Part shown: positions 1-64,000 of the stretch, piece after piece | Layout: every line of letters begins with the position of its first letter | How positions within the stretch are numbered: the first letter of the stretch is position 1 | NCBI RefSeq assembly: GCF_028368995.1 | Contig: NZ_JAQNDL010000004.1 | Span: 64,001 to 128,000, forward strand | Source: Nannocystis bainbridge | GTDB taxonomy: Bacteria; Myxococcota_A; Polyangia; Nannocystales; Nannocystaceae | Length of the DNA: 64,000 bases | Reading direction: 5' to 3' | The notes under the pieces: generated by a model | Databases searched by the model: none | Told to the model about the DNA's origin: nothing | What the model saw: only the letters and a program-made list of their open reading frames with translations | Translations under genes and position numbers: made by a program

Positions 1-342
1 CACGACGCGGGGGCGGCAGTGGGCGAGCAGGGCGTGCTGCTCGGGCGCGGTCAGCTTGTAGTCGATCGGGACCAGGACGGCGCCGGCCCACAGGGCCCCG
101 GTCGCGCCGATCAGCCACTTCGACTGGTTCTGCATGACGATCGCGCAGCGATCGCCGGGGCCGAAGCCGTGGACCTGCAGGCCGGCGGCGAACCGCTGAG
201 CGGCGACCCGCAGCTCGGCGAAGGTGTGGCGCGAGTTCTCGCGGTGGCGATCGGCCTCGATCAGCGCGGTCCGACTCTTGTACGTGATGGTGGCGTCACG
301 CAGCGCCTCGCCGAGGCAGGACAGCTTTCCCAGGTCGAGCAT
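1..342 (-). CDS. AMP-dependent acyl-CoA synthetase/ligase, N-terminal part (gene continues beyond window start)
   Basis: Minus-strand reading from ATG (cat at 340-342) gives MLDLGKLSCLGEALRDATITYKSRTALIEADRHRENSRHTFAELRV...LVPIDYKLTAPEQ, a typical acyl-CoA ligase N-terminus. The start abuts the ACP stop codon. Confidence 0.55.
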   Translation of the reverse strand, partial: MLDLGKLSCLGEALRDATITYKSRTALIEADRHRENSRHTFAELRVAAQRFAAGLQVHGFGPGDRCAIVMQNQSKWLIGATGALWAGAVLVPIDYKLTAPEQHALLAHCRPRVV

Positions 343-576
343 CTAGCGCCTCGCGTCGATCTTCTGCGCCAGGGCGGCGAACGTCTTGATGCCCTGCAGC
401 TCGTAGTCGGGCAGCTCGACGTCGAACTCGTCCTCGACGTCGGAGATGAGCTCGACGGCCTGGAAGCTGTCGATGCCGAGGTTCTCGAACAGGTCGTCCT
501 CGGCGCGGAGCTTGGCCGGGTCGGCGCCGAAGCGCTTGGCGGCGAGACGGATGAGGGTGCCTACGGTGTCGCTCAT
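343..576 (-). CDS. acyl carrier protein
   Basis: 77 aa with ACP-like LGIDSFQAVELISDVEDEFDVELPD around the phosphopantetheine Ser. ATGA overlap with the upstream gene. Confidence 0.8.
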   Translation of the reverse strand: MSDTVGTLIRLAAKRFGADPAKLRAEDDLFENLGIDSFQAVELISDVEDEFDVELPDYELQGIKTFAALAQKIDARR

Positions 577-1346
577 GGCAGGTACGGTCTCAGGTCGGTG
601 GACTCGACGAAGCGCTGGAGGGCGGCCAGCAGGGCCGGACCCTCGGCGAGGCGGACGAACAGCTCGCGCTCGGCGAGCAGCTCGTCCTTCGGGAGCTTCT
701 TGATGAAGGCCTTGGCGGCCTTGCGCGCGGTGGGATCGAACTTGCCGGTCTGGGCCGCGAGCGCGCGCGCGGCGGTGAGGCCCTCGCCGCTGGCGACGAC
801 CTGGCTGACGAGGCCGGCGGCCTGGGCCCGCTTGGCGTTGATGCTGCGGCCGCTGAGCAGGAGGTCGCGGATGAGGCCGTTGCCGACGTCGCGGCGCAGG
901 CGAGGGATGCCGCCGAAGCCGGGGATGATGCCGAGGCGCAGCTCGGGGAAGCAGAAGCGGGCGGTCTTCTCGGCGATGAGGACGTCGCAGGTGAGCGCGA
1001 GCTCGAAGCCGCCGCCGAAGCAGATGCCGTGCACGACGCCGACGGTGGTCAGCGGCAGCATGTCGAGGTCGTCCATGACGCCGTGGATGGCGTCGATGAA
1101 CTGGCGCAGCTGCGGGCCGTGCTGGTCCCGGGGCGCGTCGCTGAGGCCGCGGTGCAGCTCACGCAGGTCGGCGCCGGCGCAGAAGCCCTGGCGCAGGCCG
1201 CTGCGCACGATCAGGGTGTGCGCGGCCGGATCGACCTGGTCGAGGAAGCGCCGCAGCCCGGCGAGCATGCCGGTGCCGATCTCGTTGCACGGCGGCGCAG
1301 CGAGGGTCAGCTCGTAGACGCCTTCGCTGTAGGTCCAGTCGATCAT
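573..1346 (-). CDS. enoyl-CoA hydratase/isomerase (crotonase family)
   Basis: MIDWTYSEGVYELTLAAPPCNEIG...GFCAGADLRE...GICFGGGFELALTCD crotonase motifs. Start reassigned to internal ATG 1346, which overlaps the upstream stop (ATGA). The upstream Arg-rich extension of the ORF is an artefact. Confidence 0.85.
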   Translation of the reverse strand: MIDWTYSEGVYELTLAAPPCNEIGTGMLAGLRRFLDQVDPAAHTLIVRSGLRQGFCAGADLRELHRGLSDAPRDQHGPQLRQFIDAIHGVMDDLDMLPLTTVGVVHGICFGGGFELALTCDVLIAEKTARFCFPELRLGIIPGFGGIPRLRRDVGNGLIRDLLLSGRSINAKRAQAAGLVSQVVASGEGLTAARALAAQTGKFDPTARKAAKAFIKKLPKDELLAERELFVRLAEGPALLAALQRFVESTDLRPYLP

Positions 1347-2977
1347 GACGCGTAGACCTTGTCGATCTCGGCGCGGTAGCGCTGCTCGACGGCGCGGCGG
1401 CGCAGCTTCTGGTTGGCGGTCAGCAGGGCGTTCTCGATCGTGAACGGCTCGGCGACGCGGACGAAGCCGCGGACCTTCTTGTAGTGCGGGACGCTGGCGT
1501 TGACGACCTCGAGCGCGGCGTCGATCGCCTCCTTGGGCACGTCGCCGGGCACGATGATGCTGAGGTACGGCCGCGCGTGGCCGACGAGCATGCACTGCTC
1601 GGCCTTCGGGCACGCCGCGAGGAACTTCTCCTCGATCGGCTCGGGGGCGATGTTGTGGCCCGACTCGGGGACGAGGATGTTCTTGACGCGGCCGATGATG
1701 CGGACGTTGCCGGTGGCGTCGAGGTCGCCCTGGTCGCCGGTGTGGAACCAGCCGTCCTTGATGGCCTCGGCGGTGGCCTGCTCGCGGCCCCAGTAGCCGG
1801 CGAAGATGCCAGGGCCGCGCACCAGCAGCTCACCCTCGTCGGAGATCTTGATCTCGCAGCCGCCGATGGCGTGGCCGACGTAGCCGGGGCGCACGCCGCC
1901 GGGCTGGTCCATGGTGACGATCGCGGTGGTCTCGGTGAGGCCGTAGACCTGGTAGACCTGCACGCCGACCAGCTCGAACCACCACTGCGTCTCCTCGGCC
2001 AGCGCCGCCGAGCCGCAGATCAGGAACTCGAGGCTGGGGCCGATCTGCTGCTTGATCTTGCTGAAGACCAGCTTCTTGGCGGCGGCCAGAGTGAGCTTGT
2101 CGACGAGGCTCGCCTTGCCCTCGCGCACGGCGCGGAAGGCCGCCTGGCCGCGGTTATAGAGGGCGAGGGCGAGGCCGCCGCGCTCGCCGATCTTCTTGCC
2201 GACGCCGGTCTTGATCCGCTCGAGCACCGCGGGGACGTTGAGGTAGTAGTGCGGGTCGGCGGCGCCCATCTCGGCGACGAGCTGCTGCAGGTCGGTCGAC
2301 AGCAGCAGCGGGTTGCCGCGGTACAGCTGCGTCCACAGCATGATGCGCGAGCCGGCGAAGCAGAACGGCAGGAAGTGGAACACCTTGTCGGCCCGCTGCC
2401 CGCCGGTGATGCGGTCGACGCTGCTGCGGGTCTGCGGCAGCATGTAGTCGACGTTGGCGCGGGTGAGGACGACGCCCTTGGGCTCGCCGCTGGTGCCGGA
2501 GGTGTAAATGATGGTGACCGGGTCGGCGGGCGCGACCGGGCGCGGGGGCTCGTGCACGGGCTCGCCGCGGAGGACGTCGTGGAGGTCCTCGATCGGGCAG
2601 TGCTCGGGCCAGGCGTCGCGCAGGCCGGCGGCGAGCTCGGGGCCGTCGGCGACGACCAGCACCGGCGCGCAGTCCTTGACCATCACCGCCAGCTCCTTGG
2701 GATCCTGGCGGCTGTAGAGCGGGACGACGATGGCGCCCTCGAACAGGATGGCGAGGTCGGCGGCGATCCAGCGCGCCGAGTTGGGCGCGAGCAGGGCGAC
2801 GCGGTCGCCGGGCTTGACGCCGCGGCCGCGGAGGAAGCCGCGCGCGTGAGCGACGAGGTGCAGCAGCTGCGCGGCCGAGGTGGGCCGGCGCTCCTTGCCG
2901 TGGAGCTCGACGAGGAGCTGGTCCTCGCGGGTCTTCTGGATCGCGGCGTGGATGACTTCGAGGAAGTTGTCGCTCAT
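1343..2977 (-). CDS. AMP-dependent synthetase/ligase (long-chain fatty acid-CoA ligase-like)
   Basis: The real protein starts MSDNFLEVIHAA at 2977. Motifs TIIYTSGTSGEPKGV and YGLTETT are present. The N-terminal 440 aa of the 986-aa ORF is an Arg/Pro-rich artefact in the frame of neighbouring genes. Confidence 0.85.
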   Translation of the reverse strand: MSDNFLEVIHAAIQKTREDQLLVELHGKERRPTSAAQLLHLVAHARGFLRGRGVKPGDRVALLAPNSARWIAADLAILFEGAIVVPLYSRQDPKELAVMVKDCAPVLVVADGPELAAGLRDAWPEHCPIEDLHDVLRGEPVHEPPRPVAPADPVTIIYTSGTSGEPKGVVLTRANVDYMLPQTRSSVDRITGGQRADKVFHFLPFCFAGSRIMLWTQLYRGNPLLLSTDLQQLVAEMGAADPHYYLNVPAVLERIKTGVGKKIGERGGLALALYNRGQAAFRAVREGKASLVDKLTLAAAKKLVFSKIKQQIGPSLEFLICGSAALAEETQWWFELVGVQVYQVYGLTETTAIVTMDQPGGVRPGYVGHAIGGCEIKISDEGELLVRGPGIFAGYWGREQATAEAIKDGWFHTGDQGDLDATGNVRIIGRVKNILVPESGHNIAPEPIEEKFLAACPKAEQCMLVGHARPYLSIIVPGDVPKEAIDAALEVVNASVPHYKKVRGFVRVAEPFTIENALLTANQKLRRRAVEQRYRAEIDKVYAS

Positions 2978-4455
2978 GCGTGGCGGTCCAGCAGGCGCTG
3001 CACGTTGGCCGGCAGCGGCGGGAGGTGGGCTTCCCAGGTGCGCGGCAGGTCGCGCCGGGGGAACTGGGGATAGACGCGCACGACCTCGTCCATGAAGTCG
3101 ATGCCCATCTGGCCCATGAGCCGCAGCTGGGCCGGGACGGCGCGGGCGATGTCGGCGCTGATGCCCTCGGCGTCGCGCCACAAGCGGCGCAGGGTGTGCA
3201 GCAGCTTGTCGCCGAGGCCCTCCTCGTCGACCTCGAAGAACATGTCGGGGTGGCCGCGATCGTTCATGAGGTTGCGGATGCGCTCGTCCATGGTGACGCC
3301 GGCGGACGGCACGAGGCCGGGCATCGAGGTGACGATCGCGTGGAAGCGCGAGCTGATCATCATGCTGCAGTTGCGCAGCACGCTGACGAGGTCGTACATG
3401 TCGTGCTCGTCGCTGATGAACAGCGCGCCGCCGCGGTCGAGCCGGGGCAGCAGGTCCTCGCAGGCATGGCGATCGAGCTGCTCCATGCCGACGAGGATGG
3501 TGAAGAAGTCGCGCTCCTGGGCGAACGCGTTGACGCCGTCGGCCAGGGCCTGGATGTACGCGTTGTACTTCTTGTCGGCCGACTCGCTGTGGTGGTGGAA
3601 GTAAAAGGCGCTGTAGTGCTCGTGCTTGTACTGACCGCCGAGCTTGTAGGCGGCGTACTTGAGCAGGTCGGGCTTGACCGGCCACCAGAACGGGTTGATC
3701 GGGCAGACGACGAGGACCTTCTGGCGGCCGTCCCAGCCGGCTTCGCGCAGCAGTTGGGCGCCGCGCGACAGCGGCGCGGGGTCGAAGGTCCAGGCGGTGT
3801 CGGCACCGGAGGTGGTGCGGATGCCGAGCTCGCCGAGGACGTTGCGCGAGGGCTCGTTGCGGCAGATGACCAGAGACTTCTTGCAGGCGTCGCGCACGAA
3901 GTCGCGGAGCGCCGGGGTCATGTTGCCGGCCTCGGCGCCGTAGCCGACGCTGACCTTGTTCTCGGCGTTGGCCAGCCCGAGCGCGCCGGCCATGAAGCAG
4001 GTCAGCGCGCTGGCGAACTTCGACTTGAACATCGAGCCCTCGCAGGCGATGACGCCGTGGTGCTTGGGCACCTCGGTGGCGAGGAACTTCGGGAACACCG
4101 CCGGCATCTCGATCTGATGCACGGTCCGGAAGTAGCCGCGCGTCAGCTGCTCGTCGACGGTCATGATCGACAGCTCGAGGTCGTCGTCGCCGACGACGTG
4201 ACGCAGCTGGCGGATCATCTCCTCGACGCGGACGTCGGCGCCGGTGTTGCGCGTGCCGACGTAGCCGGCGAGCAGCAGCTTGAGCGGCTTGCCCGGCTTC
4301 CACAGCTCGGGCGACATGCCGAGGACGTGGCGGACGGCGACGCCCTCGATGGCGGCGGCGACGGTGGCCTGCAGGGCGCGGTCGGGGTCGACGACGTCCT
4401 TGACCTTGTCCCAGATCTTGCTGGTGGTCTTCTTGACGGGTGCGCTCTTGGACAT
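2974..4455 (-). CDS. polysaccharide pyruvyl transferase family-like protein
   Basis: 493 aa. The N-terminus LLAGYVGTRNTGADVRVEEMIRQL fits the GY.G..N.GD signature of CsaB/WcaK pyruvyl transferases, and the C-terminal SRFHAIV is RLH-like. ATGA overlap with the ligase gene. Confidence 0.5.
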   Translation of the reverse strand: MSKSAPVKKTTSKIWDKVKDVVDPDRALQATVAAAIEGVAVRHVLGMSPELWKPGKPLKLLLAGYVGTRNTGADVRVEEMIRQLRHVVGDDDLELSIMTVDEQLTRGYFRTVHQIEMPAVFPKFLATEVPKHHGVIACEGSMFKSKFASALTCFMAGALGLANAENKVSVGYGAEAGNMTPALRDFVRDACKKSLVICRNEPSRNVLGELGIRTTSGADTAWTFDPAPLSRGAQLLREAGWDGRQKVLVVCPINPFWWPVKPDLLKYAAYKLGGQYKHEHYSAFYFHHHSESADKKYNAYIQALADGVNAFAQERDFFTILVGMEQLDRHACEDLLPRLDRGGALFISDEHDMYDLVSVLRNCSMMISSRFHAIVTSMPGLVPSAGVTMDERIRNLMNDRGHPDMFFEVDEEGLGDKLLHTLRRLWRDAEGISADIARAVPAQLRLMGQMGIDFMDEVVRVYPQFPRRDLPRTWEAHLPPLPANVQRLLDRHA

Positions 4456-4465
4456 GTTCGAAGGG

Positions 4466-5611
4466 CTAGGCTACCTGCCGCACCTGGGCGCCGCCGGGCC
4501 AGGGCTTGTACGGGTAGCTGAAGTTGTTGTCGACCGCGAAGCGGTAGAGGCCGTAGGCGTAGCGGTCGAACGGCGCCGGCGCTTCGCCGAGAGCGTCGAC
4601 GACCCGGCGGTTGTCGAACACGGTGTCGAAGGTCAAGTAAGGCAGGAACACCTTGAGCAGCGAGGCGGGCAGCGACAGGCCCCAGCCGCGCGGGGTGTTG
4701 GAGGCGGTCTCGACGACGCGGTTGAAGGCGCCGTTGAGGCCGGGGACGAAGCGGTGCTTGACCGGGTGGCCGGCGCGCCGCATGGCGTCGACGACCTGGC
4801 GGTAGGTCAGCGAGGCGGTGCCCGAGCTGAGGCTGTAGGCGTCGTGCTCGAGCTTGTCGCGCTGGTGGAGGGTGACGATCGCCTTGGACACGTAGTCGGC
4901 CGGGACGATGTCGAGCCGCCAGTCGGGGTGGAACGGCAGCACCGGCAGCTTGGCGAGCATGACGAAGGCCCGCACCATGTCGAACTGCACGGTCTCGGGG
5001 AACCGGCTGTCGCCGAGCACGATCGACGGGCGCAGGACCAGCTGCTGCACGTCGGGCAGCAGCTCGTGCAGCATGTGCTCGCAGAACTTCTTGGTCCGCG
5101 CGTACGGGTCGTAGTCGGACTTGTCCCAGTCGATCGTGTTGTCCTCGGTGACGACCTCGTGCTTGCGCTCGCCGGCGACCGCGACCGTGCTGATGTCGGT
5201 GAAGCGGCGCAGGCCGTGCAGGTCCCGGGCGTCGCGCGCGAGCTTGAGGACGCTCAGCGTGCCGCGCAGGTTGACGTTGAAGCACGCCTTGGACGACTTG
5301 CGGTTGAGCGACGCGGCGCAGTGGATGACCGAGTCCATGGTCCGGACCAGCCGCTCGCGCGCCTCGGCCTCGAGGCCGAGGCCGGGGAAGGTCAGGTCGC
5401 CGAGGTAGAGGTCGCAGCGGGTGCGGACGAGGTCGAGGAAGCGCGGGAAGTCCATGTGCAGCTGCATGGACTTCCACAGCCGCTGCTCGGCCTCGGCCGG
5501 GTCCTTGGCGCGGACGAGGAGGGCCAGCCGCTCGCTCGGGTACTCGTCGAGCAGGCCGGCGGCGACGTACGAGCCGATGTATCCGGTGGCTCCGGTGAGG
5601 AAGATGGCCAT
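4466..5611 (-). CDS. NAD-dependent epimerase/dehydratase family protein, thioester/acyl reductase-like (NAD_binding_4)
   Basis: [16 protein letters not shown] Rossmann motif and [10 protein letters not shown]. Overall similar to fatty acyl-CoA reductase / male-sterility domain proteins. Confidence 0.75.
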
Positions 5612-5615
5612 GATG

Positions 5616-7301
5616 TCAGACGACCTCGGCGTGGGGCGCGGGCGCGGCCTCGGGGGAGCGCAGGCGGAAGGGGTGGCGCGGAGCGTAGCTCTCGGGGGTC
5701 TTGTTCTCGAACAGCGGGAAGCACCACTTGCGCAGCCCGGGGATGTGGACGTCGATCCAGTAGTGGCGCCAGTCGATGCTGCGCGGGTCGCAGTCCCACT
5801 CGGGCTCGAGCACGGGGTGCCGCAGCAGGTTGCGGGTCACGAACGCGAAGTGGTTGTCGTGGATGAACGGCAGGTAGAGCTCGCACATGCGCTCGATCTT
5901 GTCGATCGACTCGAGCGCGCCCTCGGTGTGCTCGACGAGGTCGCCGAGGCGGCGGCGCACGAACTCCGGCCAGCCCTTCGGCGGGTCGCGCAGCCACTCG
6001 TCGACCGACTCGGTCATCTTGCGGATGTTCTCGATCCGCATCGGGTGCTCGGGCGTGACGGCGATCGCGTCCCAGCGCGACTTGACGACCCGATCGAGGG
6101 TGGTGTCGCCGCGGGTGCGGAGGTGCTTGCGGTGGGCCAGCGCGACCAGCTCGACGGCGCGGTCGATGGTCAGCAGGTTGAGGTCGGAGCTGCCGCTCTG
6201 GTAGACCGGCGCGTGCTCGCCCCGCATCAGCGCGGCGCCGGCGACGGTCATGCCGCGGCAGACGTAGTCGACGGGGATGATGTCGAACGGGTTGCCGCGC
6301 TTGCACGGCAGGTGGCGGAACCAGCTGCCGAGCGCGTAGCTCAGCGGGCCGCAGGTGTTGAAGCCCTGGTTCCACCCGGGGAACGGGTAGCTCATCGAGC
6401 TCTCGACGATCGCCGGGCGGAACATGGTCCAGCGGCCGGGATCGAGGCGGCGGGCGATCCACGCCTCGGCCATGCTCTTGGTGAACGTGTAGATGTTGGT
6501 GAAGCCCCAGCGGCCGGCGCGGCGCTGGCCCTCGGCGACCATCGCGTCCTTGAGCAGGTTGCGCTTGATCCGGCGGGCGGTGTTGCGCACCAACATCGCG
6601 TTGTTCTCGTCGCCGCCCTTGTCGCGGATCTGCTTGACCGCGTCGTCGTGGGCGCGCTTGTCCATCTCGGGCGACTCGTGCTCGGCGAGGATGGCCTCGA
6701 TGCTGGCCTGGATCTCGACGGACTCGGCCTCGACGTCGAACGGGTCGCCGGACGGCGAGAGGTCGGGGCGGATCTCCTCGGGGATGAGGCCGTTGCGCTT
6801 GCCGGTGACGTAGCAGGTCGAGACGTGCAGCATCACCGCCTTGTCGCAGGCGGCGACGAAGTTGGCGGCGTTGCGGGCACCCTCGACGTTGGTCGTCATG
6901 GCGTCGCGCAGGTCGGGGTCGAAGTCGACGAGGCCGGCGCAGTTGATGACGAGGTCGATGTCGCGGCGCAGGCGGGCCAGCACCTCGGGGTCCTCGACGC
7001 CCATGTCGGGCAGCGAGACGTCGCCGGACACGACCTCGATGCGCTCGCTGATGAAGCGGCTCATCTCGGGGCCGTACTTCTCGTGCAGCGGGCGGAAGCA
7101 GGGCGAGGTCTGGACCTGGCGCTCGAACCGGTCGGCGGCCGGGCGCAGGGCCTTCTTGCGGGTGAGCACGTAGACCTTGCCGATGTCCGGCACGTGCTGC
7201 AGCAGCATCGCCAGCCAGACCTTGCCGAGGAAGCCGGTGACTCCGGTGAGCAGGACGTGGCGGCCGGCGTAGCTGTGCTTGATCGAGAGCGGCGTGTTCA
7301 C
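5616..7301 (-). CDS. fatty acyl-CoA reductase (FAR, alcohol-forming)
   Basis: [15 protein letters not shown]...LVINCAG...YTFTK, with a sterile-type C-terminal domain. Start reassigned to GTG 7301, preceded by GGAGGA, because the ATG-extended ORF would overlap the HAD gene. Confidence 0.8.
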
Positions 7302-7329
7302 GGGTGTCCTCCGGTTCCTGTCCCCAAGG

Positions 7330-8007
7330 TCAGTCGCGATAATCGATGATCGGCCAGTCGGCGTCCTTGGCGCTGCGGCGCAGGACGAAGTCGGGGTTGA
7401 CCGCGCACGGGCCACCGACGCGCGACAGCAACAGCATGTCGGGGCCGTGGGCCCCGTAGGCGCTGCAGCGCGCCAGCTCGAGGTCGTGGGCGGCGGCGTA
7501 GTCGTCGAGCCAGCGGCCGCCGACGTTCGAGCCGATGACCGGATCGAGCAGTCTGCCGGTGGCCTCGCTGTCCTCGAACTCGATGCGGTTGTAGACCAGC
7601 TCGTCGTAGTGCTTGAGGTGGCGCGAGAGCGGCTTCATGATCGGCTCGATGCTGTCGGACAGCAGCACGACCCGCCGACCCTCGGCCTTGAGGCGCTTGA
7701 GCAGCTCGACGCCCTGATCGAGGATGGTGTCCTTCAGGACGTCCTCGGCGTACTCCTCGCACAGGACCTCGACGCGGTCCTGGCTCATGCCGCGGATGGC
7801 GAGGTGGGCCAGGCGGTGGGCCAGGGCGCGGTCGGTCTGCCCGAGCAGGCGGTGGACCGGGGCGGCCAGACCGACGAGGCCGAGGCGGACGGCCCGCTCG
7901 CCGAACTTCTTGGCGTTGCCGGCCAGATAGGCCGCCGCGCTGAGCACGCCGCGGGCGAGCAGGATGCCTTCGACGCGGACGAATGCTGCCGTGTTGGTTT
8001 GTGTCAT
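7330..8007 (-). CDS. HAD-IB family hydrolase (phosphoserine-phosphatase-like)
   Basis: MTQTNTAAFVRVEGILLARGV...VVLLSDSIEPIM...AYGAHGPDMLLL HAD motifs. The long upstream ORF extension is discarded. Confidence 0.75.
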   Translation of the reverse strand: MTQTNTAAFVRVEGILLARGVLSAAAYLAGNAKKFGERAVRLGLVGLAAPVHRLLGQTDRALAHRLAHLAIRGMSQDRVEVLCEEYAEDVLKDTILDQGVELLKRLKAEGRRVVLLSDSIEPIMKPLSRHLKHYDELVYNRIEFEDSEATGRLLDPVIGSNVGGRWLDDYAAAHDLELARCSAYGAHGPDMLLLSRVGGPCAVNPDFVLRRSAKDADWPIIDYRD

Positions 8008-8316
8008 CGACCAGGCTCGCGGCCTAGTTAGCGCACCCGAGGCCGGCGTTACAAGCATGCGCGAGGTGACTCGAATGCCTGCGAAGGCCGCTGCGCAGGC
8101 CGGTTTACGCGTGCACGAGGCTTCGCAGGAAGGGCCGTAAACGGGGCCTGGCGCCCTCTCGCGCGGCTTTGGTGGCCTCGGTCGCGTGCGGCCGAGATAG
8201 TTGTGCGCTTGACTAAATAGTTGGTGATGTCGATTGATCGCGCGTTTAAGAAATTCCTTCGCCGTCGCGGCGGTCGGGGCATCACCGGTGGGACGCGCGT
8301 CGAGGTGCGCTATCGT

Positions 8317-8952
8317 GTGGCCGTGACCGCCCCGCTGCTCGTGTGCGCCGCCGAGGTCGAGGGCCGCGGGCTGGCCTCGCCGCTGTACCTCGGGGTCGGC
8401 AAGGTCGCGGCGGCGGTGGCGATGACGCGGGCGCTGCTCGAGCGGCGGCCGGCGTGGGTGCTGCTGTTCGGGGTCTGCGGCGCCTATCCCGAAGGACATG
8501 GCCCCGGGGGCAGGCTCGACGTCGGCGACGTGTGCCTGGTCGGCGACGAGTGGCTGGGCGACGAGGGGGTCGCGGTCGACGACGGGTTTTTGACGCTGGC
8601 GCAGCTGGGCCTGGGCTCGGTCGGGCCGCTCATGGCCGATGGCGGGCGCACGGCCGCGGCGGCGCGCTCGCTCGGGGCGCCGATCGTGCGCGGGGCGACG
8701 GTCAGCGGCTGCAGCGGGACGGACGCGAGCTCGCGGGCGCTGGCCGGGCGGACCGGGGCGACGGTGGAGACGATGGAGGGCGCAGCGGTGGCGTGGGCCT
8801 GCGCGGCCGCGGGGGTGCCGTGGGTGCAGCTGCGCTGCGTGAGCAACCGGACCGGCCAGCGCGCCGCTGGCGGGTGGGACCTGCCGCGCGCGGTGGCCGG
8901 GGTGCAGGCGGCGCTGCAGCGACTGCAGGCCGCAGACTGGGGGAACGAATGA
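8317..8952 (+). CDS. mqnB: futalosine hydrolase (MTA/SAH nucleosidase family, MqnB)
   Basis: MTAN-like ...VAVTAPLLVCAAEVEG...TMEGAAVAWACAAAGVPWVQLRCVSN. Start is uncertain. GTG 8317 follows GAGGTG; the alternatives are TTG 8221 or ATG 8227. Confidence 0.65.
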   Translation: MAVTAPLLVCAAEVEGRGLASPLYLGVGKVAAAVAMTRALLERRPAWVLLFGVCGAYPEGHGPGGRLDVGDVCLVGDEWLGDEGVAVDDGFLTLAQLGLGSVGPLMADGGRTAAAARSLGAPIVRGATVSGCSGTDASSRALAGRTGATVETMEGAAVAWACAAAGVPWVQLRCVSNRTGQRAAGGWDLPRAVAGVQAALQRLQAADWGNE

Positions 8953-9767
8953 GCGAGCCGCTGCCGATCGGGTTCTCGCCGTGTCCGAACGACACGTGGA
9001 TGTTCGACGCGCTGGTCCGGGTGCCGGAGTTCGTGCCGGGGCTGCGGCCGCTGCCGTGGCTGGCCGACATCGAGGCGCTCAACGAGCGCGCGCTGGCCGG
9101 CGAGGCGCCGCTGCCGGTGACGAAGCTGAGCGCGCACGGGCTGTATTGGGTCGAGCGCGACTACCTGGTCTTGCGGACAGGTGCGGCGCTGGGCCGCGGC
9201 TGCGGGCCGCTGGTGGTGGCCCGCGAGAAGGCCGAGCTGGCGGCGCTGGCCGGGCGCAAGATCGCCATCCCGGGGGCCTATACGACCGCGCACCTGCTGC
9301 TCCGCTGCTTCGCGCCGGCGTCGGCGACGGTGGTGCCGATGCGCTTCGATCGCATCATGCCGGCGGTGGCGGCCGGGGAGGTCGACGCGGGGCTGGTGAT
9401 CCACGAGGCGCGGTTCGTGTTCCGCGACCACGGGCTCGAGCAGGTGGCGGACCTCGGCGAGGTGTGGGAGGCGGCCACGGGGCTGCCGCTGCCGCTGGGG
9501 GTGATCGCGGCCCATCGCTCGCTGCCGGCCGGGCAGGTGCGCGCGGTCGAGGAGGCGATCGCCCGCTCGATCGCGGCGGCGGAGGCGGACCCGGCCGCGG
9601 CGTGGCCGTTCGTCAAGGCGCACGCGCAGGAGCTGAGCGACGAGGTGTGCCGGCAGCACATCGCGCTGTACGTCAACGAGTTCTCGCGCGACATGGGCGC
9701 GGAGGGCGCGGCGGCGCTCGAGGAGCTGCGGCGGCGCGGGCAGGCGGCCGGGCTGCTGCCGCGCTGA
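8949..9767 (+). CDS. mqnD: 1,4-dihydroxy-6-naphthoate synthase (MqnD)
   Basis: MSEPLPIGFSPCPNDTWMFDALV... MqnD signature. ATGA overlap with mqnB. The long ORF 8343-9767 upstream of the ATG is artefactual. Confidence 0.8.
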   Translation: MSEPLPIGFSPCPNDTWMFDALVRVPEFVPGLRPLPWLADIEALNERALAGEAPLPVTKLSAHGLYWVERDYLVLRTGAALGRGCGPLVVAREKAELAALAGRKIAIPGAYTTAHLLLRCFAPASATVVPMRFDRIMPAVAAGEVDAGLVIHEARFVFRDHGLEQVADLGEVWEAATGLPLPLGVIAAHRSLPAGQVRAVEEAIARSIAAAEADPAAAWPFVKAHAQELSDEVCRQHIALYVNEFSRDMGAEGAAALEELRRRGQAAGLLPR

Positions 9768-9816
9768 GGGGGCGAGGTTGTCGCGCCGGGGGGCGGACCT
9801 CGGCGAGGCGAGCGTC

Positions 9817-9906
9817 ATCGGGCATATCGCCGAGGACATGCCGTCGGGGCATGCTCCTCAGGACATGATGTCGAGGACATGTCGCGCGGGACATGTCCTG
9901 AAAGGA
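9817..9906. repeat. cluster of GGACATGTCC-family palindromic repeat units
   Basis: gaggacatgcc / ggggcatgctcc / aggacatgatgtcgaggacatgtcgcgcgggacatgtcctgaaagg, in the convergent junction between mqnD and the ABC ATPase. Confidence 0.8.
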
Positions 9907-9907
9907 C

Positions 9908-10678
9908 TCAGGGGGCCAGGGCCTCGAAGTAGAGGCGGCCGTCTCGCTCCTGGGCCTGCACGCCGAAGGCCGCGCCGAGGAGCTCGGGGCTGAAGACGTC
10001 GCCGCAGGGGCCGACGCGGGCGCGGCCGGCGGCGAGCAGGATGGCGTCGTCGGCGTGGCGGCGGGCGAGGTCGAGGTCGTGCTCGGCGACGAGCACGGCC
10101 ACGCCCTCGCGCGCGAGGGTCCGCAGGTGGCGGTAGAGGCCGAGCGCGTGGCCGATGTCGAGGCCGGCGGCCGGCTCGTCGAGGATGACCACGGCGGCCT
10201 CGGCGGCGAGCATGCGCGCGAGCATGACGCGCTGGCGCTCGCCGCCGCTGAGCCGGCCGATCGGGCGGTCGGCGAAGGCGGTCAGGCCGAGGCGCGCGAG
10301 CGCGGCGTCGGCGGCGTCGGCGTCGGCGGCGCGCGGCGGACCGAAGCGGGGAAGGTTGGGCAGACGGCCGAGGAGGACGACCTCCCGCACGTGGAGGTCG
10401 AACTCGACGGGGGAGTGCTGCGGCAAATAGGCGAGCCGGCGAGCGCGAGCCGACGGGGCGAGCTCGGCGAGGCGGTCGCCGAGCAGCTCGACGTGGCCGG
10501 CCTGCGGACGGTCGAGGCCGGCGAGGGTGCGCAGCAGGGTCGACTTGCCGGCGCCGTTGGGGCCGGCGACCACGCAGATCCGTCCCCGGCGGAGATCGAG
10601 GTCGAGGGCCTCGTAGAGGACCCGCTCGGCGAGCCGACAGGTCAGGCCGCGAGCGGCGAGGGCGGGCGCCTCGGTCAT
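9908..10678 (-). CDS. ABC transporter ATP-binding protein (FecE/HmuV-like)
   Basis: Walker A GPNGAGKST, signature LSGGERQRV and Walker B ILDEPAAGLD. Start at MTEAPALAARGL, ATG 10678. Confidence 0.8.
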   Translation of the reverse strand: MTEAPALAARGLTCRLAERVLYEALDLDLRRGRICVVAGPNGAGKSTLLRTLAGLDRPQAGHVELLGDRLAELAPSARARRLAYLPQHSPVEFDLHVREVVLLGRLPNLPRFGPPRAADADAADAALARLGLTAFADRPIGRLSGGERQRVMLARMLAAEAAVVILDEPAAGLDIGHALGLYRHLRTLAREGVAVLVAEHDLDLARRHADDAILLAAGRARVGPCGDVFSPELLGAAFGVQAQERDGRLYFEALAP

Positions 10679-10787
10679 GCAGGGCATTAATAGGAGGGAG
10701 GTGGGGGGGCCGGGCAAGCCCGCAGGCAAGAGGTGGCGCACGCGCGGGTGCGGGCGCGGCGGCGCGGGATCGACTAGTGTTCGCCGC

Positions 10788-12731
10788 ATGTCGCTCGTCC
10801 AGCTCAGGGCCAGCAAGACGGCGCCGCCGCGAGACCTGCGGGCGTTCCTGCCGATGACGCGCGAGGAGATGGACGCGCGCGGCTGGGACGAGCTCGACGT
10901 GCTCCTCATCAACGGCGACGCCTACGTCGACCACCCGGCGTTCGGCGGGGCGCTGATCGGGCGGTTCCTCGAGGGCCGCGGGCTGCGGGTCGGGATGATC
11001 GCGCAGCCGCGCTGGGATGACCCGCAGGACATCTCGCGGCTGGGCCGGCCGCGGCTGTTCGTCGGCATCACCGCCGGCAACCTCGACTCGATGCTGAACA
11101 AGCTGACGGCGCAGAAGAAGATGCGCGGCGAGGATCAATACTCGCCCGACGGCGCGCTCGAGCAGCGGCCGAACCGCGCCAGCATCGTCTACTCGAACCT
11201 GGCCCGGCAGGCGTTCCCGGGGCTGCCGGTGGTGCTCGGCGGCATCGAGGCGAGCCTGCGGCGGATCGCCCACTTCGACTACTGGAGCGACCAGGTGCGC
11301 CGCAGCGTGTTGGTCGACAGCAAGGCCGACTTGCTGATCTTCGGCATGGGCGAGCGGCCGGTGTGGGAGGTCGCGCGGCGGCTCAAAGCCGGCGAGGACA
11401 TCAGCACGATCCGCGACGTCCGCGGCACCGCGGTGATGCTGCCGAAGGGCCAGTGGGAGAGCCTGCCGAAGAGCCGCTACGTGCGCGACGGGCTGACGCT
11501 GCACCTGCCGAGCTTCGAGGCGGTGAGCGTCGACAAGGACGCGTTCCTCGAGATGTCGCGGGCGTTCCAGCACGAGACCAACCCGGGCAACGGGCGGCCG
11601 ATGATCCAGCCGCACGGCGACCGGGCGCTCTACTGCAACCCGCCGGCGTACCCGCTCGAGATGCGCGACATGGACGCGCTCTACGACCTGCCGTTCGTGC
11701 GCCGGCCGCACTGGACCTACGCGGGCAGCAAGATCCCCGCGTTCGAGACGGTCAAGCACTCGATCGTGACGATGCGCGGCTGCTTCGGCGGCTGCACGTT
11801 CTGCTCGATCACCGAGCACGAGGGCCGCATCATCCAGTCGCGCTCGGCCGAGAGCGTGCTGCGGGAGATCCGGACGCTGCGGCGCATGGACGACTTCCGC
11901 GGCGTGATCTCGGACGTCGGCGGGCCGACGGCCAACATGTACCGGATGCGCTGCAAGAGCGAGCAGATCGAGAGCGCGTGCCGCAAGCTGTCGTGCGTGC
12001 ACCCGGGCGTGTGCGAGAACCTCGACACCGACCACGGGCCGCTGGTCGACCTGCTGAAGAAGGTGCGCAAGTCCGAGGGTGTGCGGCGCGTCTTCATCGC
12101 CTCCGGCGTGCGCTACGACCTGGCAGAACGATCTCCGGCGTTCATCCGCGAGCTCGCCACGCATCACACCGGCGGACAATTGTCCGTGGCGCCCGAGCAC
12201 GTGAAGGACGACGTGCTCGCCAAGATGAAGAAGCCCGGGGTCGCCAGCTACGAGCGCTTCGCCGAGCAGTTCACGTGCGCGAGCGAGGCCGCGGGCAAGG
12301 ACCAGCACCTGGTGCCGTACTTCATCTCCGGGCACCCCGGCAGCACGCTCGACGACATGGTCGATCTCGCGCTGTGGCTCAAGGCGCGAGGCGTACGGCC
12401 ACGGCAGGTCCAGGACTTCATCCCCACGCCGATGAGCATGGCGACCTGCATGTACCACACGGGCCGCGATCCGTTCACGCGCGAGCCGGTCTACACGGCC
12501 AAGGAGCTGCGCGAGAAGAAGCTGCAGAAGTCGCTCCTTCTTTACTGGGATCCAGCGCAGCACCACCTCGCCCGCGAGGCGCTGCGGCGAGCGGGACGGC
12601 AAGGGCTCATCGGTCACGCGCCGTCGTGTCTGGTGCCGCCGGAGGGAGGAGGAGCGACGCGTACACACGGCGCGTCGTCTGTCCCCAACACCAGGCGGCC
12701 GCGGCGCGGGCTCGGGGCCGCCGGGCCGTGA
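10788..12731 (+). CDS. ygiQ: YgiQ family radical SAM protein (UPF0313)
   Basis: FLPMTREEMDARGWDELDVLLINGDAYVDHPAFG... and the CFGGCTFC radical-SAM cysteine motif. Start at ATG 10788, MSLVQL. Confidence 0.85.
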   Translation: MSLVQLRASKTAPPRDLRAFLPMTREEMDARGWDELDVLLINGDAYVDHPAFGGALIGRFLEGRGLRVGMIAQPRWDDPQDISRLGRPRLFVGITAGNLDSMLNKLTAQKKMRGEDQYSPDGALEQRPNRASIVYSNLARQAFPGLPVVLGGIEASLRRIAHFDYWSDQVRRSVLVDSKADLLIFGMGERPVWEVARRLKAGEDISTIRDVRGTAVMLPKGQWESLPKSRYVRDGLTLHLPSFEAVSVDKDAFLEMSRAFQHETNPGNGRPMIQPHGDRALYCNPPAYPLEMRDMDALYDLPFVRRPHWTYAGSKIPAFETVKHSIVTMRGCFGGCTFCSITEHEGRIIQSRSAESVLREIRTLRRMDDFRGVISDVGGPTANMYRMRCKSEQIESACRKLSCVHPGVCENLDTDHGPLVDLLKKVRKSEGVRRVFIASGVRYDLAERSPAFIRELATHHTGGQLSVAPEHVKDDVLAKMKKPGVASYERFAEQFTCASEAAGKDQHLVPYFISGHPGSTLDDMVDLALWLKARGVRPRQVQDFIPTPMSMATCMYHTGRDPFTREPVYTAKELREKKLQKSLLLYWDPAQHHLAREALRRAGRQGLIGHAPSCLVPPEGGGATRTHGASSVPNTRRPRRGLGAAGP

Positions 12732-12880
12732 ACCACTCGGACCGATGGCCGCGCCGGCCGGGTCCGAACGCCGCGCCGACGTCGTCCGAAGAGGTTCGCC
12801 CGCGCCCCCGCTAGATCACGTTCAAGCGCGAGGACGGTAGTTCCGCGTCACAGCCGAGATGGCTAAGATGCCCCAACTTT

Positions 12881-13654
12881 ATGACGATGATGCGGCGTGC
12901 GACGCGAGTGTTGGCGACTGTCACTGTGATCTCGAGCCTGGCTGCCTGTGAATCGCTGCTCGAGCCGAAGACCAAGGTCGCGCTGGCCATTTCGCATCAC
13001 GGCACGCGCAACACCAGCGGGGTCCTGCCGAACTACGGCGAGCCCGACGCGGCCCGCGTGTTCGTCAACGACATGGGCTGGGAGGTCAACCTCGCCGAGG
13101 GCGTCATCGTGATGACCGCGGCCCAGGTCGAGTCGTGCGCCGGCGAGAGCTTCGACTTCGAGCTGCCGTACGGCCCGTTCCCCGAGTACCAGCTGTCGCA
13201 GGATCAGGACCTCGTCGACTTCGCCTCCGTCGAGCTGCCCGAAGGGACATATTGCAAGCTGCGCGTCGAGTACGGCCGCTACCAGTCGTCGCTGGCCGAG
13301 CAGGCGTTCGACACGCCGTACGCGCTCAAGGGCCACGCGCAGGTCGAGGGGCTGACGGTCTATCTGGCCGGCACGGCGAAGGATCCGTCGGGCAAGCACG
13401 AGGGCGCCAACTGGAAGTTCCAGACCAACCAGACCAGCATCGTCGAGCTCGACCTCAGCAAGGCCGAGGACGGGCGGCCGTTCGCGATCACGGGCAAGGA
13501 GCCGGGCGGCAGGGCGCTGACGGTCGCCAAGACCTATGACGCGTTCTTCCGCGGGATCGATTTCGCGGACTACGACACCGAGGCGGTGAGCGGCCGCCTG
13601 CTCGAGGTGCTCAACGCCGACACGTACGTGCGCGTCGGCTCCCAGATCTTCTGA
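12881..13654 (+). CDS. hypothetical lipoprotein
   Basis: Signal peptide with lipobox (LAAC). No recognised domain. AT-richer 5' region. Confidence 0.55.
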   Translation: MTMMRRATRVLATVTVISSLAACESLLEPKTKVALAISHHGTRNTSGVLPNYGEPDAARVFVNDMGWEVNLAEGVIVMTAAQVESCAGESFDFELPYGPFPEYQLSQDQDLVDFASVELPEGTYCKLRVEYGRYQSSLAEQAFDTPYALKGHAQVEGLTVYLAGTAKDPSGKHEGANWKFQTNQTSIVELDLSKAEDGRPFAITGKEPGGRALTVAKTYDAFFRGIDFADYDTEAVSGRLLEVLNADTYVRVGSQIF

Positions 13655-14528
13655 GCCCGGCCAGCGCCATCAGCACGCACAGGCCGAGCGCGCCGCCGGT
13701 GTCACCACCGGCGGCGCAGCTGCATCCGTCGTCGCGGTTCGGGTCGGTGACCAGGCAGTCGCACGCCTCGCAGGTGTCGGTGCGGAGGTCGACACCTGTC
13801 TCTTGGTTCAGCCAGCACAGGGCGGCGTACGGGATGGCGTAGAAGCCGCCCTTGCCGCACGTGTAGCCGCGCGAGGTGACGCCCGCGAGCACGACCTCGC
13901 CGGTGCGGAGGGTGACGAACGCGGGGCCGCCGGAGTCGCCCTGGCACGAGTCCTGGCCGTCGCCGCCGGCCTGAAACTCGAGGCCGGTCGCGCTGAAGCG
14001 GACGATCTCGACCTCGACCTGGCGCTTGAAGCCGTTGAGGTTCTTCTCGTCGTCGCCGAAGCCGACCACGGTGATCGGGGCGCCGATGTACATGGCGTCG
14101 TCCCAGTCGGCCTGGGCGGTGAGCGGCCGCGTCGGCGAGACGCCGGCGAGCGGCTCCTCGAGCTCGACGTAGCCGTAGTCCCAGATGTCGACCTTGCACA
14201 CGTCGGTGTCGGTGCCGCAAAACTCGGGATGCGAGCCGTGGCCGGCGACGGCGACGACCTGCTGGAAGTCGGACCACACGTCGTCGCCGACGACGACGTG
14301 CATGCGCGCGGGCGAGGGGTTGCTGTCGAGGCAGTGCGCGGCGGTCAGCACGATCGTCGGGCTGACGAGCGTGCCGGTGCACATGGTGTCGCCGATGAGG
14401 ATCGCCACGGTGCTCGACCACGAGCCCGGCGCGACCTTCTCCCCGCCGTAGATCGGCGTGGGCGCGGGCACGGGCGCGGTCCACGGAGTCGGCGAAGCGA
14501 GGAGGGCGACGAGGCCGAGCTGCAACAT
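13611..14528 (-). CDS. secreted trypsin-like serine protease (S1) with MYXO-CTERM-like tail
   Basis: Signal peptide. TAAHC (His) and GDSGGP (Ser) catalytic motifs. The C-terminal DDGCSCAAGG...LGLCVLMALAGLRRSGSRR matches the Cys motif, hydrophobic stretch and basic tail of the MYXO-CTERM sorting signal. Confidence 0.8.
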   Translation of the reverse strand: MLQLGLVALLASPTPWTAPVPAPTPIYGGEKVAPGSWSSTVAILIGDTMCTGTLVSPTIVLTAAHCLDSNPSPARMHVVVGDDVWSDFQQVVAVAGHGSHPEFCGTDTDVCKVDIWDYGYVELEEPLAGVSPTRPLTAQADWDDAMYIGAPITVVGFGDDEKNLNGFKRQVEVEIVRFSATGLEFQAGGDGQDSCQGDSGGPAFVTLRTGEVVLAGVTSRGYTCGKGGFYAIPYAALCWLNQETGVDLRTDTCEACDCLVTDPNRDDGCSCAAGGDTGGALGLCVLMALAGLRRSGSRRARTCRR

Positions 14529-14697
14529 GCGATAAGAATAACCCGGGTGGGCGGCGATCCACGGCGATCTGCGGCGATCCGGCCCGCGTACCGCGCAAAC
14601 GGTGTCGCGGATCGAAAATGCCCGGAGGCGCGAGCATGGACCCGGGACAGCGCCGCTGCGATCTGCTACCGATCGCCAGACCGACCCGGGGAGGCGC

Positions 14698-15966
14698 GTG
14701 CCGACGAATCTCTTCGCTTATCCGAACCTGGTCTCGGAGCCAGGTCAGCTCCCGCTTCGCTCGCAGCTCGACCACGACTTCACCGACGCGCTGGCCCACA
14801 TCGCCCGGATCCGCACCCGCCGGCGGCTCGAGCGAGACCCGGTGTTCCGCACGATCCGCCCGCAGCTCGATCGGGTGCTCCGCGGCTTCGAGTGGGACCT
14901 GGAGCCGACGCTGGGGCACTCGCTGGCGCCACGACGGCCGGGGCTCGTGCGTGCGGTGGCGTGGAATGTCGAGCGCGGCAAGCGCTTCGAGGGCCTGCAC
15001 GCGCTCCTCACCGGCGACCCGGAGCTGTCGGCCGCCGACCTGCTGCTGCTGACCGAGGTCGACATCGGCATGGGTCGCTCGGGCAACCGCAACGTGCCGA
15101 AGGAGCTCGCCCACGCGCTCGGCATGGGCTACGTGTTCGCCAACTATCACCTGGTGCTGGTCGAGGGCGATCGCGGCGAGCGCGGCCACGGGGTGCCCAA
15201 CACCAAGGCGATGCACGGCTGCGCCCTGCTGACGCGCTTCCCGGTGCTCCGCTTCGAGGCGGTCGAGCTGCTGGAGCGGCGCGACAAGTTCCACGCGACC
15301 GAGAAGCGGATCGGCAACAAGCGCGCGCTGCTGTGCGAGCTGCTGCTGCCCGACGGGCCGCTGACGGTGGCGCTGGTCCACCTCGATCCGTTCGCGGGGC
15401 CGCGCGACCGGGCCCGCGACATCCGCGAGATCGTCACCCGCCTGCGTGAGTTCGGCGGCGAGCGCATGCTGCTCGGCGGCGACCTCAACACCAATACGTA
15501 CGACCTCAGCAGCGGCCGCGGCCTGGCGTACAACTTCTTCTACAAGCTGACGCGCTTCGGCATCGAGGGCATGGCGGCCCAGTACATGAAGCCGGAGGAG
15601 CACTTCGAGCGGGCCGTGTTCGCGGCGATGCGCGAGGGCGGGTTCGAGATCGACGGCTTCAACGACTTCACCCGCGGGACCATCTACTACGACATCTACG
15701 ACCCGGAGATCTTCCGCAAGGCGCTCGACTACATGCCCAAGGCGATGCGCCGGGTGATGTGGACGTACCTCGAGCGCCGATTGGCGCCGTGGGGCGGGCG
15801 GGTGCCGCTGCGCGTGGACTGGTTCGCGGGCAAGGGCCTGCGCCCGCGCGAGCCGCAGGTGATCGAGCGCCCGGTGGCCGACGGCAAGCTGGTGTCGGAC
15901 CACAACCCGATCGTGGTCGACCTCGAGCTCGGCGCCATGGCGCCCGGCGACGAGCCGGAGGAGTGA
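14698..15966 (+). CDS. endonuclease/exonuclease/phosphatase (EEP) family protein
   Basis: WNVERG...LLLLTEVD...GDLNT...SDHNPIVVDLEL EEP motifs. Start proposed at GTG 14698, which follows GGGGAGG. Confidence 0.7.
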   Translation: MPTNLFAYPNLVSEPGQLPLRSQLDHDFTDALAHIARIRTRRRLERDPVFRTIRPQLDRVLRGFEWDLEPTLGHSLAPRRPGLVRAVAWNVERGKRFEGLHALLTGDPELSAADLLLLTEVDIGMGRSGNRNVPKELAHALGMGYVFANYHLVLVEGDRGERGHGVPNTKAMHGCALLTRFPVLRFEAVELLERRDKFHATEKRIGNKRALLCELLLPDGPLTVALVHLDPFAGPRDRARDIREIVTRLREFGGERMLLGGDLNTNTYDLSSGRGLAYNFFYKLTRFGIEGMAAQYMKPEEHFERAVFAAMREGGFEIDGFNDFTRGTIYYDIYDPEIFRKALDYMPKAMRRVMWTYLERRLAPWGGRVPLRVDWFAGKGLRPREPQVIERPVADGKLVSDHNPIVVDLELGAMAPGDEPEE

Positions 15967-15973
15967 GACCGAT

Positions 15974-16052
15974 CGGGCATGTCCAAAGGGGCATGTCCGA
16001 ACAGGAATGTCTGAAGGGGCATGGTCTTCGGGAAATGTCCTGAAGACCATGC
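15974..16052. repeat. tandem array of GGRCATGTCY units, period about 14-15 bp
   Basis: gggcatgtccaaag gggcatgtccgaaca ggaatgtctgaag gggcatggtcttcgg gaaatgtcctgaag, in the convergent junction between the EEP and band-7 genes. Confidence 0.8.
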
Positions 16053-16093
16053 GCGGTGCGGGCAGGCAGGGGCGCCAACCCGCGGGCGACAGG

Positions 16094-17596
<1,503 letters not shown>

Positions 17597-17617
17597 CGTT
17601 CGACTCCTGCGCGAGTC

Positions 17618-17640
17618 CCCTTAGCAGGCGCCGTGCCAGC
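17618..17640 (-). promoter_or_regulatory. candidate sigma-54 (-24/-12) promoter
   Basis: The minus strand reads TGGCACGgcgccTGCt against the consensus TGGCACG-N4-TTGCW. It lies about 20 nt upstream of the band-7 start codon and directly downstream of a sigma-54 activator gene. Confidence 0.4.
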
Positions 17641-17779
17641 GGCCGTGACGGGCCCGTGACGCGGTGTCTCTGGCGTGGAGGCCGGTCGTCAGGCTCGCGA
17701 CGGTGGGGCGGGGGTGTATCGAAACGAGACGGGTGGATCGTTCTGAGGCACCTGCTGCGAACGGCCGATGCGGACCGGC

Positions 17780-19330
<1,551 letters not shown>

Positions 19331-19488
19331 TCGAGCGAGTGTATCAGAATGAGACGGTGGCTCAAACCGACGCGTGGGTTCGCGCACCGGGCTTCGCGCG
19401 CATGGATCCGCGAGAGCGGCGCATGGAGCCGCGCCGCACGGATGCAGGCGGTTGACGTCCGCGCAGGCGCCACGCGATAAAAATCGCC

Positions 19489-20418
19489 ATGCGAAAGATT
19501 GAGAGCTTGAAGGTGCTGGGGATCGGGGCGCTCGTGGGCGCGCTCCTCGTGGTGGGGTGCGGCGACGACAAGAACGGCGACACGACCGCGGACACGATCA
19601 CGGAGACCGGCACGCCGACGGGCACGGAGAGCGGCACCTCGACGAGCACGGAGACCGGCGTGCCGACGGGCACGGAGACCGACACTTCGACGGGCACCGA
19701 GACCGAGACGGGGACGAGCACCGACACGCCGACGACCTCGGACACCGAGGGCGGGGCGATGTGCAACCCGAAAGTCCAGGACTGCCCGAGCGGCCAGAAG
19801 TGCGTGGCCTTCGACTCGATGGCGATGAACTACTGGGACGCCAACAAGTGCGTCGAGGAGCCGATGAACGGCGGGGCGGTCGGCGACCCATGCAACATCA
19901 ACATGGGCGAGTCGGTGTTCAGTGGGCTCGACAACTGTTCGAAGGGGACGATCTGCCTCAACTTCGATTTCGCCACCGGCCAGGGCGGGACGTGCACGGC
20001 GTACTGCGGCGAGGGCAACACCTGCGGCGACGGTGAGCTGTGCCTCGAGTCGGCGAACGAGGGGGTGCTGCCGGTCTGCCTGAAGTCGTGCGACCCACTG
20101 CTGCAGGACTGCGGCGACATGCAAGGCTGCTACGGCGACCCGTCGTTCGGCGGCTTCATCTGCTTCGCGCCCGACCCCGGTGAGAACATCGGCGACGACA
20201 ACTCGCCGTGCGAGTACACGAACGCGTGCCTGGCAGGCTTCAGTTGTCAGGCAGCCGAGACGGTCGAGGGCTGCATGGGCGCGATGGGCTGCTGCACGCC
20301 GTACTGCTCGATCGCCGACGGCGACGCGGACTGCGCCCCGAGCGAAGACTGCGTGGCGTTCTTCGCCGACCCTCCGCCCGGTACGGAGGATGTCGGGGTG
20401 TGCGTGATCCCGAGCTGA
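19489..20418 (+). CDS. Cys-rich secreted lipoprotein with Thr/Gly-rich linker
   Basis: Lipobox LVVGC, then a TGTETxTGT low-complexity linker, then about 30 Cys in the C-terminal domain. Confidence 0.6.
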   Translation: MRKIESLKVLGIGALVGALLVVGCGDDKNGDTTADTITETGTPTGTESGTSTSTETGVPTGTETDTSTGTETETGTSTDTPTTSDTEGGAMCNPKVQDCPSGQKCVAFDSMAMNYWDANKCVEEPMNGGAVGDPCNINMGESVFSGLDNCSKGTICLNFDFATGQGGTCTAYCGEGNTCGDGELCLESANEGVLPVCLKSCDPLLQDCGDMQGCYGDPSFGGFICFAPDPGENIGDDNSPCEYTNACLAGFSCQAAETVEGCMGAMGCCTPYCSIADGDADCAPSEDCVAFFADPPPGTEDVGVCVIPS

Positions 20419-20457
20419 GGAAGCGCGAGGCGTGAGCGCCTCGTCGGAGCGATCGAA

Positions 20458-20492
20458 GGAGCCGCGACGAGCTCGTCGCGGCTCTTTTGTCG
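20458..20492 (+). terminator. rho-independent terminator
   Basis: Hairpin GGAGCCGCGACGAGC / GCTCGTCGCGGCTC followed by TTTTGTCG, 40 nt after the stop of the 19489-20418 gene. Confidence 0.6.
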
Positions 20493-20573
20493 TGACGCCT
20501 CGTCGGTGAGAGCGCAGGGTCGCGACGAGGAGCACCGCGGATCTCGGAGTGCGTCGCGGGGCGTCGGGATCGA

Positions 20574-20609
20574 GGAACGCAAAGAGCCGCGACGAGGATC
20601 GTCGCGGCC
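20574..20609 (-). terminator. probable terminator hairpin (minus strand)
   Basis: GCCGCGACGA-gga-TCGTCGCGGC hairpin followed on the minus strand by TCTTTGCGTT, 30 nt after the stop of the 20640-21023 gene. Confidence 0.4.
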
Positions 20610-20639
20610 CCGGGAGCGCGCGTCGTGACGCGATGACGA

Positions 20640-21023
20640 TCAGTTGGCGGCGCGCGCGTTGGGACGAGCGAAGATCCGGTCGAAGGCGTCCTGGACCTCC
20701 TCGGACATGTCGGTGGGGGCACCGAAGCCGATGAGGTAGAAGGGACGGTCGCGCACGGTGACGCGCCAGACTTGCATCGGCTGGCCGTCAGTCAGCTCGT
20801 CGATGAGGCCGGCGCGCAGAGTCGCGGGCTCCTCGACGTAGAGGGGGGCGACGGCCGCGACGCGGCTGCCGAGGTCCTTGTCGCCGGTGCCCGAGAGGAA
20901 CAGACCCTCGTGCGTGGCGAGCGTGAGGTGCTCCAGGCCGGTCCGCTGGGCAACGGCCCGAAGGTAGAGATCCCCGGCGGTCCAGGGGCTTTCGCTGCGA
21001 TCTTGGCGTCGTTCGTGCGTCAT
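20640..21023 (-). CDS. hypothetical protein (possibly roadblock/LC7-like)
   Basis: 127 aa starting MTHERRQD. The upstream region is AT-rich. The domain call is weak. Confidence 0.45.
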   Translation of the reverse strand: MTHERRQDRSESPWTAGDLYLRAVAQRTGLEHLTLATHEGLFLSGTGDKDLGSRVAAVAPLYVEEPATLRAGLIDELTDGQPMQVWRVTVRDRPFYLIGFGAPTDMSEEVQDAFDRIFARPNARAAN

Positions 21024-21103
21024 CCGACAAAAACTCCGGTGTGGGTGATGTAGGATAAACGCCGACCGACGCCGGGACAAAATTTCGGCGGAACGTGAGG
21101 CGC

Positions 21104-21307
21104 TCAGGGCGAGCGCCGCGCGCTTTTGCCCGTCTCGGGCTTCGGCGCCTCGCCAAACACCTCTCGCAGCACCTGGTCGGCCGGGATGAGCTCGACCTCG
21201 TCCCGATCGAGCTCCGCCATCCGCTGCTTCAGCGCCTTGCCCAGGGGGACCTCGTCGGCGTCCGTGAGCATTCGCGAAGGGCGCCTTGCAAAAGAATCGC
21301 TCGTCAT
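21104..21307 (-). CDS. putative addiction-module antitoxin-like protein (TIGR02574-like C-terminal half)
   Basis: KALKQRMAELDRDEVELIPADQVLREVF resembles the C-terminal W..E.ERR..E.D.G....IPAEEVF motif of RelE/ParE-associated antitoxins. The N-terminal half is atypical. Confidence 0.4.
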   Translation of the reverse strand: MTSDSFARRPSRMLTDADEVPLGKALKQRMAELDRDEVELIPADQVLREVFGEAPKPETGKSARRSP

Positions 21308-21321
21308 TGCGATTCCGTAGC

Positions 21322-21630
21322 ATGACGCGCGATGTTGAGCTGGGAAAAAGTGTCGGTCTCCATCCCGACGCCCGAAGAGAGACCGAAGAGGCGTGCGCTT
21401 TTGCCGCGCAACTCGGGCCCTTCCACGTGCGGCGGCTCGAGCTGGCCATCCGCCATGCCTTCGAAGCCATGGCCCGATTCCCCAGCGCCTGGCCGCCGTA
21501 CCTCTTCGGCACCCGGCGCTGTTTCCTCCTCGGGCTGCCGTACTTCTTCGTCTACCGCAAGCGGCGGCGCGTCGAGGTGGTGGCGCTTTGCCATCACCGG
21601 CAACGGCCGGGGCTGTGGCGGCAGCGGCTG
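21322..21630 (+). pseudogene. ParE/RelE-family toxin-like ORF without a proper stop (relic)
   Basis: ARRETEEACAFAAQLGPFHVRRLELAIRHAFEAMARFPSAWPPYLFGTRRCFLLGLPYFFVYRKRRRVEVVALCHH matches the ParE core (FP..G...YR....V.ILR..H). The frame has no stop until 22512 and would run antisense through ung. Confidence 0.4.
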
Positions 21631-22317
21631 TCAGAAGATTTGCCAGTCGATCGCCGGGTGGCCGATGTCCTCGAGAGCGGCGTTGATGGCCGAGAACGGC
21701 CGGCTGCCGAGGAACTTTGGGCCCTTGCCGAGGATCGGCGAGGGGTGGGGAGCGACCAGGATGCGGTGGCGGCGCTCGTCGATGAGGGCGGCCTTCTTCC
21801 TGGCGAAGTCACCCCACAGCGCGAACACCAGCGGCTCGCTGCGGCCGCTCAGGGCGCGGATGACGGCGTCGGTGAACTTCTCCCAGCCCTTGTTCTTGTG
21901 CGAGCCAGGCGTGTGGGCGCGGACGGTGAGGACCGTGTTGAGCAGCAGGACGCCCTGCTCGGCCCACGACTGCAGGTTGCCGTGGGTCGGGACGCCGGCC
22001 CCGAGGTCCGCCGCCAGCTCCTTGAAGATGTTGGCCAGCGAGGCGGGAGGCTTGACCCCCGGCAGGACCGAGAAGCAGAGGCCGTGGGCCTGGCCCTCGT
22101 CGTGGTACGGGTCCTGGCCGAGCACCACGACCTTGACCTGCTCGAACGGGGTCAGCTCGAAGGCGCGAAACAGGTCTTCTTCGGGTGGATAAACCGTATT
22201 GTTTTCGCGGTCATGGCTGACGAAGTCGACGAGGTCCTTGAAGTATGGCTTGGCCATCTCCTCGGCCAGTACGCCGTGCCAGCTGCCAGGCAAGGTCCAG
22301 TTGCCGTAGCCGTACAT
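21631..22317 (-). CDS. ung: uracil-DNA glycosylase (family 1)
   Basis: WHGVLAEEMAKPYF...VLGQDPYHDEGQAHGLCFSV...LLLNTVLTVRAHTPGSH...HPSPIL, co-linear with E. coli Ung. Start reassigned to ATG 22317, preceded by AGGAGG. Confidence 0.9.
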   Translation of the reverse strand: MYGYGNWTLPGSWHGVLAEEMAKPYFKDLVDFVSHDRENNTVYPPEEDLFRAFELTPFEQVKVVVLGQDPYHDEGQAHGLCFSVLPGVKPPASLANIFKELAADLGAGVPTHGNLQSWAEQGVLLLNTVLTVRAHTPGSHKNKGWEKFTDAVIRALSGRSEPLVFALWGDFARKKAALIDERRHRILVAPHPSPILGKGPKFLGSRPFSAINAALEDIGHPAIDWQIF

Positions 22318-22327
22318 GCGGGACCTC

Positions 22328-23800
<1,473 letters not shown>

Positions 23801-23931
23801 GCCACAAGCCGTCGACCGCGTCGTCCCGCGCCTCTACGCGCGCGCCATTGCGGCGACTGCCGCCGGGTTTTGCCGAAGACGCGCAAGACCGGGGGAAGGT
23901 GTGTTAACGTCACAGGGTCCCCCGAGAAGCC

Positions 23932-25995
23932 ATGAGCAAACCGGAAGACCAAGCACAAGCAGACCCCCTGCTGGGGACGACTTTCGCTCGGCGCTATCTG
24001 ATCGAGCGCCGGCTCGGCCGCGGTGGGATGGGCGTCGTGTACCAGGCGACGCAGATCGATCTGAATCGTACGGTGGTCCTCAAGGTGCTGGCGCCCGATT
24101 GGGTCGGCGACTCGGAGGCCCTGGCCCGCTTCGAACGCGAGGCCCGCGGGCTGTCCAGCCTGCAGCACCCGAACATCGTGACCATCCACGACTTCGGCAA
24201 GGTCGACGGCCGGGCCTTCATCGTCATGGAGTACGTCCAGGGCGAGACGCTCGACCGCTTTGTCCGCCGCCGCAACCACCTCGTGCTTGGCGACTTCGTG
24301 CCGATCGCGGCGCAGGTGCTCAAGGGCCTCGGCGAGGCTCACTCCCGCGGCATCATCCACCGCGACATCAAGCCCGCCAACATCATGCTGTGCGAGCGGC
24401 AGGGGCGGGCCAACTACGTCAAGATCCTCGACTTCGGGCTCGCCAAGCTGGTGTCCGGCTCGTCCGACATCACCAAGCAGAACGTGCTCGGGACGCCGAC
24501 CTGCCTGTCGCCGGAGCAGATCCTGGGCGAGAAGATCGACCAGCGCGTCGATGTTTACGCGGTCGGCATCCTGTTCTACTTCATGCTGACGGGCGTGATG
24601 CCGTTCCAGGCCGACAACGACGCGTCGGTCCTGTACAAGCACGTCCACGAGAAGCCGCAGCCGATCCAGGATCTGCTGCCGGCCGACAGCGGGGCACCCG
24701 AGGGGGTGCTGGAGCTCATCAGCCGGTGTCTCGAGAAGAGCCGCGAGCGCCGGCCCCGCGACGCCAACGAGGTGGTCGAGGGGCTCATCGATCAGGTGCC
24801 GTTCTCGATGTTCCGCCTGCCGCGGGCGCAGCCGCGGACCGAGCCGCTGGAGCCCGAGGAGCCGCAGAGCAGCACCGAGCACAGCAAGCCGATCCCGTCG
24901 CCCGAGAACATCGTGGTCGGCACGTTCGGCCGGCCGCGGTCGGCACCGGCCGCGGCGGCCGCGCCGCTTGCGCAGGGGATCCCGGGTGGGCCGCAGACGA
25001 TGCCGTCGTCGGTGATGCCGATCACGGCTCAGTTCCCGCAGGCCACGCTCGACCAGCTCAAGGCCCAGGGTATCCCGCTCGAGGGCGGCAGCCTGGTGCA
25101 GAGCCAGGACGGGCGCACGCTGCTGGTGGTCGGACCGCAGGCGCAGGAGGCCGCGGCTCGGCAGCGCACGCTGAACCTCGTCTACGGCGGGGTCGCGGCG
25201 CTCACGGTGATCGCGCTGCTGGTGTTCGTGTTCGGCGGCGGGCCAGGCGAGGCCGAGGCCGACCGCCCGGAGGTGGCGACCCGCGACGAGGGCGGGCGCG
25301 AGCAGCTCGAGGGCAACCTCGACAAGATCGCGCAGCTCATCGACGAGGGCAAGCTGCCGCAGGCGGAGCGCAAGCTCGAGAGCGCGGAGGAGGAGTTCGC
25401 CCGCGACCCCGAGCTGTCCGACCGAGCCGACGAGCTGCGGTCGCGGCTCGAAGTGATGAAGGCGCTGGCCAGCGCCCGCAAGCACGAGCGCGACGGCGAT
25501 CGCATCAGCGCGGTCAAGGGCTACCGCGACGTGCTGGCGCTCGACGCCGGCAACGGCGAGGCCAAGCAGCGGATCAAGGGGCTCTACCCCAACCTCAACC
25601 CCGACATGGGGTTTGCGATCATCACGATCCGCTCGGCGCCGGTGACCGCGGAGGTCACGCTCGACGGCGGGCCGCTCGGCTCGACCCCGATCGAGGTGCC
25701 GCTGCACGCCGGCAAATACACCATCTCGCTCACGGCGCCGGGGTATGGGCCGATGCAAACCGCGCTGAGCGTCAGCGCGGCCAAGGACCAGCCCTACGAT
25801 TACATGCTCAGCAAGTCGGGGGCGCCGGCGAACCCCCAGCCGCAGGTCGAGCAGCCCAGGCAGCCCACGGGCGGCGGGACCAAGCGGCCCGTGGGCGGCG
25901 GGACCAAAAAACCGCCCGACGGGCAGGTCAAGCCGCGGCCCAACCCTGCGCCGGACGACGATTTGTTGCCGGTCGGTCCCAGCAAAAAGCGGTAG
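23932..25995 (+). CDS. Ser/Thr protein kinase with TM segment and C-terminal PEGA-like domain
   Basis: GRGGMGVVY...K (VAIK-like VLK), HRDIKPANIM, DFGLAK, a TM helix AALTVIALLVFVF, and a PEGA-like C-terminus (GKYTISLTAPGYGP). Confidence 0.85.
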   Translation: MSKPEDQAQADPLLGTTFARRYLIERRLGRGGMGVVYQATQIDLNRTVVLKVLAPDWVGDSEALARFEREARGLSSLQHPNIVTIHDFGKVDGRAFIVMEYVQGETLDRFVRRRNHLVLGDFVPIAAQVLKGLGEAHSRGIIHRDIKPANIMLCERQGRANYVKILDFGLAKLVSGSSDITKQNVLGTPTCLSPEQILGEKIDQRVDVYAVGILFYFMLTGVMPFQADNDASVLYKHVHEKPQPIQDLLPADSGAPEGVLELISRCLEKSRERRPRDANEVVEGLIDQVPFSMFRLPRAQPRTEPLEPEEPQSSTEHSKPIPSPENIVVGTFGRPRSAPAAAAAPLAQGIPGGPQTMPSSVMPITAQFPQATLDQLKAQGIPLEGGSLVQSQDGRTLLVVGPQAQEAAARQRTLNLVYGGVAALTVIALLVFVFGGGPGEAEADRPEVATRDEGGREQLEGNLDKIAQLIDEGKLPQAERKLESAEEEFARDPELSDRADELRSRLEVMKALASARKHERDGDRISAVKGYRDVLALDAGNGEAKQRIKGLYPNLNPDMGFAIITIRSAPVTAEVTLDGGPLGSTPIEVPLHAGKYTISLTAPGYGPMQTALSVSAAKDQPYDYMLSKSGAPANPQPQVEQPRQPTGGGTKRPVGGGTKKPPDGQVKPRPNPAPDDDLLPVGPSKKR

Positions 25996-26053
25996 TCTCC
26001 AGCTCTCGGGTTCGCGAGGGTCGCGCGCGTCGACCCGCCCTGAAGGCCCCCCA

Positions 26054-26917
26054 ATGAACAAGCCGATCGTCACTCTCGTGGCCGCTGCTGTCCTCGCCTC
26101 GAGCATGCCCGCCCGCTCGGCAGCGGCTGCGGTGTACGTCCCGATCGCCGTGCGCGCGGCGCTGGCCCAGCCGGCGCCGACCGACGCGAACGGCGAGACG
26201 TTCGAGAGCCTGGCCGAGCAGGCGCGGGCCAAGTACCGCGAGAAGGACTACGCCGGCGCGGTCGTGCTGTTCGAGCGGGCCTACGCGCTCCAGCCCGACC
26301 CGGCGATCCTCTTCAACATCGGCCGGATCCAGGAGCAGGCGAACAACGTCGACGCGGCGATCGCCTACTACCAGAAGTTCATCGCCGACGAGTCGGTCGA
26401 CATCGGCTTGCGCGACACGGCGCTGCAGCGGCTCGCCACGCTCGAGAAGATCGTCGAGATCCGCGAGAAGGAGTCGGCGAAGTCCAAGCCGAAGCCCGAG
26501 CCGAACAAGCAGCCGGAGACCGACCAGCCGGTCGGACCGCAGGTGGGGCCGCAGACGCCGCCGAGCGACGACAAGGCGGCGCAGAACCGGGCCAAGATCA
26601 TGCGGCCGATCGGCTACACGATGGCCGGCGTCGGCGCGGCGCTGCTGATCGGCGGCGGGGTCGCGGGTGGCCTGGCGAAGGGCCAGGAGAACAATTTCGA
26701 GGGCGCGGAGACGCTCGACGAGCAGCGCGAGGCCGGTCGAAAGGGCAGGTCGCTGGCGGCCACCGCCGACGGGCTGTTCATCGCCGGCGGCGTGCTCGCC
26801 GTGGTCGGCCTGGTCCTCATGTTCGTGCCCAAGGCGCGCAAGTCGAAGGCCGTACAGGCGATGCAGCCCAAGGTCTCGCCGAGCCAGCTCGGGCTCGGTT
26901 ACGTCTATCGGTTCTGA
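26054..26917 (+). CDS. TPR-repeat membrane-anchored protein
   Basis: Signal peptide, TPR-like repeats (AYALQPDPAILFNIGRIQEQANNVDAAIAYYQKF), a Pro/Lys-rich linker and a C-terminal TM segment. Confidence 0.6.
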   Translation: MNKPIVTLVAAAVLASSMPARSAAAAVYVPIAVRAALAQPAPTDANGETFESLAEQARAKYREKDYAGAVVLFERAYALQPDPAILFNIGRIQEQANNVDAAIAYYQKFIADESVDIGLRDTALQRLATLEKIVEIREKESAKSKPKPEPNKQPETDQPVGPQVGPQTPPSDDKAAQNRAKIMRPIGYTMAGVGAALLIGGGVAGGLAKGQENNFEGAETLDEQREAGRKGRSLAATADGLFIAGGVLAVVGLVLMFVPKARKSKAVQAMQPKVSPSQLGLGYVYRF

Positions 26918-26943
26918 GCCGCGAACGCTGGAGCTTTGCGACC

Positions 26944-28506
26944 ATGTCGTCTGTCTTCTCGCATCTGCTGGTCCGGTTCTCTGTCTGCGGCGCTCTCGGG
27001 GTGATCGCGGGCGCGTGCTCGGCAACCCTCGACTTCACCGAGTGCTACGACGACGCCGACTGCGCGTCGTTCTTCGACGACGACAAGCCGATGTACTGCG
27101 CAGGCAGCGTCTGCCAGACGCGCGAGAAGGGCTGCGACGCCAACTCGCAGTGCGCGGGCCTCGGCGAGGCGTTCATCTGCGCGACCTCGAGTGCGCCGCG
27201 CAAGTGCGCGTCGACGACGTCCGACGAGTGCGGCGCGCCGATCTATCCCGGCGGGGAGGTCAGCGACGACGTCGCGTTCATCGGCGTGATGCTGCCGAAG
27301 ACCGGCGCCGACGCCGAGCTCGGCGAGGCGATGGAGAAGGGCGTGCTGGCGGCGGTCGAGGAGTTCAACGCCAGCGGCGAGCTGCCGAACGGCGACAAGA
27401 TCGCGCTGGTCGTGTGCGACACCAAGGGCGAGGTCGCGTCGGCGACGTCGGCCGCGCGTCACCTCGGCGACACGCTGACGATCCCGGTCCTCATCGGCCC
27501 GGTCGACGACCTCGAGTTCACCGCGGTCGTCGATCAGGTGACGTTCGCCCAGGGCGTCAACGCGTTCACGATGGGGCCGATGGTCACGGCCGACATGACC
27601 GAGCTCGACACCACGACCGGCAGCGGCCTGGTGTTCCAGGCGATGGCCGGCGCCAAGTACCAGGGCCCCGCGCTGGGCGCCCGGATCGGGGCCGACTTCA
27701 CCGGCGACCCGACGGCCGACGCGGTCCTGCTGCTGTCGGAGGACGCCTACGGCTACGGGCTCTACAACGCGGTGGCGACCGAGGACACGAGCCCCAAGCA
27801 GATCCCGCAGGTCCCGGGCAGCCAGTTCATCGCCTCGTACCGCGGGCTCGACGACGCGGCCAAGGGCGCCAAGGGCAAGCTCGACACGGCGCTCAAGACC
27901 TTCCCGGCGCCGCCGATGCTGATCCTGCTCGGACGCTCCGAGGTGGCCGAGATCATCAAGCACTACAAGTCCACCGGCGCTCCGCTGCCGCAGAAGATCT
28001 ACGTGCCGAAGCGGGCGATGCCGGCGGTCGCGGCGCTGAAGGATCCGGAGCTCGTCGACATCGTCGTCGCCATCGCGCCGGAGCTCGACACGCCGCAGCT
28101 GGCCAAGCTGCGGACCCGGCTCGGCGAGTCGGACCTCGCGCCCGAGGCCGCGCTGGCGTACGACGCGACCATGGCGTCGCTGTTCGGCATGGCCGCGGTG
28201 AAGGCCGACATCATCGTCGGCCTGCGCGTCGCCGACGCGTTCAAGAAGCTGTCCGACAAGGCCGGCGCCGCGATCGATTTCGGCACCGGGCCGAAGATGT
28301 TCGTGCCCGCGGCGCTCACGGCGTTCCAGTCGAACAAGACCGTCGACCTGGTCGGCATCACCGGCGCGCTCGACTTCGACACCCGCGGCGAGGTGTGCAG
28401 CCCGATCGCCGCCTACAAGCTCGACGGCAAGGGCGGCTGGACGAAGACCGCCGTGTACACGCCGGCCTGCCCGGATGCCTCCGGCACCTGGGCGCCCGCG
28501 CCCTGA
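26944..28506 (+). CDS. periplasmic-binding-protein type-1 (Leu/Ile/Val-binding-like) lipoprotein with Cys-rich N-terminal module
   Basis: Lipobox IAGAC, an N-terminal 10-Cys module, then a PBP1 fold (IGVMLPKTGADAELG...). Confidence 0.65.
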   Translation: MSSVFSHLLVRFSVCGALGVIAGACSATLDFTECYDDADCASFFDDDKPMYCAGSVCQTREKGCDANSQCAGLGEAFICATSSAPRKCASTTSDECGAPIYPGGEVSDDVAFIGVMLPKTGADAELGEAMEKGVLAAVEEFNASGELPNGDKIALVVCDTKGEVASATSAARHLGDTLTIPVLIGPVDDLEFTAVVDQVTFAQGVNAFTMGPMVTADMTELDTTTGSGLVFQAMAGAKYQGPALGARIGADFTGDPTADAVLLLSEDAYGYGLYNAVATEDTSPKQIPQVPGSQFIASYRGLDDAAKGAKGKLDTALKTFPAPPMLILLGRSEVAEIIKHYKSTGAPLPQKIYVPKRAMPAVAALKDPELVDIVVAIAPELDTPQLAKLRTRLGESDLAPEAALAYDATMASLFGMAAVKADIIVGLRVADAFKKLSDKAGAAIDFGTGPKMFVPAALTAFQSNKTVDLVGITGALDFDTRGEVCSPIAAYKLDGKGGWTKTAVYTPACPDASGTWAPAP

Positions 28507-28530
28507 GGCGAGGCGCCCGCAGGAGGTGAC

Positions 28531-28672
28531 CGCCAGGACATGTCCTGGCGGTCATGCTGCTTTCGGGCACCGTGTCGCGCGGTCGCCGAGGCGCGCTCGG
28601 CGGCCATGGCTCAAGGGACATGCTCGAACGGGCATGTCCGCTCGGACATGCCCGTGTGGACATGCCTCGAAG
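28531..28672. repeat. cluster of GGACATGTCC-family units
   Basis: ccaggacatgtcctggcggtcatgc ... gggacatgctcgaacgggcatgtccgctcggacatgcccgtgtggacatgcc, in the convergent junction between the PBP and acyl-CoA dehydrogenase genes. Confidence 0.8.
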
Positions 28673-28673
28673 G

Positions 28674-30482
28674 TCAGCCGAACAGGCTCGGGTCGAGCGC
28701 GCTCTCGTCGTTCGACTGGATGCTCTTGCCGAGGGCGATCGCCTGGGGGAGCAGGGCGGCGACGAAGAACTCGAGGTTGCGCTGCTTGCCGACCAGGAGC
28801 GGCTCGTCGCCGCGGGTCTCGCGGAGGCGGGCGGCGACCAGCGCCTGCTCGACGGTCTCGAGGGCGAGCAGGACCAGGCCGAACATGCGGGTGAACGGGA
28901 CGGCCTGCGTCATCGCGGCCTCGACCTTGCGCGCCTTGCCGAGGCCCGCGAGGTGCATCGCGCTGGCGGCCAGCAGCTGCACGGCCTTGCCGATCGCCTC
29001 GGCGGGGCCGGCGAGCCCGGCCTCGGCGGCGACGGTGAGCCGGCCCTGGGCCTCCTGCATCCAGTCGATGAACAGCGCGCCGCCGCTGACCCGCAGCTTG
29101 CGGCCGACCAGGTCCATCGCCTGGATGCCGTTGGTGCCCTCGTAGATCGAGCAGATCTTGACGTCGCGGACGAGCTGCTCGACGGGGTACTCGCCGATGT
29201 AGCCGTAGCCGCCGTAGACCTGGACCGCGCTGACTGCGACCTCGAAGCCGAGGTCGGTGCAGGTGGCCTTGAGGATCGGCGTGAGCAGGTCGACGCGGCC
29301 GCGCAGGCGCTCGCGCTCGGCCGGGTCCTCGGCGGCGTGCTCGCGGTCGACGACCAGCGCCATGCGCAGCAGCAGCGACCGCATCGCCTCGACGTAGACC
29401 TTCTGCGTCATCAGCATGCGGCGGACGTCGGGGTGCTGGACGATCGCCACGCTCGGCGCGTCCTGGCTGCGAGCCTCGCGGATCGACTGGCCCTGGATCC
29501 GCTCGTGGGCGTAGCCGCGGGCGAAGTTGTAGGCCGCGGCCGCGATCGCGTGGCCCTGCACGGCGACGCCGAGGCGCGCCTCGTTCATCATCAGGAACAT
29601 CAGCTCGATGCCCTGGTTCTCCTGGCCGAGCAGGACGCCGCGGCACGGGGCGTCGCCGCCGAGGCCGAGCACGCAGGTCGAGGAGCCGTGGATGCCCATC
29701 TTCTCCTCGATGCGCAGGACGGTGGCGCCGTTGCGGGCCCCGAGCGCGCCGCCGGCGTCGAACTCGAACTTCGGGACCATGAAGAGCGACAGGCCCTTGG
29801 TCCCCTTGCCGGCGTTCGGGGTGCGGGCGAGCACCAGGTGGACGATGTTGGCGGTGAGATCCTGGTCGCCGCCGCTGATGAAGATCTTCTCGCCCTCGAG
29901 CAGATAAACGCCGGGCTCATCCGTGGGGGTGGCACGACAGCGGTTGTCGCCGACCGAGCTGCCGGCGCCGGCCTCGGTGAGGCACATGGTCCCGCCCCAC
30001 TCGCCGGTGAACATCTTGCGGGCGACCATCTCCCGCGTGGCCGCCGGGCCGTGGTCGACGATGACCCGCGCGGCGCCGACGGTGAGGCCGGGGTACATCA
30101 TGAACGCCATGCAGGCGCCGCACAGCATCTCGCTCAGGCTGAGATGGATGGCGAAGGGCAGGCCGCTGCCGCCGAGCTCGCTGGGCGCCGAGGGCGCCAG
30201 CCAGCCGCCGTCGCGCAGGACCTCCCAGGCCTCGCGGTAGCCCTTCGGGGTCGTCACGTTGCCCTGGCCGTCGAAGTGGCAGCCCTCGCGATCGCCCGGG
30301 GCGTTGATCGGCGCCAGGACCTCCCGCGCCAGCCGCTCGCCCTCGGCGAGGGTGGCCTCGTAGACCTCGCGGTCGAGGTCGGCGAAGCGGGGGATCGCCG
30401 CGAGCTGCTCGTGGGCGGCGAGTTGGTCGAAGAGGACGAAATGGAGATCGCGGAGGTCGACGGAGAAGCTGGAGGTGCTCAC
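28674..30482 (-). CDS. acyl-CoA dehydrogenase (long form, about 600 aa)
   Basis: ACAD N, middle and C domains plus a C-terminal extension. Confidence 0.85.
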
Positions 30483-30636
30483 GATTCCTCGCTTTGGGCC
30501 GCGGCGCGCAGGCGCCGTCGCACTGTGTTACTTCCTCGAACCGAGGGCGTCCAGGCCACAGGCACGGGCTCGCGCCGAAGTTCGGGGGATCGGGCCCCCA
30601 AAGCGGGCGGGCCTCGCTTCCACGCGGTTCGTGAGG

Positions 30637-31284
30637 ATGCAACCGTCGGCGACGCGCCCCCGAGCGACGAGGACCGCCAAATTGTCACGCGTGGCGCAGG
30701 TGCTCCTGTTCAACAAGCCCTACGGGGTGCTGACCCAATTCACGGATCGCGAGGGGCGGCCGACGTTGGCGAATTTCATCGAAGTCCCGGGCGTCTACGC
30801 CGCCGGGCGCCTCGATTTCGACAGCGAGGGCCTGGTGCTGCTGACCGACGATGGGGCCTTGCAGCACCAGCTCAGCGATCCGCGCCACAAGTGGCCGAAG
30901 ACGTATTGGGTGCAGGTCGAGGGCACGGCCCAGGAGACGGCGCTGGACCGCCTGCGGGCCGGGGTGGTCCTGCGTGACGGCCCGACCGCGCCCGCCGAGG
31001 TGAGGCTCATGGACCCACCGCCATTGTGGGAGCGAACGCCGCCGATCCGCACGCGGCTGTCGATCCCGACCTGCTGGTTGGAGCTGGTGCTGCGCGAGGG
31101 CCGAAACCGCCAGGTGCGGCGCATGACGGCCGCGGTCGGGCTGCCGACGCTGCGTCTGGTTCGCTGGGCGATCGGACCCTGGACGCTCGAGGGTCTCGCG
31201 CCAGGGCAGTGGCGGGCGCTCACGGCCGAGGAGGCGCGGTCCCGGGGTCCGCGCCAGCTTTTCCGCCCGCGGCGGCCGTGCTAG
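30637..31284 (+). CDS. rluE: 23S rRNA pseudouridine synthase (RluE/RsuA family)
   Basis: [16 protein letters not shown]...[21 protein letters not shown]...YWVQVEG, co-linear with E. coli RluE. Start at ATG 30637. The upstream ORF part is discarded. Confidence 0.8.
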
Positions 31285-31299
31285 CGTCCGACGAGCGCG

Positions 31300-33354
31300 A
31301 TGGCGACGAACGAAGGGAGCCGCGACTCCGGCCAGGCTGGCGAGGATCGATCGGGGCCGCGGTTGACCGCGGTCATCGTCGATCCTCCGGACTCGCTCCC
31401 GTCGGCGCCCGTGGTCGTGCCCGGCGGCGACGACGATTTCGCGGAGGAGTACGAGGCGGCGCTCGAGAACCAAATCTCGGCGGCGCACTTCTCGATCGAG
31501 CTCGGTCGGGTATCCCAGGAGGTCGAGAGCGACGGAGCGCCGACCAGCGTGGACGGCGAGCCCCAGGGCGAGGACGTCGAGACCGTCGAGCGCACCGCGG
31601 CCCAGAGCCTCAGGGGCAAGGCGGCGGCCAAGCGTGACGGTCTGTTCGGCCAGGTGCTGGCCGACCGCTACCGGATCCTCGATCTCATCGGCAAGGGCGG
31701 GATGGGCAAGGTCTACCTCGCCGAGCACGTGGCGCTCGGCAAGAGGGTCGCCGTCAAGGTCCTGAACCCGGCCTATACCAACCGCCCCGATCAGGTGAAG
31801 CGGTTCCTCCGCGAGGCCCGGGCGGCGTCGACGATCGGCCACGAGAACGTCATCGACATCACCGACTTCGGGGCGATGCCCAACGGCCAGGTGTTCTTCG
31901 CCATGGAGCACCTGCAGGGCGACGACCTCGGCAAGATCCTCAAGAAGGGGCCGATGACGTGGGCGCGGGCCCGGCGGGTGATGCTGCAGATCTGCCGCGC
32001 GCTGCAGGCCGCCCACACCCACGGGATCATCCACCGGGACATGAAGCCGGAGAACTGCTTCCTGATCCAGCGCAACGGGATCCGCGACTTCGTCAAGGTG
32101 CTCGACTTCGGGATCGCCAAGTTCCTCGAGGAGAACCGCGACGGCGGCACCAACCCGCTGACGCAGGTGGGGGCGCTGATCGGCACGCCGGAGTACATGG
32201 CGCCCGAGCAGATCCACGGCGACCCGGCCGACCAGCGGATGGACATCTACGCGGTCGGCTGCATCCTCTATCAGCTGCTCACCGGCAACCTCCCGTTCAC
32301 CGACAAGACGATGTACGGGGTGCTGTCGCAGCAGGTGAACGCCAAGCCGGTGCCGCCGCGGCAGCTGGCGCCCGACGCCGACATCCCGGTCGAGGTCGAG
32401 GCGGTCATCCTCAAGGCGATGGAGAAGGACAAGACCCAGCGTTATCAGACGATGGGCGAGCTGATCGAGGCGATCGTCGCCACGCCGCGCGGGACCGCCG
32501 TCGACGCCGGGCGGACGACGACCAACCTCGAGGCGGCGGCCCAGGCGGCGCGCCTGGCCGTGGGCATGGGCATGGGCGGGTCGCTGAGCGCGGGCCCCAA
32601 CCCGGTGACGCCCGACGATTCGTTGCTGACGCAAGGACTCAGCAGCGCCTCGGGCCTGCGCCCGACGTCGCTGTCGCTGCCGTGGCGCGGCGGGACGATG
32701 GACGCGCAGATGCTGACGCGCCTGGTGTTCGGCCTCGGCGCGGTGGTGCTGGCGCTGGTGGTCGGGCTGGTGTGCGCGCTCAACCGCGGCGACGACCCGA
32801 AGCCGCCGGTCGACAAGCCGAGCGAGCTGGCGGCGGCCTCGGCGGGCGCGCCCGAGGCGGTGAAGCCGGTCGAGACGGCGCCCGAGACCCAGATCGAGGC
32901 CAAGCCGGACACGAAGGTCGAGCCGACGGCCGAGCCGAAGAAGCCGGACGACGAGCCGCCGATCGTGGTCGACGACGAGGCCAAGAAAGATCCGGCCAGC
33001 AAGAAGCCGGTCGAGGCCAAGAAGCCGCCGCCGGTCAAGAAGTCCGAGCCGGCCACGCCGAAGAACGAAGAGGCGTCGGCCAACTGGCCCGAGCTGCTGG
33101 GGCCGATGGAGCGCTCGCAGGCGCTGAAGAGCTATCGCGCCGAGTTCGAGACCTGCCGGACGATCAGCACCCCGAAGGGCAAGACCTACAAGCTGCGGCT
33201 CAAGGTCGACGGGCCCAAGGGTCGGGTCACCGACGCGACCTCCGACGACACGAGCGCGGAGGCGAAGTGCCTGGCGCGGGCCTTCAAGACCAAGGTCCGG
33301 TTCGTGAACTCTCGCAAGACGCCGCAAGAGTTCACGATCGTCGTGCCGCTCTGA
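31300..33354 (+). CDS. Ser/Thr protein kinase with TM segment
   Basis: GKGGMGKVY, HRDMKPEN, DFGIAK and APE motifs. TM helix VFGLGAVVLALVVGLV. Lys/Pro-rich tail. Confidence 0.85.
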   Translation: MATNEGSRDSGQAGEDRSGPRLTAVIVDPPDSLPSAPVVVPGGDDDFAEEYEAALENQISAAHFSIELGRVSQEVESDGAPTSVDGEPQGEDVETVERTAAQSLRGKAAAKRDGLFGQVLADRYRILDLIGKGGMGKVYLAEHVALGKRVAVKVLNPAYTNRPDQVKRFLREARAASTIGHENVIDITDFGAMPNGQVFFAMEHLQGDDLGKILKKGPMTWARARRVMLQICRALQAAHTHGIIHRDMKPENCFLIQRNGIRDFVKVLDFGIAKFLEENRDGGTNPLTQVGALIGTPEYMAPEQIHGDPADQRMDIYAVGCILYQLLTGNLPFTDKTMYGVLSQQVNAKPVPPRQLAPDADIPVEVEAVILKAMEKDKTQRYQTMGELIEAIVATPRGTAVDAGRTTTNLEAAAQAARLAVGMGMGGSLSAGPNPVTPDDSLLTQGLSSASGLRPTSLSLPWRGGTMDAQMLTRLVFGLGAVVLALVVGLVCALNRGDDPKPPVDKPSELAAASAGAPEAVKPVETAPETQIEAKPDTKVEPTAEPKKPDDEPPIVVDDEAKKDPASKKPVEAKKPPPVKKSEPATPKNEEASANWPELLGPMERSQALKSYRAEFETCRTISTPKGKTYKLRLKVDGPKGRVTDATSDDTSAEAKCLARAFKTKVRFVNSRKTPQEFTIVVPL

Positions 33355-34661
33355 TGCGGGTCGCGTTCAGCACGCTCGGCTGCCGCCTCAACCAGTTCGA
33401 GTCCGACGCCCTCGAACAGATGGCCCGCGCGGCCGGCCACACGGTCGTCGACGCCGAGGCCGCGCCCGAGGTCGTGGTCGTCAACACCTGCACGATCACC
33501 CACGAGGCCGACGCCGACGCCCGTCAGCACGTCCGCCGGGCCGCGCGTGCCGGGGCTCGCGTGGTGGTCACCGGTTGCTGGGCGACGGCCGCCCCGGCCG
33601 AGGCGGCGGCGCTGCCCGGAGTGGCGTTGGTGGTCGGCAACCGCGAGAAGGAGCGGCTCTTCGACATGCTCGGAGAGACATGTTCTGAAGAACATGTCCC
33701 GGAGATCCACGTGGCGCCGGTCGACCTGCTGCGGCGGGTCCGCGTGGCCCGGCTGCGCCCGGCCGCCGACCCGCGCCGCAGCCGGGCGTACCTGAAGATC
33801 CAGGACGGCTGCGACTACCGCTGCAGCTTCTGCGTGGTGCCGCAGGTGCGGGGTCGCAGCGCGAGCGTGGCGCCGGACGAGGTGCAGGCGCAGCTGCGGG
33901 AGCTCGTCGCGGCCGGGGTGCCGGAGGTCGTGCTGACCGGGGTGCACCTCGGGATCTACGGCCGCGACCTGCGGCCGCGCGCGACGCTCTCGGGGCTGGT
34001 AGAGGGCCTGCTGCCGCAGCTCGGCGCGGCGCGGCTGCGGCTTGGTTCGGTCGATCCGCACGAGGTCGACGAGCGGTTGATCGCGCTGCTCGCGAGCGAC
34101 CCGCGGCTGTGCCCGTACCTCCACTTGCCGGTGCAGAGCGGCGACGACGACACGCTGCGTCGGATGCGACGGGCGCACACCGCCGCCGACCTGCGGGCGC
34201 TGGTGCCTCGCCTGGCGGTCGCGGTGCCGGGCATCGGCGTGGGCACCGACGTGATCGTCGGCTTCCCCGGCGAGTCGGACGAGGCGTTCGCGGCCACCCA
34301 CGCGCTGCTGGCCGCGCTGCCGCTGGCGTACCTGCACGTGTTCGCTTACTCGCCGCGCGCGGGCACCGATGCGGCCTGTCTCTCGGGACAGATCGATGCG
34401 GCGGTCAAGCAGACGCGGGGTGCGGCGCTGCGGGCCCTGTCGGCGAGCAAGCAGCGGGCGTTCGCGGCCGGGCAGGTCGGTCGCACGCTGGCCGCCGTGA
34501 TCCACCGGACGCGCCACCGCCGGACGGGGCTGCTGGTCGGTCGCGCGGGCAACGGGCTGACGGTGCTGCTGCCGGGCGGCGAGGCGCTGCTGGGCCGGGC
34601 GGTGCACGTCGAGGTCGAGCGCGCCGAGGGGACGCTGGCGGTCGGTCGCGCGGTCGCGTGA
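33354..34661 (+). CDS. mtaB: tRNA methylthiotransferase MtaB-like (MiaB-like radical SAM)
   Basis: MTTase N-terminal domain, radical-SAM CDYRCSFC and a TRAM-like C-terminus. TGATG junction with the kinase gene. Confidence 0.85.
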   Translation: MRVAFSTLGCRLNQFESDALEQMARAAGHTVVDAEAAPEVVVVNTCTITHEADADARQHVRRAARAGARVVVTGCWATAAPAEAAALPGVALVVGNREKERLFDMLGETCSEEHVPEIHVAPVDLLRRVRVARLRPAADPRRSRAYLKIQDGCDYRCSFCVVPQVRGRSASVAPDEVQAQLRELVAAGVPEVVLTGVHLGIYGRDLRPRATLSGLVEGLLPQLGAARLRLGSVDPHEVDERLIALLASDPRLCPYLHLPVQSGDDDTLRRMRRAHTAADLRALVPRLAVAVPGIGVGTDVIVGFPGESDEAFAATHALLAALPLAYLHVFAYSPRAGTDAACLSGQIDAAVKQTRGAALRALSASKQRAFAAGQVGRTLAAVIHRTRHRRTGLLVGRAGNGLTVLLPGGEALLGRAVHVEVERAEGTLAVGRAVA

Positions 34662-34690
34662 GCGTGCGTGGCGCTGATGATCGCGAGCTC

Positions 34691-34806
34691 GCGGTCGCGT
34701 GCGAGCTAGCGAGGCCGCGCGACTCGGCGGTCGCGTGCGAGCTAGCGAGGCCGCGCGACTCGGCGGTCGCGTGCGAGCTAGCGAGGCGACGCGACGCGGT
34801 GGTCGC
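34691..34806. repeat. 38-bp tandem repeat, about 3 copies
   Basis: GGTCGCGTGCGAGCTAGCGAGGCCGCGCGACTCGGC is repeated directly, and the third copy is degenerate. It lies in the convergent intergenic region between mtaB and the MBL gene. Confidence 0.7.
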
Positions 34807-34840
34807 GTCGTCACGAGCCGAGCCGGGGCCAGGCTGGCCG

Positions 34841-34866
34841 CGAGGACATGTCCTGGCGGCCAGACG
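34841..34866. repeat. single GGACATGTCCTGGCGG unit
   Basis: cgaggacatgtcctggcggcc is almost identical to the unit at 28533-28553. It sits immediately 3' of the MBL gene. Confidence 0.7.
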
Positions 34867-34869
34867 GGC

Positions 34870-35685
34870 TCAGAGCTTCAGCTTCATGCCGTCGCGGGCG
34901 GCGACGGTGCCGGGGAACGCCTCTTGGGCGGCCGCCTCGATCTTGCGCAGCATCTCGTCGTCGTGCGCCGGGTCGTGGCTGTAGAGGACGAGCTTGCCGA
35001 CGTGGGCGGCGCGGGCCAGCTTGACGGCCTCGGCGAAGGTGCTGTGGCCCCAACCCTGCTTGCCGGCGCTGTACTCCTCGGAGGTGTACTGGGCGTCGTA
35101 GATCAGCACGTCGGCCCCTTCGGCCAGGTCGCGCAGGGTCTCGTTGATGTGGTCGGGGGCGTGCTCGGTGTCGGTGGCGAACACGATCGACTTGCCGCGC
35201 TCGTCGACGCGGAAGGCGGTGCTCTCCTGCGGGTGCGGCAGCGGGATGTGCCGCAGCGTCGCCTCGGCGATCGTCGTGACCTCTTGCGGCAGCAGGTGAT
35301 GGAAGTGCTTGGTGGAGCCCATCACGTCGAGGCCGACCGGGAAGAACGGCGTCGACATCTGCCGGTCGAGGACCGCGCGCGCGTCCTTGGTGCAGTAGAT
35401 GTGGAGGCGGAAGTCCGGCATGAAGGCCGGCGGGAAGAACGGGAAGCCCTGGATGTGATCCCAGTGTGCGTGGGTCAGAAACAGGTGAATGCACCGCGAG
35501 TGCGCGGCTCGGGTCTGCACGAGGCGGATGCCGAGCTCACGGATGCCCGAGCCCGAGTCGAGGATGACGGTGTCCGTCGTGCTCTCGAGCGAAATCTGAA
35601 GGCAGGGCGTGTTGCCGCCGAACTCTGCGTACCGCGGCCCGGAAACTGGAATGCTGCCCCGGGTGCCCCAGAAAGTCACTTCCAT
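34870..35685 (-). CDS. MBL-fold metallo-hydrolase
   Basis: HxHxDH motif (LTHAHWDHIQG). Confidence 0.8.
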   Translation of the reverse strand: MEVTFWGTRGSIPVSGPRYAEFGGNTPCLQISLESTTDTVILDSGSGIRELGIRLVQTRAAHSRCIHLFLTHAHWDHIQGFPFFPPAFMPDFRLHIYCTKDARAVLDRQMSTPFFPVGLDVMGSTKHFHHLLPQEVTTIAEATLRHIPLPHPQESTAFRVDERGKSIVFATDTEHAPDHINETLRDLAEGADVLIYDAQYTSEEYSAGKQGWGHSTFAEAVKLARAAHVGKLVLYSHDPAHDDEMLRKIEAAAQEAFPGTVAARDGMKLKL

Positions 35686-36074
35686 GGGGCGCTATCCTTC
35701 GCTGGCTGCATGTTTCGCCGATGATAGGGCAGAACAAATTCGGCTGGCAAGCACGGGCCCATGGCACCTCGGAGGTCGGACGGAGATGATATCGCAGTCC
35801 GGCCGCCGAGGGACAGGCGCACCAGGCGTTCGCGAGCCGGATCGCGTGGCGCGGAGAGCCTGCGGGGGAGTCGGGAAACGCCGGGGTTTTTCGCCGTCCG
35901 CGGGGCCCAGGGCGCGGCGAAGCCCCCGGGAGGCCGGCTATGACGGCGAGCCAGGTGGGGGCGACAGCGGCCCACATGGCGCACGGCGCGTGGGGCGGCG
36001 CCGCCGATTTCGCGCGTGGCTGCCGGTTCATGGCGAGGCGCACGGGTTTATTTGCGGGGCCGATCCCCGCCGAG

Positions 36075-37282
<1,208 letters not shown>

Positions 37283-37286
<4 letters not shown>

Positions 37287-37576
37287 GGCGAGGGGTCCTC
37301 CGGGACTTCCGTGGCACCGGCCGCGAGGGCGCCGAAGGTGACGGGCTCGACCGGCGGGCGGGCGGTGAACGGGCGCAGCGCGGCGGGCGAGATCAGGCCG
37401 CGGGCGACGAGCAGCCGCCCGAGCGCGGACAGGCACTCCTTGCCCTGGCACGGCCCGGTGCCGAGGCCGGTGTAGCGCTTGATCTCCTCGACGTCGGACA
37501 GACCGGCGGCGATCGCCCGCTCGATCTCCGTCAGCGTGACGTCCTCGCAGCGACAGACGAAGGTGCGCGCGGTCAT
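37283..37576 (-). CDS. (2Fe-2S)-binding protein, BFD-like
   Basis: CRCEDVTLTEI...GTGPCQGKEC BFD-like [2Fe-2S] motif. Start moved to MTARTF (37576), because the annotated N-terminal extension is encoded by a repeat unit. Confidence 0.7.
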
Positions 37577-37852
37577 GGCAGGGTCCGGAGCGGCAGGGCG
37601 AGCGAGGATGTCCGCGAGGACAGATCGCAAAACGCGAGGATGGGGCGACGTCCGCGGAGCGACGGCGAGGATCGGAGGATGCGCGGCGACGCGAGGCCAC
37701 GCGCGTCTCCGGGGGCTGCCCGTAGGGACAGGTGGTGAGGAGTCGAGAGGTCGAGGCGACGCGGGCGGGACGATGGCGTACGCGAGGCGAGGTCGCGCGG
37801 GCCGGCGGTGGATGTCCGCGAGGACAGGTGGTACGGCCGGCGGCCGGCGGCT

Positions 37853-39154
37853 TCAGGCGCGGGCATGGCTGTCCTTGGGGGCAGGTGAGTCGGCGAGCGC
37901 GCGCAGCAGGGCGGCGGCGCAGCGAGCGACGGTGCCGCGGATCTCGGCCGGGGTGGTGGCGCCCGCGAGCTCGCCCACGGCCCACAGCGTCCACGGCGGG
38001 GGCGGGGCGGTCTGGGCGTCGGCGGCCTCGAGCGGGTGGGCAGCCGGGCCAGCGGCGATCCGGCCGTCGGCGTCGCAAACCGGGGCGAAGCCGGCCCCGG
38101 TGAACTGGATCGGCGCGCCGGCCTGGGCGGCCAGCTCGAACGCGGGGGCGGGATCGGGGGCGAGGGCGACGAGGTCGCAGCGGAGGGTCCGGCCGTCGAC
38201 CAACTGCACGCCCTTGACCCGCCGCGCGCCGAGCAGCTTGCGCACCTGGGCCGGGGCGACTCGCTCGGCCGCCAGCGTGCCGGCCAAAAGCTCGGCCCGG
38301 GCGCCCTCGCCGATGACGACGACGCGGGCGTCGAGGCGACGACCTGTCTGTTCGAGCATGTCCGCGAGGCCACGCGCCGAGACGACCCCGGGCAGGTCGT
38401 TGTTGGCCAGCGGGATGGTCGGCTCGTGGGCGCCGACGGCCAGGACCACGTGGCGCGGGCGCAGGCGGTGGAGCACCGGCGGCTGCTCGGAGGCGGCCGC
38501 CCACAGCCGCTCGTGCGGGTAGCAGGCGAACACGCCGACGCCGGCGAGGAGGTCGGTCGGCAGGTCGGGGCCGGCGAGGGCGGCGGCGGGCCGGCGCTCG
38601 ACCACCAGCGGCGGGTGGCCGGCGGCGGCGAGGGCGGCCGCGAGCGCGCGCCCGGATCGACCTGCCCCAATGACCATGACCTCGGGGACATGGTCGATGA
38701 GACAGGCGGCCTCGGCGGGCGGGGCGTCGGGCAGCTCGCCGAAGCCGGCCAGCTCGCGGGCGACGCCCTGCATCACCTGGTTGGCGATCCGCGGGTAGAC
38801 GACGAGGTGGTGATGGTCGATGCCGCGGCGGAACACCTGGTCGACGAGGGCGGTCGGGTCGAGGCCGCCGTAGGTGTTCTGGGGCTCGACGAACATGTCC
38901 TCGCGGACAGGTGTGAGGCAGGCCCGCTGGTTGGGCCGGCCGTCGACGCGCACGAGGCAGGTGCCGCAGCCGCCGTGCAGGCAGGCGGGGCCGCGCAGCC
39001 GGCGGTACTTGGCGCTGCGGCTGGTGGCGAGCTCGCCGGCGGCGATCAGGGCGGAGGCGACGGTGTCGCCCGGACAGGCGGGGATGGCGGCGCCGTCCCA
39101 GCGGAGCGTGAGCGTCGGCGGCCCGGGCGGCGCGAGCAAGGGTGCCTTGGGCAC
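37853..39154 (-). CDS. NAD(P)/FAD-dependent oxidoreductase with N-terminal 2Fe-2S domain (HcnB/SoxA-like)
   Basis: LTLRWDGAAIPACPGDTVASALIAAGE...CLHGGCGTCLVRVDG, then VMVIGAGRSGRALAAALA. Start is uncertain. GTG 39154 is proposed, with ATG 39274 as the alternative. Confidence 0.7.
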   Translation of the reverse strand: MPKAPLLAPPGPPTLTLRWDGAAIPACPGDTVASALIAAGELATSRSAKYRRLRGPACLHGGCGTCLVRVDGRPNQRACLTPVREDMFVEPQNTYGGLDPTALVDQVFRRGIDHHHLVVYPRIANQVMQGVARELAGFGELPDAPPAEAACLIDHVPEVMVIGAGRSGRALAAALAAAGHPPLVVERRPAAALAGPDLPTDLLAGVGVFACYPHERLWAAASEQPPVLHRLRPRHVVLAVGAHEPTIPLANNDLPGVVSARGLADMLEQTGRRLDARVVVIGEGARAELLAGTLAAERVAPAQVRKLLGARRVKGVQLVDGRTLRCDLVALAPDPAPAFELAAQAGAPIQFTGAGFAPVCDADGRIAAGPAAHPLEAADAQTAPPPPWTLWAVGELAGATTPAEIRGTVARCAAALLRALADSPAPKDSHARA

Positions 39155-39547
39155 GCGCCTGCGATAGCACGCCGGACCGCGGGAGGACACGGGACCCGAC
39201 GCCGGCGCGGCTTGCCCTCGGTCACGATCGCCGGCGCAGGGGCGAGAATTCCGAGGCCGCGACCGGCGATGCACACCCGGTCGGCGCGACCGGAGGGCGG
39301 GGCGACGCGGCGCGGCGGCGGATGCGAGACCGAGGACAGCGCGACGCGGTGCGGGGGTGGATGCGGGCCCCGGTGCGCGCTCGCAGAGGTGGTCACGTCG
39401 GTTCGGGATCGCGGGGCGAGGCGAGCCGAGGCGCCCGGCACTGCGGCGGGCACGGTCTGGCGGCCGCGTCGCGTCTGTGGCGATGTCGGTCTCGCCTCGT
39501 GCAGGGGTATGCGCGCCCGAGGATTCGGACCGCGGGTTCGACCGGGG

Positions 39548-40279
39548 TCAGGCGCGGGGCGGGCGGGCGCCGAATATGGCGGTGCCGACCCGGACCATCG
39601 TCGCGCCTTCCTCGATCGCGACCTCGAAGTCGGCGCTCATGCCCATCGAGAGGTGGACCAGGTCGACGCCCGGGCGCGCGATCGCGGCTTCACGGCGCGC
39701 CAGCTCGCGCAGGCGGGCGAAGTGGGGCCGGGTCTGCTCCGGATCGCCCTCGGGCGGGATCGCCATCAGGCCGACGCAGCGCAGCTCGGGCCGGGCGGCC
39801 ACCCGATCGAGCAGCGCCGGCAGCTCGCTCGCGGTGACCCCGGCCTTTTGCGCCTCGTCGCCGACGTTGACCTCGACCAGGAGCTCGAGCGGGGTGGTGG
39901 CGCCTCGACCGGCGCGCAGGCGCGCGACCTCGCGGGCGAGCTCGTCGACGAGGGTGGGCCGGTCGACGGTGTGGACCAGGGCGCCGACGCCGACGACCTT
40001 GCGCACCTTGTTGGTCTGCAGCGGGCCGATGAAGTGCCAGCGGGGTGGCGTGACGGCGACGTCGACGACCTCGACCTTGGCCACCAGCTCCTGGGCGTAG
40101 TTCTCGCCGAAGTCGCCCAGGCCGGCGTGGCAGGCCGCGATCACGGCCTCGGGCGGCTGCTTCTTGCTGACGCCGATCAGCGTCGGCACCGGACCGGGGC
40201 CGCGCCGGGCCACGGCGGCGGCGACCCGGGCGCGCACGGCGGCGAGGTTGGCGGCGATGTCGTCTGGCGTCAAGGACAT
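39548..40279 (-). CDS. yggS: YggS family pyridoxal-phosphate homeostasis protein
   Basis: MSLTPDDIAANLAAVRARVA...LIGVSKKQP...GENYAQEL. The start codon is embedded in a repeat unit. Confidence 0.85.
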   Translation of the reverse strand: MSLTPDDIAANLAAVRARVAAAVARRGPGPVPTLIGVSKKQPPEAVIAACHAGLGDFGENYAQELVAKVEVVDVAVTPPRWHFIGPLQTNKVRKVVGVGALVHTVDRPTLVDELAREVARLRAGRGATTPLELLVEVNVGDEAQKAGVTASELPALLDRVAARPELRCVGLMAIPPEGDPEQTRPHFARLRELARREAAIARPGVDLVHLSMGMSADFEVAIEEGATMVRVGTAIFGARPPRA

Positions 40280-40366
40280 GGCGTGAAGGACATGTTGGAA
40301 AGAGAAGGTCGAGAGCGCGGAGCCGCGGGGCGATGTCTCGAAGGACATGGCGCGAGAGACAGGTGA
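40272..40366. repeat. cluster of AAGGACATGGCG units
   Basis: aaggacatggcgtgaaggacatgttggaaag ... tcgaaggacatggcgcgagagacagg, overlapping the yggS start codon. Confidence 0.7.
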
Positions 40367-40371
40367 GTCGG

Positions 40372-41337
40372 CTACTGCGGCAGGCAGACGCTCGGCGCGG
40401 CGGCGCCGGCGAAGGTCGGGCCCATGTCGCGGTAGGTGTGGGCGCGCCAGAAGTCGCGCGGGTCCTCGGCGAGCTGCAGGGTGCGGTCGTCGCCGCTGCC
40501 GGTGACGGTGATCGCGGTCTCGAGCCCGTCGTGACGCAGCGGGAACGCCAGGGCCAGGCGATCGCCGCGCTGGCGGAAGGTCAGGGTCTCGGTGGTCCAC
40601 TCGTCGTAGTCGCCGCGGTGGTGCCAGCCGACGCCGCGGCCGTCGATCGCCTGCGGCTGGAACTGGTAGATCGAGAAGCCCATGCCGCCGGTGGCGTAGC
40701 GGACCTCCTCGCCCCACAGGCGGCCGCCGATCCGCTCGGCGGCGGCGGGCTCGGCGGCGATGAAACCTGGCTCGCGGGACAGGTCGATCGCGGCCGGGGC
40801 GGCGGCGGTGATACCTGGCTCTCGGGACAGGTCGTTGGCGAGCGCTCCGGGGGCGCGCGGCAGGTCGCTCGTGGGATCGAAGCAGGGGGCGCCGGTGGTG
40901 GCGGCCGCGGGGGCCTTGAAGTAGCGGGCGCCGGGCTCGCGTGGGTCGTCGTCGAGGACCAGCCAGGTGCGGCCGCTCTGCGCCTCGTAGCGATAGGGGA
41001 CGGTCCGCCGCTCGCCGGTCTTGCGGAAGGTCAGCTCGAGCACGCCGGCGTCGGCCCGGTAGTCGAAGCTGTGGGTGTTGGTGAGGCCGACCTTGCCGTA
41101 GCGGTAGAGGCCGAAGCCGCCCTCGTGAAAGAACCAGAAGCGCATGGGGTCGCCCTCGGCGAGGGCGTCCCAGCGGTGCCACACGCCCAGGAGCTCGGGG
41201 TCGACGGCGTCGGCGGTGCAGCTGTCCTCGGGGACAGGTTGCTCGGCGACCTCGGTCGCCTCGACGGCGATGAACGGGGCCGACAGCGCGAGGACCGCGA
41301 GGAAGTAGACGCTCGAGAAGCAGAAGGGGCGCCGCAT
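40372..41337 (-). CDS. secreted hypothetical protein
   Basis: Signal peptide MRRPFCFSSVYFLAVLALSAPFIA. Contains an internal 13-aa tandem duplication, DLSREPG(I/F)xAAxPAA. Confidence 0.55.
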   Translation of the reverse strand: MRRPFCFSSVYFLAVLALSAPFIAVEATEVAEQPVPEDSCTADAVDPELLGVWHRWDALAEGDPMRFWFFHEGGFGLYRYGKVGLTNTHSFDYRADAGVLELTFRKTGERRTVPYRYEAQSGRTWLVLDDDPREPGARYFKAPAAATTGAPCFDPTSDLPRAPGALANDLSREPGITAAAPAAIDLSREPGFIAAEPAAAERIGGRLWGEEVRYATGGMGFSIYQFQPQAIDGRGVGWHHRGDYDEWTTETLTFRQRGDRLALAFPLRHDGLETAITVTGSGDDRTLQLAEDPRDFWRAHTYRDMGPTFAGAAAPSVCLPQ

Positions 41338-41460
41338 GCCGGGATGGTAGCACGCGCGGCCGCCAGGCCCGCCGGGGCAGGGATGGGAGCAGCCGGCCGG
41401 AGTGCCGCGGCCGGGCCCGGGCGGGATCGAAGGCGAATGCGGCGGGGGCGTGCGAGCGAG

Positions 41461-41701
41461 GCGAAGCACACGAGGCAGCGGCGGCGTTGGCCGCGACGGG
41501 CGTTCGAGAGTCGGCCGCGAGGCGAAGCACACGAGGCAGCGGCGGCGTTGGCCGCGACGGGCGTTCCTGAGTGGGCGGCGAAGCGAAGCACAGAGGCAGC
41601 GGCGGCGTTGGCCGCGACGGGCGTTCCTGAGTGGGCGGCGAAGCGAAGCACAGAGGCAGCGGCGGCGTTGGACGCGACGGGCGTTCCTGAGTGGGCGGCG
41701 A
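41461..41701. repeat. 60-bp tandem repeat, 4 copies
   Basis: GCGAAGCACA(C)GAGGCAGCGGCGGCGTTGGCCGCGACGGGCGTTCCTGAGTGGGCGGCGAA repeated head-to-tail with period 60-61 and more than 95% identity. It lies in the divergent intergenic region between the 40372-41337 gene and maf. Confidence 0.85.
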
Positions 41702-41823
41702 GGCATGCGAGGTAGCGGAGGTCGCGGGAGGCGGGCGAGCGAGGCGAAGCGCACGGGGCCGGGTTCGGTGCGGGAGGGACGCGAGGTTGCGGGCGCGGCC
41801 GCGATCCGGCAGACAGGCGGACC

Positions 41824-42423
41824 ATGACCGAGCTCGCTCCGCCCAGCCCGCCCATCCTCGTGCTCGCCTCGGCTTCGCCGCGCCGGGCCGAACTGCTCCG
41901 CTCGGCGGGGATCGCGTTCACGCAGGCCCCGGTCGACTGCGACGAGGCGTGGCTGCCCGACGAGCGGGCGCCGGCGTACGTCGAGCGGGTGGCGCGGGCC
42001 AAGGCCGACCTGGCCTTGCGGCCAGGTGCAGTGGTGCTGGCGGCCGACACGACGGTCTGGATCGAAGACCAGGTCGCGCCGCTGATGAAGGCGGAGAGCC
42101 GCGAGGAGGCGGCGACGATGCTGAAGCGGCTGGCCGGGCGCTCGCACTTCACGACGACGGCGGTGGCGATCGCCGACACACGCGGGGCGGAGGTCCGCTG
42201 GCACCCGTTCGCGGTGACGACGCGGGTGTGGTTCCGGCCGCTGACGGCGGCGCAGATCGGTCGCTACCTCGACACCCAGGAGTGGCGCGACAAGGCGGGG
42301 GCGTACGGGATCCAGGGGGCGGCGGCGGGGCTGGTGCGCCAGATCGAGGGCAGCTACACGAACGTGGTCGGGCTGCCGCTGGCGGAGGTGGTCGAGCTGC
42401 TCGAAAAGCTCGGCGTCGGTTGA
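41824..42423 (+). CDS. maf: Maf-like nucleoside triphosphate pyrophosphatase
   Basis: LVLASASPRRAELL...AADTTV...AGAYGIQG Maf motifs. Confidence 0.85.
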   Translation: MTELAPPSPPILVLASASPRRAELLRSAGIAFTQAPVDCDEAWLPDERAPAYVERVARAKADLALRPGAVVLAADTTVWIEDQVAPLMKAESREEAATMLKRLAGRSHFTTTAVAIADTRGAEVRWHPFAVTTRVWFRPLTAAQIGRYLDTQEWRDKAGAYGIQGAAAGLVRQIEGSYTNVVGLPLAEVVELLEKLGVG

Positions 42424-42544
42424 GGCGAGGGCGGAGCCTCGGGGGCGCGAGCTGTCGCTGAACCGGGGCCCGGGGACCGATGGGGGTCCGAGCGGCGGGA
42501 GAGGTCAGCCGATGACACGCCGCGGCTCGCCGGCGCTGATGTCC

Positions 42545-42730
42545 CTTCGACCATGTCCAGAAGGACAGCGAGGTCTCCGCGGTCGGCGTACCCGCCGGCT
42601 CGCAAAGTGCTGGCCAAACGGACATGTCCTCACGGACATGTGCGGTTCACGTCGGCGGGCCGAGCTTGTCGCCGACTTCGTACAGGAAATGAGCCGACCG
42701 TGAGGACATGTCCTCGAGGTCAGCCGCGGT
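42545..42730. repeat. GGACATGTCC units interleaved with a 47-bp direct duplication of the adjacent gene's 3' end
   Basis: ccatgtccagaaggacag ... aaacggacatgtcctcacggacatgt-[47-bp copy]-atgagccgaccgtgaggacatgtcctcgaggtcagcc-[47-bp copy, the true CDS end]. Confidence 0.8.
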
Positions 42731-43957
42731 TCACGTCGGCGGGCCGAGCTTGTCGCCGACTTCGCACAGGAAGTGCGAGCTGCTGGCGCCCTTGCCGTTC
42801 ATCGGGAAGGCGAAGTAGCCGGTGAGCACGGGGGGCTGGACGTCCAGCTTCCAGTCGTAGAAGAGCGAGCAGCCAGCGCAGTTGGTGGTGCCGGGCTGAC
42901 CGGCGAAGATCTTGTCGGAGACCCAGTAGGGCTGGTCGAGGTCCGGGTTCGCGGGGTCGGGCTTGAGGGCCCACTGCGGGCAGTCCTCGCTGTTGAGCGG
43001 CTTGCCCACGCAGCTCTGGCCGGGGGTGACGGGGTAGATGCCGAGGATCGAGAGGTAGCCGGCGACGTCGCTGTCGACGTCGAGGTTCGGGGTGTAGTCG
43101 CCGGTGTCGTGGACCGCGCCGAAATCGGTTGCGCTCGCGGCGATGAAGGCGGCCCGCAGGTGCCGGTCGCTGCGCGGCGCGAGCAGCCGCAGGCCCCAGG
43201 TAGCGCACTTCTGCTCGGCCTCGGCCGCGGTGAGCGGCTGGGGCAGGAAGGTGTCGAGGTCGAGCACGGTGCCCGAGGCGTATTTTAGAAAGGAGTAACC
43301 GCCGCCGTCGGCCTCCATGTCGCACCAGGCGGTGAACATCAGGTCTTCGCGGCGGAGGACGTAGAGGCCAGTCGGGACCGCGTCGCCAAACGAGTTCTTG
43401 ATCTCGAGGCACGAGCTGGCGCGGGAGCAGTCGGCGAGGCAGCCGTAGTGCGGGTTGGGGTCGTCGCAGGTCTCGCCCTCGTCGGCCTGGACCATGGAGT
43501 CGCCGCAGCGCGGGGCCCAATCGTCGCAGTAGCGGCCGCACTGGCCGTACTTGCCGTTCTTGTGCTTGCCGTCGTCGCACAGCTCGTCGCCGGCCTTGAT
43601 CAGGCCGTCGCCGCAGACGTTCCAGCGGCAGGCGGAGGTGCACTCGGCGTCGTCGGCGTTGGCCTCGCCCTGATCGCAGAGCTCGGGCGGATCGATCTTG
43701 CCGTTGCCGCACGGGTCGGGCCCGGCGTCGGTGGTCGAGCCGCTGTCACTGTCGCCGTGGCCCGGGTCGACCGTGGTGGTCATGATGCCGGGGTAAGTGG
43801 TCGAGCCGTCGCTGCCGGGGCCGCTGCTGGTCGAGGACGCGGGCAGGGTCGGGTCGTTCTGGCCGGCGTTGCGATCGAGGCAGCCCGCGAGCAGCAGCGC
43901 CAACCCGCAGCGGCCCAAGACTCCGATCTGGACGCGAGGAGAGATGCGTGGGTGCAT
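42731..43957 (-). CDS. secreted lipoprotein with Myxococcus-type Cys-rich repeats and a fibrinogen-like C-terminal domain
   Basis: Lipobox LLAGC. Repeats CGNGKIDPPELCDQG and CGDGLIKAGDELCDDG are TIGR02232-like. The C-terminal LYVLRREDLMFTAWCDMEADGGGYSFL is fibrinogen-related-domain-like. Start ATG 43957. Confidence 0.65.
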   Translation of the reverse strand: MHPRISPRVQIGVLGRCGLALLLAGCLDRNAGQNDPTLPASSTSSGPGSDGSTTYPGIMTTTVDPGHGDSDSGSTTDAGPDPCGNGKIDPPELCDQGEANADDAECTSACRWNVCGDGLIKAGDELCDDGKHKNGKYGQCGRYCDDWAPRCGDSMVQADEGETCDDPNPHYGCLADCSRASSCLEIKNSFGDAVPTGLYVLRREDLMFTAWCDMEADGGGYSFLKYASGTVLDLDTFLPQPLTAAEAEQKCATWGLRLLAPRSDRHLRAAFIAASATDFGAVHDTGDYTPNLDVDSDVAGYLSILGIYPVTPGQSCVGKPLNSEDCPQWALKPDPANPDLDQPYWVSDKIFAGQPGTTNCAGCSLFYDWKLDVQPPVLTGYFAFPMNGKGASSSHFLCEVGDKLGPPT

Positions 43958-44118
43958 GCGGCTCGTCCCGACGCAGGAAGAGAACAATGGGCGCGACCGA
44001 ATTGCAATGCTTGCACACGCAAGCACCGCACGTCGCGGCGCCGCCGGGCTCGGCCGTCAGCAGCCGCGAGGACAAACCCTTGCTGACGAGAGTGCGAGCT
44101 GGCTTACAAAAATTGCAG

Positions 44119-45318
44119 TTACTCGTTCGGGGTCGTCACGCGCTGCGGCTGGACACGAGAGCCGCGGAGCATGTCCTGGAACGGGTTGTCGTCGCGCCAC
44201 ACGTCGCCGGCGAGCATGCTGATGAGGCCCTTGCGCAGCATCGGGTCGGGGGTGCGGGCGAAGAACAGGTGCGACACCATGCGCGTGTGATAAAAGCGGC
44301 GGATCAGCTGTTCGAAGCTGACGTAGGCGACTTCCATCGACGCGTGCACGGGGGCCATGAGATCGGCCGCACCCTCGCGCCCAGCGGCGAGCGCGGGGAC
44401 GAGGGCGTCGACGGTGCGCTCGGCGCCCAACATCGCCAGCGAGACGCCGGAGGAGAACACGGGATCGAGGAAGGCGCAGGCGTCGCCGACGCAGGCCCAG
44501 CGCGGGCCGGAGGGGCGGGTGTTCTTGTAGCTCCAGTTGCGGATCGTCCGCGTGTCGCTGCGCCGGGCCCCGGCGGTGAGGCGGCGACACAGCGGGGAGG
44601 CGGCGAGCGCGGCCTCGAAGGCGTCGTCGTCGAGCTTGCCACGCCACTTGACGAGGCCGACGCTGAGGCGCCCGCCGTGCATCGGGATCAGCCAGTGCCA
44701 GCCGTCCTCGACGATCAGGACCTTGATGTTGCCCTGGTCGCCGAGCTCCTGGCGGACGTCGGGGGCGAGGTCGTCGAAGTGACAGAAGACGGCGGCGCGC
44801 CCGAGCTCGTGCAGCGGGGCGATCGTGCGGGCGCCGCGGCCGAGCATGGCGTCCTGGCCGGTGCAGTCGAGGAGGAAGCGGGCCCGGTGCTCGCCGCGGT
44901 CGCTGGTGACGCGCACGTGATCGTCGGCGATGGCGATGTCGGTGACGCGCTCGCGGAAGCGGATGTCGGCGCCGCGGCTGACGGCGACGTCGGCGAGCAT
45001 CTTGTCGAAGGCGGCGCGGTCGACCTGCCAGGCGTGCGCGGGGGTGCCGTCGAGGCCGTCGGCGAAGCTGAAGAACGCGTACTCGCCGGTGCGCTCGTCG
45101 ATGAACTCGGCGCCCTGCTTGTACTGCCAGCGCGTGCGATCCATGGCGACGCCGAGGCGGGCGAAGATCGGCAGGTCGATCGGCAGCAGCGACTCGCCGA
45201 TGTGGAAGCGCGGGAACACGTCCCGGTCGAGCGTGACGGCCCGGACGCCCGCCTGCGCGAGCAAGTTGGCGGCGGTCGAGCCGGCCGGGCCGGCCCCGAC
45301 GATCAGGACGTCGTGCAT
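44119..45318 (-). CDS. FAD-dependent halogenase (flavin-dependent, Trp-halogenase family)
   Basis: GAGPAGS FAD motif, halogenase WxWxIP motif (GWHWLIPM) and FxDPxFSxG (FLDPVFSSG). Confidence 0.7.
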   Translation of the reverse strand: MHDVLIVGAGPAGSTAANLLAQAGVRAVTLDRDVFPRFHIGESLLPIDLPIFARLGVAMDRTRWQYKQGAEFIDERTGEYAFFSFADGLDGTPAHAWQVDRAAFDKMLADVAVSRGADIRFRERVTDIAIADDHVRVTSDRGEHRARFLLDCTGQDAMLGRGARTIAPLHELGRAAVFCHFDDLAPDVRQELGDQGNIKVLIVEDGWHWLIPMHGGRLSVGLVKWRGKLDDDAFEAALAASPLCRRLTAGARRSDTRTIRNWSYKNTRPSGPRWACVGDACAFLDPVFSSGVSLAMLGAERTVDALVPALAAGREGAADLMAPVHASMEVAYVSFEQLIRRFYHTRMVSHLFFARTPDPMLRKGLISMLAGDVWRDDNPFQDMLRGSRVQPQRVTTPNE

Positions 45319-45325
45319 GACCGGG

Positions 45326-46048
45326 TCATACCATGCCGCCGTTGATGCCGATCACCTGACCGGTGATGTACGCGGCGGCGTCGCTGGCGAGGAAGGCGAC
45401 CACGGCGGCGACTTCGGGGGCGGTGCCCAGCCGCTGCGCGGGGATCCGCGGCATGACGTGCTCGAGCGGGACGTCCTTGATCATGTCGGTGTCGACGAGG
45501 CCGGGGGCGACGGCGTTGACGGTGACGCCCTTGCGAGCGAGCTCGAGCGCGAGGGATTTTGTCGCGCCGATGACGCCGGCCTTGGCCGCGGCGTAGGCGA
45601 CCTGGCCGCGGTTGCCGAGCTGAGCCGAGACGGAGCTCATGGTGATGATCCGGCCCCATTTGCGCCGCACCATCGGCATGATCACGGGGCGGGTGACGTT
45701 GTAGAAGCCGCCGAGGCTGGTCCGAAGGACAGCCTCCCAGTCGGCCCGCTCGAGCGCGGGGAACGGGGCGTCGCGGGCGATGCCGGCGTTGTTGACGACG
45801 ACCCCGAGCGGGCGCGGGTCGGCCAGGATCGCGGCCATGGCGGCGTCGGCGGCCGCGTCGTCGCCGACGTCGAAGCGGCTCAGCACGGCCTCGCCGCCAG
45901 CGGCGCGGATCCGGGCGGCGACGGCCTCGGCGGCGGCGTCGTCGCTGCGATAGTTGAGGACGATCGGGTGACCGGCGGCGGCGAGGGCCTCCGCGATCGC
46001 GGCGCCGATCCCTCGACTGGCGCCGGTGACGAGCGCGCGCGGCTTCAT
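45326..46048 (-). CDS. fabG: 3-oxoacyl-ACP reductase (FabG-like SDR)
   Basis: TGASRGIG, NNAG and the catalytic YAAAK. Confidence 0.85.
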   Translation of the reverse strand: MKPRALVTGASRGIGAAIAEALAAAGHPIVLNYRSDDAAAEAVAARIRAAGGEAVLSRFDVGDDAAADAAMAAILADPRPLGVVVNNAGIARDAPFPALERADWEAVLRTSLGGFYNVTRPVIMPMVRRKWGRIITMSSVSAQLGNRGQVAYAAAKAGVIGATKSLALELARKGVTVNAVAPGLVDTDMIKDVPLEHVMPRIPAQRLGTAPEVAAVVAFLASDAAAYITGQVIGINGGMV

Positions 46049-46500
46049 GCGGGGCTCCCTGCGGGGGTGGTGACGGTGGTGACGGGGGTGGTGGTCACGA
46101 CGGAGAGGATGGCCTCGGCCAGCGGCTGACCGCGGCGGGTGACGGCGGCCCGGTACTCGGCCATGGCGCCGGCGAACACGCGGGTGGCGACGATCTGCAG
46201 CGGGTCGCCGACGGCCAGGTGTTCGGCGTGCAGCTCGAAGTTGCGGCAGGCGGCGATGAGGCCGACGGCCGGCGGCTGACCGCTGGCGCGGGCGCCGAGG
46301 CCGGCGAAGGCGGCGATCGCCTGGGCCATGTACTCGAGCAGGGCCGAGGCGTGGACGCGGCCGTCGACGAGGAACAGGTTGCCCGGGTGGACGACGGCGG
46401 CGCAGGTGATGCCGTCGTCGTCGGCGGCGACGACCTCGTCGAGCAGCAGCATCGGCGGGCGCTGCGGGACCAGCTCGGCCACCGGCGGGAAGGCGGTCAT
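46045..46500 (-). CDS. hotdog-fold 3-hydroxyacyl-ACP dehydratase (FabZ/ApeP-like)
   Basis: 151 aa, PPMLLLDEVV...HPGNLF hotdog dehydratase pattern. Overlapping start and stop with its neighbours. Confidence 0.65.
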   Translation of the reverse strand: MTAFPPVAELVPQRPPMLLLDEVVAADDDGITCAAVVHPGNLFLVDGRVHASALLEYMAQAIAAFAGLGARASGQPPAVGLIAACRNFELHAEHLAVGDPLQIVATRVFAGAMAEYRAAVTRRGQPLAEAILSVVTTTPVTTVTTPAGSPA

Positions 46501-47297
46501 GCGCCGGCTCCGAGCGCGCACTGCCAGCCGACCGCGAGGTGCGGCTCGAGGGCGACGCGCGCCGCGGCGCCGGCGGCCAGGGCGTCGAGCAGGGCGATCG
46601 CGGGGGCGCACGGGCTGGCGGCCAGGGCGGCCGGGATGACGCGTGGCCCCGGGGACATGTCGCAGGGGCCATGTTCGAGGCGACATGTCCTCGCGGGCAT
46701 GTCGCTCGGGCCAGCCGCGGACAGGGCGAAGGCGGCGGCGAACGGGTCCCAGCGGCGGCCGGCGGCCAGCGGCTCGGGCAGCGGCTCCTCGGCGATCACG
46801 AGCACGACGTCGCCCTCGCCGGCGGCGACCAGGGCGGCGCACTCGAGCAGGCCCATGGCGAGGGTCGAGGGCCCGGCCGAGATGGCGGCGTTGCCGGCCC
46901 GGTTGCCGGTGGCGATCGAGACGTAGCCGGCGGCCGTGTTGTGGACGCTGTTGTGGAATTTGGTCGGCGACAGCGGCTCGCCGGCGACCAGCAGGGCGGC
47001 GAGCAGGTCGAGGGTGGTCCGGATCTCGCCGTAGACGGAGCCGTAGACGAAGGTGGCGGCGGCGCGATCGAGGCCGCCGTCGTGCAGGGCCTGGGCGGCG
47101 ACCTCGGCGGCCATGCGGGTGAGCAGGCTGGTGCGCCGGCGCATCATCGGCGGCAGCAGCTCGGCTCGGGGGGCGGCGTCGGCGGAGGTGACCTGTCCTT
47201 CGGGACAGGCGTCGGGCCGGGCCCTCCAGGCGGCGACGTCGGGGTAGCCGGGCGACCAGAAGCCGAGGCCGCGGACGGAAAAGGCGAGCGCGCTCAT
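46497..47297 (-). CDS. beta-ketoacyl synthase N-terminal-domain protein (chain-length-factor-like)
   Basis: KS-like fold with no active-site Cys context, 266 aa, translationally coupled to the KS gene. Carries an in-frame repeat-encoded segment, DMPARTCRLEHGPCDMSPG. Confidence 0.65.
   Translation of the reverse strand: MSALAFSVRGLGFWSPGYPDVAAWRARPDACPEGQVTSADAAPRAELLPPMMRRRTSLLTRMAAEVAAQALHDGGLDRAAATFVYGSVYGEIRTTLDLLAALLVAGEPLSPTKFHNSVHNTAAGYVSIATGNRAGNAAISAGPSTLAMGLLECAALVAAGEGDVVLVIAEEPLPEPLAAGRRWDPFAAAFALSAAGPSDMPARTCRLEHGPCDMSPGPRVIPAALAASPCAPAIALLDALAAGAAARVALEPHLAVGWQCALGAGA
46652..46706. repeat. GGACATGTCC-family units inside a CDS, in frame
   Basis: gggacatgtcgcaggggccatgttcgaggcgacatgtcctcgcgggcatgtcgc sits within the CLF-like KS gene. 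Confidence 0.7.
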
Positions 47298-48475
47298 GCC
47301 GGGCCCCCGACGAGGACGCTGCAGTTGCTGCCGCCGAACGCGAACGAGTTGCTGAGGGCGGCGCGGGTCGGGACGTCGCGGCGGGCGGTGACGACGTCGA
47401 CGGCGAGGCTGTCGTCGAGCGGGTCGGCGCCGACGCTGGCGGGCAGGTAGCCGCCGGCGATGGCGTCGACGACGAAGGCGACCTCGGTGGCGCCGGCGGC
47501 CCCGAGCATGTGGCCGGTGTAGCCCTTGGTGGCGACCACGGCGGGCGCGCGGGCGCCGGCGAACACGGCCCGGATCGCGGCGCTCTCCATGCTGTCGTTC
47601 TGCTTGGTGCCGGTGCCGTGGGCGTTGACGTGGTCGACGTCGGCGGCGGACAGGCCGGCGTGTTGCAGGGCGCGCTCCATCGCCATGCGGGCGCCGAGGC
47701 CCTCGGGGTGCGGGCTGGTCATGTGGTAGGCGTCGGAGCTCTCGCCGACGCCGAGCAGGCGGGCCGGGCCTTCACCTGTCCTTTCGACCAGGAGCAGGGC
47801 GGCGCCCTCGCCGATGTTGATGCCGGCGCGCTCGCGCGAGAAGGGGCGACATGGCTTCGAGGACAGGACCTCGAGGCCAGCGAAGCCGCGCACGGTGAGG
47901 CGACACAGGCTGTCGACGCCGCCGACGAGCACGGCGTCGCAGAGGTCGGCGGCGAGCAGGCGCTGGGCCGAGGCGAACACCTTGGCGCTCGAGGAGCAGG
48001 CGGTCGAGACGACGTAGGCCGGGCCGCCGAGGCCGCCGCCGAGCACGCGCGCGAGGTGGAGGACGGCGTCGAGGGCGTGCGAGTGCTCGACGTCGTAGTG
48101 GGGCGGGAGGGCGCCGCCGTGGGCGTGAGCGTGGGCGTAAGCGGTCTCGCTGGCCTCGATGCCGCCGGTGCTGGTGCCGAGCACGATGGCGACCCGATGG
48201 GCGCCCCAGCGAGCGCTCGCGCGGGCGAGCGGGGCCTGCAGCTCGGCGAGGGCGACGGCGGCGATGCGCGCCTGGCGAGTGTCGCGGACGACGCCGAGAG
48301 ACGCGGGCAGCGGCGGCAGCGGGGTCGGGATGGCGCCGACGACCGCGTCGAGCTCGAACTCGGCCGGGCACGGGCCGAGGCCGGAGCGACCGGCCCGCAG
48401 GGCGGCGAGCACGGCGGCGGTGCTGTCGCCCATGCCGTTGCAGAGGGCCATGGCGGTGATCGGGAAGGGCTGCAT
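47294..48475 (-). CDS. beta-ketoacyl-ACP synthase (KAS I/II-like)
   Basis: Active-site VVSTACSSS, HGTGT and the Gly-rich C-terminus NSFAFGGSN. Confidence 0.85.
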   Translation of the reverse strand: MQPFPITAMALCNGMGDSTAAVLAALRAGRSGLGPCPAEFELDAVVGAIPTPLPPLPASLGVVRDTRQARIAAVALAELQAPLARASARWGAHRVAIVLGTSTGGIEASETAYAHAHAHGGALPPHYDVEHSHALDAVLHLARVLGGGLGGPAYVVSTACSSSAKVFASAQRLLAADLCDAVLVGGVDSLCRLTVRGFAGLEVLSSKPCRPFSRERAGINIGEGAALLLVERTGEGPARLLGVGESSDAYHMTSPHPEGLGARMAMERALQHAGLSAADVDHVNAHGTGTKQNDSMESAAIRAVFAGARAPAVVATKGYTGHMLGAAGATEVAFVVDAIAGGYLPASVGADPLDDSLAVDVVTARRDVPTRAALSNSFAFGGSNCSVLVGGPA

Positions 48476-48502
48476 GGCGCGGCGAGGCGAAAGGCGCGGC
48501 GG

Positions 48503-49762
48503 TCAGAGGCCGGGGGCCGGGAAGGCGCGCAGGAACTCGCGCACGCGGCCGCGGTGGACGTCGCAGCGAGCGTCGTCGGCCTTCTCGACGGCGAGGGTGA
48601 TGGCGTCGGCGATCAGGTCGGCGACGACGGGCATGTGGTGGGCCTCGATGCCGCGCGAGGTGATGGCGGCGAGGCCGATCCGCAGGCCCGAGGGATCGAA
48701 CGGCTTGCGCGGGTCGAAGGGGATGGCGTTGGCGTTGAGCTCGATGCCGCAGCGGTTGAGCACGCGGGCGACGTGGCGGCCGCCTTGACCGGTGGCGGTG
48801 AGGTCGAGCAGCAGCAGGTGATTGTCGGTGCCGCCGGAGACGAGCGTGTGGCCGCGCGCGATCAGGGCCTCGGCGAGGGCGCGGGCGTTGGCGACGATGT
48901 GGTGGGCGTAGTCGCGGAAGCTCGGCTGCAGCGCCTCGCGGAAGGCGACGGCCTTGGCGGCGGTGGCGTGGCAGTGCGGGCCGCCCTGCAGGCCGGGGAA
49001 CACGGCCTTGTCGATCGCGGCGGCGTGCTCGGCCTTGCTGAGGATCAGGCCGCCGCGCGGGCCCCGGAGGGTCTTGTGCGTGGTGGTGGTGACGACGTCG
49101 GCGTGCGGCACCGGGCTCGGGTGAGCGCCGCCGGCGACGAGGCCGGCGATGTGCGCGATGTCGGCCGCGAGGTAGGCCCCGACCTCGCGCGCGATCGCGG
49201 CGAAGCCGGCGAAGTCGAGCTGGCGCGGGTAGGCGGAGTGACCGACCCAGATGAGCTTGGGCCGGTTGGCCAGCGCGAGGTCGCGGACCTCGTCGAGGTC
49301 GATGCGGTGGTCGTCGCGGCGGACGCCGTACTGGACGGCCTTGTAGTAGATGCCGGTGGCGCTGACCTTCCAGCCGTGGGTGAGGTGACCGCCCGCGGGG
49401 AGGGCGAGACCCATGATGGTGTCGCCGGTCTGGCACAGGGCCAGCAGCGCGGCCAGGTTGGCCGGCGAACCGCTGTACGGCTGGACGTTGGCGTGATCGG
49501 CCCCGAACAGCTCGCGCGCGCGGGCGACGGCGAGCGACTCGATCGGGTCGATGAAGTCCATGCCCTCGTAGTACCGCTTGCCCGGATAACCCTCGGCGTA
49601 CTTGTTGGTGAGGCTGGTGCCGGTGGCCGCGAGCACGGCCTTCGACGCGTAGTTCTCGCTGGCGATGAGGCGCAGGCTGTCGCGCTGACGCGCGTCCTCC
49701 TGCTCGATCAACGCGAAGATCTCGGGGTCGGCGGCGGAGAGCTCGGGATCGCGGGCGTGCAT
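48503..49762 (-). CDS. glyA: serine hydroxymethyltransferase
   Basis: SHMT signature TTTTHKTLRGPRGG. Confidence 0.9.
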   Translation of the reverse strand: MHARDPELSAADPEIFALIEQEDARQRDSLRLIASENYASKAVLAATGTSLTNKYAEGYPGKRYYEGMDFIDPIESLAVARARELFGADHANVQPYSGSPANLAALLALCQTGDTIMGLALPAGGHLTHGWKVSATGIYYKAVQYGVRRDDHRIDLDEVRDLALANRPKLIWVGHSAYPRQLDFAGFAAIAREVGAYLAADIAHIAGLVAGGAHPSPVPHADVVTTTTHKTLRGPRGGLILSKAEHAAAIDKAVFPGLQGGPHCHATAAKAVAFREALQPSFRDYAHHIVANARALAEALIARGHTLVSGGTDNHLLLLDLTATGQGGRHVARVLNRCGIELNANAIPFDPRKPFDPSGLRIGLAAITSRGIEAHHMPVVADLIADAITLAVEKADDARCDVHRGRVREFLRAFPAPGL

Positions 49763-49871
49763 CGACCGAGGTTTTCAGGCCCGGAGGGCCGCGGAGTCAA
49801 GCCTCCCGGCGCGCCGCGTCGGCCGGGGCCGCGACGCGGCGTGGGCCGATCGCCGCGGGCCCGGACGGCGA

Positions 49872-52955
<3,084 letters not shown>

Positions 52956-52967
52956 GGCTGCGTGGTT

Positions 52968-53025
52968 CGAGGACATGTCGCATGAGACATGTTCGATAGA
53001 GCATGTTCAATGGGTCATGGGACAG
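52968..53025. repeat. cluster of GRCATGTYC units
   Basis: gaggacatgtcgcatgagacatgttcgatagagcatgttcaatgggtcatgggacag. Confidence 0.75.
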
Positions 53026-53180
53026 CGCCACGGGCGCCTCGCGCGGGCGATCCTGCGCCGGCGCGCCAGCGCGCGCGCGACGTAACGCGATTGTATGGAC
53101 GCGCGACTGATCCATTCCCCGGTCGAGTTACGCTCAATCGGTGGGGGATCCGGGCGACGAACACCCGGGCGATAGACACC

Positions 53181-53816
53181 ATGCCGACACCGAAGATGAG
53201 GCGAGATCTGGTCCTGAAGACGGGGGTCACCGCGGGTAACGTGGCCCAGCTCGACATCGACATGATCGGGTCGTTCACGACCGCGCTGACCGGGACGACG
53301 ATCAAGTGGGAAGACGAGAGCTCGGGCAACCCCGAGGAGAAGTCCAAGTTCAAGATGGCCTTCCTCAACGTCGGCGGCGCCAACGTCGGCGCGCTCACCG
53401 TCAGGCTGGTCGGCAACCCGTGCCCCGACGTGCCGGCGACGGTGACCAAGACCGCCCGCCAGGCCTGCGACCCGACGGCCACCACCGGCAGCGTGACCCT
53501 GCTCGACCCGGCCGATCACAGCTTCGAGCGCGTATGGCGGCAGGCGGTGAGCAACGCGCGGGTGCAGGTGCTCGACAACGTGGCCAAGATCGACGTCCGC
53601 GTGAAGGCCGAGACCGGCTACACGGTGAACCAGTCGGTCGGGACCGCCACCGACAACCAGCTGATCGTCAACTACGCGTTTGTCGACGCGACCGGGACTT
53701 CGGTGGTGGCGGGTAGCGTCCGGTTCGACACCGTGGCCACCGCCGCCGCGGGCTACACGCTCGGCAACATCCGGATCGTCGACACCGACTCCGGCCAGCC
53801 CACCCGGCGCCGCTAG
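53181..53816 (+). CDS. hypothetical protein
   Basis: Start reassigned to ATG 53181 (MPTPKMRRDLVLK). The upstream ORF part lies in a repeat cluster. No recognised domain. Confidence 0.45.
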   Translation: MPTPKMRRDLVLKTGVTAGNVAQLDIDMIGSFTTALTGTTIKWEDESSGNPEEKSKFKMAFLNVGGANVGALTVRLVGNPCPDVPATVTKTARQACDPTATTGSVTLLDPADHSFERVWRQAVSNARVQVLDNVAKIDVRVKAETGYTVNQSVGTATDNQLIVNYAFVDATGTSVVAGSVRFDTVATAAAGYTLGNIRIVDTDSGQPTRRR

Positions 53817-53969
53817 CGTCGGCGCGGGCGGACCTCGGCGGCTGCGCGATCGGACAGGCTCCGATGCGCGGCCGCGCGAGGGCGCCTGGGCGGCGAGGAC
53901 ACGTGTCCTACCTCGGGGCTCGATCTGCGCCGTCGATCGCGTCGGCCCGCGCGGTGTATCCTTGCCGGG

Positions 53970-55583
53970 ATGATCGCGGGCCCGCCCTTGATTGAGCCAG
54001 CGTCCCCGCGGCTGGTGCCGGTGTGGCGCGAGCTGCTGTGTGACGGCATCACCCCCATCGAGGTCTACGCCCGCTTGCGGGCCTACGCGCGCGGCGGCGG
54101 CTCCGGGCCGCCCGACCTGCCGGGCGTAAGCTTCTTGCTCGAGAGCGCGGGCGGGGCCGGCGAGCGGTGGGCCCGCTACAGCGTGGTCGGCGTCGGCGCG
54201 CGGGCCCACGTGCGCGGGGTGTGGAACGGCTACGACCTCGACGTGACGATCACCCCGGGGCCGGGCTTCTCGCTGCCGCCGGGGGTCGAGGCCAAGAGCC
54301 GCGGGCTGGCCGGCATCGCCGCGCTGCAGCGGGCCTACGAGAGCCCGCCGCGGCCCGATCTGCCGCGCTTCTGGGGCGGGCTCGTCGGCGTGTGGGGCCA
54401 CGACGCGGCGCGGGTGTTCGATCCGATCCCGGCCGTACCTGGCCTTTCGGTCATGTCGAGCGATCTGCCGGCGGTCGAGCTGGTGGCGAGCGACACGCTG
54501 GTGGTGTTCGACAACTTCTCCAACCGCGTGCGCGTGCTGGCGACCGCCTGCGCCGACAGCGAGGGCGGGCCGGAGGCGGCCGAGGCGGCGGCGCGGGCCC
54601 GCGTCGACGCGGTCGCGCGGGCGCTGCACGGGCCGACGGTGCTGGGGCCGCGGCGCGTGCCCGAGGTGGCGGCGCCGGCGACCGAGGTGGCGGCGCCGTG
54701 GTCGCGCGAGAAGTACCGCGCCTCGGTGGCGGAGGCGCGCGAGCACATCATGGCCGGCGACATCTTCCAGGTCGTGCTGTCGCAGCGGTTCGTCAGCCGG
54801 CGCGACGGCATCGACCTGCTCGACGTCTACCGCATGCTGCGGGTCGGCAACCCGGCGCCGTACATGTACCTGTTCGACCTGCCGGCCGCGGCGCTGACGG
54901 GCGCGTCGCCGGAGGTGCTGGTCCGCTGCGACCGCGACGCGCTGGCGCCGGCGGTGACGGGGGCGGCGAGCGGCGAGGTGCCGCCGCAATCGGGCCTGCG
55001 CGTGACCGTGCGGCCGATCGCGGGCACGCGCCGGCGCGGCGCCGACGCGATCGAGGACGAGGCGCTGGCCAGCGAGCTGCTCGCCGATCCGAAGGAGCGC
55101 GCCGAGCACCTGATGTTGGTCGACCTCGGGCGCAACGACCTCGGGCGCGTCAGCGTGGCCGGCAGCGTGCGGGTGTCGGAGTCGTTCTCGATCGAGCGCT
55201 ACAGCCGGGTGATGCACATCGTCAGCGAGGTGCAGGGCGAGCTGCGGCCGGAGCTGACGGCGCTCGACGCCCTGCGCGCGACCTTCCCGGCGGGCACGCT
55301 GAGCGGGGCGCCGAAGATCCGCGCGCTGCAGATCATCGACGCGCTCGAGCCGGCGCCGCGCGGCTGGTACGGCGGCGCGGTGGGCTACCTCGGCTACGAC
55401 GGCGGAGCCGACTTCGCCATCTGCATCCGCTCGCTGGTCGCCGTCGGCGAGGAGTTCCGGGTCCAGGCCGGCGCGGGGGTCGTGTACGACTCGTCGCCCG
55501 AGGGCGAGGACAACGAGTGCCACGTCAAGGCGAGCGCGGTGCTGCGCGCGATCGCGGCGGCGGCCGAAGGAGGTGCAGCGTGA
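53970..55583 (+). CDS. trpE: anthranilate synthase component I
   Basis: Chorismate-binding enzyme motifs (LLESAGG, GAVGYLGYDG). Confidence 0.9.
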   Translation: MIAGPPLIEPASPRLVPVWRELLCDGITPIEVYARLRAYARGGGSGPPDLPGVSFLLESAGGAGERWARYSVVGVGARAHVRGVWNGYDLDVTITPGPGFSLPPGVEAKSRGLAGIAALQRAYESPPRPDLPRFWGGLVGVWGHDAARVFDPIPAVPGLSVMSSDLPAVELVASDTLVVFDNFSNRVRVLATACADSEGGPEAAEAAARARVDAVARALHGPTVLGPRRVPEVAAPATEVAAPWSREKYRASVAEAREHIMAGDIFQVVLSQRFVSRRDGIDLLDVYRMLRVGNPAPYMYLFDLPAAALTGASPEVLVRCDRDALAPAVTGAASGEVPPQSGLRVTVRPIAGTRRRGADAIEDEALASELLADPKERAEHLMLVDLGRNDLGRVSVAGSVRVSESFSIERYSRVMHIVSEVQGELRPELTALDALRATFPAGTLSGAPKIRALQIIDALEPAPRGWYGGAVGYLGYDGGADFAICIRSLVAVGEEFRVQAGAGVVYDSSPEGEDNECHVKASAVLRAIAAAAEGGAA

Positions 55584-56290
55584 GCGCGAGCGACAACACC
55601 GCGGGCCCGGCCGTCGACACCGCCGCCCCGCCGCTGCCGGGCGGCCAGCGCCTGCGCCCCGGCGGCGCGGCGCGGCCCGGCTGCCGCGTGCTGGTGATCG
55701 ACAACTACGACTCGTTCACCTTCAACCTGGTGCAGTACCTGCTGCAGCTGGGGGCGGTGGTCGATGTCCACCGCAACGACGCGGTCCAGCTCGAGCAGGT
55801 GCTGGCCGACGCGCCGAGCCACATCGTCCTGTCCCCGGGGCCAGGTACGCCGGCCGACAGCGGGGTGTGCCAGGACCTGTGCCGCCGGCTGGCCGAGGCA
55901 GACGCGCCGGCGATCCCGGTGCTCGGGGTGTGCCTCGGCCACCAGACGATGTGCGAGGTGCTGGGCGCGCGGGTCGAGCGGGCCGGGCGGATCATGCACG
56001 GCAAGCTGTCGCCGATGCTGCACGACGGCACCGGGGTGTTCGCCGGGCTGCCGTCGCCGTTCATGGCCACGCGCTACCACAGCCTGGTCGCGGTCGAGAG
56101 CACGCTGCCGGCCTGCCTGATCCCGAACGCGCGCACCGACGCCGGCGAGCTGATGGGCGTGCGCCACGCGACGCGGCCGATGCACGGGGTCCAGTTCCAC
56201 CCGGAGTCGGTGCTCAGCGAGCACGGTCACGCGATGCTGCGCACCTTCCTCGAGATACATGTCCCATCGAACATGGCGGTAAAGACATGA
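55580..56290 (+). CDS. trpG: anthranilate synthase component II (glutamine amidotransferase)
   Basis: VIDNYDSFTFNLVQYL, GVCLGHQ and HPES. GTG start in a GTGA overlap with trpE, preceded by GAAGGAGG. Confidence 0.9.
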   Translation: MSASDNTAGPAVDTAAPPLPGGQRLRPGGAARPGCRVLVIDNYDSFTFNLVQYLLQLGAVVDVHRNDAVQLEQVLADAPSHIVLSPGPGTPADSGVCQDLCRRLAEADAPAIPVLGVCLGHQTMCEVLGARVERAGRIMHGKLSPMLHDGTGVFAGLPSPFMATRYHSLVAVESTLPACLIPNARTDAGELMGVRHATRPMHGVQFHPESVLSEHGHAMLRTFLEIHVPSNMAVKT

Positions 56291-57354
56291 CCGAAGGGGC
56301 AGGGGCAGGGGCGCTGCGGCGCGGGCTGGGCCGCCTGACCCGCGGCGAGGCGCTGGACGAGGCCGAGGCGCTGGCGATCTTCCGCGAGATCGTGGCCGGC
56401 GCGGCCGACCCGGCGCAGATCGGCGGGCTGCTGGTCGGACTGGCGATCCGCGGCGAGACGGCGGCGGTGATCGCGGGCGCGGTGCGGGCGATGCGAGAGG
56501 CGGTGGTGCCGGTGCCGCTGCGCGAGGCCGGGGCGATCGACACCTGCGGGACCGGCGGCAGCGGGGTGGCCCGGCGCAACGTGTCGACGGCGGTGGCGAT
56601 CGCGGCGGCGGCGTGCGGGGTCCGGGTGGCCAAGCACGGCAACCGCGGGATCTCGAGCCCGTGCGGCTCGGCGGACGTGCTGGCGGCGCTCGGCGTCGAC
56701 ATCACGGCCCCGCCCGAGCGCGTCGGCCGGTGCGTCGACGAGGTCGGCGTCGGCTTCATGTTCGCGCCGAACCTGCACCCGGCGATGCGCCACGCGGCCG
56801 GCCCGCGCAAGGCGCTCGGGCTGCGCACGCTGTTCAACCTGGTCGGGCCGATGTGCAACCCGGCGGGGGTGCGCCGGCAGGTGATCGGCGTGTTCGACCC
56901 GGGCAAGGTCGAGGCGATGGCGGCGGCCCTGGGCGCCCTCGGCAGCGAGCGGGTGTTCGTGGTCCACGGCCGGTTCGGGGGCGCGGACCGGCCCGGGATC
57001 GACGACCTCAGCCCCGAGGGCCCGAGCACGATCGCCGAGTGGCACCGCGGCGCGCTGCGCACGTACACGCTGCGCCCGGCCGACGCCGGACTGCCGGAGG
57101 TGCCGATCGCGGCGATCGCCGGCGACGACGCGGCCGGCAACGCGAGCGCGCTGCGGGCCCTGCTGGCCGGCGAGCCGGGGGCCTACCACACAAGTGTGCA
57201 GTACAGCGGCGCGCTGGCCCTGCTGGCGGCCGGGGACGACGATATCTCGACGCTGCCGGCCAAGGCGGGGGCGATCGGCGCGGCGCTCGAAGACGGGCGG
57301 GCCGCGGCGGTGCTCGACCGACTCGTCGCCGCCAGCCGCGCTGCGCTACCCTGA
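56287..57354 (+). CDS. trpD: anthranilate phosphoribosyltransferase
   Basis: DTCGTGG and NLVGPMCNPAG. ATGA overlap with trpG. Confidence 0.9.
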   Translation: MTEGAGAGALRRGLGRLTRGEALDEAEALAIFREIVAGAADPAQIGGLLVGLAIRGETAAVIAGAVRAMREAVVPVPLREAGAIDTCGTGGSGVARRNVSTAVAIAAAACGVRVAKHGNRGISSPCGSADVLAALGVDITAPPERVGRCVDEVGVGFMFAPNLHPAMRHAAGPRKALGLRTLFNLVGPMCNPAGVRRQVIGVFDPGKVEAMAAALGALGSERVFVVHGRFGGADRPGIDDLSPEGPSTIAEWHRGALRTYTLRPADAGLPEVPIAAIAGDDAAGNASALRALLAGEPGAYHTSVQYSGALALLAAGDDDISTLPAKAGAIGAALEDGRAAAVLDRLVAASRAALP

Positions 57355-57362
57355 GGCAGGTC

Positions 57363-58169
57363 ATGAGCGACAAAGGCAGCACGTACCTCGACAAGATCCT
57401 GGCCGCCAAGCGGGCCGAGCTCGCCGCCCCCCGGGCGACCCGCTCGGGGGCGCTGACCGACCGCGAGCTGCTCGAGCTCGGGGCCCGGCTGCCGCGCCCG
57501 CGCGACTTCATCGGCGCGCTGCGCGAGGGCCCGCGACCGGGCATCATCGCCGAGTTCAAGCGCGCGTCGCCGAGCGCGGGGGCGCTGCGCGAGGGCGCCG
57601 ACGCGCGCCAGATCGCGATGCTCTACGCGGCGGGCGGCGCGGCGTGCATGAGCGTGCTGACCGACAAGCACTTCCAGGGCTCGCTCGACGATCTCCGGTC
57701 GGTGCGCCAGAGCGTGTCGCTGCCGCTGCTGTGCAAGGACTTCATCCTCGAGAAGACGCAGATCGTCGAGGCCAAGCGGGTCGGGGCCGACTGCGTGCTG
57801 CTGATCGTGGCCGCCCTGCCGGTGCCGCAGCTGCGCCAGCTGATCGAGTTCGCCCACACGCTCGAGCTGCAGGTGCTGTGCGAGACCCGCGACGAGGCGG
57901 AGATCGATCGCGCGATGGCGGCCGGGGCCAAGCTGATCGGGGTCAACTCGCGCGACCTGCAGACGTTCGAGCTCGACCCGGACCGCGCGGCCAAGCTGCG
58001 CAAGTACGTGCCCAAGAGCTTCACGTACGTGGCCGAGAGCGGGGTGCGCAGCATCGACGACGCGCTCCGCCTGCGCGACTCGGGCGCCGACGCGCTGCTG
58101 ATCGGCAGCTACTTCATGACAGCCGAGGAGCCCGGCGAGGCGCTGCGCGAGCTGGTGATGGCGCTGTGA
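57363..58169 (+). CDS. trpC: indole-3-glycerol phosphate synthase
   Basis: IIAEFKRASPS and GINSRDL. Confidence 0.9.
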   Translation: MSDKGSTYLDKILAAKRAELAAPRATRSGALTDRELLELGARLPRPRDFIGALREGPRPGIIAEFKRASPSAGALREGADARQIAMLYAAGGAACMSVLTDKHFQGSLDDLRSVRQSVSLPLLCKDFILEKTQIVEAKRVGADCVLLIVAALPVPQLRQLIEFAHTLELQVLCETRDEAEIDRAMAAGAKLIGVNSRDLQTFELDPDRAAKLRKYVPKSFTYVAESGVRSIDDALRLRDSGADALLIGSYFMTAEEPGEALRELVMAL

Positions 58170-58233
58170 GGCTGGCGCTGGGGACATGTTCGCAAGGACA
58201 GGCCCTGCGGGACAGGTCGGTGCCGGCGTGGCG

Positions 58234-58860
58234 GTGAAGCTCAAGGTGTGCGGGGTGACCCGCGCCGAGGACCTGGCCGCCTGCGTCGAGCTGGGGGTCG
58301 ACGCGGTCGGGATCAACCTGTGGAGTGGGTCGCGCCGCGGGCTGACGCTGGCCGAGGCGCAGGCGCTGCTGCAGGCGGTCGATCCGCCGCGCTCGCTCGA
58401 GCGGGTCGGGGTGTTCGTCGAGCCGACCGCGGAGGAGGTGCGCCGCGCGGCCGAGACGCTGGCGCTCGACCTCGTGCAGATCGTCGGAGCGCAGGAGGTC
58501 GCAGGCTTCGGGCTGCCGTACCTGTGGGTGGTCCGCGGGACGCCAGCGCTGGCAGAGCTGCTGCCGCCGTCACCAGGCCCGGCGCGGGCGCTGCTCGACG
58601 CCGCGGTGCCGGGGTACGGGGGCGCGGGCCAGACGACCGACTGGGGCTGGGCCGCGGCGGCGGTGCAGCAACTGGCAGGGCTCGAGGTGTGGCTAGCGGG
58701 CGGGATCACGGCCGAGAACGCGGCGCAGGCGATCGCGCAGGTCCGCCCGGCGGGGCTCGATGTGGCCAGCGGGACGGAGCTGCCAGGAGCCCGCCGCGGT
58801 GAGAAGGACCGCGTCGCCATCGCGGCGCTGCTGGCAGCCTGTCGCGGCGAGACGGGCTGA
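58234..58860 (+). CDS. trpF: phosphoribosylanthranilate isomerase
   Basis: VKLKVCGVT...DAVGINL. Start is uncertain: GTG 58234, GTG 58228 or ATG 58186. The upstream ATG lies in a repeat cluster. Confidence 0.75.
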   Translation: MKLKVCGVTRAEDLAACVELGVDAVGINLWSGSRRGLTLAEAQALLQAVDPPRSLERVGVFVEPTAEEVRRAAETLALDLVQIVGAQEVAGFGLPYLWVVRGTPALAELLPPSPGPARALLDAAVPGYGGAGQTTDWGWAAAAVQQLAGLEVWLAGGITAENAAQAIAQVRPAGLDVASGTELPGARRGEKDRVAIAALLAACRGETG

Positions 58861-58865
58861 GCGCT

Positions 58866-58990
58866 GGACATTCTTTAAAAAGGGGCATGCCCGAAAGGGA
58901 ATGTCTGAATGAGCATGTCTGAAAGGGAATGTCTGAAAGGGCATGTCTGAAAGGGCATGCTCGTCTGCACATGTCCGGATGGGCATGAGG
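58866..58990. repeat. tandem array of GGRATGTCTGAAAG units, 14-bp period, 6-7 units
   Basis: ggggcatgcccgaaag ggaatgtctgaatg agcatgtctgaaag ggaatgtctgaaag ggcatgtctgaaag ggcatgctcgtctgcacatgtccggatgggcatgagg, located after trpF. Confidence 0.85.
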
Positions 58991-59243
58991 TTTGAACTGG
59001 GCGAGGGTCGGTCGTGGCGCGAGGCGAGTGGCGAGGTGCGATCGCGCGATGTGAACCACGAGCGAGGCGCCGAGTGCCGAGCGCCGAGGTGCGGTCGCGC
59101 GACATGAGCGGCGCGGGCGAGCGAAGGAGCCGCGAGCGAGGGGCGGGCTGCCGTTGTTCGAGGCGCCACGAGTCGATTGCAGGCGCGCTCGGCGGTCTGG
59201 GCCGCGCGAGACGGGCGGCGGGGGCTCGGGCTATGATCGGCGG

Positions 59244-60479
59244 GTGACGAGCTTCTCGCGACCGATCGCGGCGGCGGCTCCGTGGGCGGAGTCGATGTTC
59301 TCGTTCGGGGTCACCGGCACCAACGGCAAGACCTCGACGACGTGGATGATCGCGGCGGCGGTGCGCGCGGCCGGGCTGTCGGTGCTGCGGGTGTCGACGC
59401 TCGGGGTGGCGTTCGACGACGAGGCGTGGCCGCGCGGCAAGCGGTTCGCCGACTTCGTCGCCACGCTCGAGCGGGCGGCCGCGCGCGGGGCGAGGCACGC
59501 GGCGATCGAGACGACCAGCCACGCGCTGGCGCAGGGCTACGCACGCAGCTGGCGGTTCGACCTCGGGGTGTTCACCAACCTGTCGGTCGACCATTTCGGC
59601 ACGCACGGCAGCTGGGAGCACTATCTGGCGGCCAAGGCCCAGCTGTTCATGCACCTGGGCCCGGGGCACACGGCCGTGCTCAACGCGGCCGACAAGCACG
59701 CGCTGTTCATCGACCAGGCGATCCCCGCCGATGTCGAGCGACGGTGGTTCGCGGCGCCGGGCCGCGGGCCGCGGCTGCGCGCGGCGGACCTCGAGGCGGA
59801 GGCGATCGAGGTCGGGCCGACGGGGACGCGGGTGACGCTGCGGCCGTCGCCCGTGGCGGCGGCGCTCGGCGGGCAGCTGACGACGCGCATGGTCGGCGAG
59901 GTGTTCGCCGAGAACGCGCTGGCGGCAGCGCTCGCGGGGCTGTCGGCGGGGCTGCCGGGCGAAGCGGTGGCGCGCGGGATCGCGGCGTGCCCGGTGGTGC
60001 CGGGAAGGTTCGAGGTGCTGGCGCATGGCGAGGGCCGGCCGACGATCGCCGTCGACTACGCGCACTCGCCCGACGCGCTGACGCATACGTGCGCGACGGC
60101 GCGGCGGCTGGCAGGGCCGCAGGGGCGCGTGCTGGTGGTGTTCGGCGCCGGCGGCAACGCGACGCCGGAGAAGCGCGCGCCGATGGGCGCTGCCGTGGCC
60201 GCGCTGGCCGACGTGGCAGTGGTGACGAGCGACAACCCGCGCGACGAGGCGCCGGAGGCGATCGCGGCGGCGGTGGTGGAAGGCTTGCGCGGGGGCCGAG
60301 CGACGTGGACGACGGAGCTCGATCGCGGGCGGGCGATCGCGGCGGCGATCGCCGGGGCGCGGGCGGGCGACGTGGTGGTGATCGCCGGCAAGGGACACGA
60401 GGAGGGGCAGACGGCCGGCGGACAGACGCGGCCGTTCTCCGACGTGGCCGAGGTGCGGCGGCTCGTCGGCGACGCGTAG
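59244..60479 (+). CDS. Mur ligase family protein (MurE-like, lacking N-terminal domain)
   Basis: GVTGTNGKTSTT P-loop within 25 aa of the start, then DVAVVTSDNPRDE and VIAGKGHEEGQ, typical of MurE/MurF. Start at GTG 59244 or ATG 59295. Confidence 0.65.
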   Translation: MTSFSRPIAAAAPWAESMFSFGVTGTNGKTSTTWMIAAAVRAAGLSVLRVSTLGVAFDDEAWPRGKRFADFVATLERAAARGARHAAIETTSHALAQGYARSWRFDLGVFTNLSVDHFGTHGSWEHYLAAKAQLFMHLGPGHTAVLNAADKHALFIDQAIPADVERRWFAAPGRGPRLRAADLEAEAIEVGPTGTRVTLRPSPVAAALGGQLTTRMVGEVFAENALAAALAGLSAGLPGEAVARGIAACPVVPGRFEVLAHGEGRPTIAVDYAHSPDALTHTCATARRLAGPQGRVLVVFGAGGNATPEKRAPMGAAVAALADVAVVTSDNPRDEAPEAIAAAVVEGLRGGRATWTTELDRGRAIAAAIAGARAGDVVVIAGKGHEEGQTAGGQTRPFSDVAEVRRLVGDA

Positions 60480-60619
60480 AGCCCAGGGCCGCGGTGGCAG
60501 GGTGAGCGGAGGCGGCGGGACGCGAGCGGCACGGATGGGGCAGGTCCCCGGCACTGGTGACGCGGAGGACGCCGGCGGGCGACAGGCGCAGGGCTGCGGA
60601 ACAGATCGGACCGGCCGCG

Positions 60620-60716
60620 CGGGACATTTTCGAGAGGACATGTCCGCGAACTAGTCATAAAGGACATGCTCGAGAGGACATGCTTTTACGAGCATGTCCT
60701 CTCGAGCATGTCCGAA
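60620..60716. repeat. GGACATGTCC-family cluster containing a 16-bp-stem perfect hairpin
   Basis: gggacattttcgagaggacatgtccgcg ... ctcgagaggacatgc-ttttac-gagcatgtcctctcgag-catgtccgaaactg, in the convergent junction between the Mur ligase and the LDLa lipoprotein genes. Confidence 0.8.
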
Positions 60717-60728
60717 ACTGAAAAGAGG

Positions 60729-61346
60729 TCAGCAGTCGAGCTCGTCGGAGCCGTCGGGGCAGTCCGGGGCCATGTCGCACTTCCAGGACGCCTGGATCTC
60801 GGTGCCGTCGGTGCAGGTGAAGGCCTCGAGGCCGCAGCCGGTGACCTCGTCGGAGCCGTCGGCGCAGTCGGGGACCTCGTCACAGGCCCACGCCTCGGGG
60901 ATCTCCTTCTTGTTGTCGCCGGTGCAGGTGAAGGCCGCGAGGCCGCAGCCGCTGACCTCGTCGGAGGCGTCGGGGCAGTCGGGGTTCTCGTCGCAGACCC
61001 AGGCGGGGTTCTCGAGCAGGGTGCCGTCGCTGCAGACGAAGCCCTCGCCAGTGGTGCCGGCGGTCGCGTCGGTGGAGGAGTCGGTCGCCTCGCTGGTGCT
61101 GGTCGGCGCGTCGGTGGTGGTCGGCGCGCTGGTGCCCGAGTCCGTGCCGGTCGAGTCGTCCGTATCGGCGCTGGTGCCGGTGGTCGCTTCGTCGGTGGTG
61201 CCGGAGGTGCTCGTGGTCGTGCTGGTCTGCGGGCCGATGTTGGTATCGGTGAATCCGTCACCGAGGTTGATCGTGCACCCGGCTGTCGCGAGGCCCTGGC
61301 TCATGAGGGCGGCGACGGACAAAAATTTGGCGAGGTCGATGTTCAT
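60729..61346 (-). CDS. lipoprotein with three LDL-receptor class A-like repeats
   Basis: Lipobox ATAGC, a Thr/Ser-rich linker, then three copies of C.DG..I...W.CD...DC.DGSDE..C. Confidence 0.65.
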   Translation of the reverse strand: MNIDLAKFLSVAALMSQGLATAGCTINLGDGFTDTNIGPQTSTTTSTSGTTDEATTGTSADTDDSTGTDSGTSAPTTTDAPTSTSEATDSSTDATAGTTGEGFVCSDGTLLENPAWVCDENPDCPDASDEVSGCGLAAFTCTGDNKKEIPEAWACDEVPDCADGSDEVTGCGLEAFTCTDGTEIQASWKCDMAPDCPDGSDELDC

Positions 61347-61424
61347 CGTGGCGGGGAATGTGCCACGGGCCGGCGCGCAGGGGCGCGCGCGGCCCACGAG
61401 CACACGCCCGCACGCGCGCGCGAT

Positions 61425-61925
61425 TCAGGCCGGTACGAGGCGGACGGTGACCTCTGCGCTCGGATCGAACGGCGAGCCCTTGACGTCGGCGATGCACTTG
61501 ACGACGAGCCGCACGCCCGGGTCGCGCGTGGCAGCGTTGGGGTCGGGGAAGCCGTTGCTCGCGAGGATCTTGGCGAGGTCGACGTCGCTCACCAGCCACG
61601 GCTGGGTGATGACCTGGCCAGGCTTGAGGTCGCACGGCATCTTGAGGCAGCCGTCCGAGTAGCTGACCTTCGGATCGGGATCCTTCTCGGCGACGGCGAG
61701 GAAGGGCGACTCGACGTCGTCCTTCTTGATGTACAGCCACACCTCGTATTTGGTCGCCAGCAGGGTGCAGTCCTGCTGGGCGGTGATCACCATCGTGCCC
61801 TTGAGCACCGAGTCGGTGACCGGGAAGGTGGCGGTCGCCGCGGGTTGACGCTCGATGACGGTGATGGCGACGCTCGCCATGTTCTTGCCGCCGAGGAACT
61901 GCTTGGCCTTGTCGAAGAATCCCAT
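61425..61925 (-). CDS. hypothetical protein
   Basis: Starts MGFFDKAKQFLGG. Lower GC than its surroundings. No confident domain. Confidence 0.45.
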   Translation of the reverse strand: MGFFDKAKQFLGGKNMASVAITVIERQPAATATFPVTDSVLKGTMVITAQQDCTLLATKYEVWLYIKKDDVESPFLAVAEKDPDPKVSYSDGCLKMPCDLKPGQVITQPWLVSDVDLAKILASNGFPDPNAATRDPGVRLVVKCIADVKGSPFDPSAEVTVRLVPA

Positions 61926-61999
61926 GGCGCCGAGAGGTACCACGCGGGACGATTCCGCGCCGCGGCCAGGCAGCGCGCTTCGCCGCGGTCACGCGCCGC

Positions 62000-63088
62000 T
62001 CAGCCGAGGGCCACGCGGATCGGCGGGGCGTAGGCGGGCGATCGGTCGCGGACGTCAGCGCCGTGCAGGAAGCCCTGGTAGCGGTCGCCGAACATCGTGT
62101 AAGGGGCGAGCACCGCCGGTGCGCTGGCCTCGTCGAGCCGCTGCAGGAGCGCGGCGGGGATCTGGAGATCGAGGGCGCCGAGGTTGTCGTCGAGCTGCTC
62201 GGGCCGGGTGGCGCCGACGATCACCGAGGTGACGCCGGGTCGCGTGAGCAGCCACTGCAGCGCGACCTGGGCCATGCTGCGCCCGAGCTCGGCGGCGACG
62301 CCCTCGAGCGCCGAGACGATCCGCCACTCGCGTTCGCCGACGCCCTCGACGGTCGGGCCGACGCCGGAGGTGAGCCGGCCGGTAGCGGTTTGGCCGGTGG
62401 AGGGGCGGTACTTGCCCGAGAGCAGGCCGCTGGCGAGCGGACTCCAGGCGGTGATGCCCATGCCGAGGTTGGTAGCGAGGCCGGAGAACTCGGCCTCGAT
62501 GCCGCGCTCGATCAGCGAGTACTGCAGCTGCAGGTTGACGAAGGGCGTCAGGGCGTGCGCCTCGGCGAAGGTCTGCGCCCGCGCGGCGTACCAGGCGGGC
62601 ACGTCGGAGAGGCCGGCGTAGCGGATCTTGCCGGCGCGCACGAGGTCGTCGAAGGTGCGCACGACCTCCTCGGCGGGGGTGATCCGGTCCCAGGTGTGCA
62701 GCAAGTAGAGGTCGAGGTAGTCGGTGCCGAGCCGCCGCAGCGAGGCCTCGACGGCGCGGATCATGTTCTTGCGCCCGTTGCCGCCGGCGTTGGGATCGCG
62801 CTCGGCGAGGTTGTAGCTGTACTTGCTGGTGAGCACGAGGCGGTCGCGGCCGGACTCGGCGATGAACTCGCCGAGCAGCGACTCGCTGGTGCCGCGGGTG
62901 TAGAGGTCGGCGGTGTCGATGAAGTTGCCGCCGGCGCCGACGTAGCGGTCGAACACGGCGCGCGCGGCCTGCTTGTTGGAGCCCCATGCGCCGTGCGTGC
63001 CGTCGGTGCCGAAGGTCAAGGTGCCGAGCGCGAAGGGGCTGACGCGCAGGCCGGAGCGGCCGAGCAGATAGTATCGATCGAGAGACAT
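62000..63088 (-). CDS. aldo/keto reductase
   Basis: AKR motifs (IDTADLY, LHTWD). Start ATG 63088, preceded by CAGGAG. Confidence 0.85.
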   Translation of the reverse strand: MSLDRYYLLGRSGLRVSPFALGTLTFGTDGTHGAWGSNKQAARAVFDRYVGAGGNFIDTADLYTRGTSESLLGEFIAESGRDRLVLTSKYSYNLAERDPNAGGNGRKNMIRAVEASLRRLGTDYLDLYLLHTWDRITPAEEVVRTFDDLVRAGKIRYAGLSDVPAWYAARAQTFAEAHALTPFVNLQLQYSLIERGIEAEFSGLATNLGMGITAWSPLASGLLSGKYRPSTGQTATGRLTSGVGPTVEGVGEREWRIVSALEGVAAELGRSMAQVALQWLLTRPGVTSVIVGATRPEQLDDNLGALDLQIPAALLQRLDEASAPAVLAPYTMFGDRYQGFLHGADVRDRSPAYAPPIRVALG

Positions 63089-63140
63089 GACGAAGGACTC
63101 CTGACGACGACGGCCATGAAGGTCGTCGCGGGCTTGCATG

Positions 63141-63410
63141 CGGATGGAAGGACGACCGCGCAGGTGCGGGCGTCGCAGGTTGCTGACGAGGCGAGGATGA
63201 CGACGGCCGCGTAGGGGCGGACGTCGCGGGTTGATTTGAGTCGTGGATGACGACGGCCGCGTAAGTGCGGAAGTCGTAGCGGGGACGGCCGCGAAGTCGC
63301 GGACGCCTGGTGCTGTCAGAAGGGTGGACGACGACGGCCGCGCAGGTGCGGCTGTCGCGGGATGCTATGGGCCGCGCACGACCGCGAAGTTGCGGCGCGT
63401 CGGCGGGGAA
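63141..63410. repeat. imperfect about 52-bp tandem repeat, 4-5 copies
   Basis: Unit GGATGACGACGGCCGCGTAGGTGCGG..GTCGCGGGTTG recurs at about 63141, 63193, 63244 and 63322, with a degenerate copy near 63376. It lies between the AKR start and the TetR stop. Confidence 0.6.
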
Positions 63411-63466
63411 GTCGTGGCCGGGGGCCGCGGACTGCGGGCGTCGAGGACGAGTTCAGGACTACGCAG

Positions 63467-64000
63467 TCAAGAACTGGCGGAGGGCGGTGTGGGCCGGAGG
63501 GCGGCGATGGCGAAGCCGGCGACGGCGCGCAGAGACTCCGGCGCGGCCCCGGTGCGGGCGCTGATCCGCAGGCCCTGCAGGGTGGTCAGGAGGAAGCGGC
63601 CGGCGTTGCGCTCGTCGACGTGCGGGCCGACCTCGCCGCGGCGCTTGGCCTCGGCGACCATGCGCTCGAAGGCGGCCTCGCACAGGGCGGTGCCGCTGCG
63701 CGCCAGCAGCACGACGTCGGGGTCCCGGCCGGCCATCTCGACGATCGACTGGATGCCCATGCAGCCGCGTGCGCGGCCCTCCGGGGCGTCCGCGGCCACG
63801 GCGAGCAGGATGTCCTCGATAGCGGCGAGCGGCGAGCTGACGGCGCGCAGCCGCTCGAGCAGGGCGGCGTTCTGGCGCGCCTGGTAGCGCTCGAGCGCGG
63901 CGAGGTAGAGGCCGTGCTTGTCGCCGAAGGCGGCGTACATGCTCTGACGACCGATGCCCATGGCCTGGAGCAGCTGCTCGGTCGAGGTGGCCTCGTAGCC
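63467..64000 (-). CDS. TetR family transcriptional regulator (C-terminal part; the N-terminus lies beyond the window end)
   Basis: TetR_C-like ligand-binding domain. The ORF is open to the window end. Confidence 0.55.
   Translation of the reverse strand, partial: GYEATSTEQLLQAMGIGRQSMYAAFGDKHGLYLAALERYQARQNAALLERLRAVSSPLAAIEDILLAVAADAPEGRARGCMGIQSIVEMAGRDPDVVLLARSGTALCEAAFERMVAEAKRRGEVGPHVDERNAGRFLLTTLQGLRISARTGAAPESLRAVAGFAIAALRPTPPSASS

Follow-up and report, generated by a model that had tools for sequence, protein, structure and literature searches.

Positions 1-8007 of the window, by which we mean the whole 64-kb stretch of DNA that was analysed, are occupied by eight co-directional genes on the minus strand, numbered here from g8 (the first of the operon) down to g1. 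Frame analysis and Pfam searches bore out what an earlier note on this DNA had said of the number, direction and domain content of these genes, and a third-position GC of 0.93-1.00 assigned a single minus-strand frame to each of them (8/8). The same note described the genes as joined mostly by ATGA overlaps, which was an overstatement: such overlaps are found at 3/7 junctions (g5/g4, g4/g3 and g3/g2), and at the remaining four the genes stand 0-28 nt apart. Upstream of g8, the intergenic region that extends to a divergent PNP_UDP_1 gene (8008-8220) shows no coding signal in the frame plot and is presumed to hold the promoter; a sigma-70 consensus was not found in this region, nor was a terminator-like site on the operon strand found within 1-8400. 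The divergent gene itself (8221-8949, plus strand) belongs to the phosphorylase superfamily and is unrelated to the operon.

Domain assignments of the encoded proteins

Two of the genes encode reductases. The product of g7 (7301-5616, minus strand; GTG start with GGAGGA 7 nt upstream) is a 561-aa fatty acyl-CoA/ACP reductase (FAR), and that of g6 (5611-4466, minus strand) is a 381-aa stand-alone thioester reductase; the NAD_binding_4 assignments proposed earlier held for both, at 172 bits for g7 and 146 bits for g6. The Sterile domain of g7 reached 19.2 bits against a cut-off of 35.4. The g6 protein also matched the Epimerase model and, below the respective cut-offs, the thioester-reductase model TIGR01746 (132 bits) and a carboxylic acid reductase model (62 bits).

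The first gene, g8 (8007-7330, minus strand), encodes a 225-aa protein of the HAD-IB fold that matches Pfam HAD at 64.5 bits and falls short of TIGR01490 (62 bits; cut-off 98). In motif I (DxDxT) the sequence is F-V-R-V-E-G-I, where Arg stands at the position of the nucleophilic Asp, and motif IV (GDxxxD) reads GAHGPD, so that g8 departs from the pattern of motif I Asp and motif IV acidic residues that marks HAD phosphatases. In 17/17 aligned orthologues motif I is (F/W)R(V/A/L)EG, and motif IV is again GAHGPD or its region is absent. With the catalytic Asp replaced by Arg in all orthologues examined, g8 is catalytically degenerate and probably not the HAD phosphatase that it had been taken for. 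A Streptomyces FAR::HAD fusion, encoded beside an AGPS-like gene, retains D-L-E-R-T and GDSHSD; g8 is 32% identical to its HAD half, and g7 is 32% identical too.

The ligase encoded by g4 (2977-1343, minus strand; 544 aa), an optional member of the operon, is an acyl-CoA ligase with AMP-binding (209 bits) and AMP-binding_C_3 domains. That encoded by g1 (342-1, minus strand) is a 571-aa adenylate-forming ligase of which the N-terminal 114 aa lie inside the window and the remainder past its edge, the fragment matching AMP-binding at 73 bits. Adjoining g1 is g2 (576-343, minus strand), which encodes a dedicated acyl carrier protein (ACP) of 77 aa (PP-binding, 51 bits) with the phosphopantetheine Ser conserved in (G)I(D/N)S. 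The 257-aa product of g3 (1346-573, minus strand) is a crotonase-type enoyl-thioester hydratase (ECH_1, 119 bits), whose assignment to the crotonase-type enoyl-CoA hydratases agrees with a catalytic Glu pair (GGGFELA, FPELRLG) kept in 13 sequences from all phyla, including that of a minimal cluster described below (L085). Both g4 and g6 give sub-threshold matches to the carboxylic acid reductase model NF041592.

The unusual member of the operon is g5 (4455-2974, minus strand), which encodes a 493-aa pyruvyl-transferase-like GT-B enzyme. A comparison of this protein (2974-4455) with the pyruvyl-transferase HMM had been named in the earlier note as a check that could refute its reading, and the protein passes, matching PS_pyruv_trans (PF04230) at 46.4 bits against a gathering cut-off of 25.3. 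Profile searches matched it to pyruvyl-transferase models only, the others being CsaB (66 vs 213 bits) and WcaK (18 vs 399 bits), both below their equivalog cut-offs. The protein has the GT-B-like two-Rossmann fold and the motifs of PF04230, including the C-terminal S/T-R-x-H, and its motifs GS.F, R..S, DTAW and SRxH align with those of E. coli WcaK, than which it is about 60-90 residues longer, with extra N- and C-terminal helices. The hhalign probability for g5 against WcaK is only 31%, and the solved folds nearest to g5 are ordinary glycosyltransferases and UDP-GlcNAc 2-epimerases. From motif conservation alone, we infer that g5 would use PEP.

Extent and conservation of the operon

Comparison with related loci indicates that the window holds eight of the ten genes, and hence the larger part, of a conserved operon predicted to build a lipid. 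In Nannocystis exedens (91-97% aa identity) the operon goes on with a YegS-type lipid kinase and then a PlsC-type acyltransferase. In strain DSM 71 (L001), the rest of g1 (full length of 571 aa at 14114-15826, 97% identity) is followed by a kinase of the YegS/Rv2252/BmrU family (DAGK_cat and YegS_C domains; TIGR00147 at 148.6 bits against a cut-off of 118.65) and a PF01553 acyltransferase. The statement in the earlier note that no acyltransferase is present is therefore wrong for the whole operon, an artefact of the operon running past the window edge.

The ten-gene set is syntenic in Myxococcota, Acidobacteriota and Bdellovibrionota. The same gene order recurs in most of 80 GTDB loci from different phyla, which argues that the arrangement is more than chance, and it was also found in a MAG labelled Planctomycetes, from an independent gene call and precomputed Pfam matches. 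The operon is common to Nannocystis, many other Myxococcota and soil Acidobacteriota, with abundant occurrences among the uncultured Terriglobia and Blastocatellia of soil. When genes were counted only over GTDB loci with enough flank (65 for g8, g7 and g6; 56 for the others), the neighbour most tightly linked to g5 was g6 (60/65), with g8 present in 57/65 and FAR (g7) upstream of g5 in 57/65; g1 was present in 43/56, g3, g2 and the kinase in 42/56 each, and the acyltransferase in 32/56. The acyl-CoA ligase g4 is missing from about 11 syntenic loci.

Members of the g5 orthologous group (above about 47% identity) always lie among fatty-acyl activation and reduction genes, across phyla. In the 80 loci the neighbours are FAR, reductase, ligases, crotonase (ECH), ACP, lipid kinase and acyltransferase; no glycosyltransferase, flippase, polymerase or other glycan-assembly gene is conserved near g5 orthologues, and the setting is not that of a glycan, capsule or cell-wall glycopolymer locus, in agreement with the earlier view of the locus as lipid-type and not polysaccharide. 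Across the syntenic loci no sugar-nucleotide synthesis gene is conserved nearby, and the conserved gene set includes no acyl-CoA dehydrogenase or desaturase able to supply an enoyl substrate. A tblastn search of the window and all fetched loci with a Streptomyces AGPS-like query found no AGPS gene (FAD_binding_4 plus FAD-oxidase_C).

Several of these genes are fused in other lineages. In Pseudobacteriovorax (P0415; NRA66965.1) a FAR::g5 fusion, in which the Sterile domain is listed without a weak mark, is followed by ECH, ACP and ligase, and this arrangement defines a minimal core with no adjacent acyltransferase or kinase. The minimal cluster L085 keeps a g1-type ligase, with g6, kinase and acyltransferase not adjacent. 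Elsewhere, a g4-type acyl-CoA ligase is fused to the C-terminus of a g5 homologue (P0174), and this g5::ligase fusion is followed by a g6 homologue of 32% identity in a locus from which the crotonase is absent (L087). In Acidobacteriota the HAD-like protein and FAR are fused in frame, the HAD-like domain being truncated there. Given that g5 passes the HMM, always occurs amid fatty-acyl genes and is fused to FAR, an enolpyruvyl or ether-forming transfer onto a lipid, as first suggested in the earlier note, would be the best available reading of its function.

A proposed pathway and its alternatives

The best explanation for these observations is that the operon would make a fatty-alcohol-derived, probably ether-type, glycerolipid by way of g5, to which we assign a probability of roughly 40%. 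This value is a compromise between claims of decreasing certainty: it is likely that the operon serves lipid synthesis and that g5 works on what FAR produces, we would put at even odds that an ether lipid is made, and the exact route from PEP to glycerol is doubtful.

In the proposed pathway, FAR (g7) and its degenerate HAD-like partner g8 would supply a fatty alcohol by reducing an activated fatty acid. Pyruvyl transferases attack C2 of PEP, and with a mono-alcohol acceptor g5 would give an enol ether and not a ketal; g5 and PEP would place an enolpyruvyl group onto the fatty alcohol, and the resulting 2-alkoxyacrylate would be an enol ether comparable to the one formed by MurA. Its carboxylate would become a thioester through an adenylating ligase (g1 with the ACP g2, or g4 with CoA), the crotonase g3 would hydrate the C=CH2 group (cf. 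methacrylyl-CoA) to give a 2-O-alkyl-glyceroyl thioester, and the second reductase, g6, would reduce this to an O-alkylglycerol. The lipid kinase and PlsC-type acyltransferase past the window's left edge would then form alkyl-acyl-glycerophosphate. The presence of two ligases and two reductases fits two different thioester substrates; moreover, the Glu pair of the crotonase is conserved yet the gene set has no dehydrogenase or desaturase for an enoyl substrate, and the enolpyruvyl C=C would supply one.

Since g5 is linked to a fatty-acid reductase, in some lineages by outright fusion, ether-type lipids may be made here along a previously undescribed route; the literature searched gave no description of this operon or of its proposed pathway. 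In its fullest form, the proposal is that, in bacteria without canonical ElbD and AGPS, the three-carbon backbone of ether lipids would derive from PEP, not from glycerol phosphate or DHAP, with the fatty-alcohol enolpyruvyl ether made by g5 passing through a thioester, crotonase hydration and reductive release to an O-alkylglycerol (predicted 2-O-alkyl) that is phosphorylated and acylated, a chain that we regard as unlikely when taken whole. If it is true, the operon, given its abundance in uncultured Terriglobia and Blastocatellia of soil, could also provide acidobacterial membrane lipids with ether bonds under aerobic conditions. Counting against the proposed pathway are the low hhalign probability of g5 to WcaK and its nearest solved folds; in addition, the alkyl group would sit at O-2 of the glycerol in this route but is at O-1 in the ether lipids known from myxobacteria (PMC9131029). 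Since g4 is missing in about 11 lineages, L085 has no adjacent g6, kinase or acyltransferase and L087 has no crotonase, part of the pathway must be shared or come from elsewhere. The model also leaves g8, the degenerate HAD-like protein, without an explained role, which counts against it.

Instead, the ether bond could arise without g5, in an ether-lipid pathway like that of Elb or AGPS; FAR, ligase, ACP and acyltransferase would then be a disaggregated ElbD, and g5 would only decorate the product, for instance by converting the free vicinal hydroxyls of an alkyl- or acyl-glycerol into a pyruvate ketal, which would make the lipid anionic. In favour of this scenario, the canonical reaction of PF04230 enzymes is to form ketals, e.g. 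on the 4,6-diol of hexoses. The FAR::HAD fusion in the Streptomyces AGPS-type cluster favours it as well, as does the overlap in domain inventory with elbA-E (PMC9131029). We nevertheless consider it improbable: the strictly conserved crotonase would be left without a role, as would the second reductase and ligase, a central position for g5 and not one in late decoration is indicated by the FAR::g5 fusion and by the minimal core, AGPS is absent from every locus examined, and canonical elb is reported not to be conserved in Nannocystis (PMC12224551).

The product could also be a lipid based on an alkane-1,3-diol (or 3-hydroxy fatty alcohol), for which the ligase and ACP would take up an enoyl or 3-hydroxy acid, a 3-hydroxyacyl thioester would arise through the crotonase, the reductases would produce the 1,3-diol and g5 would form a cyclic pyruvate ketal. 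This scheme uses the canonical ketal chemistry of g5 on a 1,3-diol and agrees with the minimal core ligase-ACP-ECH-FAR::g5, and would also accommodate the g5::ligase fusion, provided that the carboxylate of the ketal is activated afterwards; it is quite improbable, however, as the conserved set has no dehydrogenase or desaturase to make the enoyl substrate and the ketal leaves no hydroxyl for the conserved kinase and PlsC-type acyltransferase. We know of no ketal 1,3-diol lipid reported in these phyla.

A comparably long shot is that g5 is a GT-B transferase with a nucleotide-activated donor (sugar, glycerol-phosphate or similar) that is not PEP-dependent, the operon yielding a fatty-alcohol or alkylglycerol glycolipid; against this, g5 sequence profiles match pyruvyl-transferase models only, its family motifs align with WcaK, and there is no conserved sugar-nucleotide synthesis gene nearby. 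Chance adjacency, with g5 pyruvylating a polysaccharide beside an unrelated fatty-alcohol or wax-ester module, has behind it the Pfam family name and source annotations ('polysaccharide pyruvyl transferase WcaK-like'), but it is effectively refuted by synteny across phyla and in-frame fusions of g5 to FAR and to ligase, and the neighbourhoods hold no conserved glycosyltransferase, flippase or polymerase genes.

Comparison with known systems

By domain type, the operon resembles M. xanthus elbA-E (MIBiG BGC0000871), whose inventory comprises HAD, FAR, ACS, ACP, AT and NAD-binding proteins (PMC9131029), in having a HAD-IB-type protein, FAR, adenylating ligase, ACP, PlsC-type acyltransferase and NAD-binding reductase. 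The host is in both cases in Myxococcota, and the ether-forming step is known for neither the operon nor elb (PMC9131029). The resemblance to Elb drawn in the earlier note thus stands for overlapping domain types, on separate polypeptides, and does not extend to collinearity with ElbD (FAR-ACS-ACP-AT): ElbD is one polypeptide (FAR-ACS-ACP-AGPAT), whereas here the four domains lie in another order on g7, g1 or g4, g2 and the acyltransferase past the window, with other genes between them, and no ElbD-like ORF was found in the 64-kb window. The core of the operon has, in addition, a crotonase, a lipid kinase and g5, for which no elb counterpart is described (PMC9131029). We liken g8 to ElbB (HAD-IB) and g6 to ElbA/ElbE (NAD-binding) by domain type only, g8 being without the catalytic Asp; ElbC is listed as of 'unknown function'. 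According to a 2025 pan-genome preprint (PMC12224551), Nannocystis, Polyangium and Sorangium are among the genera that do not conserve the canonical VEPE/elb cluster; with this and no AGPS nearby, the operon is not shown to be elb, which it resembles in domain content.

The AGPS-type pathway (FAR, GNPAT/AGPAT and alkyl-DHAP synthase; MXAN_1676-1674) shares with the operon FAR and a PlsC-type acyltransferase, and the predicted AGPS-type cluster on a plasmid of Streptomyces sp. NBC_01562 (L082) likewise has a FAR partnered with a HAD-IB domain. Unlike that pathway, the operon has no FAD-linked AGPS in the window or the fetched loci, and has instead g5, crotonase, ligase/ACP and a second reductase. 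Like WcaK, CsaB and Pvg1p (PF04230), g5 passes the Pfam model, has a GT-B-like fold and, for WcaK, aligning motifs; unlike polysaccharide pyruvyl transferases, it never lies in a polysaccharide locus and is fused to FAR or acyl-CoA ligase in some lineages. In composition, g1 or g4 together with g2 and g6 match a carboxylic acid reductase (A-T-R) that has been split over separate polypeptides.

For the chemistry proposed here, MurA/MurB and EPSP synthase offer a parallel in the formation of an enolpyruvyl ether from PEP on a hydroxyl group, and MoeO5 forms the 2-O-alkyl-3-phosphoglycerate ether of moenomycin, in which the C2 position of a three-carbon acid carries an ether-bound lipid. The parallels are limited to mechanism, the folds and families being unrelated to g5 and no homology being claimed. 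Crotonase hydrates methacrylyl-CoA; the 2-alkoxyacrylate substrate proposed for g3 is hypothetical, and the crotonase active site of g3 is complete.

Gene content and extent of the lipid operon

The window DNA has a G+C content of about 70%, and reading frames were therefore picked by third-position GC. Positions 1-8007 carry eight minus-strand genes with GC3 values of 0.93-1.00, which encode, in order of transcription, a HAD-like protein (g8, 8007-7330, Pfam HAD); a fatty acyl reductase, FAR (g7, 7301-5616), which has a GTG start with GGAGGA 7 nt upstream and matches NAD_binding_4 and, weakly, Sterile; a second reductase (g6, 5611-4466, NAD_binding_4); a pyruvyl-transferase-like protein (g5, 4455-2974, PS_pyruv_trans); an acyl-CoA ligase (g4, 2977-1343, AMP-binding and AMP-binding_C_3); a crotonase (g3, 1346-573, ECH_1); an ACP (g2, 576-343, PP-binding); and an adenylate-forming ligase (g1, 342-1, AMP-binding), of which only the first 114 residues lie inside the window. 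The earlier note had described eight co-directional genes with these domains, and every domain was borne out by Pfam; the pyruvyl-transferase HMM that it proposed as a check on the 2974-4455 protein was passed with 46.4 bits (cut-off 25.3). An NCBIfam search of g1-g8 gave an equivalog-level match for none of them. The 4-nt ATGA overlaps, which had been taken to prevail, are found at only three of the seven junctions, the remaining junctions having gaps of 0-28 nt. No terminator-like site was found on the operon strand, and scanning for promoter and terminator consensus sequences gave no useful information. A 213-nt spacer lies 5' of g8, followed by a divergent phosphorylase-superfamily gene.

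The other 56 kb of the window holds ordinary myxobacterial genes and no ElbD-like or AGPS-like (alkyl-DHAP synthase) ORF. Next to the operon, at 8221-9868, a frame plot favours plus-strand frames at 8221-8949 (PNP_UDP_1) and 8981-9868 (no Pfam match), both overlapped by a 457-aa minus-strand ORF (8487-9857) that likewise has no Pfam match. A YgiQ-type radical SAM protein (10617-12728, plus strand; Radical_SAM_N 417 bits, DUF3362) has an open frame that overlaps that of an opposite-strand ABC ATPase (9911-10921) by about 300 nt. In the minus-strand stretch 44122-49774, a serine hydroxymethyltransferase gene (48506-49774) has immediately downstream of it genes for a FabF-like ketoacyl synthase (47297-48502) and a FAD-dependent halogenase-like protein (44122-45351). 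Long ORFs lacking a Pfam match occur at 16097-17620 (-), 12815-13651 (+), 40375-42504 (-), 52986-53813 (+) and 60661-61659 (+), mostly with GC3 of 0.90-0.96; the one at 40375-42504 (710 aa, GC3 0.85) overlaps a Maf-like gene on the opposite strand. Three plus-strand Ser/Thr protein kinases (23908-25992, 31285-33351 and 49689-52952) include one that carries PEGA and another with numerous TPR repeats.

All eight operon proteins share 91-97% identity with those of N. exedens DSM 71 and N. pusilla Na p29, and g5 is 95-96% identical to its counterparts in these two strains and in Nannocystis sp. RBIL2. At the N. exedens locus g1 is 571 aa long, and the operon goes on directly with a gene for a DAGK_cat/YegS_C lipid kinase that scores above the TIGR00147 cut-off (148.6 bits, cut-off 118.65) and then with one for a PF01553 acyltransferase. 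The lack of an acyltransferase gene, which the first reading had remarked on, therefore comes from where the window happens to end. Just past this acyltransferase (17667-18986) lies a gene for a 440-aa ADYC-domain protein (PF20032, 205 bits), which follows the operon only in N. exedens, N. pusilla and strain RBIL2.

Conservation and gene fusions across phyla

A survey with one genome for each species gave relatives of g5 in at least 369 stretches, and the best 80 of these loci were studied. Their sources are Nannocystaceae, Paraliomyxa, Sandaracinaceae, Polyangiales, Bradymonadia, Bdellovibrionota, many Terriglobia and Blastocatellales (Acidobacteriota), and a few other bins. Upon searching with the ten operon proteins by tblastn, we found the same co-directional order in most of the 80 loci. 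Among loci with sufficient flank upstream of g5, g8 and g7 were each present in 57 of 65 and g6 in 60; downstream, with 56 loci counted, the numbers were 38 for g4, 42 each for g3, g2 and the lipid kinase, 43 for g1 and 32 for the acyltransferase. About 11 loci have no g4, and in some, unrelated genes part a g8-g7-g6-g5 module from a g4-g3-g2-g1-kinase-acyltransferase module. The sole other recurrent neighbour is a TetR regulator (15 loci). An independent gene call with precomputed Pfam matches gave the same picture for another MAG. In nine related loci (L020, at 12935-16087, is one) the lipid operon is split by a kinase resembling the TPR-repeat kinase of the window.

The search with g5 itself reached more than 7000 clusters (90% identity) at E <= 0.001, with scoring limited to 8000 candidates. 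Searches with g5 homologues likewise gave thousands of such clusters, nearly all from uncultured soil or sediment bacteria, and clustering the family at 50% leaves 266 representatives with E < 1e-30. The best 120 matches listed from each of three homology searches contained close orthologues from MAGs only, with no cultured brGDGT-producing acidobacterium or Sandaracinus amylolyticus among them. Two cluster look-ups of 20 high-GC representatives yielded the names Amycolatopsis and Paraburkholderia and no others. A tblastn search of plasmids with g5 gave no match.

Several loci carry fusions of operon genes. A 1014-aa protein of Pseudobacteriovorax sp. (NRA66965.1) joins FAR to g5, with residues 4-493 sharing 30% identity with g7 and residues 562-998 sharing 47% with g5; it is followed by a crotonase, an ACP and a g1-type ligase, an arrangement that defines a minimal core. 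A second fusion (P0174, 967 aa) joins g5 to a g4-type ligase. Its cluster continues with a homologue of g6 (32% identity), then a multi-pass membrane protein, an SDR and a 1093-aa protein that bears AMP-binding and NAD_binding_4. The membrane protein of this variant cluster (L087, 4534-5256) has 240 aa and no Pfam match, and lies between the g6-like reductase and the SDR. These fusions physically link g5 to FAR on one side and to an adenylating enzyme, then a thioester reductase, on the other.

The FAR of Acidobacteriota carries the HAD-like domain at its N-terminus as an in-frame fusion, and the reverse order occurs on a Streptomyces plasmid in a protein with 32% identity to both g7 and g8. 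This plasmid (Streptomyces sp. NBC_01562, NZ_CP109358.1, linear, 697 kb) carries at 9084-16274 an AGPS-like FAD oxidase, a PlsC-type acyltransferase, an SDR and the 771-aa FAR(+Sterile)-HAD-IB fusion, with ferritin-like genes at the flanks; the set is predicted to be a eukaryote-type ether-lipid cluster.

More distant g5-like subfamilies (33-45% identity) have NRPS or TPP-enzyme surroundings, and the lipid link is therefore limited to the g5 orthologous group. Such proteins lie at 10001-11383 of L088, 9001-10458 of L089 and 9001-10446 of L090 (loci from other genomes, with Paraburkholderia nemoris among the hosts), beside NRPS megasynthases, thioesterases and TPP-dependent enzymes. The wider clade is suggested to act on small molecules rather than polysaccharides.

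A candidate ether-forming enzyme and its partners

The public label of g5, polysaccharide pyruvyl transferase, is contradicted by its gene context. The AlphaFold model of g5 is confident (pLDDT 87) and has a GT-B fold. In a profile-to-sequence comparison, g5 and E. coli WcaK align (E 5e-4, probability 31%) with the motif pairs EGSMF/GGSFF, RNEPS/RESVS, DTAW/DTAW and SSRFH/GTRLH, and the aligned g5 residues are invariant in 36 homologues and also present in both g5 fusion proteins. Single-sequence and profile searches against PDB chains gave no significant match. We regard g5 as a candidate for ether formation whose family is nowhere tied to lipids in the literature searched; full-text searches found no paper that links pyruvyl transferases to FAR or ether lipids, or that brings PEP/enolpyruvyl chemistry into the synthesis of ether lipids.

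Among the partners, the crotonase keeps both catalytic glutamates in every lineage and the ACP retains its serine. The reductase g6 is similar to thioester reductases of the stand-alone kind; together with the ACP and a ligase, it makes up the set of components of a carboxylic acid reductase in split form. The HAD-like protein had been taken for a phosphatase. In place of motif I (DxDxT), every aligned orthologue has (F/W)R(V/A/L)EG, with Arg where the nucleophilic Asp should be, while the motif IV region is GAHGPD in Myxococcota and absent in Acidobacteriota; these changes make a phosphatase role very unlikely. Unlike g8, the Streptomyces fusion retains the acidic residues. The protein g8 looks like a conserved non-catalytic partner of FAR.

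The hydratase site is intact, yet the core lacks an enzyme that would form an enoyl thioester and contains two ligases and two reductases, which is the basis for the route proposed here as the most likely one. FAR would produce a fatty alcohol, onto which g5 would move the enolpyruvyl group of PEP, the use of PEP being our assumption. MurA and EPSP synthase form an enol ether from PEP on a hydroxyl, and with a single hydroxyl g5 would likewise stop at this stage, giving no ketal. A ligase would then make the thioester, and the crotonase would add water to C=CH2, by analogy with the known crotonase-type hydration of methacrylyl-CoA. Reduction of the thioester to the alcohol by g6 would yield an O-alkylglycerol, which the kinase and acyltransferase would convert to an ether analogue of phosphatidic acid. 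The chain of fusions (FAR with g5, g5 with ligase, then reductase) and the local gene order g5-g4-g3 fit this order of steps. Weak points are the predicted 2-O-alkyl regiochemistry, set against 1-O-alkyl in known myxobacterial lipids, the dispensability of g4 in some lineages, variant clusters without some steps, and a scheme that gives g8 no step. We put the chance that the operon encodes a novel route to a lipid backbone at roughly one in five.

A less likely rival reading makes g5 a late decorator forming a ketal, and the fusion of g5 to FAR speaks against it. In another, the product is a 1,3-diol ketal lipid. A third takes g5 for a glycosyl-type transferase, against which profile searches with g5 returned matches to pyruvyl-transferase models only.

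Should the PEP route prove right, glycerolipid backbones would have a new origin and the pyruvyl-transferase fold a new type of reaction; should it prove wrong, the operon nevertheless specifies a conserved lipid not yet described. The operon bears on how aerobic bacteria form the ether bond in the ElbD-dependent route and on how Acidobacteria make the ether-linked lipids behind brGDGT palaeoclimate proxies (PMC9131029, PMC10087280, PMC11868695). It is widespread and compact, includes a candidate enzyme for ether formation and is found in Nannocystis and Paraliomyxa, which can be cultured, so the question becomes directly testable.

Relation to elb and other known systems

We rate the operon as a member of the bacterial fatty-alcohol/ether-lipid gene clusters. 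No AGPS-like gene was found in the window or any fetched locus, and the literature searched contained no report of ether-lipid or alkylglycerol content in Nannocystis. The Caulobacter ceramide-phosphoglycerate genes cpgA-D, considered as a relative for the lipid kinase and C3-acid head group, were ruled out: CpgA resembles PgsA, and CpgC lacks any conserved domain.

The Myxococcus xanthus ether-lipid operon comprises elbA and elbE (NAD-dependent epimerase-family proteins), elbB (HAD-like), elbC (unknown function) and elbD, a multidomain FAR-ACS-ACP-AGPAT protein (PMC9131029). Compared by domain content alone, the two operons have domain types in common; they are not collinear, and the crotonase, kinase and g5 belong to the core of the present operon. 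The Elb resemblance drawn in the earlier note holds at the level of domain types. Overall its observation is confirmed and its interpretation is supported in part.

A review cites elbD homologues in all three suborders (PMC9131029). According to a 2025 preprint, the canonical VEPE/elb cluster is conserved in Myxococcia and not in Nannocystis, Polyangium or Sorangium, and is absent from representatives of Enhygromyxa, Sandaracinus and Pseudenhygromyxa (PMC12224551). The groups that bear the present operon (Nannocystaceae, Sandaracinaceae, Polyangiales) are thus largely complementary to those with elb, a pattern at the level of groups that is suggestive of the operon functionally replacing elb.

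Follow-up and report, generated by a model that had tools for sequence, protein, structure and literature searches.

Tandem 14-bp arrays of a palindromic unit at gene ends in Nannocystis

The 64-kb stretch of Nannocystis bainbridge DNA analysed here (hereafter the window) carries, at many of its gene ends, arrays of a 10-bp palindrome repeated every 14 bp. The arrays have a defined anatomy and periodicity, a characteristic placement and a potential to fold, they occupy orthologous positions at which their units turn over, and they are restricted to one lineage. From sequence comparison we propose, with moderate confidence, that they constitute a Nannocystis-lineage family of dispersed extragenic palindromic repeats which would work in the manner of REP/BIME elements, as hairpins at 3' ends, and would have grown by slippage.

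Unit, period and sites in the window

The unit consists of the palindrome GGRCATGYCC followed by a 4-nt non-conserved, AT-enriched spacer, and arrays contain 2-9 units at a density of approximately one array per 5 kb of the window. The core was constant over all sites and species, with the purine or pyrimidine of its two half-sites varying independently, and the spacers varied freely (51% AT, no consensus). An initial annotation of the window had proposed a pervasive family of short repeats, and this was borne out by counts far above chance, with seven copies of GGACATGTCC against 0.07 expected (none of 100 shuffles reached seven) and 19 GGRCATGYC-type matches against 0.52. Distances between CATG tetranucleotides were 14 bp in 29 cases, 28 bp in 19, 42 bp in 12 and 56 bp in 5, with 1-4 cases at each other distance and a Poisson baseline of about 1.2 per distance (279 CATG in 64 kb). 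Since peaks are found only at multiples of 14 bp, the period is strictly 14 bp; the periodic head-to-tail arrangement described earlier thus stands, but not its period of 14-15 bp. Outside the arrays, CATG is in mild excess by our own arithmetic (about 200 vs about 160 from composition). Rfam gave no match at the gathering threshold for the whole window and none at E≤1 for 52900-60800. Searches of Rfam and the searchable literature (for the motif, Nannocystis repeats, myxobacterial REP, and RAYT or REPIN in Myxococcota) likewise gave no description, returning only papers on p53 response elements and unrelated work, in agreement with the earlier failure to recognise a described family. The 14-bp palindromic array architecture is apparently undescribed.

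All twelve clusters listed in the initial annotation exist, at the coordinates given there. Several lie in convergent gaps or next to a stop codon. Array A (five units, 9834..9905; fold z -4.3 and -4.6) is found between a VitK2_biosynth gene (stop 9767) and a minus-strand ABC ATPase gene (stop 9908), and array B (six units, 15975..16057; z -8.7 on the plus and -5.3 on the minus strand) begins 9 nt past the stop at 15966. The positions 28527..28570 (plus strand), about 20 nt past the stop at 28506, hold a 28-bp perfect palindrome, TGACCGCCAGGACATGTCCTGGCGGTCA, with a unit at its tip, and then TGCTGCTTTCGG; array C (five units, 28602..28672) ends 2 nt short of the stop (28674) of a minus-strand acyl-CoA dehydrogenase gene. 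The cluster at 34841 turned out to be a single unit at the tip of a 30-bp palindrome, CTGGCCGCGAGGACATGTCCTGGCGGCCAG (34834..34863), located 7 nt from the stop (34870) of a minus-strand Lactamase_B gene. Scattered units at 42549, 42620-42646 and 42704 (42549..42717) occupy the gap where maf converges with a minus-strand gene; the 3' end of the gene, duplicated locally, is found in this gap as well. Array N (60622..60716), with six units including a 24-bp perfect hairpin (z -11.1 and -9.8), is flanked by a Mur_ligase gene (stop 60479) and a minus-strand lipoprotein gene (stop 60729).

Other arrays separate genes of one strand or follow a stop codon. Three units at 40274..40356 separate a pair of minus-strand genes, and the likely start codon of an Ala_racemase_N (YggS-like) gene is contained in the first CATG; this array does not fold significantly (z -0.2 and -0.6). 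On the plus strand, array J (four units, 52971..53025) begins 16 nt past a kinase stop at 52955, and array M (nine units, 58866..58993, consensus GGGCATGTCTGAAA) begins 6 nt past the stop at 58860, with a folding energy of -53.4 kcal/mol (z -5.2 on the plus vs -1.1 on the minus strand). Cistron junctions of the trp operon carry arrays as well: array K (three units, 56255..56296, plus strand) spans the C-terminal tail of trpG and the trpD start, and array L (three units, 58182..58223, plus strand) is located between trpC and the PRAI gene, its heads being GGACATG and then GGACAGG twice. The cluster at 37604 and 37810 comprises two degenerate copies (GGATGTCCGCGAGGACAG, 37603..37831), of sequence GGATGTCC..GGACAG and without CATG, which flank about 280 bp present in the window only and are assigned to the family weakly. 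This insert (37582-37866), the only bounded one, was considered as a MITE and rejected, being single-copy in all sampled DNA.

Further sites were not among the clusters listed earlier. A single unit, GGACATGTTCGAAG (4450..4463), lies at a minus-strand gene junction and probably supplies, with its ATG, the start codon of the gene at 2974-4455; a weak pair is found at 38672-38698. The others lie in frame inside real genes. Three units in mtaB (33662..33703, plus strand) encode DMLGETCSEEHVPE, four units in the ketosynthase chain-length-factor gene at 46497-47297 (46653..46708, minus strand) encode SDMPARTCRLEHGPCDMS, and a single perfect unit, GGACATGTCCGAAA (50642..50655, plus strand), in the linker of a Ser/Thr kinase-TPR gene is kept in the related locus L117. 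Together with the TrpG tail, these genes show that frames of the type TCP, HVP or DMS are in part genuine; the initial annotation had called many small ORFs of the TCP type spurious. The in-gene copies use rare codons not required by the protein; in the mtaB array ACA, TGT and CAT account for 1.8%, 6.6% and 6.5% of their codon families. MtaB is 92% identical to its Nannocystis punicea counterpart and 3-4 residues longer than most outgroup sequences. Both the MtaB and the chain-length-factor segments are of fixed length within the genus, and recent insertion into these genes is not supported.

Placement at gene ends and folding potential

Placement was assessed in the window and in a pooled set of 92 arrays (320 units) from the window plus 33 Nannocystis loci. 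In the window, 45 units fall in 7.5 kb of non-coding DNA vs 28 in 56.5 kb of coding DNA, a 12-fold higher density. Arrays are present in six of about eight convergent gaps but in none of the eight divergent ones, and a unit lies within 60 nt of 12 of 51 stops vs 4 of 51 starts, so that the gene-end placement claimed at the outset holds. The pooled arrays are distributed over convergent gaps (44), tandem gaps (31), divergent gaps (4) and gene interiors (11). They begin about 1-30 nt past stop codons, with 13 nt slightly over-represented (7 of 60), and can occupy the entire space between convergent stops. In tandem gaps they hug the upstream stop, typically at 7-40 nt, far from the next start.

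As the initial annotation had expected of units pairing into hairpins, most arrays fold strongly (z -3 to -11). Two units and the spacer between them make a 24-nt hairpin, and some copies sit within palindromes of 26-34 bp. In the long hairpins the arms differ between sites yet are complementary, with a common tip, and near-identical hairpins of 26-30 bp occur at separate loci; the hairpin at 34834 is a paralogue of that at 28527, and its sequence is found twice in locus L114 and once in L115. Adjoining units were perfectly complementary in 4.8% of cases vs 1.7% predicted from their shared consensus, and complementary at 9 or more of the 10 positions in 18% vs 11% predicted (p about 0.001). 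The variable positions 3 and 8 exhibited no significant covariation overall between adjoining units, and even unit numbers were not preferred among array sizes. The sense strand folded better in 17 of 22 tandem-gap arrays because of local GC skew (rho -0.79), and the z-scores showed no difference between strands. Strand-specific RNA pairing was likewise not detected on the sense strand, where G.T-type asymmetries numbered 58 vs 49 of A.C type (p 0.44), i.e. no wobble signal.

A GC-rich hairpin shortly past the stop codon, as in an intrinsic terminator, is present at the arrays. Tracts of at least five T in 12 nt were found at only 6 of 170 array ends (mean 1.9 T vs 1.7 expected), and a scan with a terminator consensus gave no match at the arrays. 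With the T/U-tract absent, the canonical intrinsic terminator was rejected.

Distribution and turnover among relatives

The arrays were present in a sample of seven Nannocystis genomes, made up of one MAG and six named species or strains. A related MAG also had them, another had a variant form, and none were found in two Nannocystaceae MAGs that are more distant. This restriction to one lineage points to an expansion, not to an ancient signal. In the related MAG, the locus L014 has no array after the homologue of the gene upstream of array B, a comparison covering this gene. Where relatives lack arrays, unrelated GC-rich hairpins are found at the corresponding post-stop positions, as at the array J position in L118 and L119.

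Although nucleotide divergence is about 9-12%, many arrays are found at orthologous positions. The hairpin at 28527 is 100% identical in N. punicea, N. pusilla and the window, which are about 91% identical overall, and the rest of the gap is unalignable. Array C has orthologues in L114 and L115 that carry many substitutions, the one in L115 (N. pusilla) also containing one exact 14-bp unit insertion. Unit numbers differ from those in N. radixulma (9 vs 4 and 6 vs 2), and in L117 arrays J, M and N contain 3, 4 and 2 units, respectively. Array L has orthologues in L117 and L118. Runs of units with identical spacers, seen in L088 and in array M of the window, indicate recent slippage. In the sister lineage represented by L118, arrays keep the 14-bp period with non-palindromic GGRCAGG heads that are unable to pair with their neighbours.

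At orthologous positions there are also point differences that produce the motif, with CCTG or CAGG in the relatives and CATG in the window, and orthologous arrays have moved towards the motif while a pre-existing long stem was lost. Conservation of the core beyond the needs of a hairpin, together with this change towards the motif, suggests either a sequence-specific reader or copying between arrays.

Interpretation and relation to known systems

According to the explanation that we favour, the basic element would be a hairpin with the tip GGR-CATG-YCC, whose 10-bp arm reads the same on both strands, so that any copy could pair with a neighbouring copy across a 4-nt loop. Because they are self-complementary, such arms would be prone to slipped-strand mispairing, which would account for both the exact period of 14 bp, made up of arm (10 bp) and loop (4 nt), and the differences in copy number between species. 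Arrays would persist only in places that tolerate them: just past stops, in convergent and intercistronic gaps, and in loose linkers of proteins. If transcribed, they would give very stable stem-loops at mRNA 3' ends that may form a barrier to 3' exonucleases, may act as attenuator or mRNA stabiliser, may serve as a U-tract-independent or partial terminator usable from both strands, or may modulate termination of translation if the stop is no more than about 15 nt away. Seeding at the many sites might have involved a transposase acting in trans or gene conversion. Against a hairpin acting as RNA we count the missing sign of strand-specific pairing, the non-folding array at 40274-40356, the missing U-tract, the lack of covariation at positions 3 and 8 and of a preference for even unit numbers, the unpairable heads in L118, and a core more conserved than a hairpin needs.

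Alternatively, the arrays may be duplex DNA sites for a dimeric sequence-specific protein, with one dimer per 10-bp palindrome every 14 bp (three units making 42 bp, or four helical turns) and the hairpin potential a by-product of the palindromic site. Occupied by protein, the arrays would mark where genes end and might be roadblocks to transcription, sites for topoisomerase or gyrase, or boundary elements of the nucleoid. Such an explanation, unlikely overall in our judgement, would fit the constant core with free spacers, the independent variation of half-sites expected of two identical subunits, the very strict spacing despite high substitution divergence, the absence of strand asymmetry and of an even-unit preference, the gain of motif fit with loss of a long stem, and the direct-repeat GGRCAGG arrays that hold the phase without pairing potential. 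There is also precedent in the MetJ and omega repressors, whose sites are short boxes in tandem, and in the E. coli BIMEs, to which gyrase and IHF bind. However, no candidate protein emerged, copy number shifts freely between close species, and duplex binding needs neither the complementarity of adjoining units nor long hairpins with covarying arms; moreover, known bacterial transcription-factor arrays are not placed in this way, at 3' ends and outside the divergent gaps that bear promoters. A related and distinctly doubtful idea is that a dedicated lineage-specific factor reads GGRCATGYCC, or the half-site GGRCA, in 14-nt phase on DNA or nascent RNA, as part of a sequence-coded system that would mark gene ends or terminate transcription in a high-GC bacterium without U-tract terminators, the strength of the signal depending on array length.

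A similarly low probability is given to the arrays being selfish or neutral DNA without host function, i.e. a non-autonomous palindromic element spread by a transposase (e.g. RAYT) or by ectopic gene conversion and expanded by slippage, with selection purging only those copies that fall in promoters or in coding sequence under constraint. Its occurrence in one lineage and patchiness among related ones, the filling of entire convergent stop-to-stop spaces, the rare-codon in-frame copies at loose linkers, the rapid unit turnover and the near-identical hairpins at separate loci are all consistent with this. On the other hand, one hairpin has been kept perfectly in three species within an otherwise unalignable gap, many arrays are positional orthologues despite the divergence, conserved flanks, target-site duplications and a GTAG head are all absent, and no transposase was seen in the sampled DNA (about 3% of any one genome). 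Sequence-biased repair or conversion, comparable to very-short-patch repair or a mechanism proposed for cyanobacterial HIP1, could generate palindromes centred on RCATGY at any site where selection permits; this would explain the motif-creating point changes and the motif inside genes. It is nevertheless highly improbable, as it leaves the 14-bp arrays, the whole-unit indels and the strong restriction to 3' over 5' gaps unexplained, and CATG outside arrays is just mildly above composition.

If the window is typical, a 12-Mb Nannocystis genome would contain a few thousand arrays, which are ignored by current genome annotation and are a source of false small ORFs. They offer a testable handle on how transcripts are ended or stabilised in very GC-rich myxobacteria, which to our knowledge largely lack canonical U-tract terminators, and a clean natural system for slippage of self-complementary repeats, long persistence at orthologous sites and settling in proteins. 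As unit number varies between close species the arrays are possible typing markers, and they are worth considering when Nannocystis natural-product gene clusters are engineered.

Some known classes can be set aside. The initial annotation had called the elements REP/BIME or MITE-like; the REP/BIME-like placement agrees with this, but MITE features (terminal inverted repeats, target-site duplications, a conserved internal sequence of 50-500 bp, conserved flanks beyond the units) are absent. CRISPR arrays, with repeats of 23-50 bp and unique spacers of similar length, were rejected on the 14-bp period and 4-nt spacers. Cyanobacterial matches to the pattern scan are 7-bp tandem repeats of the STRR heptamer type and hence different; a 7-bp CATG lag, present in those matches, occurs zero times in nearly all Nannocystis loci and once in three. 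Four isolated two-unit hairpins in viral contigs of lower GC content were placed outside the family.

Short genus-specific motifs reused at gene ends are also known from the inverted DUS pairs and dRS3 of Neisseria and from MIRU and TRIT of Mycobacterium. DUS pairs and TRIT form hairpins, and MIRU lie in intercistronic gaps as tandem repeats overlapping stop and start codons, but the sequences, unit sizes and periods of all four are unlike those of the Nannocystis arrays; MIRU units are non-palindromic and 40-100 bp long, and the function of DUS is tied to natural competence, a trait not known for Nannocystis. Rickettsia palindromic elements are likewise palindromic repeats also found in frame in tolerant protein segments, albeit as single insertions of 100-150 bp, whereas Nannocystis has 14-bp arrays whose in-gene copies are old and length-fixed in the genus. 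The metboxes of MetJ and the omega heptads, read by ribbon-helix-helix proteins as stacked dimers, share short head-to-tail boxes in fixed phase, a likeness that bears on the DNA-binding alternative only; they are contiguous 7-8 bp boxes at promoters of few loci, in contrast to arrays at 3' ends in 14-bp phase. Intrinsic terminators, including bidirectional ones, have in common with the arrays GC-rich stem-loops just past stops, and a symmetric sequence could serve both strands, but terminators have a different stem at each site, whereas the arrays are multi-unit, use one common sequence and have no T/U-tract.

The closest resemblance is to REP/BIME and REPIN-RAYT elements of Enterobacteria and Pseudomonas. 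REPs are imperfect palindromes of 20-40 nt in alternating orientation with defined linkers; here a palindrome of only 10 bp with a free 4-nt spacer is repeated in strict 14-bp tandem, the units are self-symmetric and the linkers are without consensus. The GTAG/GTGG head of REPs is also missing, GTAG/CTAC occurring at 0.6 per kb in arrays vs 3.6 per kb in the background, and the in-frame copies inside genes are a further difference. Common to both are high-copy extragenic palindromes with the potential to form hairpins, at 3' ends, in convergent and intercistronic gaps, with the arrays at trp cistron junctions resembling the REPs of E. coli operons, and vertical inheritance within a lineage at orthologous positions with variable copy number.

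Abundance and anatomy of the repeat

The repeat family is real, abundant and of unusual architecture, and no description of it was found in the literature searched, where the motif string turns up only in p53 papers. Rfam gave no match to the repeat at either threshold tried. Its existence, proposed in an initial annotation made from the sequence, was borne out by motif counts: the window contains 7 copies of the perfect palindrome GGACATGTCC versus 0.07 expected from dinucleotide-preserving shuffles, and 19 matches to the looser GGRCATGTCY versus 0.52. Every cluster listed in that annotation is present, with the pair at 37604 and 37810 consisting of degenerate copies, but the list lacked two arrays (33662-33703 and 46653-46708), a weak pair at 38672 and single units at 4450 and 50642. 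The period, thought to be 14-15 bp, is exactly 14 bp by CATG spacing. CATG-CATG pairs number 29 at 14 bp, 19 at 28 bp, 12 at 42 bp and 5 at 56 bp, and all other distances have 1-4 pairs each, with an expectation of about 1.2. Period-14 arrays were also obtained independently with Tandem Repeats Finder (15975, 40265, 46654 and 58883). A weight matrix derived from phased cores gave the unit G-G-R-C-A-T-G-Y-C-C followed by four bases of low conservation, with 52 plus-strand and 40 minus-strand matches scoring above 12 (about 2 expected).

The window and 33 Nannocystis loci together supplied 92 arrays with 320 units for an assessment of anatomy. Their 10-bp core is symmetric (in the 320 units, position 3 is A in 55% and G in 33%, position 8 T in 56% and C in 31%), and its half-sites vary independently of each other. 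The 4-nt spacer is without consensus and has 51% A+T, compared with 28% in the genome. Array sizes of 2, 3, 4, 5, 6 and 8 units drop steadily in frequency with size, and no preference for even unit numbers was observed among the 92 arrays. Some single units form the tip of far longer palindromes (TGACCGCCAGGACATGTCCTGGCGGTCA at 28527, CTGGCCGCGAGGACATGTCCTGGCGGCCAG at 34834), whose arms vary in sequence from site to site with complementarity kept.

The window also holds tandem repeats unrelated to the 14-bp family at 19594-19749 (period 24/48 bp), 20431-20544 (59 bp) and 63151-63276 (50 bp). A 60-bp tandem repeat (4.1 copies, 95% matches) occupies 41456-41704 in the divergent gap that precedes maf, and a 45-bp duplicate of the 3' end of a minus-strand gene (42645-42690 and 42724-42770) lies beside units in a convergent gap. 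In the lipoprotein-like minus-strand ORF 60729-61403, 111-bp DNA repeats encode Cys-rich 'C.DE.PDC.DGSDE' modules similar to LDL-receptor class A repeats.

Placement relative to genes

Gene calling relied on a codon-position GC model, and the calls were compared with Pfam matches and with the gene models that accompany syntenic loci. Convergent gaps hold 44 of the 92 arrays and tandem gaps 31, with 11 inside genes, 4 in divergent gaps and 2 at a locus edge. In tandem gaps the array adjoins the upstream stop, commonly at 7-40 nt, and the next start is distant; in convergent gaps the entire stop-to-stop space is often occupied by the array. The initial annotation's view that clusters favor convergent junctions or follow stop codons holds in the window, where arrays are found in 6 of about 8 convergent but 0 of 8 divergent gaps. 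A unit lies at most 60 nt after the stop in 12 of 51 window genes and at most 60 nt before the start in 4 of 51, all four at tandem junctions, and unit density is 12-fold higher in non-coding than in coding DNA. In the trp operon, arrays mark the trpG/trpD and trpC/PRAI junctions and the region 3' of PRAI.

Within genes, three units are in frame in the MtaB linker (DMLGETCSEEHVPE), a loop in a ketosynthase chain-length-factor homologue holds four (SDMPARTCRLEHGPCDMS), three build the C-terminal tail of TrpG, and one is in a kinase linker. Since 14 is not divisible by 3, consecutive units read D-M, T-C and H-V/G, as was seen initially. The MtaB core codons ACA, TGT and CAT are rare in the window, with shares of 1.8%, 6.6% and 6.5% within their respective codon families, and are identical across three species; the in-gene repeat is therefore a nucleotide-level feature, and not a side effect of protein sequence. 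Recent insertion into the MtaB and chain-length-factor genes was not supported, as the length of the repeat segments is constant within the genus; MtaB is 3-4 residues longer than most outgroups.

The Pfam-confirmed chain-length-factor gene (46497-47297) lies in a minus-strand series of fatty-acid/polyketide-type genes (44119-48475) resembling an aryl-polyene-type cluster. The counterpart of ORF 47294-48475 in the N. radixulma locus has ketoacyl-synthase Pfam matches, and the translations of ORFs 45326-46048 and 46045-46500 suggest a short-chain reductase and a dehydratase-like protein, respectively.

Taxon range and turnover between species

The window has 72% G+C, with positive GC skew along its entire length. 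Its MtaB shares 92% identity with the N. punicea protein and 89% with the N. pusilla protein. Three phased GGRCATG heads (the first 7 nt of the unit) were sought in bacterial and archaeal genomes, each species being represented by a single genome. Among the matches listed, those with high GC and 14-bp phase were almost all from Nannocystis (N. punicea, N. exedens, N. pusilla, N. radixulma, strain RBIL2 and one MAG), with arrays the same as in the window, and other taxa among them showed a few simple tandem repeats. Many cyanobacterial matches were rejected as unrelated 7-bp tandem repeats, and viral contigs gave four isolated two-unit hairpins and nothing more. Among loci syntenic with the trp region, arrays are present in N. 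radixulma (TrpC 95% identical to the window's) and the MAG L124 (79%); the MAG L118 (83%) has mostly GGRCAGG heads with the 14-bp phase retained, and the MAGs L119 (75%) and L125 (67%) have no arrays in about 20 kb. Two relatives carry unrelated GC-rich hairpins at post-stop sites where the window has arrays and they have none.

GGRCAGG, which replaces GGRCATG as head in some 14-bp arrays, shows strong strand polarity (motif versus complement 39 versus 7 in the window, 0 versus 15 in the sampled locus L013, and 24 versus 3 in L118). The polarity tracks local GC skew (rho 0.72, 36 loci), exceeds the composition-only prediction, and looks like that of a KOPS/AIMS- or Chi-type polar motif.

Synteny with 23.5-44.4 kb of the window was found in one locus each of N. 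punicea and N. pusilla, at about 91% nucleotide identity, and with 47-64 kb in a locus of N. radixulma (about 88%). The window, N. punicea and N. pusilla share the hairpin at 28527-28570 with 100% identity, the remaining gap being unalignable, and the array adjoining the stop at 28674 is found in all three in unchanged register. N. punicea and N. pusilla have a 32-bp palindrome round one good unit here, N. pusilla having one extra unit of exactly 14 bp; the window combines three good units with a weaker stem. Further positional orthologues differ in unit number (9 versus 4, 6 versus 2, and 4 versus 3), and runs of units with identical spacers, in the nine-unit array at 58866-58993 and in the sampled locus L088, point to recent tandem duplication.

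Two other differences were noted. A segment of about 280 bp (37582-37866), flanked by an 18-bp direct repeat (GGATGTCCGCGAGGACAG), is unique to the window, the flanking genes abutting or nearly so in N. punicea and N. pusilla; no second copy was found in any sampled DNA. These two species have an additional 261-aa gene with no Pfam match between mtaB and the Lactamase_B gene (11309-12346 of L114, one of their two loci), in place of which the window (34662-34833) has a 36-bp tandem repeat (3.5 copies, 34682-34808).

Folding and possible function

When folded as single strands most arrays gave z of -3 to -11 versus shuffled controls, and that at 40274-40356 folded no better than controls. Neighboring units are perfectly complementary in 4.8% of cases versus 1.7% of random unit pairs, and complementary at at least 9 of 10 positions in 18% versus 11% (p about 0.001 for both), so that there is some pairing constraint, or an inverted-duplication origin, beyond the shared consensus. 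Three tests for an RNA-specific signal were negative. No overall covariation of positions 3 and 8 between neighboring units was seen in the pooled set. Of 22 tandem-gap arrays, 17 have a better-folding sense strand, but as an RNA signal this was rejected, since it follows local GC skew (rho -0.79) and is absent in z-scores. Sense-strand asymmetry of G.T-type versus A.C-type (58 versus 49) gave no RNA-specific signal, a T-tract follows 6 of 170 array ends, and a consensus terminator scan had no match at arrays.

A self-complementary arm of 10 bp joined to a loop of 4 nt would account naturally for the 14-bp period. Each pair of neighboring units could then fold into a 10-bp stem of canonical form capped by a tetraloop, and the 10-bp identity of neighbors would allow slipped-strand gain or loss of whole units. 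Convergent genes often have bidirectional terminators between them, and E. coli REPs at most about 15 nt from a stop codon reportedly stall terminating ribosomes (Liang, Rudd and Deutscher, 2015). That the family works like REP/BIME, supplying 3'-end stem-loops, is inferred from its placement and structure and is on this analysis about an even call. A dimeric protein binding the duplex DNA is an unlikely alternative, albeit one with arguments for a sequence-specific reader: core conservation far exceeds the needs of a hairpin, orthologous arrays gained motif quality while losing the stem, and a sister lineage holds the 14-bp phase despite non-palindromic heads. It is equally doubtful that the arrays are a purely selfish or neutral repeat, and very improbable that they are a by-product of repair bias.

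The family is best classed among extragenic palindromic repeats. Membership in REP proper was not supported, as the GTAG head is absent from the arrays and alternating orientation with defined linkers was not found. The REP/BIME-like reading is favored by the logic of period and slippage together with features shared with the REP/BIME elements of enterobacteria and pseudomonads: extreme abundance of one common sequence with hairpin potential, a tight link to convergent gaps and to stop codons, avoidance of gaps that bear promoters, intercistronic occurrence, orthologous positions at which units turn over, and confinement to a single lineage.

Follow-up and report, generated by a model that had tools for sequence, protein, structure and literature searches.

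A gene tail duplicated within a palindromic repeat array of Nannocystis: a candidate short templated insertion

The REP sequences and BIMEs of enterobacteria and pseudomonads are short, abundant extragenic palindromes, single or clustered, that lie after stop codons or between convergent genes, form stable hairpins on either strand and differ in copy number between species at a conserved site. Repeats with these features occur in Nannocystis, where abundant extragenic palindromes are likewise found at gene 3′ ends; unlike REP/BIME, however, the Nannocystis units are built on a 10-bp core centred on CATG and keep a strict 14-bp phase, show no GTAG head in the units and flanks read, and some of their arrays lie within coding sequence (46653-46704). 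MITEs and Correia-type elements are dispersed and bounded by terminal inverted repeats, and the filled/empty polymorphism with direct target duplication that we describe below for one Nannocystis locus, a KS gene junction, resembles theirs. Nevertheless, the Nannocystis duplications, of 21-23 and 50 nt, are variable and far longer than those made by a transposase, the members within the window are not near-identical, and the units are ancestral at the gene-tail locus that concerns us here. Indeed, the empty site typical of an IS or MITE was found only at the KS junction, and duplications of 50 nt at one site and 21-23 nt at the other lack the fixed length of transposase products. The locus also recalls the att duplications (attL/attR) in which the 3′ end of a gene is directly repeated and the outer copy is moved downstream, but only 34-37 nt separate the copies, with no integrase and no cargo, and the copy both interrupts a repeat unit and is interrupted.

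Perfect palindromes are unstable: in E. coli, SbcCD processes the hairpins or cruciforms that they form, and quasipalindromes undergo template switching. The target at our locus would have been a 38-bp palindrome, and loss of central symmetry is the classic route to stability, although E. coli palindromes that are lethal, or strongly unstable, are long in comparison with 38 bp. Another relevant class comprises short templated insertions, attributed to MMBIR or synthesis-dependent end joining (PMC8421209), and short-range template switches (PMC7954356). As in templated insertions, the insert described here would be tens of bases long, in direct orientation and copied from a source less than 100 nt away, with filler at one junction, about 12 nt of putative homology at one switch point and a clean excision that restores the presumed ancestor. 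They are known mainly from eukaryotes, whereas here we infer the pathway from a single product in a bacterial palindromic array.

The window, that is, the whole 64,000-nt stretch of Nannocystis bainbridge DNA that we analysed, contains 25 matches to the unit motif with at most one mismatch, against 1.8 expected. Arrays lie at most 20 nt from a stop codon at six of its eight convergent junctions, and their hairpins are strong, with z-scores from −3.7 to −14; for instance, a perfect multi-unit palindrome at 60662-60713 has a 24-bp perfect stem (−48.4 kcal/mol, z −14). Between species, the number of units in an array differs in 14-bp steps. Within the window, modules have nothing in common beyond the 10-bp core and a flank of the G.CTG.CC type, their stems and spacers differing with compensatory changes, and the motif GGCTGACC also provides the stop codon of two other array-adjacent genes (28672-28679 and 60727-34). 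One array is situated inside a KS-like coding sequence. The window yielded no Rfam matches at gathering scores and no tRNA genes, and literature searches with the motif returned p53 response-element papers only, with nothing relevant on Nannocystis intergenic palindromes; the unit family appears to be undescribed and specific to the genus. A scan of positions 42300-42900 found no promoter or terminator consensus, and the arrays are not followed by a T run. Intrinsic terminators combine a GC-rich hairpin with a U tract and here the hairpins are strong but the U tract is missing; a U-less or bidirectional terminator role of the arrays is possible.

The array of interest sits in a 307-nt convergent spacer between a Maf-family nucleotide pyrophosphatase gene (41824-42423, + strand, from the ORF list) and a gene (42731-43957, − strand, from the ORF list and Pfam DUF4215) for a DUF4215 Cys-repeat/fibrinogen-like protein with a YCDxxxxGGGW motif. 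The product of the latter, of 408 aa as annotated, is a 100% match to P0001 of Nannocystis bainbridge and ends in ...HFLCEVGDKLGPPT, followed by a TGA stop at 42731-42733. A 47-mer from the end of this gene, comprising 5 nt of 3′ flank, the stop and 13 codons, has exactly two sites in the window when up to three mismatches are allowed, at 42642-42688 and 42726-42772. They differ at one base (T at 42681, C at 42765), and none is expected in 100 shuffles. The initial annotation had reported this 47-bp duplication with its single mismatch, and the duplication is confirmed, although the outer copy starts at 42642 and not at 42643, the offset between the copies is 84 nt (28 codons, in frame) instead of 83, and 37 nt, not 36, lie between the 47-mers. 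The full duplicated block is of 50 nt (42642-42691 and 42726-42775), with a second mismatch at 42689/42773 and a gap of 34 nt. Both copies read on the − strand. The inner one (last 14 codons, stop and 5 nt of 3′ flank), taken as the source, runs on into the gene body and is the same as the orthologues over CACTTCCTGTGCGA...; the outer one looks like a non-coding relic and departs from the source by two transitions, CAC>CAT and TGC>TAC, with loss of a conserved Cys in TGC>TAC. A further 12-nt identity, GGACATGTCCTC, is found in the same 84-nt register at 42620-42631 and 42704-42715, with 10 bases that do not match between it and the 50-mer; when it is included, the repeat spans 72 nt with 89% identity.

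Motif search and direct reading place perfect units GGACATGTCC at 42620-42629 (U3) and, between both tail copies, at 42704-42713 (U1), together with a truncated GGACATGT at 42634-42641, all where they had originally been annotated. The truncated unit is the left part of a split middle unit, U2, whose last two nucleotides, CC, are at 42698-42699, beyond the outer copy and six bases, AGCCGA (+ strand, 42692-42697, by direct reading). After this CC comes the spacer GTGA (42700-42703), and its exact reverse complement is found in the other spacer, TCAC (42630-42633). In-silico removal of 42642-42697 (56 nt: the 50-nt copy plus the six bases) rejoins U2 as a perfect unit and leaves three perfect units in 14-bp phase, at 42620, 42634 and 42648, which together with their reverse-complementary spacers form a perfect 38-bp palindrome. 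The folding energy of this palindrome is −24.3 kcal/mol (z −8.2) for DNA and −46.1 kcal/mol (z −6.1) for RNA, and comparable palindromes of several units stand elsewhere in the window, as at 60662-60713. Read as an insert, the 56 nt lie 3 nt off the palindrome centre and abolish its central symmetry, and the present interrupted sequence has a 16-bp stem enclosing the outer copy, with RNA folds of −67.2 kcal/mol for the gene strand (z −2.2) and −76.9 kcal/mol for the other strand (z −4.7). That a 56-nt excision restores the palindrome suggests that the tail was copied into the array, and not that a unit was inserted with a 47-nt target duplication.

The same duplication, with the same junctions, is present in an independent Logan assembly of SRR28201026 (L017), from a 99%-identical strain, in which 15 of 3567 positions are unlike the window. 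Two of these 15 differences lie in the 64 nt of the insert plus split unit, and L017 has private differences at one base in the outer copy (CTC>TTC) and one in the split unit. An assembly artefact is ruled out, because the independent assembly of a different strain shows the same junctions and private SNPs. The gene-tail duplication beside the Nannocystis palindromic repeats is thus real and is fixed in both strains compared; judging from its substitutions, the outer copy looks like a decaying, neutral and apparently functionless scar.

The event was dated by comparison with this second strain, five other named species and two contigs. The seven orthologous loci, from N. sp. RBIL2, N. punicea, N. 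radixulma, N. pusilla, N. exedens and two metagenome/read-assembly contigs, all show a single gene tail and, at a distance of 6-25 nt from the stop, one or more GGNCATGTCC units; four of them have three such units in 14-bp phase. Since all seven have units but only one tail, the units are ancestral at the DUF4215 gene locus and the tail copy is the novelty; the search for an empty site in related genomes, as had been proposed, thus revealed one for the tail copy but not for the repeat unit. By the same comparison, both ends of the array look ancestral. The motif GGCTGACC (GGC TGA CC; 42718-42725, − strand), which is the ancestral last codon and stop of the gene in all orthologues, here lies out of frame 4 nt before U1, and with its 4-nt spacer and unit it matches GGCTGACC ctgc GGACATGTCC of N. 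exedens. At the other end, the outer flank of U3, AAAC plus TGCTGGCC (42608-42619), corresponds to the GGCCAGCC flank that follows the unit in N. exedens, N. radixulma and the contig L016, and the outer flank of the array, GTTTGGCCAGC, matches TCTTGGCCAGCC of L016. In place of the orthologues' CGAR, the gene has 12 lineage-specific nucleotides, GACGTGAACCGC (42726-42737, − strand), which bring a new stop and change the C-terminus from ...PPEG to ...PPT. They are older than the duplication, because the outer copy (42642-42653) also has them; within the window we found no other copy that could be the source of this stretch. Genome comparisons gave no intact three-unit palindrome at the DUF4215 locus: the nearest available relative, L017, already has the insertion, and the next shares only 71% protein identity. 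Metagenomes provided three contigs with at least three perfect units right after a stop, none of them at the DUF4215 locus. A conserved terminator hairpin at this locus is not supported, the orthologue folds being weak (z +0.1 to −2.4), although arrays at other places in the window have very strong folds.

We lean, with moderate confidence, towards the gene tail having been copied into the repeat array by a short templated insertion near the palindrome centre, instead of a repeat having been inserted beside the gene. The ancestor (− strand) would have read, after the stop, GGCTGACC tcga GGACATGTCC tcac GGACATGTCC gtga GGACATGTCC gttt GGCCAGCA, with the perfect 38-bp palindrome as its core. A break or replication stall 3 nt from the symmetry centre, between GGACATGT and CC of U2, would have freed a + strand 3′ end (...GGACATGTCC TCAC GGACATGT) that might then have annealed in the wrong register to an intact copy, anchored by the 12-nt identity GGACATGTCCTC common to the outer and inner units. 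Extension of this end for about 50 nt into the adjoining gene tail, presumably by template switch or synthesis-dependent end joining, and its rejoining across the break through 6 nt of filler would produce the 56-nt insertion at 42642-42697, which splits U2, abolishes the palindrome and leaves a second tail (14 codons, stop and 5 nt) 84 nt downstream. The 84-nt register would follow from the pre-existing GGACATGTCCTC identity, which aligns 42620 with 42704, and the tail copy begins exactly where a 3′ end anchored on GGACATGTCCTC would be extended. In agreement with a templated insertion, the insert copies sequence 84 nt away and its excision gives a coherent ancestor. This reading has several weak points. 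There is no microhomology at the second junction, where the 6-nt filler lies; a 12-nt anchor exists on one side, but the copy begins only after 10 unmatched bases, and it would be unusual for a 10-nt 3′ end with partial mismatch to be extended. The 12 nt of GACGTGAACCGC, present in both copies, need a separate earlier event. Additionally, the 34 nt between the copies resemble a complete single-unit module, with GGCTGACC ... GGTCGGCT termini that are complementary at six of eight positions, and new unit-bearing DNA with a 21-23-nt target duplication clearly arose at the KS junction in this genus.

In a systematic scan for flanking direct repeats around 108 unit clusters, the gene tail and the KS junction were the only two strong cases. 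At the latter, N. exedens, N. sp. RBIL2, N. pusilla and N. punicea have unit-bearing DNA between 21-23-nt target duplications (S-X-S); the window and N. radixulma show an empty site. Another locus with duplicated flanks, of the kind that the initial annotation had advised looking for, thus exists, and its view of the family as recombinogenic is borne out by these four species and by the physical association of the tail duplication with units. Its proposal of an element inserted with a long target duplication fared less clearly. Such a reading would have a 34-nt single-unit module inserted 5 nt after the stop, before an older two-unit array, with a 50-nt target duplication (S-X-S), either through widely staggered breaks that were filled in or through a replicative template switch to another array and return 50 nt upstream; we consider this a less likely but live alternative. 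The module, GGCTGACCTCGAGGACATGTCCTCACGGTCGGCT, would consist (− strand) of GGCTGACC tcga GGACATGTCC tcac GGTCGGCT, and the bases AGCCGA, which read as filler if the tail was copied in, here read with the next CC as an imperfect terminal repeat, GGTCGGCT (− strand). Its 8-4-10-4-8 architecture is shared with single-unit modules at 28536 and 34844, in N. exedens and in L016, and GGCTGACC also occurs at non-orthologous arrays (28672, 60727 and L019), so that its presence here does not need orthology. Before the insertion, the locus would have had a single tail, TGA ACC and then GCACATGTCC GTGA GGACATGTCC GTTT, without the GGCTGACC-unit module. Nevertheless, it would be a coincidence that the spacer TCAC plus GG joins ACATGTCC GTGA to give a perfect unit in phase as well as a perfect 38-bp palindrome; for the spacer alone the probability is about 1/256. 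Moreover, the presumed earlier array would lack the GCTGACC-type terminal motif found at the stop of the orthologues, and the orthologous CGAGGGCTGACCnnnn needs more changes to become the stop region seen here. Within the window, no donor turned up and the modules are not near-identical, as copies of a master element would be, and target duplications of 50 nt and 21-23 nt are unlike transposase products. In all, the resemblance of the 34-nt gap to a one-unit module speaks for an insertion, whereas the orthologues with units but one tail and the palindrome restored by excision speak against it.

Recombination between neighbouring units, another origin initially suggested, can be discarded in the form of homologous unequal crossing-over, which needs a third unit in the gene at ca. 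42788, where there is none. A plain tandem duplication of the tail and first unit, of 84 nt or of 72 nt plus filler, could instead have arisen by slipped-strand mispairing, followed by remodelling of the array through substitutions or gene conversion from other units. The two periods do lie head to tail at an 84-nt offset, and slippage operates at arrays, as their 14-bp steps between species indicate. Slippage, however, should leave identical periods with nothing unique between them, and only 62 of the 84 positions agree: the periods have no match over one block of 10 nt (ACATGTCCGT against GGCTGACCTC) and one of 12 nt, while the 50-nt block is 96% identical, which uniform divergence cannot explain. 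Six specific substitutions would also be needed for a chance in-phase unit, and there is no unit or microhomology at the third breakpoint, at ca. 42788 in the gene; on this sequence evidence, a plain tandem duplication would seem disfavoured and, in our view, improbable. Tandem duplication of the whole gene followed by deletion was rejected, as both new junctions would have to fall by coincidence on the same point of one unit, and so was a staggered cut with fill-in at the unit, as no unit bases are duplicated beside the insert (GGACATGT / ... / CC). It is most improbable that the outer copy is functional, be it as a read-through protein extension, a small ORF or a selected 3′-UTR structure. 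In favour of a function, the 84-nt offset keeps the frame (a one-in-three chance), a 16-bp stem still surrounds the outer copy in the fold of the present sequence, and both strains compared are fixed for the duplication; against this, two of three substitutions are non-synonymous, one of them removing the conserved Cys, a TGA stop without recoding signal lies between the gene and the outer copy, the orthologues lack the duplication, and we found no Rfam match and no promoter or terminator consensus.

The duplication appears to be a neutral scar with no obvious consequence for the cell, and its worth is that of a base-resolution footprint that shows how a palindromic intergenic array takes up foreign sequence. 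Judged together with the second site at the KS junction, it suggests that the arrays are fragile or prone to template switching, and hot spots of erroneous local DNA copying. They can duplicate and displace gene ends, and provide a route to altered C-termini, 3′ UTRs and operon junctions. More tentatively, the 14-bp-phased, CATG-centred palindromes of Nannocystis may form a family that spreads without a transposase by template switching at stalled hairpins, leaving S-X-S scars with duplications of 20-50 nt, that forms hairpins at most convergent gene ends and often provides stop codons; the gene tail and the KS junction would then be fossils of one process. If true, this process would also rewrite gene termini, as in the change from PPEG to PPT before the stop and in the array inside the KS-like coding sequence. 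Nannocystis genomes measure 11-13 Mb, and the family that marks their convergent gene ends is a candidate for a role in termination or insulation.

The minus-strand gene at 42731-43957 matches Pfam DUF4215, a myxococcal Cys-rich repeat, and its product is 100% identical to the N. bainbridge 'fibrinogen-like YCDxxxxGGGW domain-containing protein' (P0001). It converges on a Maf gene (41824-42423, plus strand) across a spacer of 307 nt, which holds both a duplication of the gene's 3' end and an array of palindromic GGACATGTCC units. The initial annotation reported a 47-bp duplication, and we indeed found the 47-mer at two sites of the window, 42726-42772 and, with one mismatch, 42642-42688, with none expected by chance; the units also lie where it had placed them, but the coordinates of its outer copy need shifting by one base, and the offset comes to 84 nt, not 83. 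In full, the duplicated block comprises 50 nt (42642-42691 versus 42726-42775) with two transitions, and 10 non-matching bases separate it from a further 12 identical nucleotides in the same register (GGACATGTCCTC, at 42620 and 42704). The duplication is present with identical junctions in L017, an independent assembly (SRR28201026) from a close strain with 15 differences from the window over 3567 positions, whose protein is identical at 405 of 408 residues; it is therefore real and predates the split of the two strains. Directly upstream of maf there is also a 60-bp tandem repeat (41456-41704, ca. 4 copies, 95% matches), and tandem repeats occur likewise in the orthologous regions of N. sp. 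RBIL2, N. punicea and N. pusilla.

We compared the syntenic locus, consisting of a halogenase gene, the DUF4215 gene and the convergent maf, from N. sp. RBIL2 (L001), N. punicea (L002), N. radixulma (L003), N. pusilla (L004) and N. exedens (L012-14, L022), together with a read-assembly contig (L015) and a 1.5-kb metagenome contig containing only the gene itself (L016). Every orthologous locus has a single tail copy (GGCGACAAGCTCGG once per locus), with proteins ending in ...GDKLGPPEG* or ...PPG*, and a GGNCATGTCC unit 6-25 nt past the stop; L001, L002, L004 and L015 have three units in 14-bp phase, more or less degenerate. Thus, the units are ancestral at this location and the second tail is a novelty of the N. 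bainbridge lineage. Relatives with a duplicated tail and no units, which the initial annotation had named as evidence against its reading, did not appear; we saw the reverse, units without a duplicated tail.

On the gene strand of N. bainbridge, the gene body is followed by CACTTCCTGTGCGAAGTCGGCGACAAGCTCGGCCCGCC, GACGTGAACCGC and GGCTGACC tcga GGACATGTCC tcac GG, and then by TCGGCT, CATTTCCTGTACGAAGTCGGCGACAAGCTCGGCCCGCC, a second GACGTGAACCGC and, outermost, ACATGTCC gtga GGACATGTCC gttt GGCCAGCA. In all orthologues GGCTGACC constitutes the last codon and stop (GGC TGA CC), and in N. exedens 4 nt separate it from the following unit, the same spacing as in N. bainbridge. The 12 nt of GACGTGAACCGC (42726-42737, copy at 42642-42653), with no other copy within the window, are specific to the N. 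bainbridge lineage, where they replace the orthologues' CGAR and create a new stop, changing the C-terminus from ...PPEG* to ...PPT*; being in both copies, they are older than the duplication. A GCTGACC motif lies beside arrays at several unrelated loci (42718-42725, 28672-28679, 60727-60734, and contig L019 ca. 1421-1427), where it holds the TGA stop of the adjacent gene, and in orthologues of the DUF4215 gene it forms the last codon and stop.

In-silico deletion of 42642-42697, comprising the 50-nt copy and 6 nt, rejoined GGACATGT and CC and produced three perfect units (42620, 42634 and 42648) whose spacers, TCAC and GTGA, are mutually reverse complementary. Units and spacers then form a perfect 38-bp palindrome, whose predicted folding energy is -24.3 kcal/mol for DNA (z -8.2) and -46.1 kcal/mol for RNA (z -6.1); perfect multi-unit palindromes do occur in the same genome, for instance at 60662-60713, where the perfect stem is 24 bp long (-48.4 kcal/mol, z -14). 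We consider it rather probable that the tail copy arose as a templated insertion of 56 nt, 3 nt away from the palindrome centre. In this scenario, a break or stall in the middle unit would have left a 3' end that paired out of register with an intact copy; synthesis from this end would have begun exactly at 42726 and run some 50 nt into the gene tail, before the end was rejoined across the break with 6 filler nucleotides. Such a copy with filler is what template switching or synthesis-dependent end joining typically leaves. The register supports templated insertion, because a shift of exactly 84 nt also brings the GGACATGTCCTC copies of the outermost and innermost units into alignment. Palindromes can be unstable and central asymmetry stabilises them, which the position of the insertion would match.

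A less likely, tentative alternative refines the initial annotation: the inserted piece would be the 34-nt module between the copies (GGCTGACC tcga GGACATGTCC tcac GGTCGGCT), with its target duplicated over 50 nt. This module has the [8][4][10][4][8] architecture of the single-unit modules at 28536 and 34844, in N. exedens and in L016, and the one other strong case of flanking direct repeats, at the boundary of two KS genes (see below), is of this type; yet a perfect palindrome as excision product would then need a coincidence of ca. 1 in 256, the supposed older array would be without a GCTGACC-type terminal motif, the stop region would need more changes to be derived from orthologous sequence, and no donor copy of the module was found within the window. 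A plain 84-nt tandem duplication that diverged later fits poorly, because the 50-nt block shows 96% identity and yet the blocks of 10 and 12 nt next to it are unrelated. Unequal crossing-over between units is excluded, since it would need a third unit inside the gene, where there is none. A functional outer copy is unlikely: two of three substitutions (L017 counted) are non-synonymous, one removing a conserved Cys; two of the 15 strain differences fall inside the 64 nt of insert and split unit; all orthologues are devoid of it; and an in-frame offset would arise by accident in one of three cases. The original interpretation is supported in part; the duplication most likely reflects a gene tail inserted into the array, not a unit inserted with a giant target duplication.

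When 108 unit clusters were scanned for direct repeats on their flanks, only one strong case emerged besides the DUF4215 locus, the KS junction. It is empty in N. bainbridge (window 47280-47310), with a stop/start overlap ATGA (47294-47297) also seen in N. radixulma (L003 2700-2740). In N. exedens (L022 6541-6684), N. sp. RBIL2 (L001 2594-2705), N. pusilla (L004 ca. 2600-2778) and N. punicea (L002 2459-2690) it is filled with homologous, unit-bearing DNA of 66 to ca. 190 nt, and 21-23 nt of junction sequence (CGTCGGAGGCCCGGCATGAGCGC) are directly duplicated on either side, which leaves the first gene its stop and the second its start. By protein distances the four filled species form one clade, N. 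bainbridge and N. radixulma being the two deepest lineages, so a single change on an internal branch is enough. The N. punicea insert contains (L002 2482-2660) an internal direct repeat of ca. 48 nt, each copy with two degenerate units and CGAAGTTCATCCTC and a GC-rich stretch between copies, which is another local duplication within unit-bearing DNA. Nearby, a four-unit array in 14-bp phase (46653-46704) lies within the coding ORF of a Ketoacyl-synt_2 protein (46497-47297, minus strand), with units at the same position in all orthologues; the Pfam alignment ends at residue 195, just ahead of the array-encoded peptide, and a 24-nt direct repeat (83%; 46569 and 46758, 189-nt in-frame spacing) flanks the segment.

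The window, of 71.8% G+C, contains 25 matches to GGACATGTCC with at most one mismatch, versus 1.8 expected. Besides the array at 46653-46704, others with a strict 14-bp period occur at 9834-9898, 15975-16040, 28616-28667, 52971-53010, 58883-58976 and 60636-60713, and single units tip long palindromes at 28536 and 34844, the latter module adjoining a 36-bp tandem repeat (34682-34808, 3.5 copies, 93% matches). Units that are not themselves palindromic have compensating variants across arrays, as in the pair GGGCATGTCC gctc GGACATGCCC at 28630 and 28644, and the four units at 60662-60713 form a nested A-gaga-B-ttac-C-tctc-D palindrome, indicating that array-scale dyad symmetry is a selected or generated feature. 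Arrays or modules lie within 20 nt of a stop at six of the eight convergent junctions in the window, by GC3-based gene calling (9834-9898, 15975-16040, 28536-28667, 34844, 42609-42725 and 60636-60713), and these fold into very stable hairpins (z -3.7 to -14); two more arrays directly follow stops of tandemly oriented genes, and in three metagenome contigs with at least three perfect units these are immediately past stop codons. Units also occur at the 5' end of a YggS-like (Ala_racemase_N) gene (minus strand, ca. 40274-40352), whose likely start codon is inside a unit (cgccATGTCCttg).

With 4-6 occurrences per locus, the 13-kb Nannocystis loci L001-L004 show enrichment of the motif; the other Polyangia loci compared, with 0-1 per locus, do not. 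Rfam gave no match to the family, a consensus terminator scan yielded no site, for lack of a U tract, and literature searches on the motif and on Nannocystis palindromic intergenic repeats turned up no description of such repeats; the family is apparently undescribed. Functionally it is similar to REP/BIME elements and to U-less bidirectional terminators, although the units are without the GTAG head of REPs and by that criterion are not REPs. The convergent-junction hairpins suggest a bidirectional terminator, insulator or REP-like role. The duplication is probably a neutral, lineage-specific scar, of moderate interest as a cleanly resolved footprint; it links a local copying error with a palindromic repeat array and points to a repeat family, apparently new, that is able to move or duplicate gene ends.

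Follow-up and report, generated by a model that had tools for sequence, protein, structure and literature searches.

In Azoarcus sp. BH72, the genes for arcuflavin, which is xanthomonadin-like, lie at two unlinked loci (Schoner et al. 2014, PMC3949708). One locus carries arcK (ketosynthase, KS), arcJ (chain-length factor, CLF), arcI (dehydratase, DH) and arcH (ketoreductase, KR), in that order, with arcA (halogenase) further along; the other (arcM-arcW) encodes MT, exporter, LolA, acyltransferase, DH, AMP-ligase and ACP functions. Strains mutated in either one lose their colour: the single pigment requires both loci. The canonical aryl-polyene (APE) clusters of E. coli CFT073, Xenorhabdus doucetiae and Acinetobacter baumannii (ApeA-R; PDB 6QSP, 6QSR, 7F28) instead form one contiguous operon each, about 18 genes long, with two ACPs, a second KS (ApeR), no halogenase, and apeC far from apeO. 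Contiguous APE clusters have also been detected by antiSMASH in the marine Nannocystaceae Enhygromyxa salina and Plesiocystis pacifica (PMC6226438), and these are the closest relatives of the genes considered here.

The window examined, a 64,000-nt stretch of the Nannocystis bainbridge genome, contains five genes (Table 1) that are, in our judgement, quite likely to be the sub-cluster for chain elongation and tailoring that has become detached in a split type II PKS pathway of the APE/xanthomonadin type. Since such a layout is already known from Azoarcus, the Nannocystis case is real but fairly ordinary; the phylum (Myxococcota) is a different one.

A five-gene cassette on the minus strand

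Table 1. The cassette and its immediate neighbours in the window
Feature	Position	Strand	Description
glyA	48503-49762	minus, as KS	PF00464, E 4.5e-149
KS	47294-48475	minus	393 aa; ApeO-type elongating ketosynthase
CLF-like	46497-47297	minus	266 aa; ApeC-type chain-length-factor partner
hotdog DH	46045-46500	minus	151 aa; ApeP-type dehydratase subunit
KR	45326-46048	minus	240 aa; ApeQ/FabG-type 3-ketoacyl-ACP reductase
halogenase	44119-45318	minus	399 aa; short flavin-dependent halogenase
predicted lipoprotein	42731-43957	minus	DUF4215 / fibrinogen-like (GGGW), Cys-rich; DUF4215, myxo_disulf repeat, NF040941 GGGWT_bact

The original prediction, made from the letters of the window, was of five coupled minus-strand genes spanning 44119-48475, and all five are present there with gaps or overlaps of 7 nt or less: KS and CLF, CLF and DH, and DH and KR each overlap by 4 nt (ATGA), and 7 nt separate KR from the halogenase. 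All five ORFs are intact and keep every catalytic motif. Chance ORFs are not an issue, because the ORFs are long, their GC3 of about 0.95 is of the coding type (genome GC 72%) and family E-values reach down to 1e-132. The gene identities first proposed (KS, CLF-like, DH, KR and halogenase) were likewise upheld.

The KS has domains PF00109 and PF02801 and, by motif position, active-site residues Cys160, His251 and His286. It scores 440 bits against NCBIfam PRK09185 (cutoff 407), while FabF models fall below their own cutoffs. Its best PDB matches are AbApeO (7f28_B, 256 bits, E 7.9e-75) and XdApeO (6qsp_A, 243 bits, E 4.4e-71), well above FabF structures (about 164 bits, E about 1e-47) and FabB/ApeR (about 105-108 bits; ApeR 7f27 at E 9e-30). 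A KS/CLF pair grouping with housekeeping FabF/FabB would have told against the original prediction; for the KS, the PDB scores favouring ApeO and the sub-cutoff FabF models speak against such a grouping. The CLF-like protein (PF13723 Ketoacyl-synt_2, E 1.3e-38) in turn finds its best PDB matches in the ApeC chains 7f28_A (9e-12) and 6qsp_B (2.7e-11). It is a truncated KS N-domain lacking the active-site Cys and the C-terminal domain, with a poorly conserved C-terminal tail that carries copies of the repeat GACATGTC at 46654 and 46682.

The DH matches the ApeP-like family PF22817 (41 bits, cutoff 27), and its sole PDB match is ApeP (6qsr_B). It keeps the FabZ-type Glu (E56, in LLEYMAQ) and lacks the catalytic His motif, having a 6-residue deletion and an Arg at the FabZ His column in an alignment (A2) whose reference is an E. 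coli FabZ sequence. This subunit is fast-evolving (47% identity to L005; dN/dS 0.74-1.2). The KR exceeds the cutoff of NCBIfam NF004200 FabG (327.7 bits against 273), and its next matches, fabG_rel (TIGR01831, 293 bits) and the flexirubin protein FlxB (275 bits), are both under cutoff; Pfam assigns it to adh_short/adh_short_C2 and KR, and it has the motifs TGASRGIG, NNAG and Y152xxxK156. Taken with the PRK09185 score, the ApeO, ApeC and ApeP matches support the aryl-polyene/xanthomonadin type II PKS assignment that had been suggested.

The glyA gene lies directly upstream on the same strand, as noted earlier, with 27 nt between its end and the KS start. This adjacency results from a lineage-specific inversion and is not a functional link. 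Relative to L005, the inversion took in both the cassette and the gene for the predicted lipoprotein (lipobox LLLAG|C). One or two homologues of it lie 3' of the halogenase in loci L001/L002, L005, L006 and L032, where the outer flanks differ, and its place downstream of the stand-alone cassette is conserved.

A probable second locus in the same genome

No ACP, acyltransferase, ligase or exporter gene was found within about 35 kb of the cassette, and Pfam scans covering nearly every predicted gene in the window place a PP-binding domain only at 343-576, in line with the original prediction that no such gene is adjacent and that the sole ACP lies 45 kb away. That ACP scores under every ACP cutoff, sits in an unrelated adenylase/thioester-reductase operon, and is neither APE-type nor a convincing AcpP. 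An ApeH-ApeI fusion of N. bainbridge (WP_272087714.1) is encoded elsewhere, on a 2.0-Mb contig, and the halogenase gene is on a 756-kb contig. That fusion protein is the subject of the comparison with a second species. It shares 86% identity with N. pusilla P0284, at whose locus are genes for an ACP, an unknown protein, ApeH/I, GT2, a Lip_A acyltransferase, an aromatic lyase, a 4HBT thioesterase, LolA_3, MMPL and DUF3261. The ACP there scores 107 bits against PRK09184 (cutoff 70), and the lyase has its best matches, both under cutoff, in BagA-type TAL and HutH, with F-H at the selectivity positions. There is no KS within 10 kb of this N. pusilla locus, and the layout is repeated in a Nannocystis MAG (L020). 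Judging from the single protein WP_272087714.1 and synteny with N. pusilla, the N. bainbridge main locus presumably has similar gene content.

In Enhygromyxa salina, Plesiocystis pacifica and other Nannocystaceae/Myxococcales, KS-CLF(-DH-KR-KS2) genes directly follow DUF3261, with KS 55-60% and CLF 45-50% identical to those of the window. The Enhygromyxa and Plesiocystis clusters share with Nannocystis the ACP, ApeH/I fusion, GT2, acyltransferase, lyase, LolA, MMPL and DUF3261, but in Nannocystis the KS block has been relocated and has lost KS2. It ends in the halogenase and the DUF4215 lipoprotein; the Enhygromyxa loci compared break off before the halogenase position. In one locus (L003), a KS-CLF-DH-KR-KS2-HAL-MT block adjoins a full APE cluster.

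With the canonical APE clusters, Nannocystis has in common ApeO:ApeC, ApeP and ApeQ homologues by sequence, a co-directional KS-DH-KR core and, within the genus, a PRK09184-type dedicated ACP, LolA, MMPL and DUF3261. Here, however, the CLF adjoins the KS in a cassette that lies on a separate contig and carries an added halogenase but no ApeR, and the main locus shows one ACP. With Azoarcus, the resemblance is in the split itself: one locus has KS, CLF (an N-terminal-KS-domain protein), DH and KR, ordered alike, together with a halogenase, and the other has ACP, AMP-ligase, a second DH, LolA, exporter and acyltransferase. The Azoarcus KS locus adds a glycosyltransferase, an acyltransferase and the chorismatase XanB2 (hydroxybenzoate starter), while the Nannocystis cassette stops at its five enzymes. 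In place of XanB2, an aromatic amino-acid lyase is encoded at the Nannocystis main locus, and ApeH and ApeI are fused, unlike in Azoarcus.

The distal ApeI domain has the His and lacks the Glu, the reverse of the window DH, which is predicted from these residues to be a half-site needing an ApeI partner from the other locus. Because the half-sites are complementary, the two loci look mechanistically interdependent. The split-pathway reading rests further on the KS, CLF and DH each having as nearest match an Ape protein characterised by structure or biochemistry, on the N. bainbridge ApeH-ApeI gene together with the KS-less main loci of N. pusilla and L020, on the contiguous versions in sister genera, on the Azoarcus precedent, and on the intact ORFs of a recurrent cassette whose dN/dS is not above that of glyA. 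The absence of ApeR is no obstacle, since ApeO-ApeC alone yields full-length polyene in vitro (PMC8358021) and an E. coli delta-apeR strain is still pigmented (PMC8253772).

The cassette had been proposed to be compact and self-contained, borrowing its ACP from primary metabolism; with AcpP and FabD it might then produce a halogenated polyene or fatty-acyl lipid with no involvement of an APE main locus. Its physical isolation and probable co-transcription with glyA across the short gap would fit this, as would stand-alone cassettes with no nearby ACP in several Myxococcota MAGs and one planctomycete, and E. coli AcpP can partly replace ApeF as malonyl carrier (PMC8253772). We consider this quite improbable, as the cassette offers nothing for priming, loading, release or export, its DH appears to need the His supplied by the distal ApeI domain, Nannocystis genomes have a separate APE locus with ACP, ligase and exporter, in sister genera the orthologous cassettes adjoin the main cluster, and Azoarcus needs both unlinked loci for one pigment. 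The KS-less APE locus of the genus, with ApeH-ApeI present in this very species, would otherwise be non-functional, which also weighs against the cassette being a relic that lost its function when the cluster broke up. Detachment, the lost second KS (ApeR type), the fast-evolving DH and CLF tail and the repeat copies inside the CLF gene are what one might expect of a relic, but the idea is scarcely credible given five intact ORFs with ATGA coupling and catalytic motifs kept, a stand-alone architecture that recurs across lineages at 56-91% halogenase identity, and dN/dS values for KS, KR, halogenase and CLF (0.22-0.37) no higher than the glyA control (0.44).

Returning to the split pathway, what we infer is that the loci cooperate, which starter unit is used, that halogenation takes place, and what the product is. 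The distal aromatic amino-acid lyase would make an aryl acid, probably p-coumarate from tyrosine, which the adenylating half of the ApeH-ApeI fusion would load onto the dedicated APE-type ACP. The KS:CLF heterodimer (ApeO:ApeC type) would add malonyl units iteratively, the KR (ApeQ type) would reduce the beta-keto group after each condensation, and a heteromeric dehydratase, with Glu from the window ApeP-like subunit and His from the distal ApeI-like domain, would remove water, repeated cycles giving a conjugated polyene. The flavin-dependent halogenase may chlorinate or brominate a carrier-bound aryl(-polyene) intermediate, and the distal thioesterase, glycosyl-/acyltransferases, LolA-like protein, MMPL transporter and DUF3261 protein would take the acid to a lipid anchor and the outer membrane. 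We predict an APE lipid that is halogenated and probably primed with coumarate.

The halogenase

The fifth gene product (PF04820, Trp_halogenase) is 100% identical to WP_272091247.1 of N. bainbridge. The WxWxIP motif is regarded as separating halogenases from flavin monooxygenases. Both this motif and FxDPxFSxG, which the original prediction had claimed, were located (GWHWLIP at 206-212, WxWxIP being 207-212; FLDPVFSSG at 283-291), along with GAGPAG (GxGxxG) at 8-13. The catalytic Lys is present as K67, aligning with CndH K76. These residues are invariant across 10 homologues of 53-68% identity. The top PDB match is 3nix (4e-45, full length), an uncharacterised 'flavoprotein/dehydrogenase' of Cytophaga hutchinsonii, and we know of no biochemically characterised halogenase in this APE-associated clade.

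It is rather unlikely, in our view, that the fifth gene product works as a flavin-dependent monooxygenase or reductase, or is a halogenase that stays silent, and that the APE lipid is non-halogenated. The uncharacterised nature of 3nix leaves room for this, and NCBIfam matches are all under cutoff (CmlS 151 bits against 900; geranylgeranyl-reductase family 103 against 159; QhpG/LodB-type monooxygenase families also among them); in the part of the source consulted, arcuflavin is not described as halogenated, though arcA is annotated as a halogenase (PMC3949708). Against it stand the complete and invariant motif set, the halogenase genes found alongside the KS-CLF pair in clusters for brominated xanthomonadins (PMC3691225), and the PDB matches after 3nix, all bona fide halogenases (8zop, CndH 3e1t at 8e-37, CmlS, PltA, Bmp2 and ChlB4). 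In sequence the protein resembles halogenases acting on carrier-protein-bound substrates: it shares with solved CndH, CmlS and PltA-type structures (E 1e-31 to 1e-37) the FAD fold, catalytic Lys, WxWxIP and FxxPxxSxG. At 399 aa it is shorter than these enzymes (450-590 aa), with no counterpart to the C-terminal extension that CndH and CmlS have, and its best full-length match is 3nix instead.

Identity and layout of the cassette genes

The five-gene cassette is probably one part of a split aryl-polyene (APE) pathway, a sub-cluster for elongation and halogenation that has become detached from the rest. Gene calling, in which a GC3-based prediction was combined with an ORF list, placed the five co-directional minus-strand genes exactly where the original prediction had put them, and every domain it had named was matched by both Pfam and NCBIfam. 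Three junctions are ATGA overlaps, the KR and halogenase genes are separated by a 7-nt gap, and the gene for the chain-length-factor-like (CLF-like) protein is translationally coupled to that for the ketosynthase (KS). Upstream, glyA (48503-49762) ends 27 nt before the KS start. A scan of the window for promoters and terminators was uninformative in DNA of 72% GC.

Coordinates of the cassette genes, the associated lipoprotein genes and the repeat copies
Feature	Locus	Position	Strand	Remark
KS (ApeO-type)	window	47294-48475	minus	393 aa
CLF-like (ApeC-type)	window	46497-47297	minus	266 aa
Dehydratase, DH (ApeP-type)	window	46045-46500	minus	151 aa
Ketoreductase, KR (ApeQ/FabG-type)	window	45326-46048	minus	240 aa
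Flavin-dependent halogenase	window	44119-45318	minus	399 aa
Predicted lipoprotein, Cys-rich, DUF4215/fibrinogen-like (YCDxxxxGGGW)	window	42731-43957	minus	downstream of halogenase
DUF4215 lipoprotein homologue	L001	11434-13941		
DUF4215 lipoprotein homologue	L005	11350-12540		
DUF4215 lipoprotein homologue	L006	11323-13836		
DUF4215 lipoprotein homologue	L032	11454-13934		
GGACATGTCC copies	window	9889, 28536, 34844, 42620, 42704, 50642, 60636		
Copies related to GGACATGTCC	window	9876, 46654, 46682, 52972		

The KS passes the NCBIfam model PRK09185 (440 bits, cutoff 407) and falls below all of the FabF and FabB equivalog cutoffs (221 bits versus 494 for FabF TIGR03150, and 130 versus 630 for FabB NF005935). 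Its closest solved structures are AbApeO (7f28_B, 256 bits) and XdApeO (6qsp_A, 243 bits), the PDB codes for ApeO structures being those assigned in PMC8358021, whereas FabF structures score at most 164 bits and ApeR and FabB about 105-108 bits. The triad residues Cys160, His251 and His286 are present. The CLF-like protein belongs to PF13723 (E 1.3e-38) and has ApeC chains 7f28_A and 6qsp_B as its best PDB matches, which fits a truncated KS-N-domain partner in a predicted KS:CLF pair. The KR passes the FabG model NF004200 (328 bits, cutoff 273), followed by the APE/flexirubin-associated fabG_rel and FlxB models, and it has the Y152xxxK156 motif. We considered whether the genes might simply encode housekeeping fatty acid synthesis of type II (FabF/FabB, FabZ and FabG), and rejected this identity on the KS scores and on the dehydratase, which is without the HxxxxPxxPG motif. 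The absence of an ApeR-type second ketosynthase is no problem for APE synthesis, since ApeO-ApeC alone carried out full-length polyene elongation in vitro (PMC8358021) and an E. coli delta-apeR strain is still pigmented (PMC8253772).

The halogenase (PF04820) carries GAGPAG at residues 8-13, W207-H-W-L-I-P212 and F283LDPVFSSG291, and its catalytic K67 aligns with K76 of CndH; the GxGxxG FAD site, the WxWxIP and FxxPxxSxG motifs and the catalytic Lys are all in place. These motifs are invariant in ten homologues at 53-68% identity in our alignment (A3). The best structure match, over the full length, is 3nix, an uncharacterised flavoprotein of Cytophaga hutchinsonii; 8zop, CndH, CmlS, Bmp2, ChlB4 and PltA are also matched, and none of the named NCBIfam halogenase equivalogs reaches its cutoff for this protein. 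The protein is 100% identical to N. bainbridge WP_272091247.1, which is encoded on a 755,881-bp contig. Halogenase genes beside a KS-CLF pair are a noted feature of xanthomonadin-type clusters (PMC3691225), and halogenation by the window enzyme is predicted. The original prediction of an APE-type KS/CLF pair with an intact halogenase thus holds: by PDB and NCBIfam scores the pair is nearest to ApeO/ApeC and stands apart from the housekeeping FabF/FabB, and the halogenase retains its catalytic Lys.

Probable partner genes at a distal locus

Pfam searches covering nearly every predicted gene of the window turned up no other APE components. A dedicated ACP and an aryl-acid adenylating enzyme (ApeE/F, ApeH) are absent from it, as are genes for lipid attachment and export (glycosyl- or acyltransferase, LolA-like, MMPL/RND and DUF3261), and the cassette is surrounded by housekeeping genes, namely glyA, a gene for a TPR-repeat Ser/Thr kinase, trpE-G-D-C-F, genes of the sarcosine-oxidase type and maf. 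N. bainbridge does encode an ApeH-type adenylase, in the ApeH-ApeI fusion WP_272087714.1 (MDC0719203.1), whose gene is on another contig, of 2.0 Mb. Its N. pusilla orthologue is 86% identical and is adjoined by an ACP that passes the APE-type PRK09184 model. As proxies for the main locus of N. bainbridge we used N. pusilla (loci L030 and L031) and a Nannocystis MAG (L020), in both of which the lipid-attachment and export genes are present. The main locus in these members of the genus holds no ketosynthase and stops after the DUF3261 gene. In N. pusilla, an extra SDR/KR gene (L030 8111-8890, L031 1847-2626), 40% identical to the window KR, is divergent from the ACP gene, and the main locus has one ACP and an unannotated protein of about 200 aa, versus two ACPs in Enhygromyxa.

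The window does encode an ACP (343-576), and we considered it, with its neighbours, as the missing partner, and rejected the idea. The ACP gives no PRK09184 match and scores below every AcpP cutoff; it does not qualify as the primary ACP and is an unlikely partner for the cassette. Its surroundings are without LolA, MMPL or DUF3261 genes. The ACP belongs to a separate carrier-protein-dependent, lipid-type operon on the minus strand (1-7947), with no KS and no APE hallmarks, that also encodes a partial adenylase, an enoyl-CoA hydratase, a FadD-like adenylase, a pyruvyl-transferase-like protein, two NAD_binding_4/thioester-reductase proteins and a HAD-IB hydrolase; its product may be a fatty aldehyde, a fatty alcohol or a modified lipid.

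The dehydratase would also tie the cassette to the distal locus. The window DH belongs to PF22817 ("ApeP-like") and has ApeP 6qsr_B as its sole PDB match, while an ApeI-like domain (PF22818) lies in the fusion WP_272087714.1, on another contig. We compared the window DH, together with its orthologues, in an alignment with that ApeI-like domain and with E. coli FabZ, the FabZ sequence having been entered by hand, which is a caveat on the comparison. Where FabZ has GHFPGKP, the ApeP-like proteins lack six residues, and Arg or Ala takes the place of the His; the Glu within "LxEAMAQ" (E56) is retained. Conversely, GHFEGRPVLPGV is found in the ApeI-like domain, which is without the Glu. In a FabZ-type active site, the His comes from one subunit and the Glu from the other; thus the ApeI-like and ApeP-like proteins, one with the His only and one with the Glu only, look like complementary half-sites. 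The ApeI:ApeP heterocomplex of Xenorhabdus, known to us as it is cited in PMC8358021 and PMC8253772, agrees with this reading. Complementary half-sites argue that the cassette would require the distal locus for a full elongation cycle, an active-site argument whose basis is our own alignment. The gene identities and the APE type of the original prediction stand, but its self-contained cassette borrowing the primary-metabolism ACP is unlikely, given this apparent need for the distal locus. With the His and Glu half-sites encoded on different contigs, there is a clear genetic test of whether the two loci cooperate.

Arrangement in other genomes and the Azoarcus precedent

A contiguous layout is seen in a 9.5-Mb Myxococcales MAG (L003; halogenase 54% identical), where a KS-CLF-DH-KR-KS2-halogenase-methyltransferase block, KS2 being a second, ApeR-type ketosynthase, abuts genes for DUF3261, MMPL, LolA, an aromatic lyase, a fusion of an AMP-ligase with an ApeI-like dehydratase, and two ACPs. 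This locus is a full APE cluster. With its ligase-ApeI fusion as the probe, we found Nannocystaceae main loci of the form ACP-ACP-ApeH/I-GT2-acyltransferase-lyase-LolA-MMPL-DUF3261. KS-CLF(-DH-KR-KS2) comes directly after DUF3261 in Enhygromyxa salina, in Plesiocystis pacifica and in several MAGs, with a KS 55-60% identical to that of the window; the APE clusters of E. salina and P. pacifica have already been noted (PMC6226438). The stand-alone five-gene cassette of the window recurs in L001/L002, L005, L006 and L032 (halogenase 56-69% identity), and a planctomycete has a similar detached block.

In every stand-alone cassette, one or two of the Cys-rich lipoproteins follow the halogenase, at a gap of 90-240 nt, and the outer flanks differ. 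The lipoprotein gene is absent from the contiguous clusters that we examined. A comparison of the window (44119-49762) with L005 (6771-13857), a related metagenomic genome, shows the six-gene block from KS to DUF4215 in opposite orientation relative to glyA, the Ser/Thr kinase and trpEGD, which are collinear between the two. In L005, glyA lies past the DUF4215 gene and on the other strand, and it is the inversion that puts glyA next to the KS in the window. We had considered a functional link between glyA and the cassette, and reject it because of this inversion; the adjacency is incidental. The placement of the lipoprotein behind the halogenase holds across the inversion.

The same two-locus split is found in Azoarcus sp. 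BH72, in which one locus holds arcK (KS), arcJ (KS-N domain), arcI (DH), arcH (KR) and arcA (halogenase), and an unlinked second locus holds genes for a methyltransferase, exporter, LolA, acyltransferase, DH, AMP-ligase and ACP (PMC3949708). Insertions in either locus abolish arcuflavin, so the split there is genetically validated (PMC3949708). The Nannocystis distal locus differs in having an aromatic amino-acid lyase in place of a chorismatase, which suggests a coumarate- or cinnamate-type starter. Neither family models nor the selectivity dyad settle the substrate of this lyase, and the product of cassette and distal locus together is a prediction only.

Both APE clusters that are split and halogenases that accompany APE genes have been described before, and our understanding of APE biosynthesis is unchanged; the practical value of the assignment is for annotation and genome mining. 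Cluster finders would take the cassette for an incomplete or unusual type II PKS and the distal locus for an APE cluster lacking a KS. Taken as halves of one pathway, the two predict that Nannocystis, which is mined for natural products, makes an outer-membrane pigment of the halogenated aryl-polyene type.

Selection, lineage-specific features and other genes in the window

Rough dN/dS values between the window and L005 are 0.22 for KS, 0.22 for KR, 0.35 for CLF, 0.37 for the halogenase and 0.74 for DH, and are semi-quantitative, as GC3 bias compresses dS, and used only relative to the glyA control (0.44). Together with the intact motifs, they are evidence against a decaying relic. Features specific to the lineage are the five-gene minimal cassette, the ApeH-ApeI fusion, the aromatic amino-acid lyase at the distal locus and the loss of ApeR. 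A more elaborate history can be drawn, although we think it unlikely: in the lineage of Nannocystis, the module for elongation and halogenation would have been excised from a contiguous APE cluster, with loss of ApeR, to become a six-gene mobile unit that includes the Cys-rich lipoprotein, which is secreted and fibrinogen-like. This unit and the distal locus together would produce an aryl-polyene lipid that is halogenated and coumarate-primed, the first of its kind in the Myxococcota, and the lipoprotein might help to place or use the pigment at the cell surface.

Elsewhere in the window are two sets of ordinary housekeeping genes: futalosine-pathway menaquinone genes (8317-9767, plus strand), encoding a PNP_UDP_1 hydrolase and a VitK2_biosynth protein of the MqnA/D type, and a trpE-G-D-C-F run (53970-58860, plus strand). 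At 60729-61346 on the minus strand, a predicted 205-aa protein has three LDL-receptor class A repeats (PF00057, E 1.5e-23), a domain uncommon in bacteria; the gene call is uncertain, as the ORF overlaps a plus-strand ORF of similar coding score (60772-61662). The 10-bp palindrome GGACATGTCC occurs in seven copies in the window versus 0.07 expected, mostly intergenic and often in clusters of degenerate GACATGT-like units. Other copies of this type fall within the CLF-like gene, in its C-terminal tail, which is poorly conserved, and are read there as "...DMP...CDMSPGP"; in the Nannocystis ApeH-ApeI fusion, the linker has repeated "RDMS/KDMS" peptides for which the same motif would be the coding sequence. 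The palindrome may be a repeat of the REP-like or regulator-binding kind, one that protein linkers tolerate when it is in frame.
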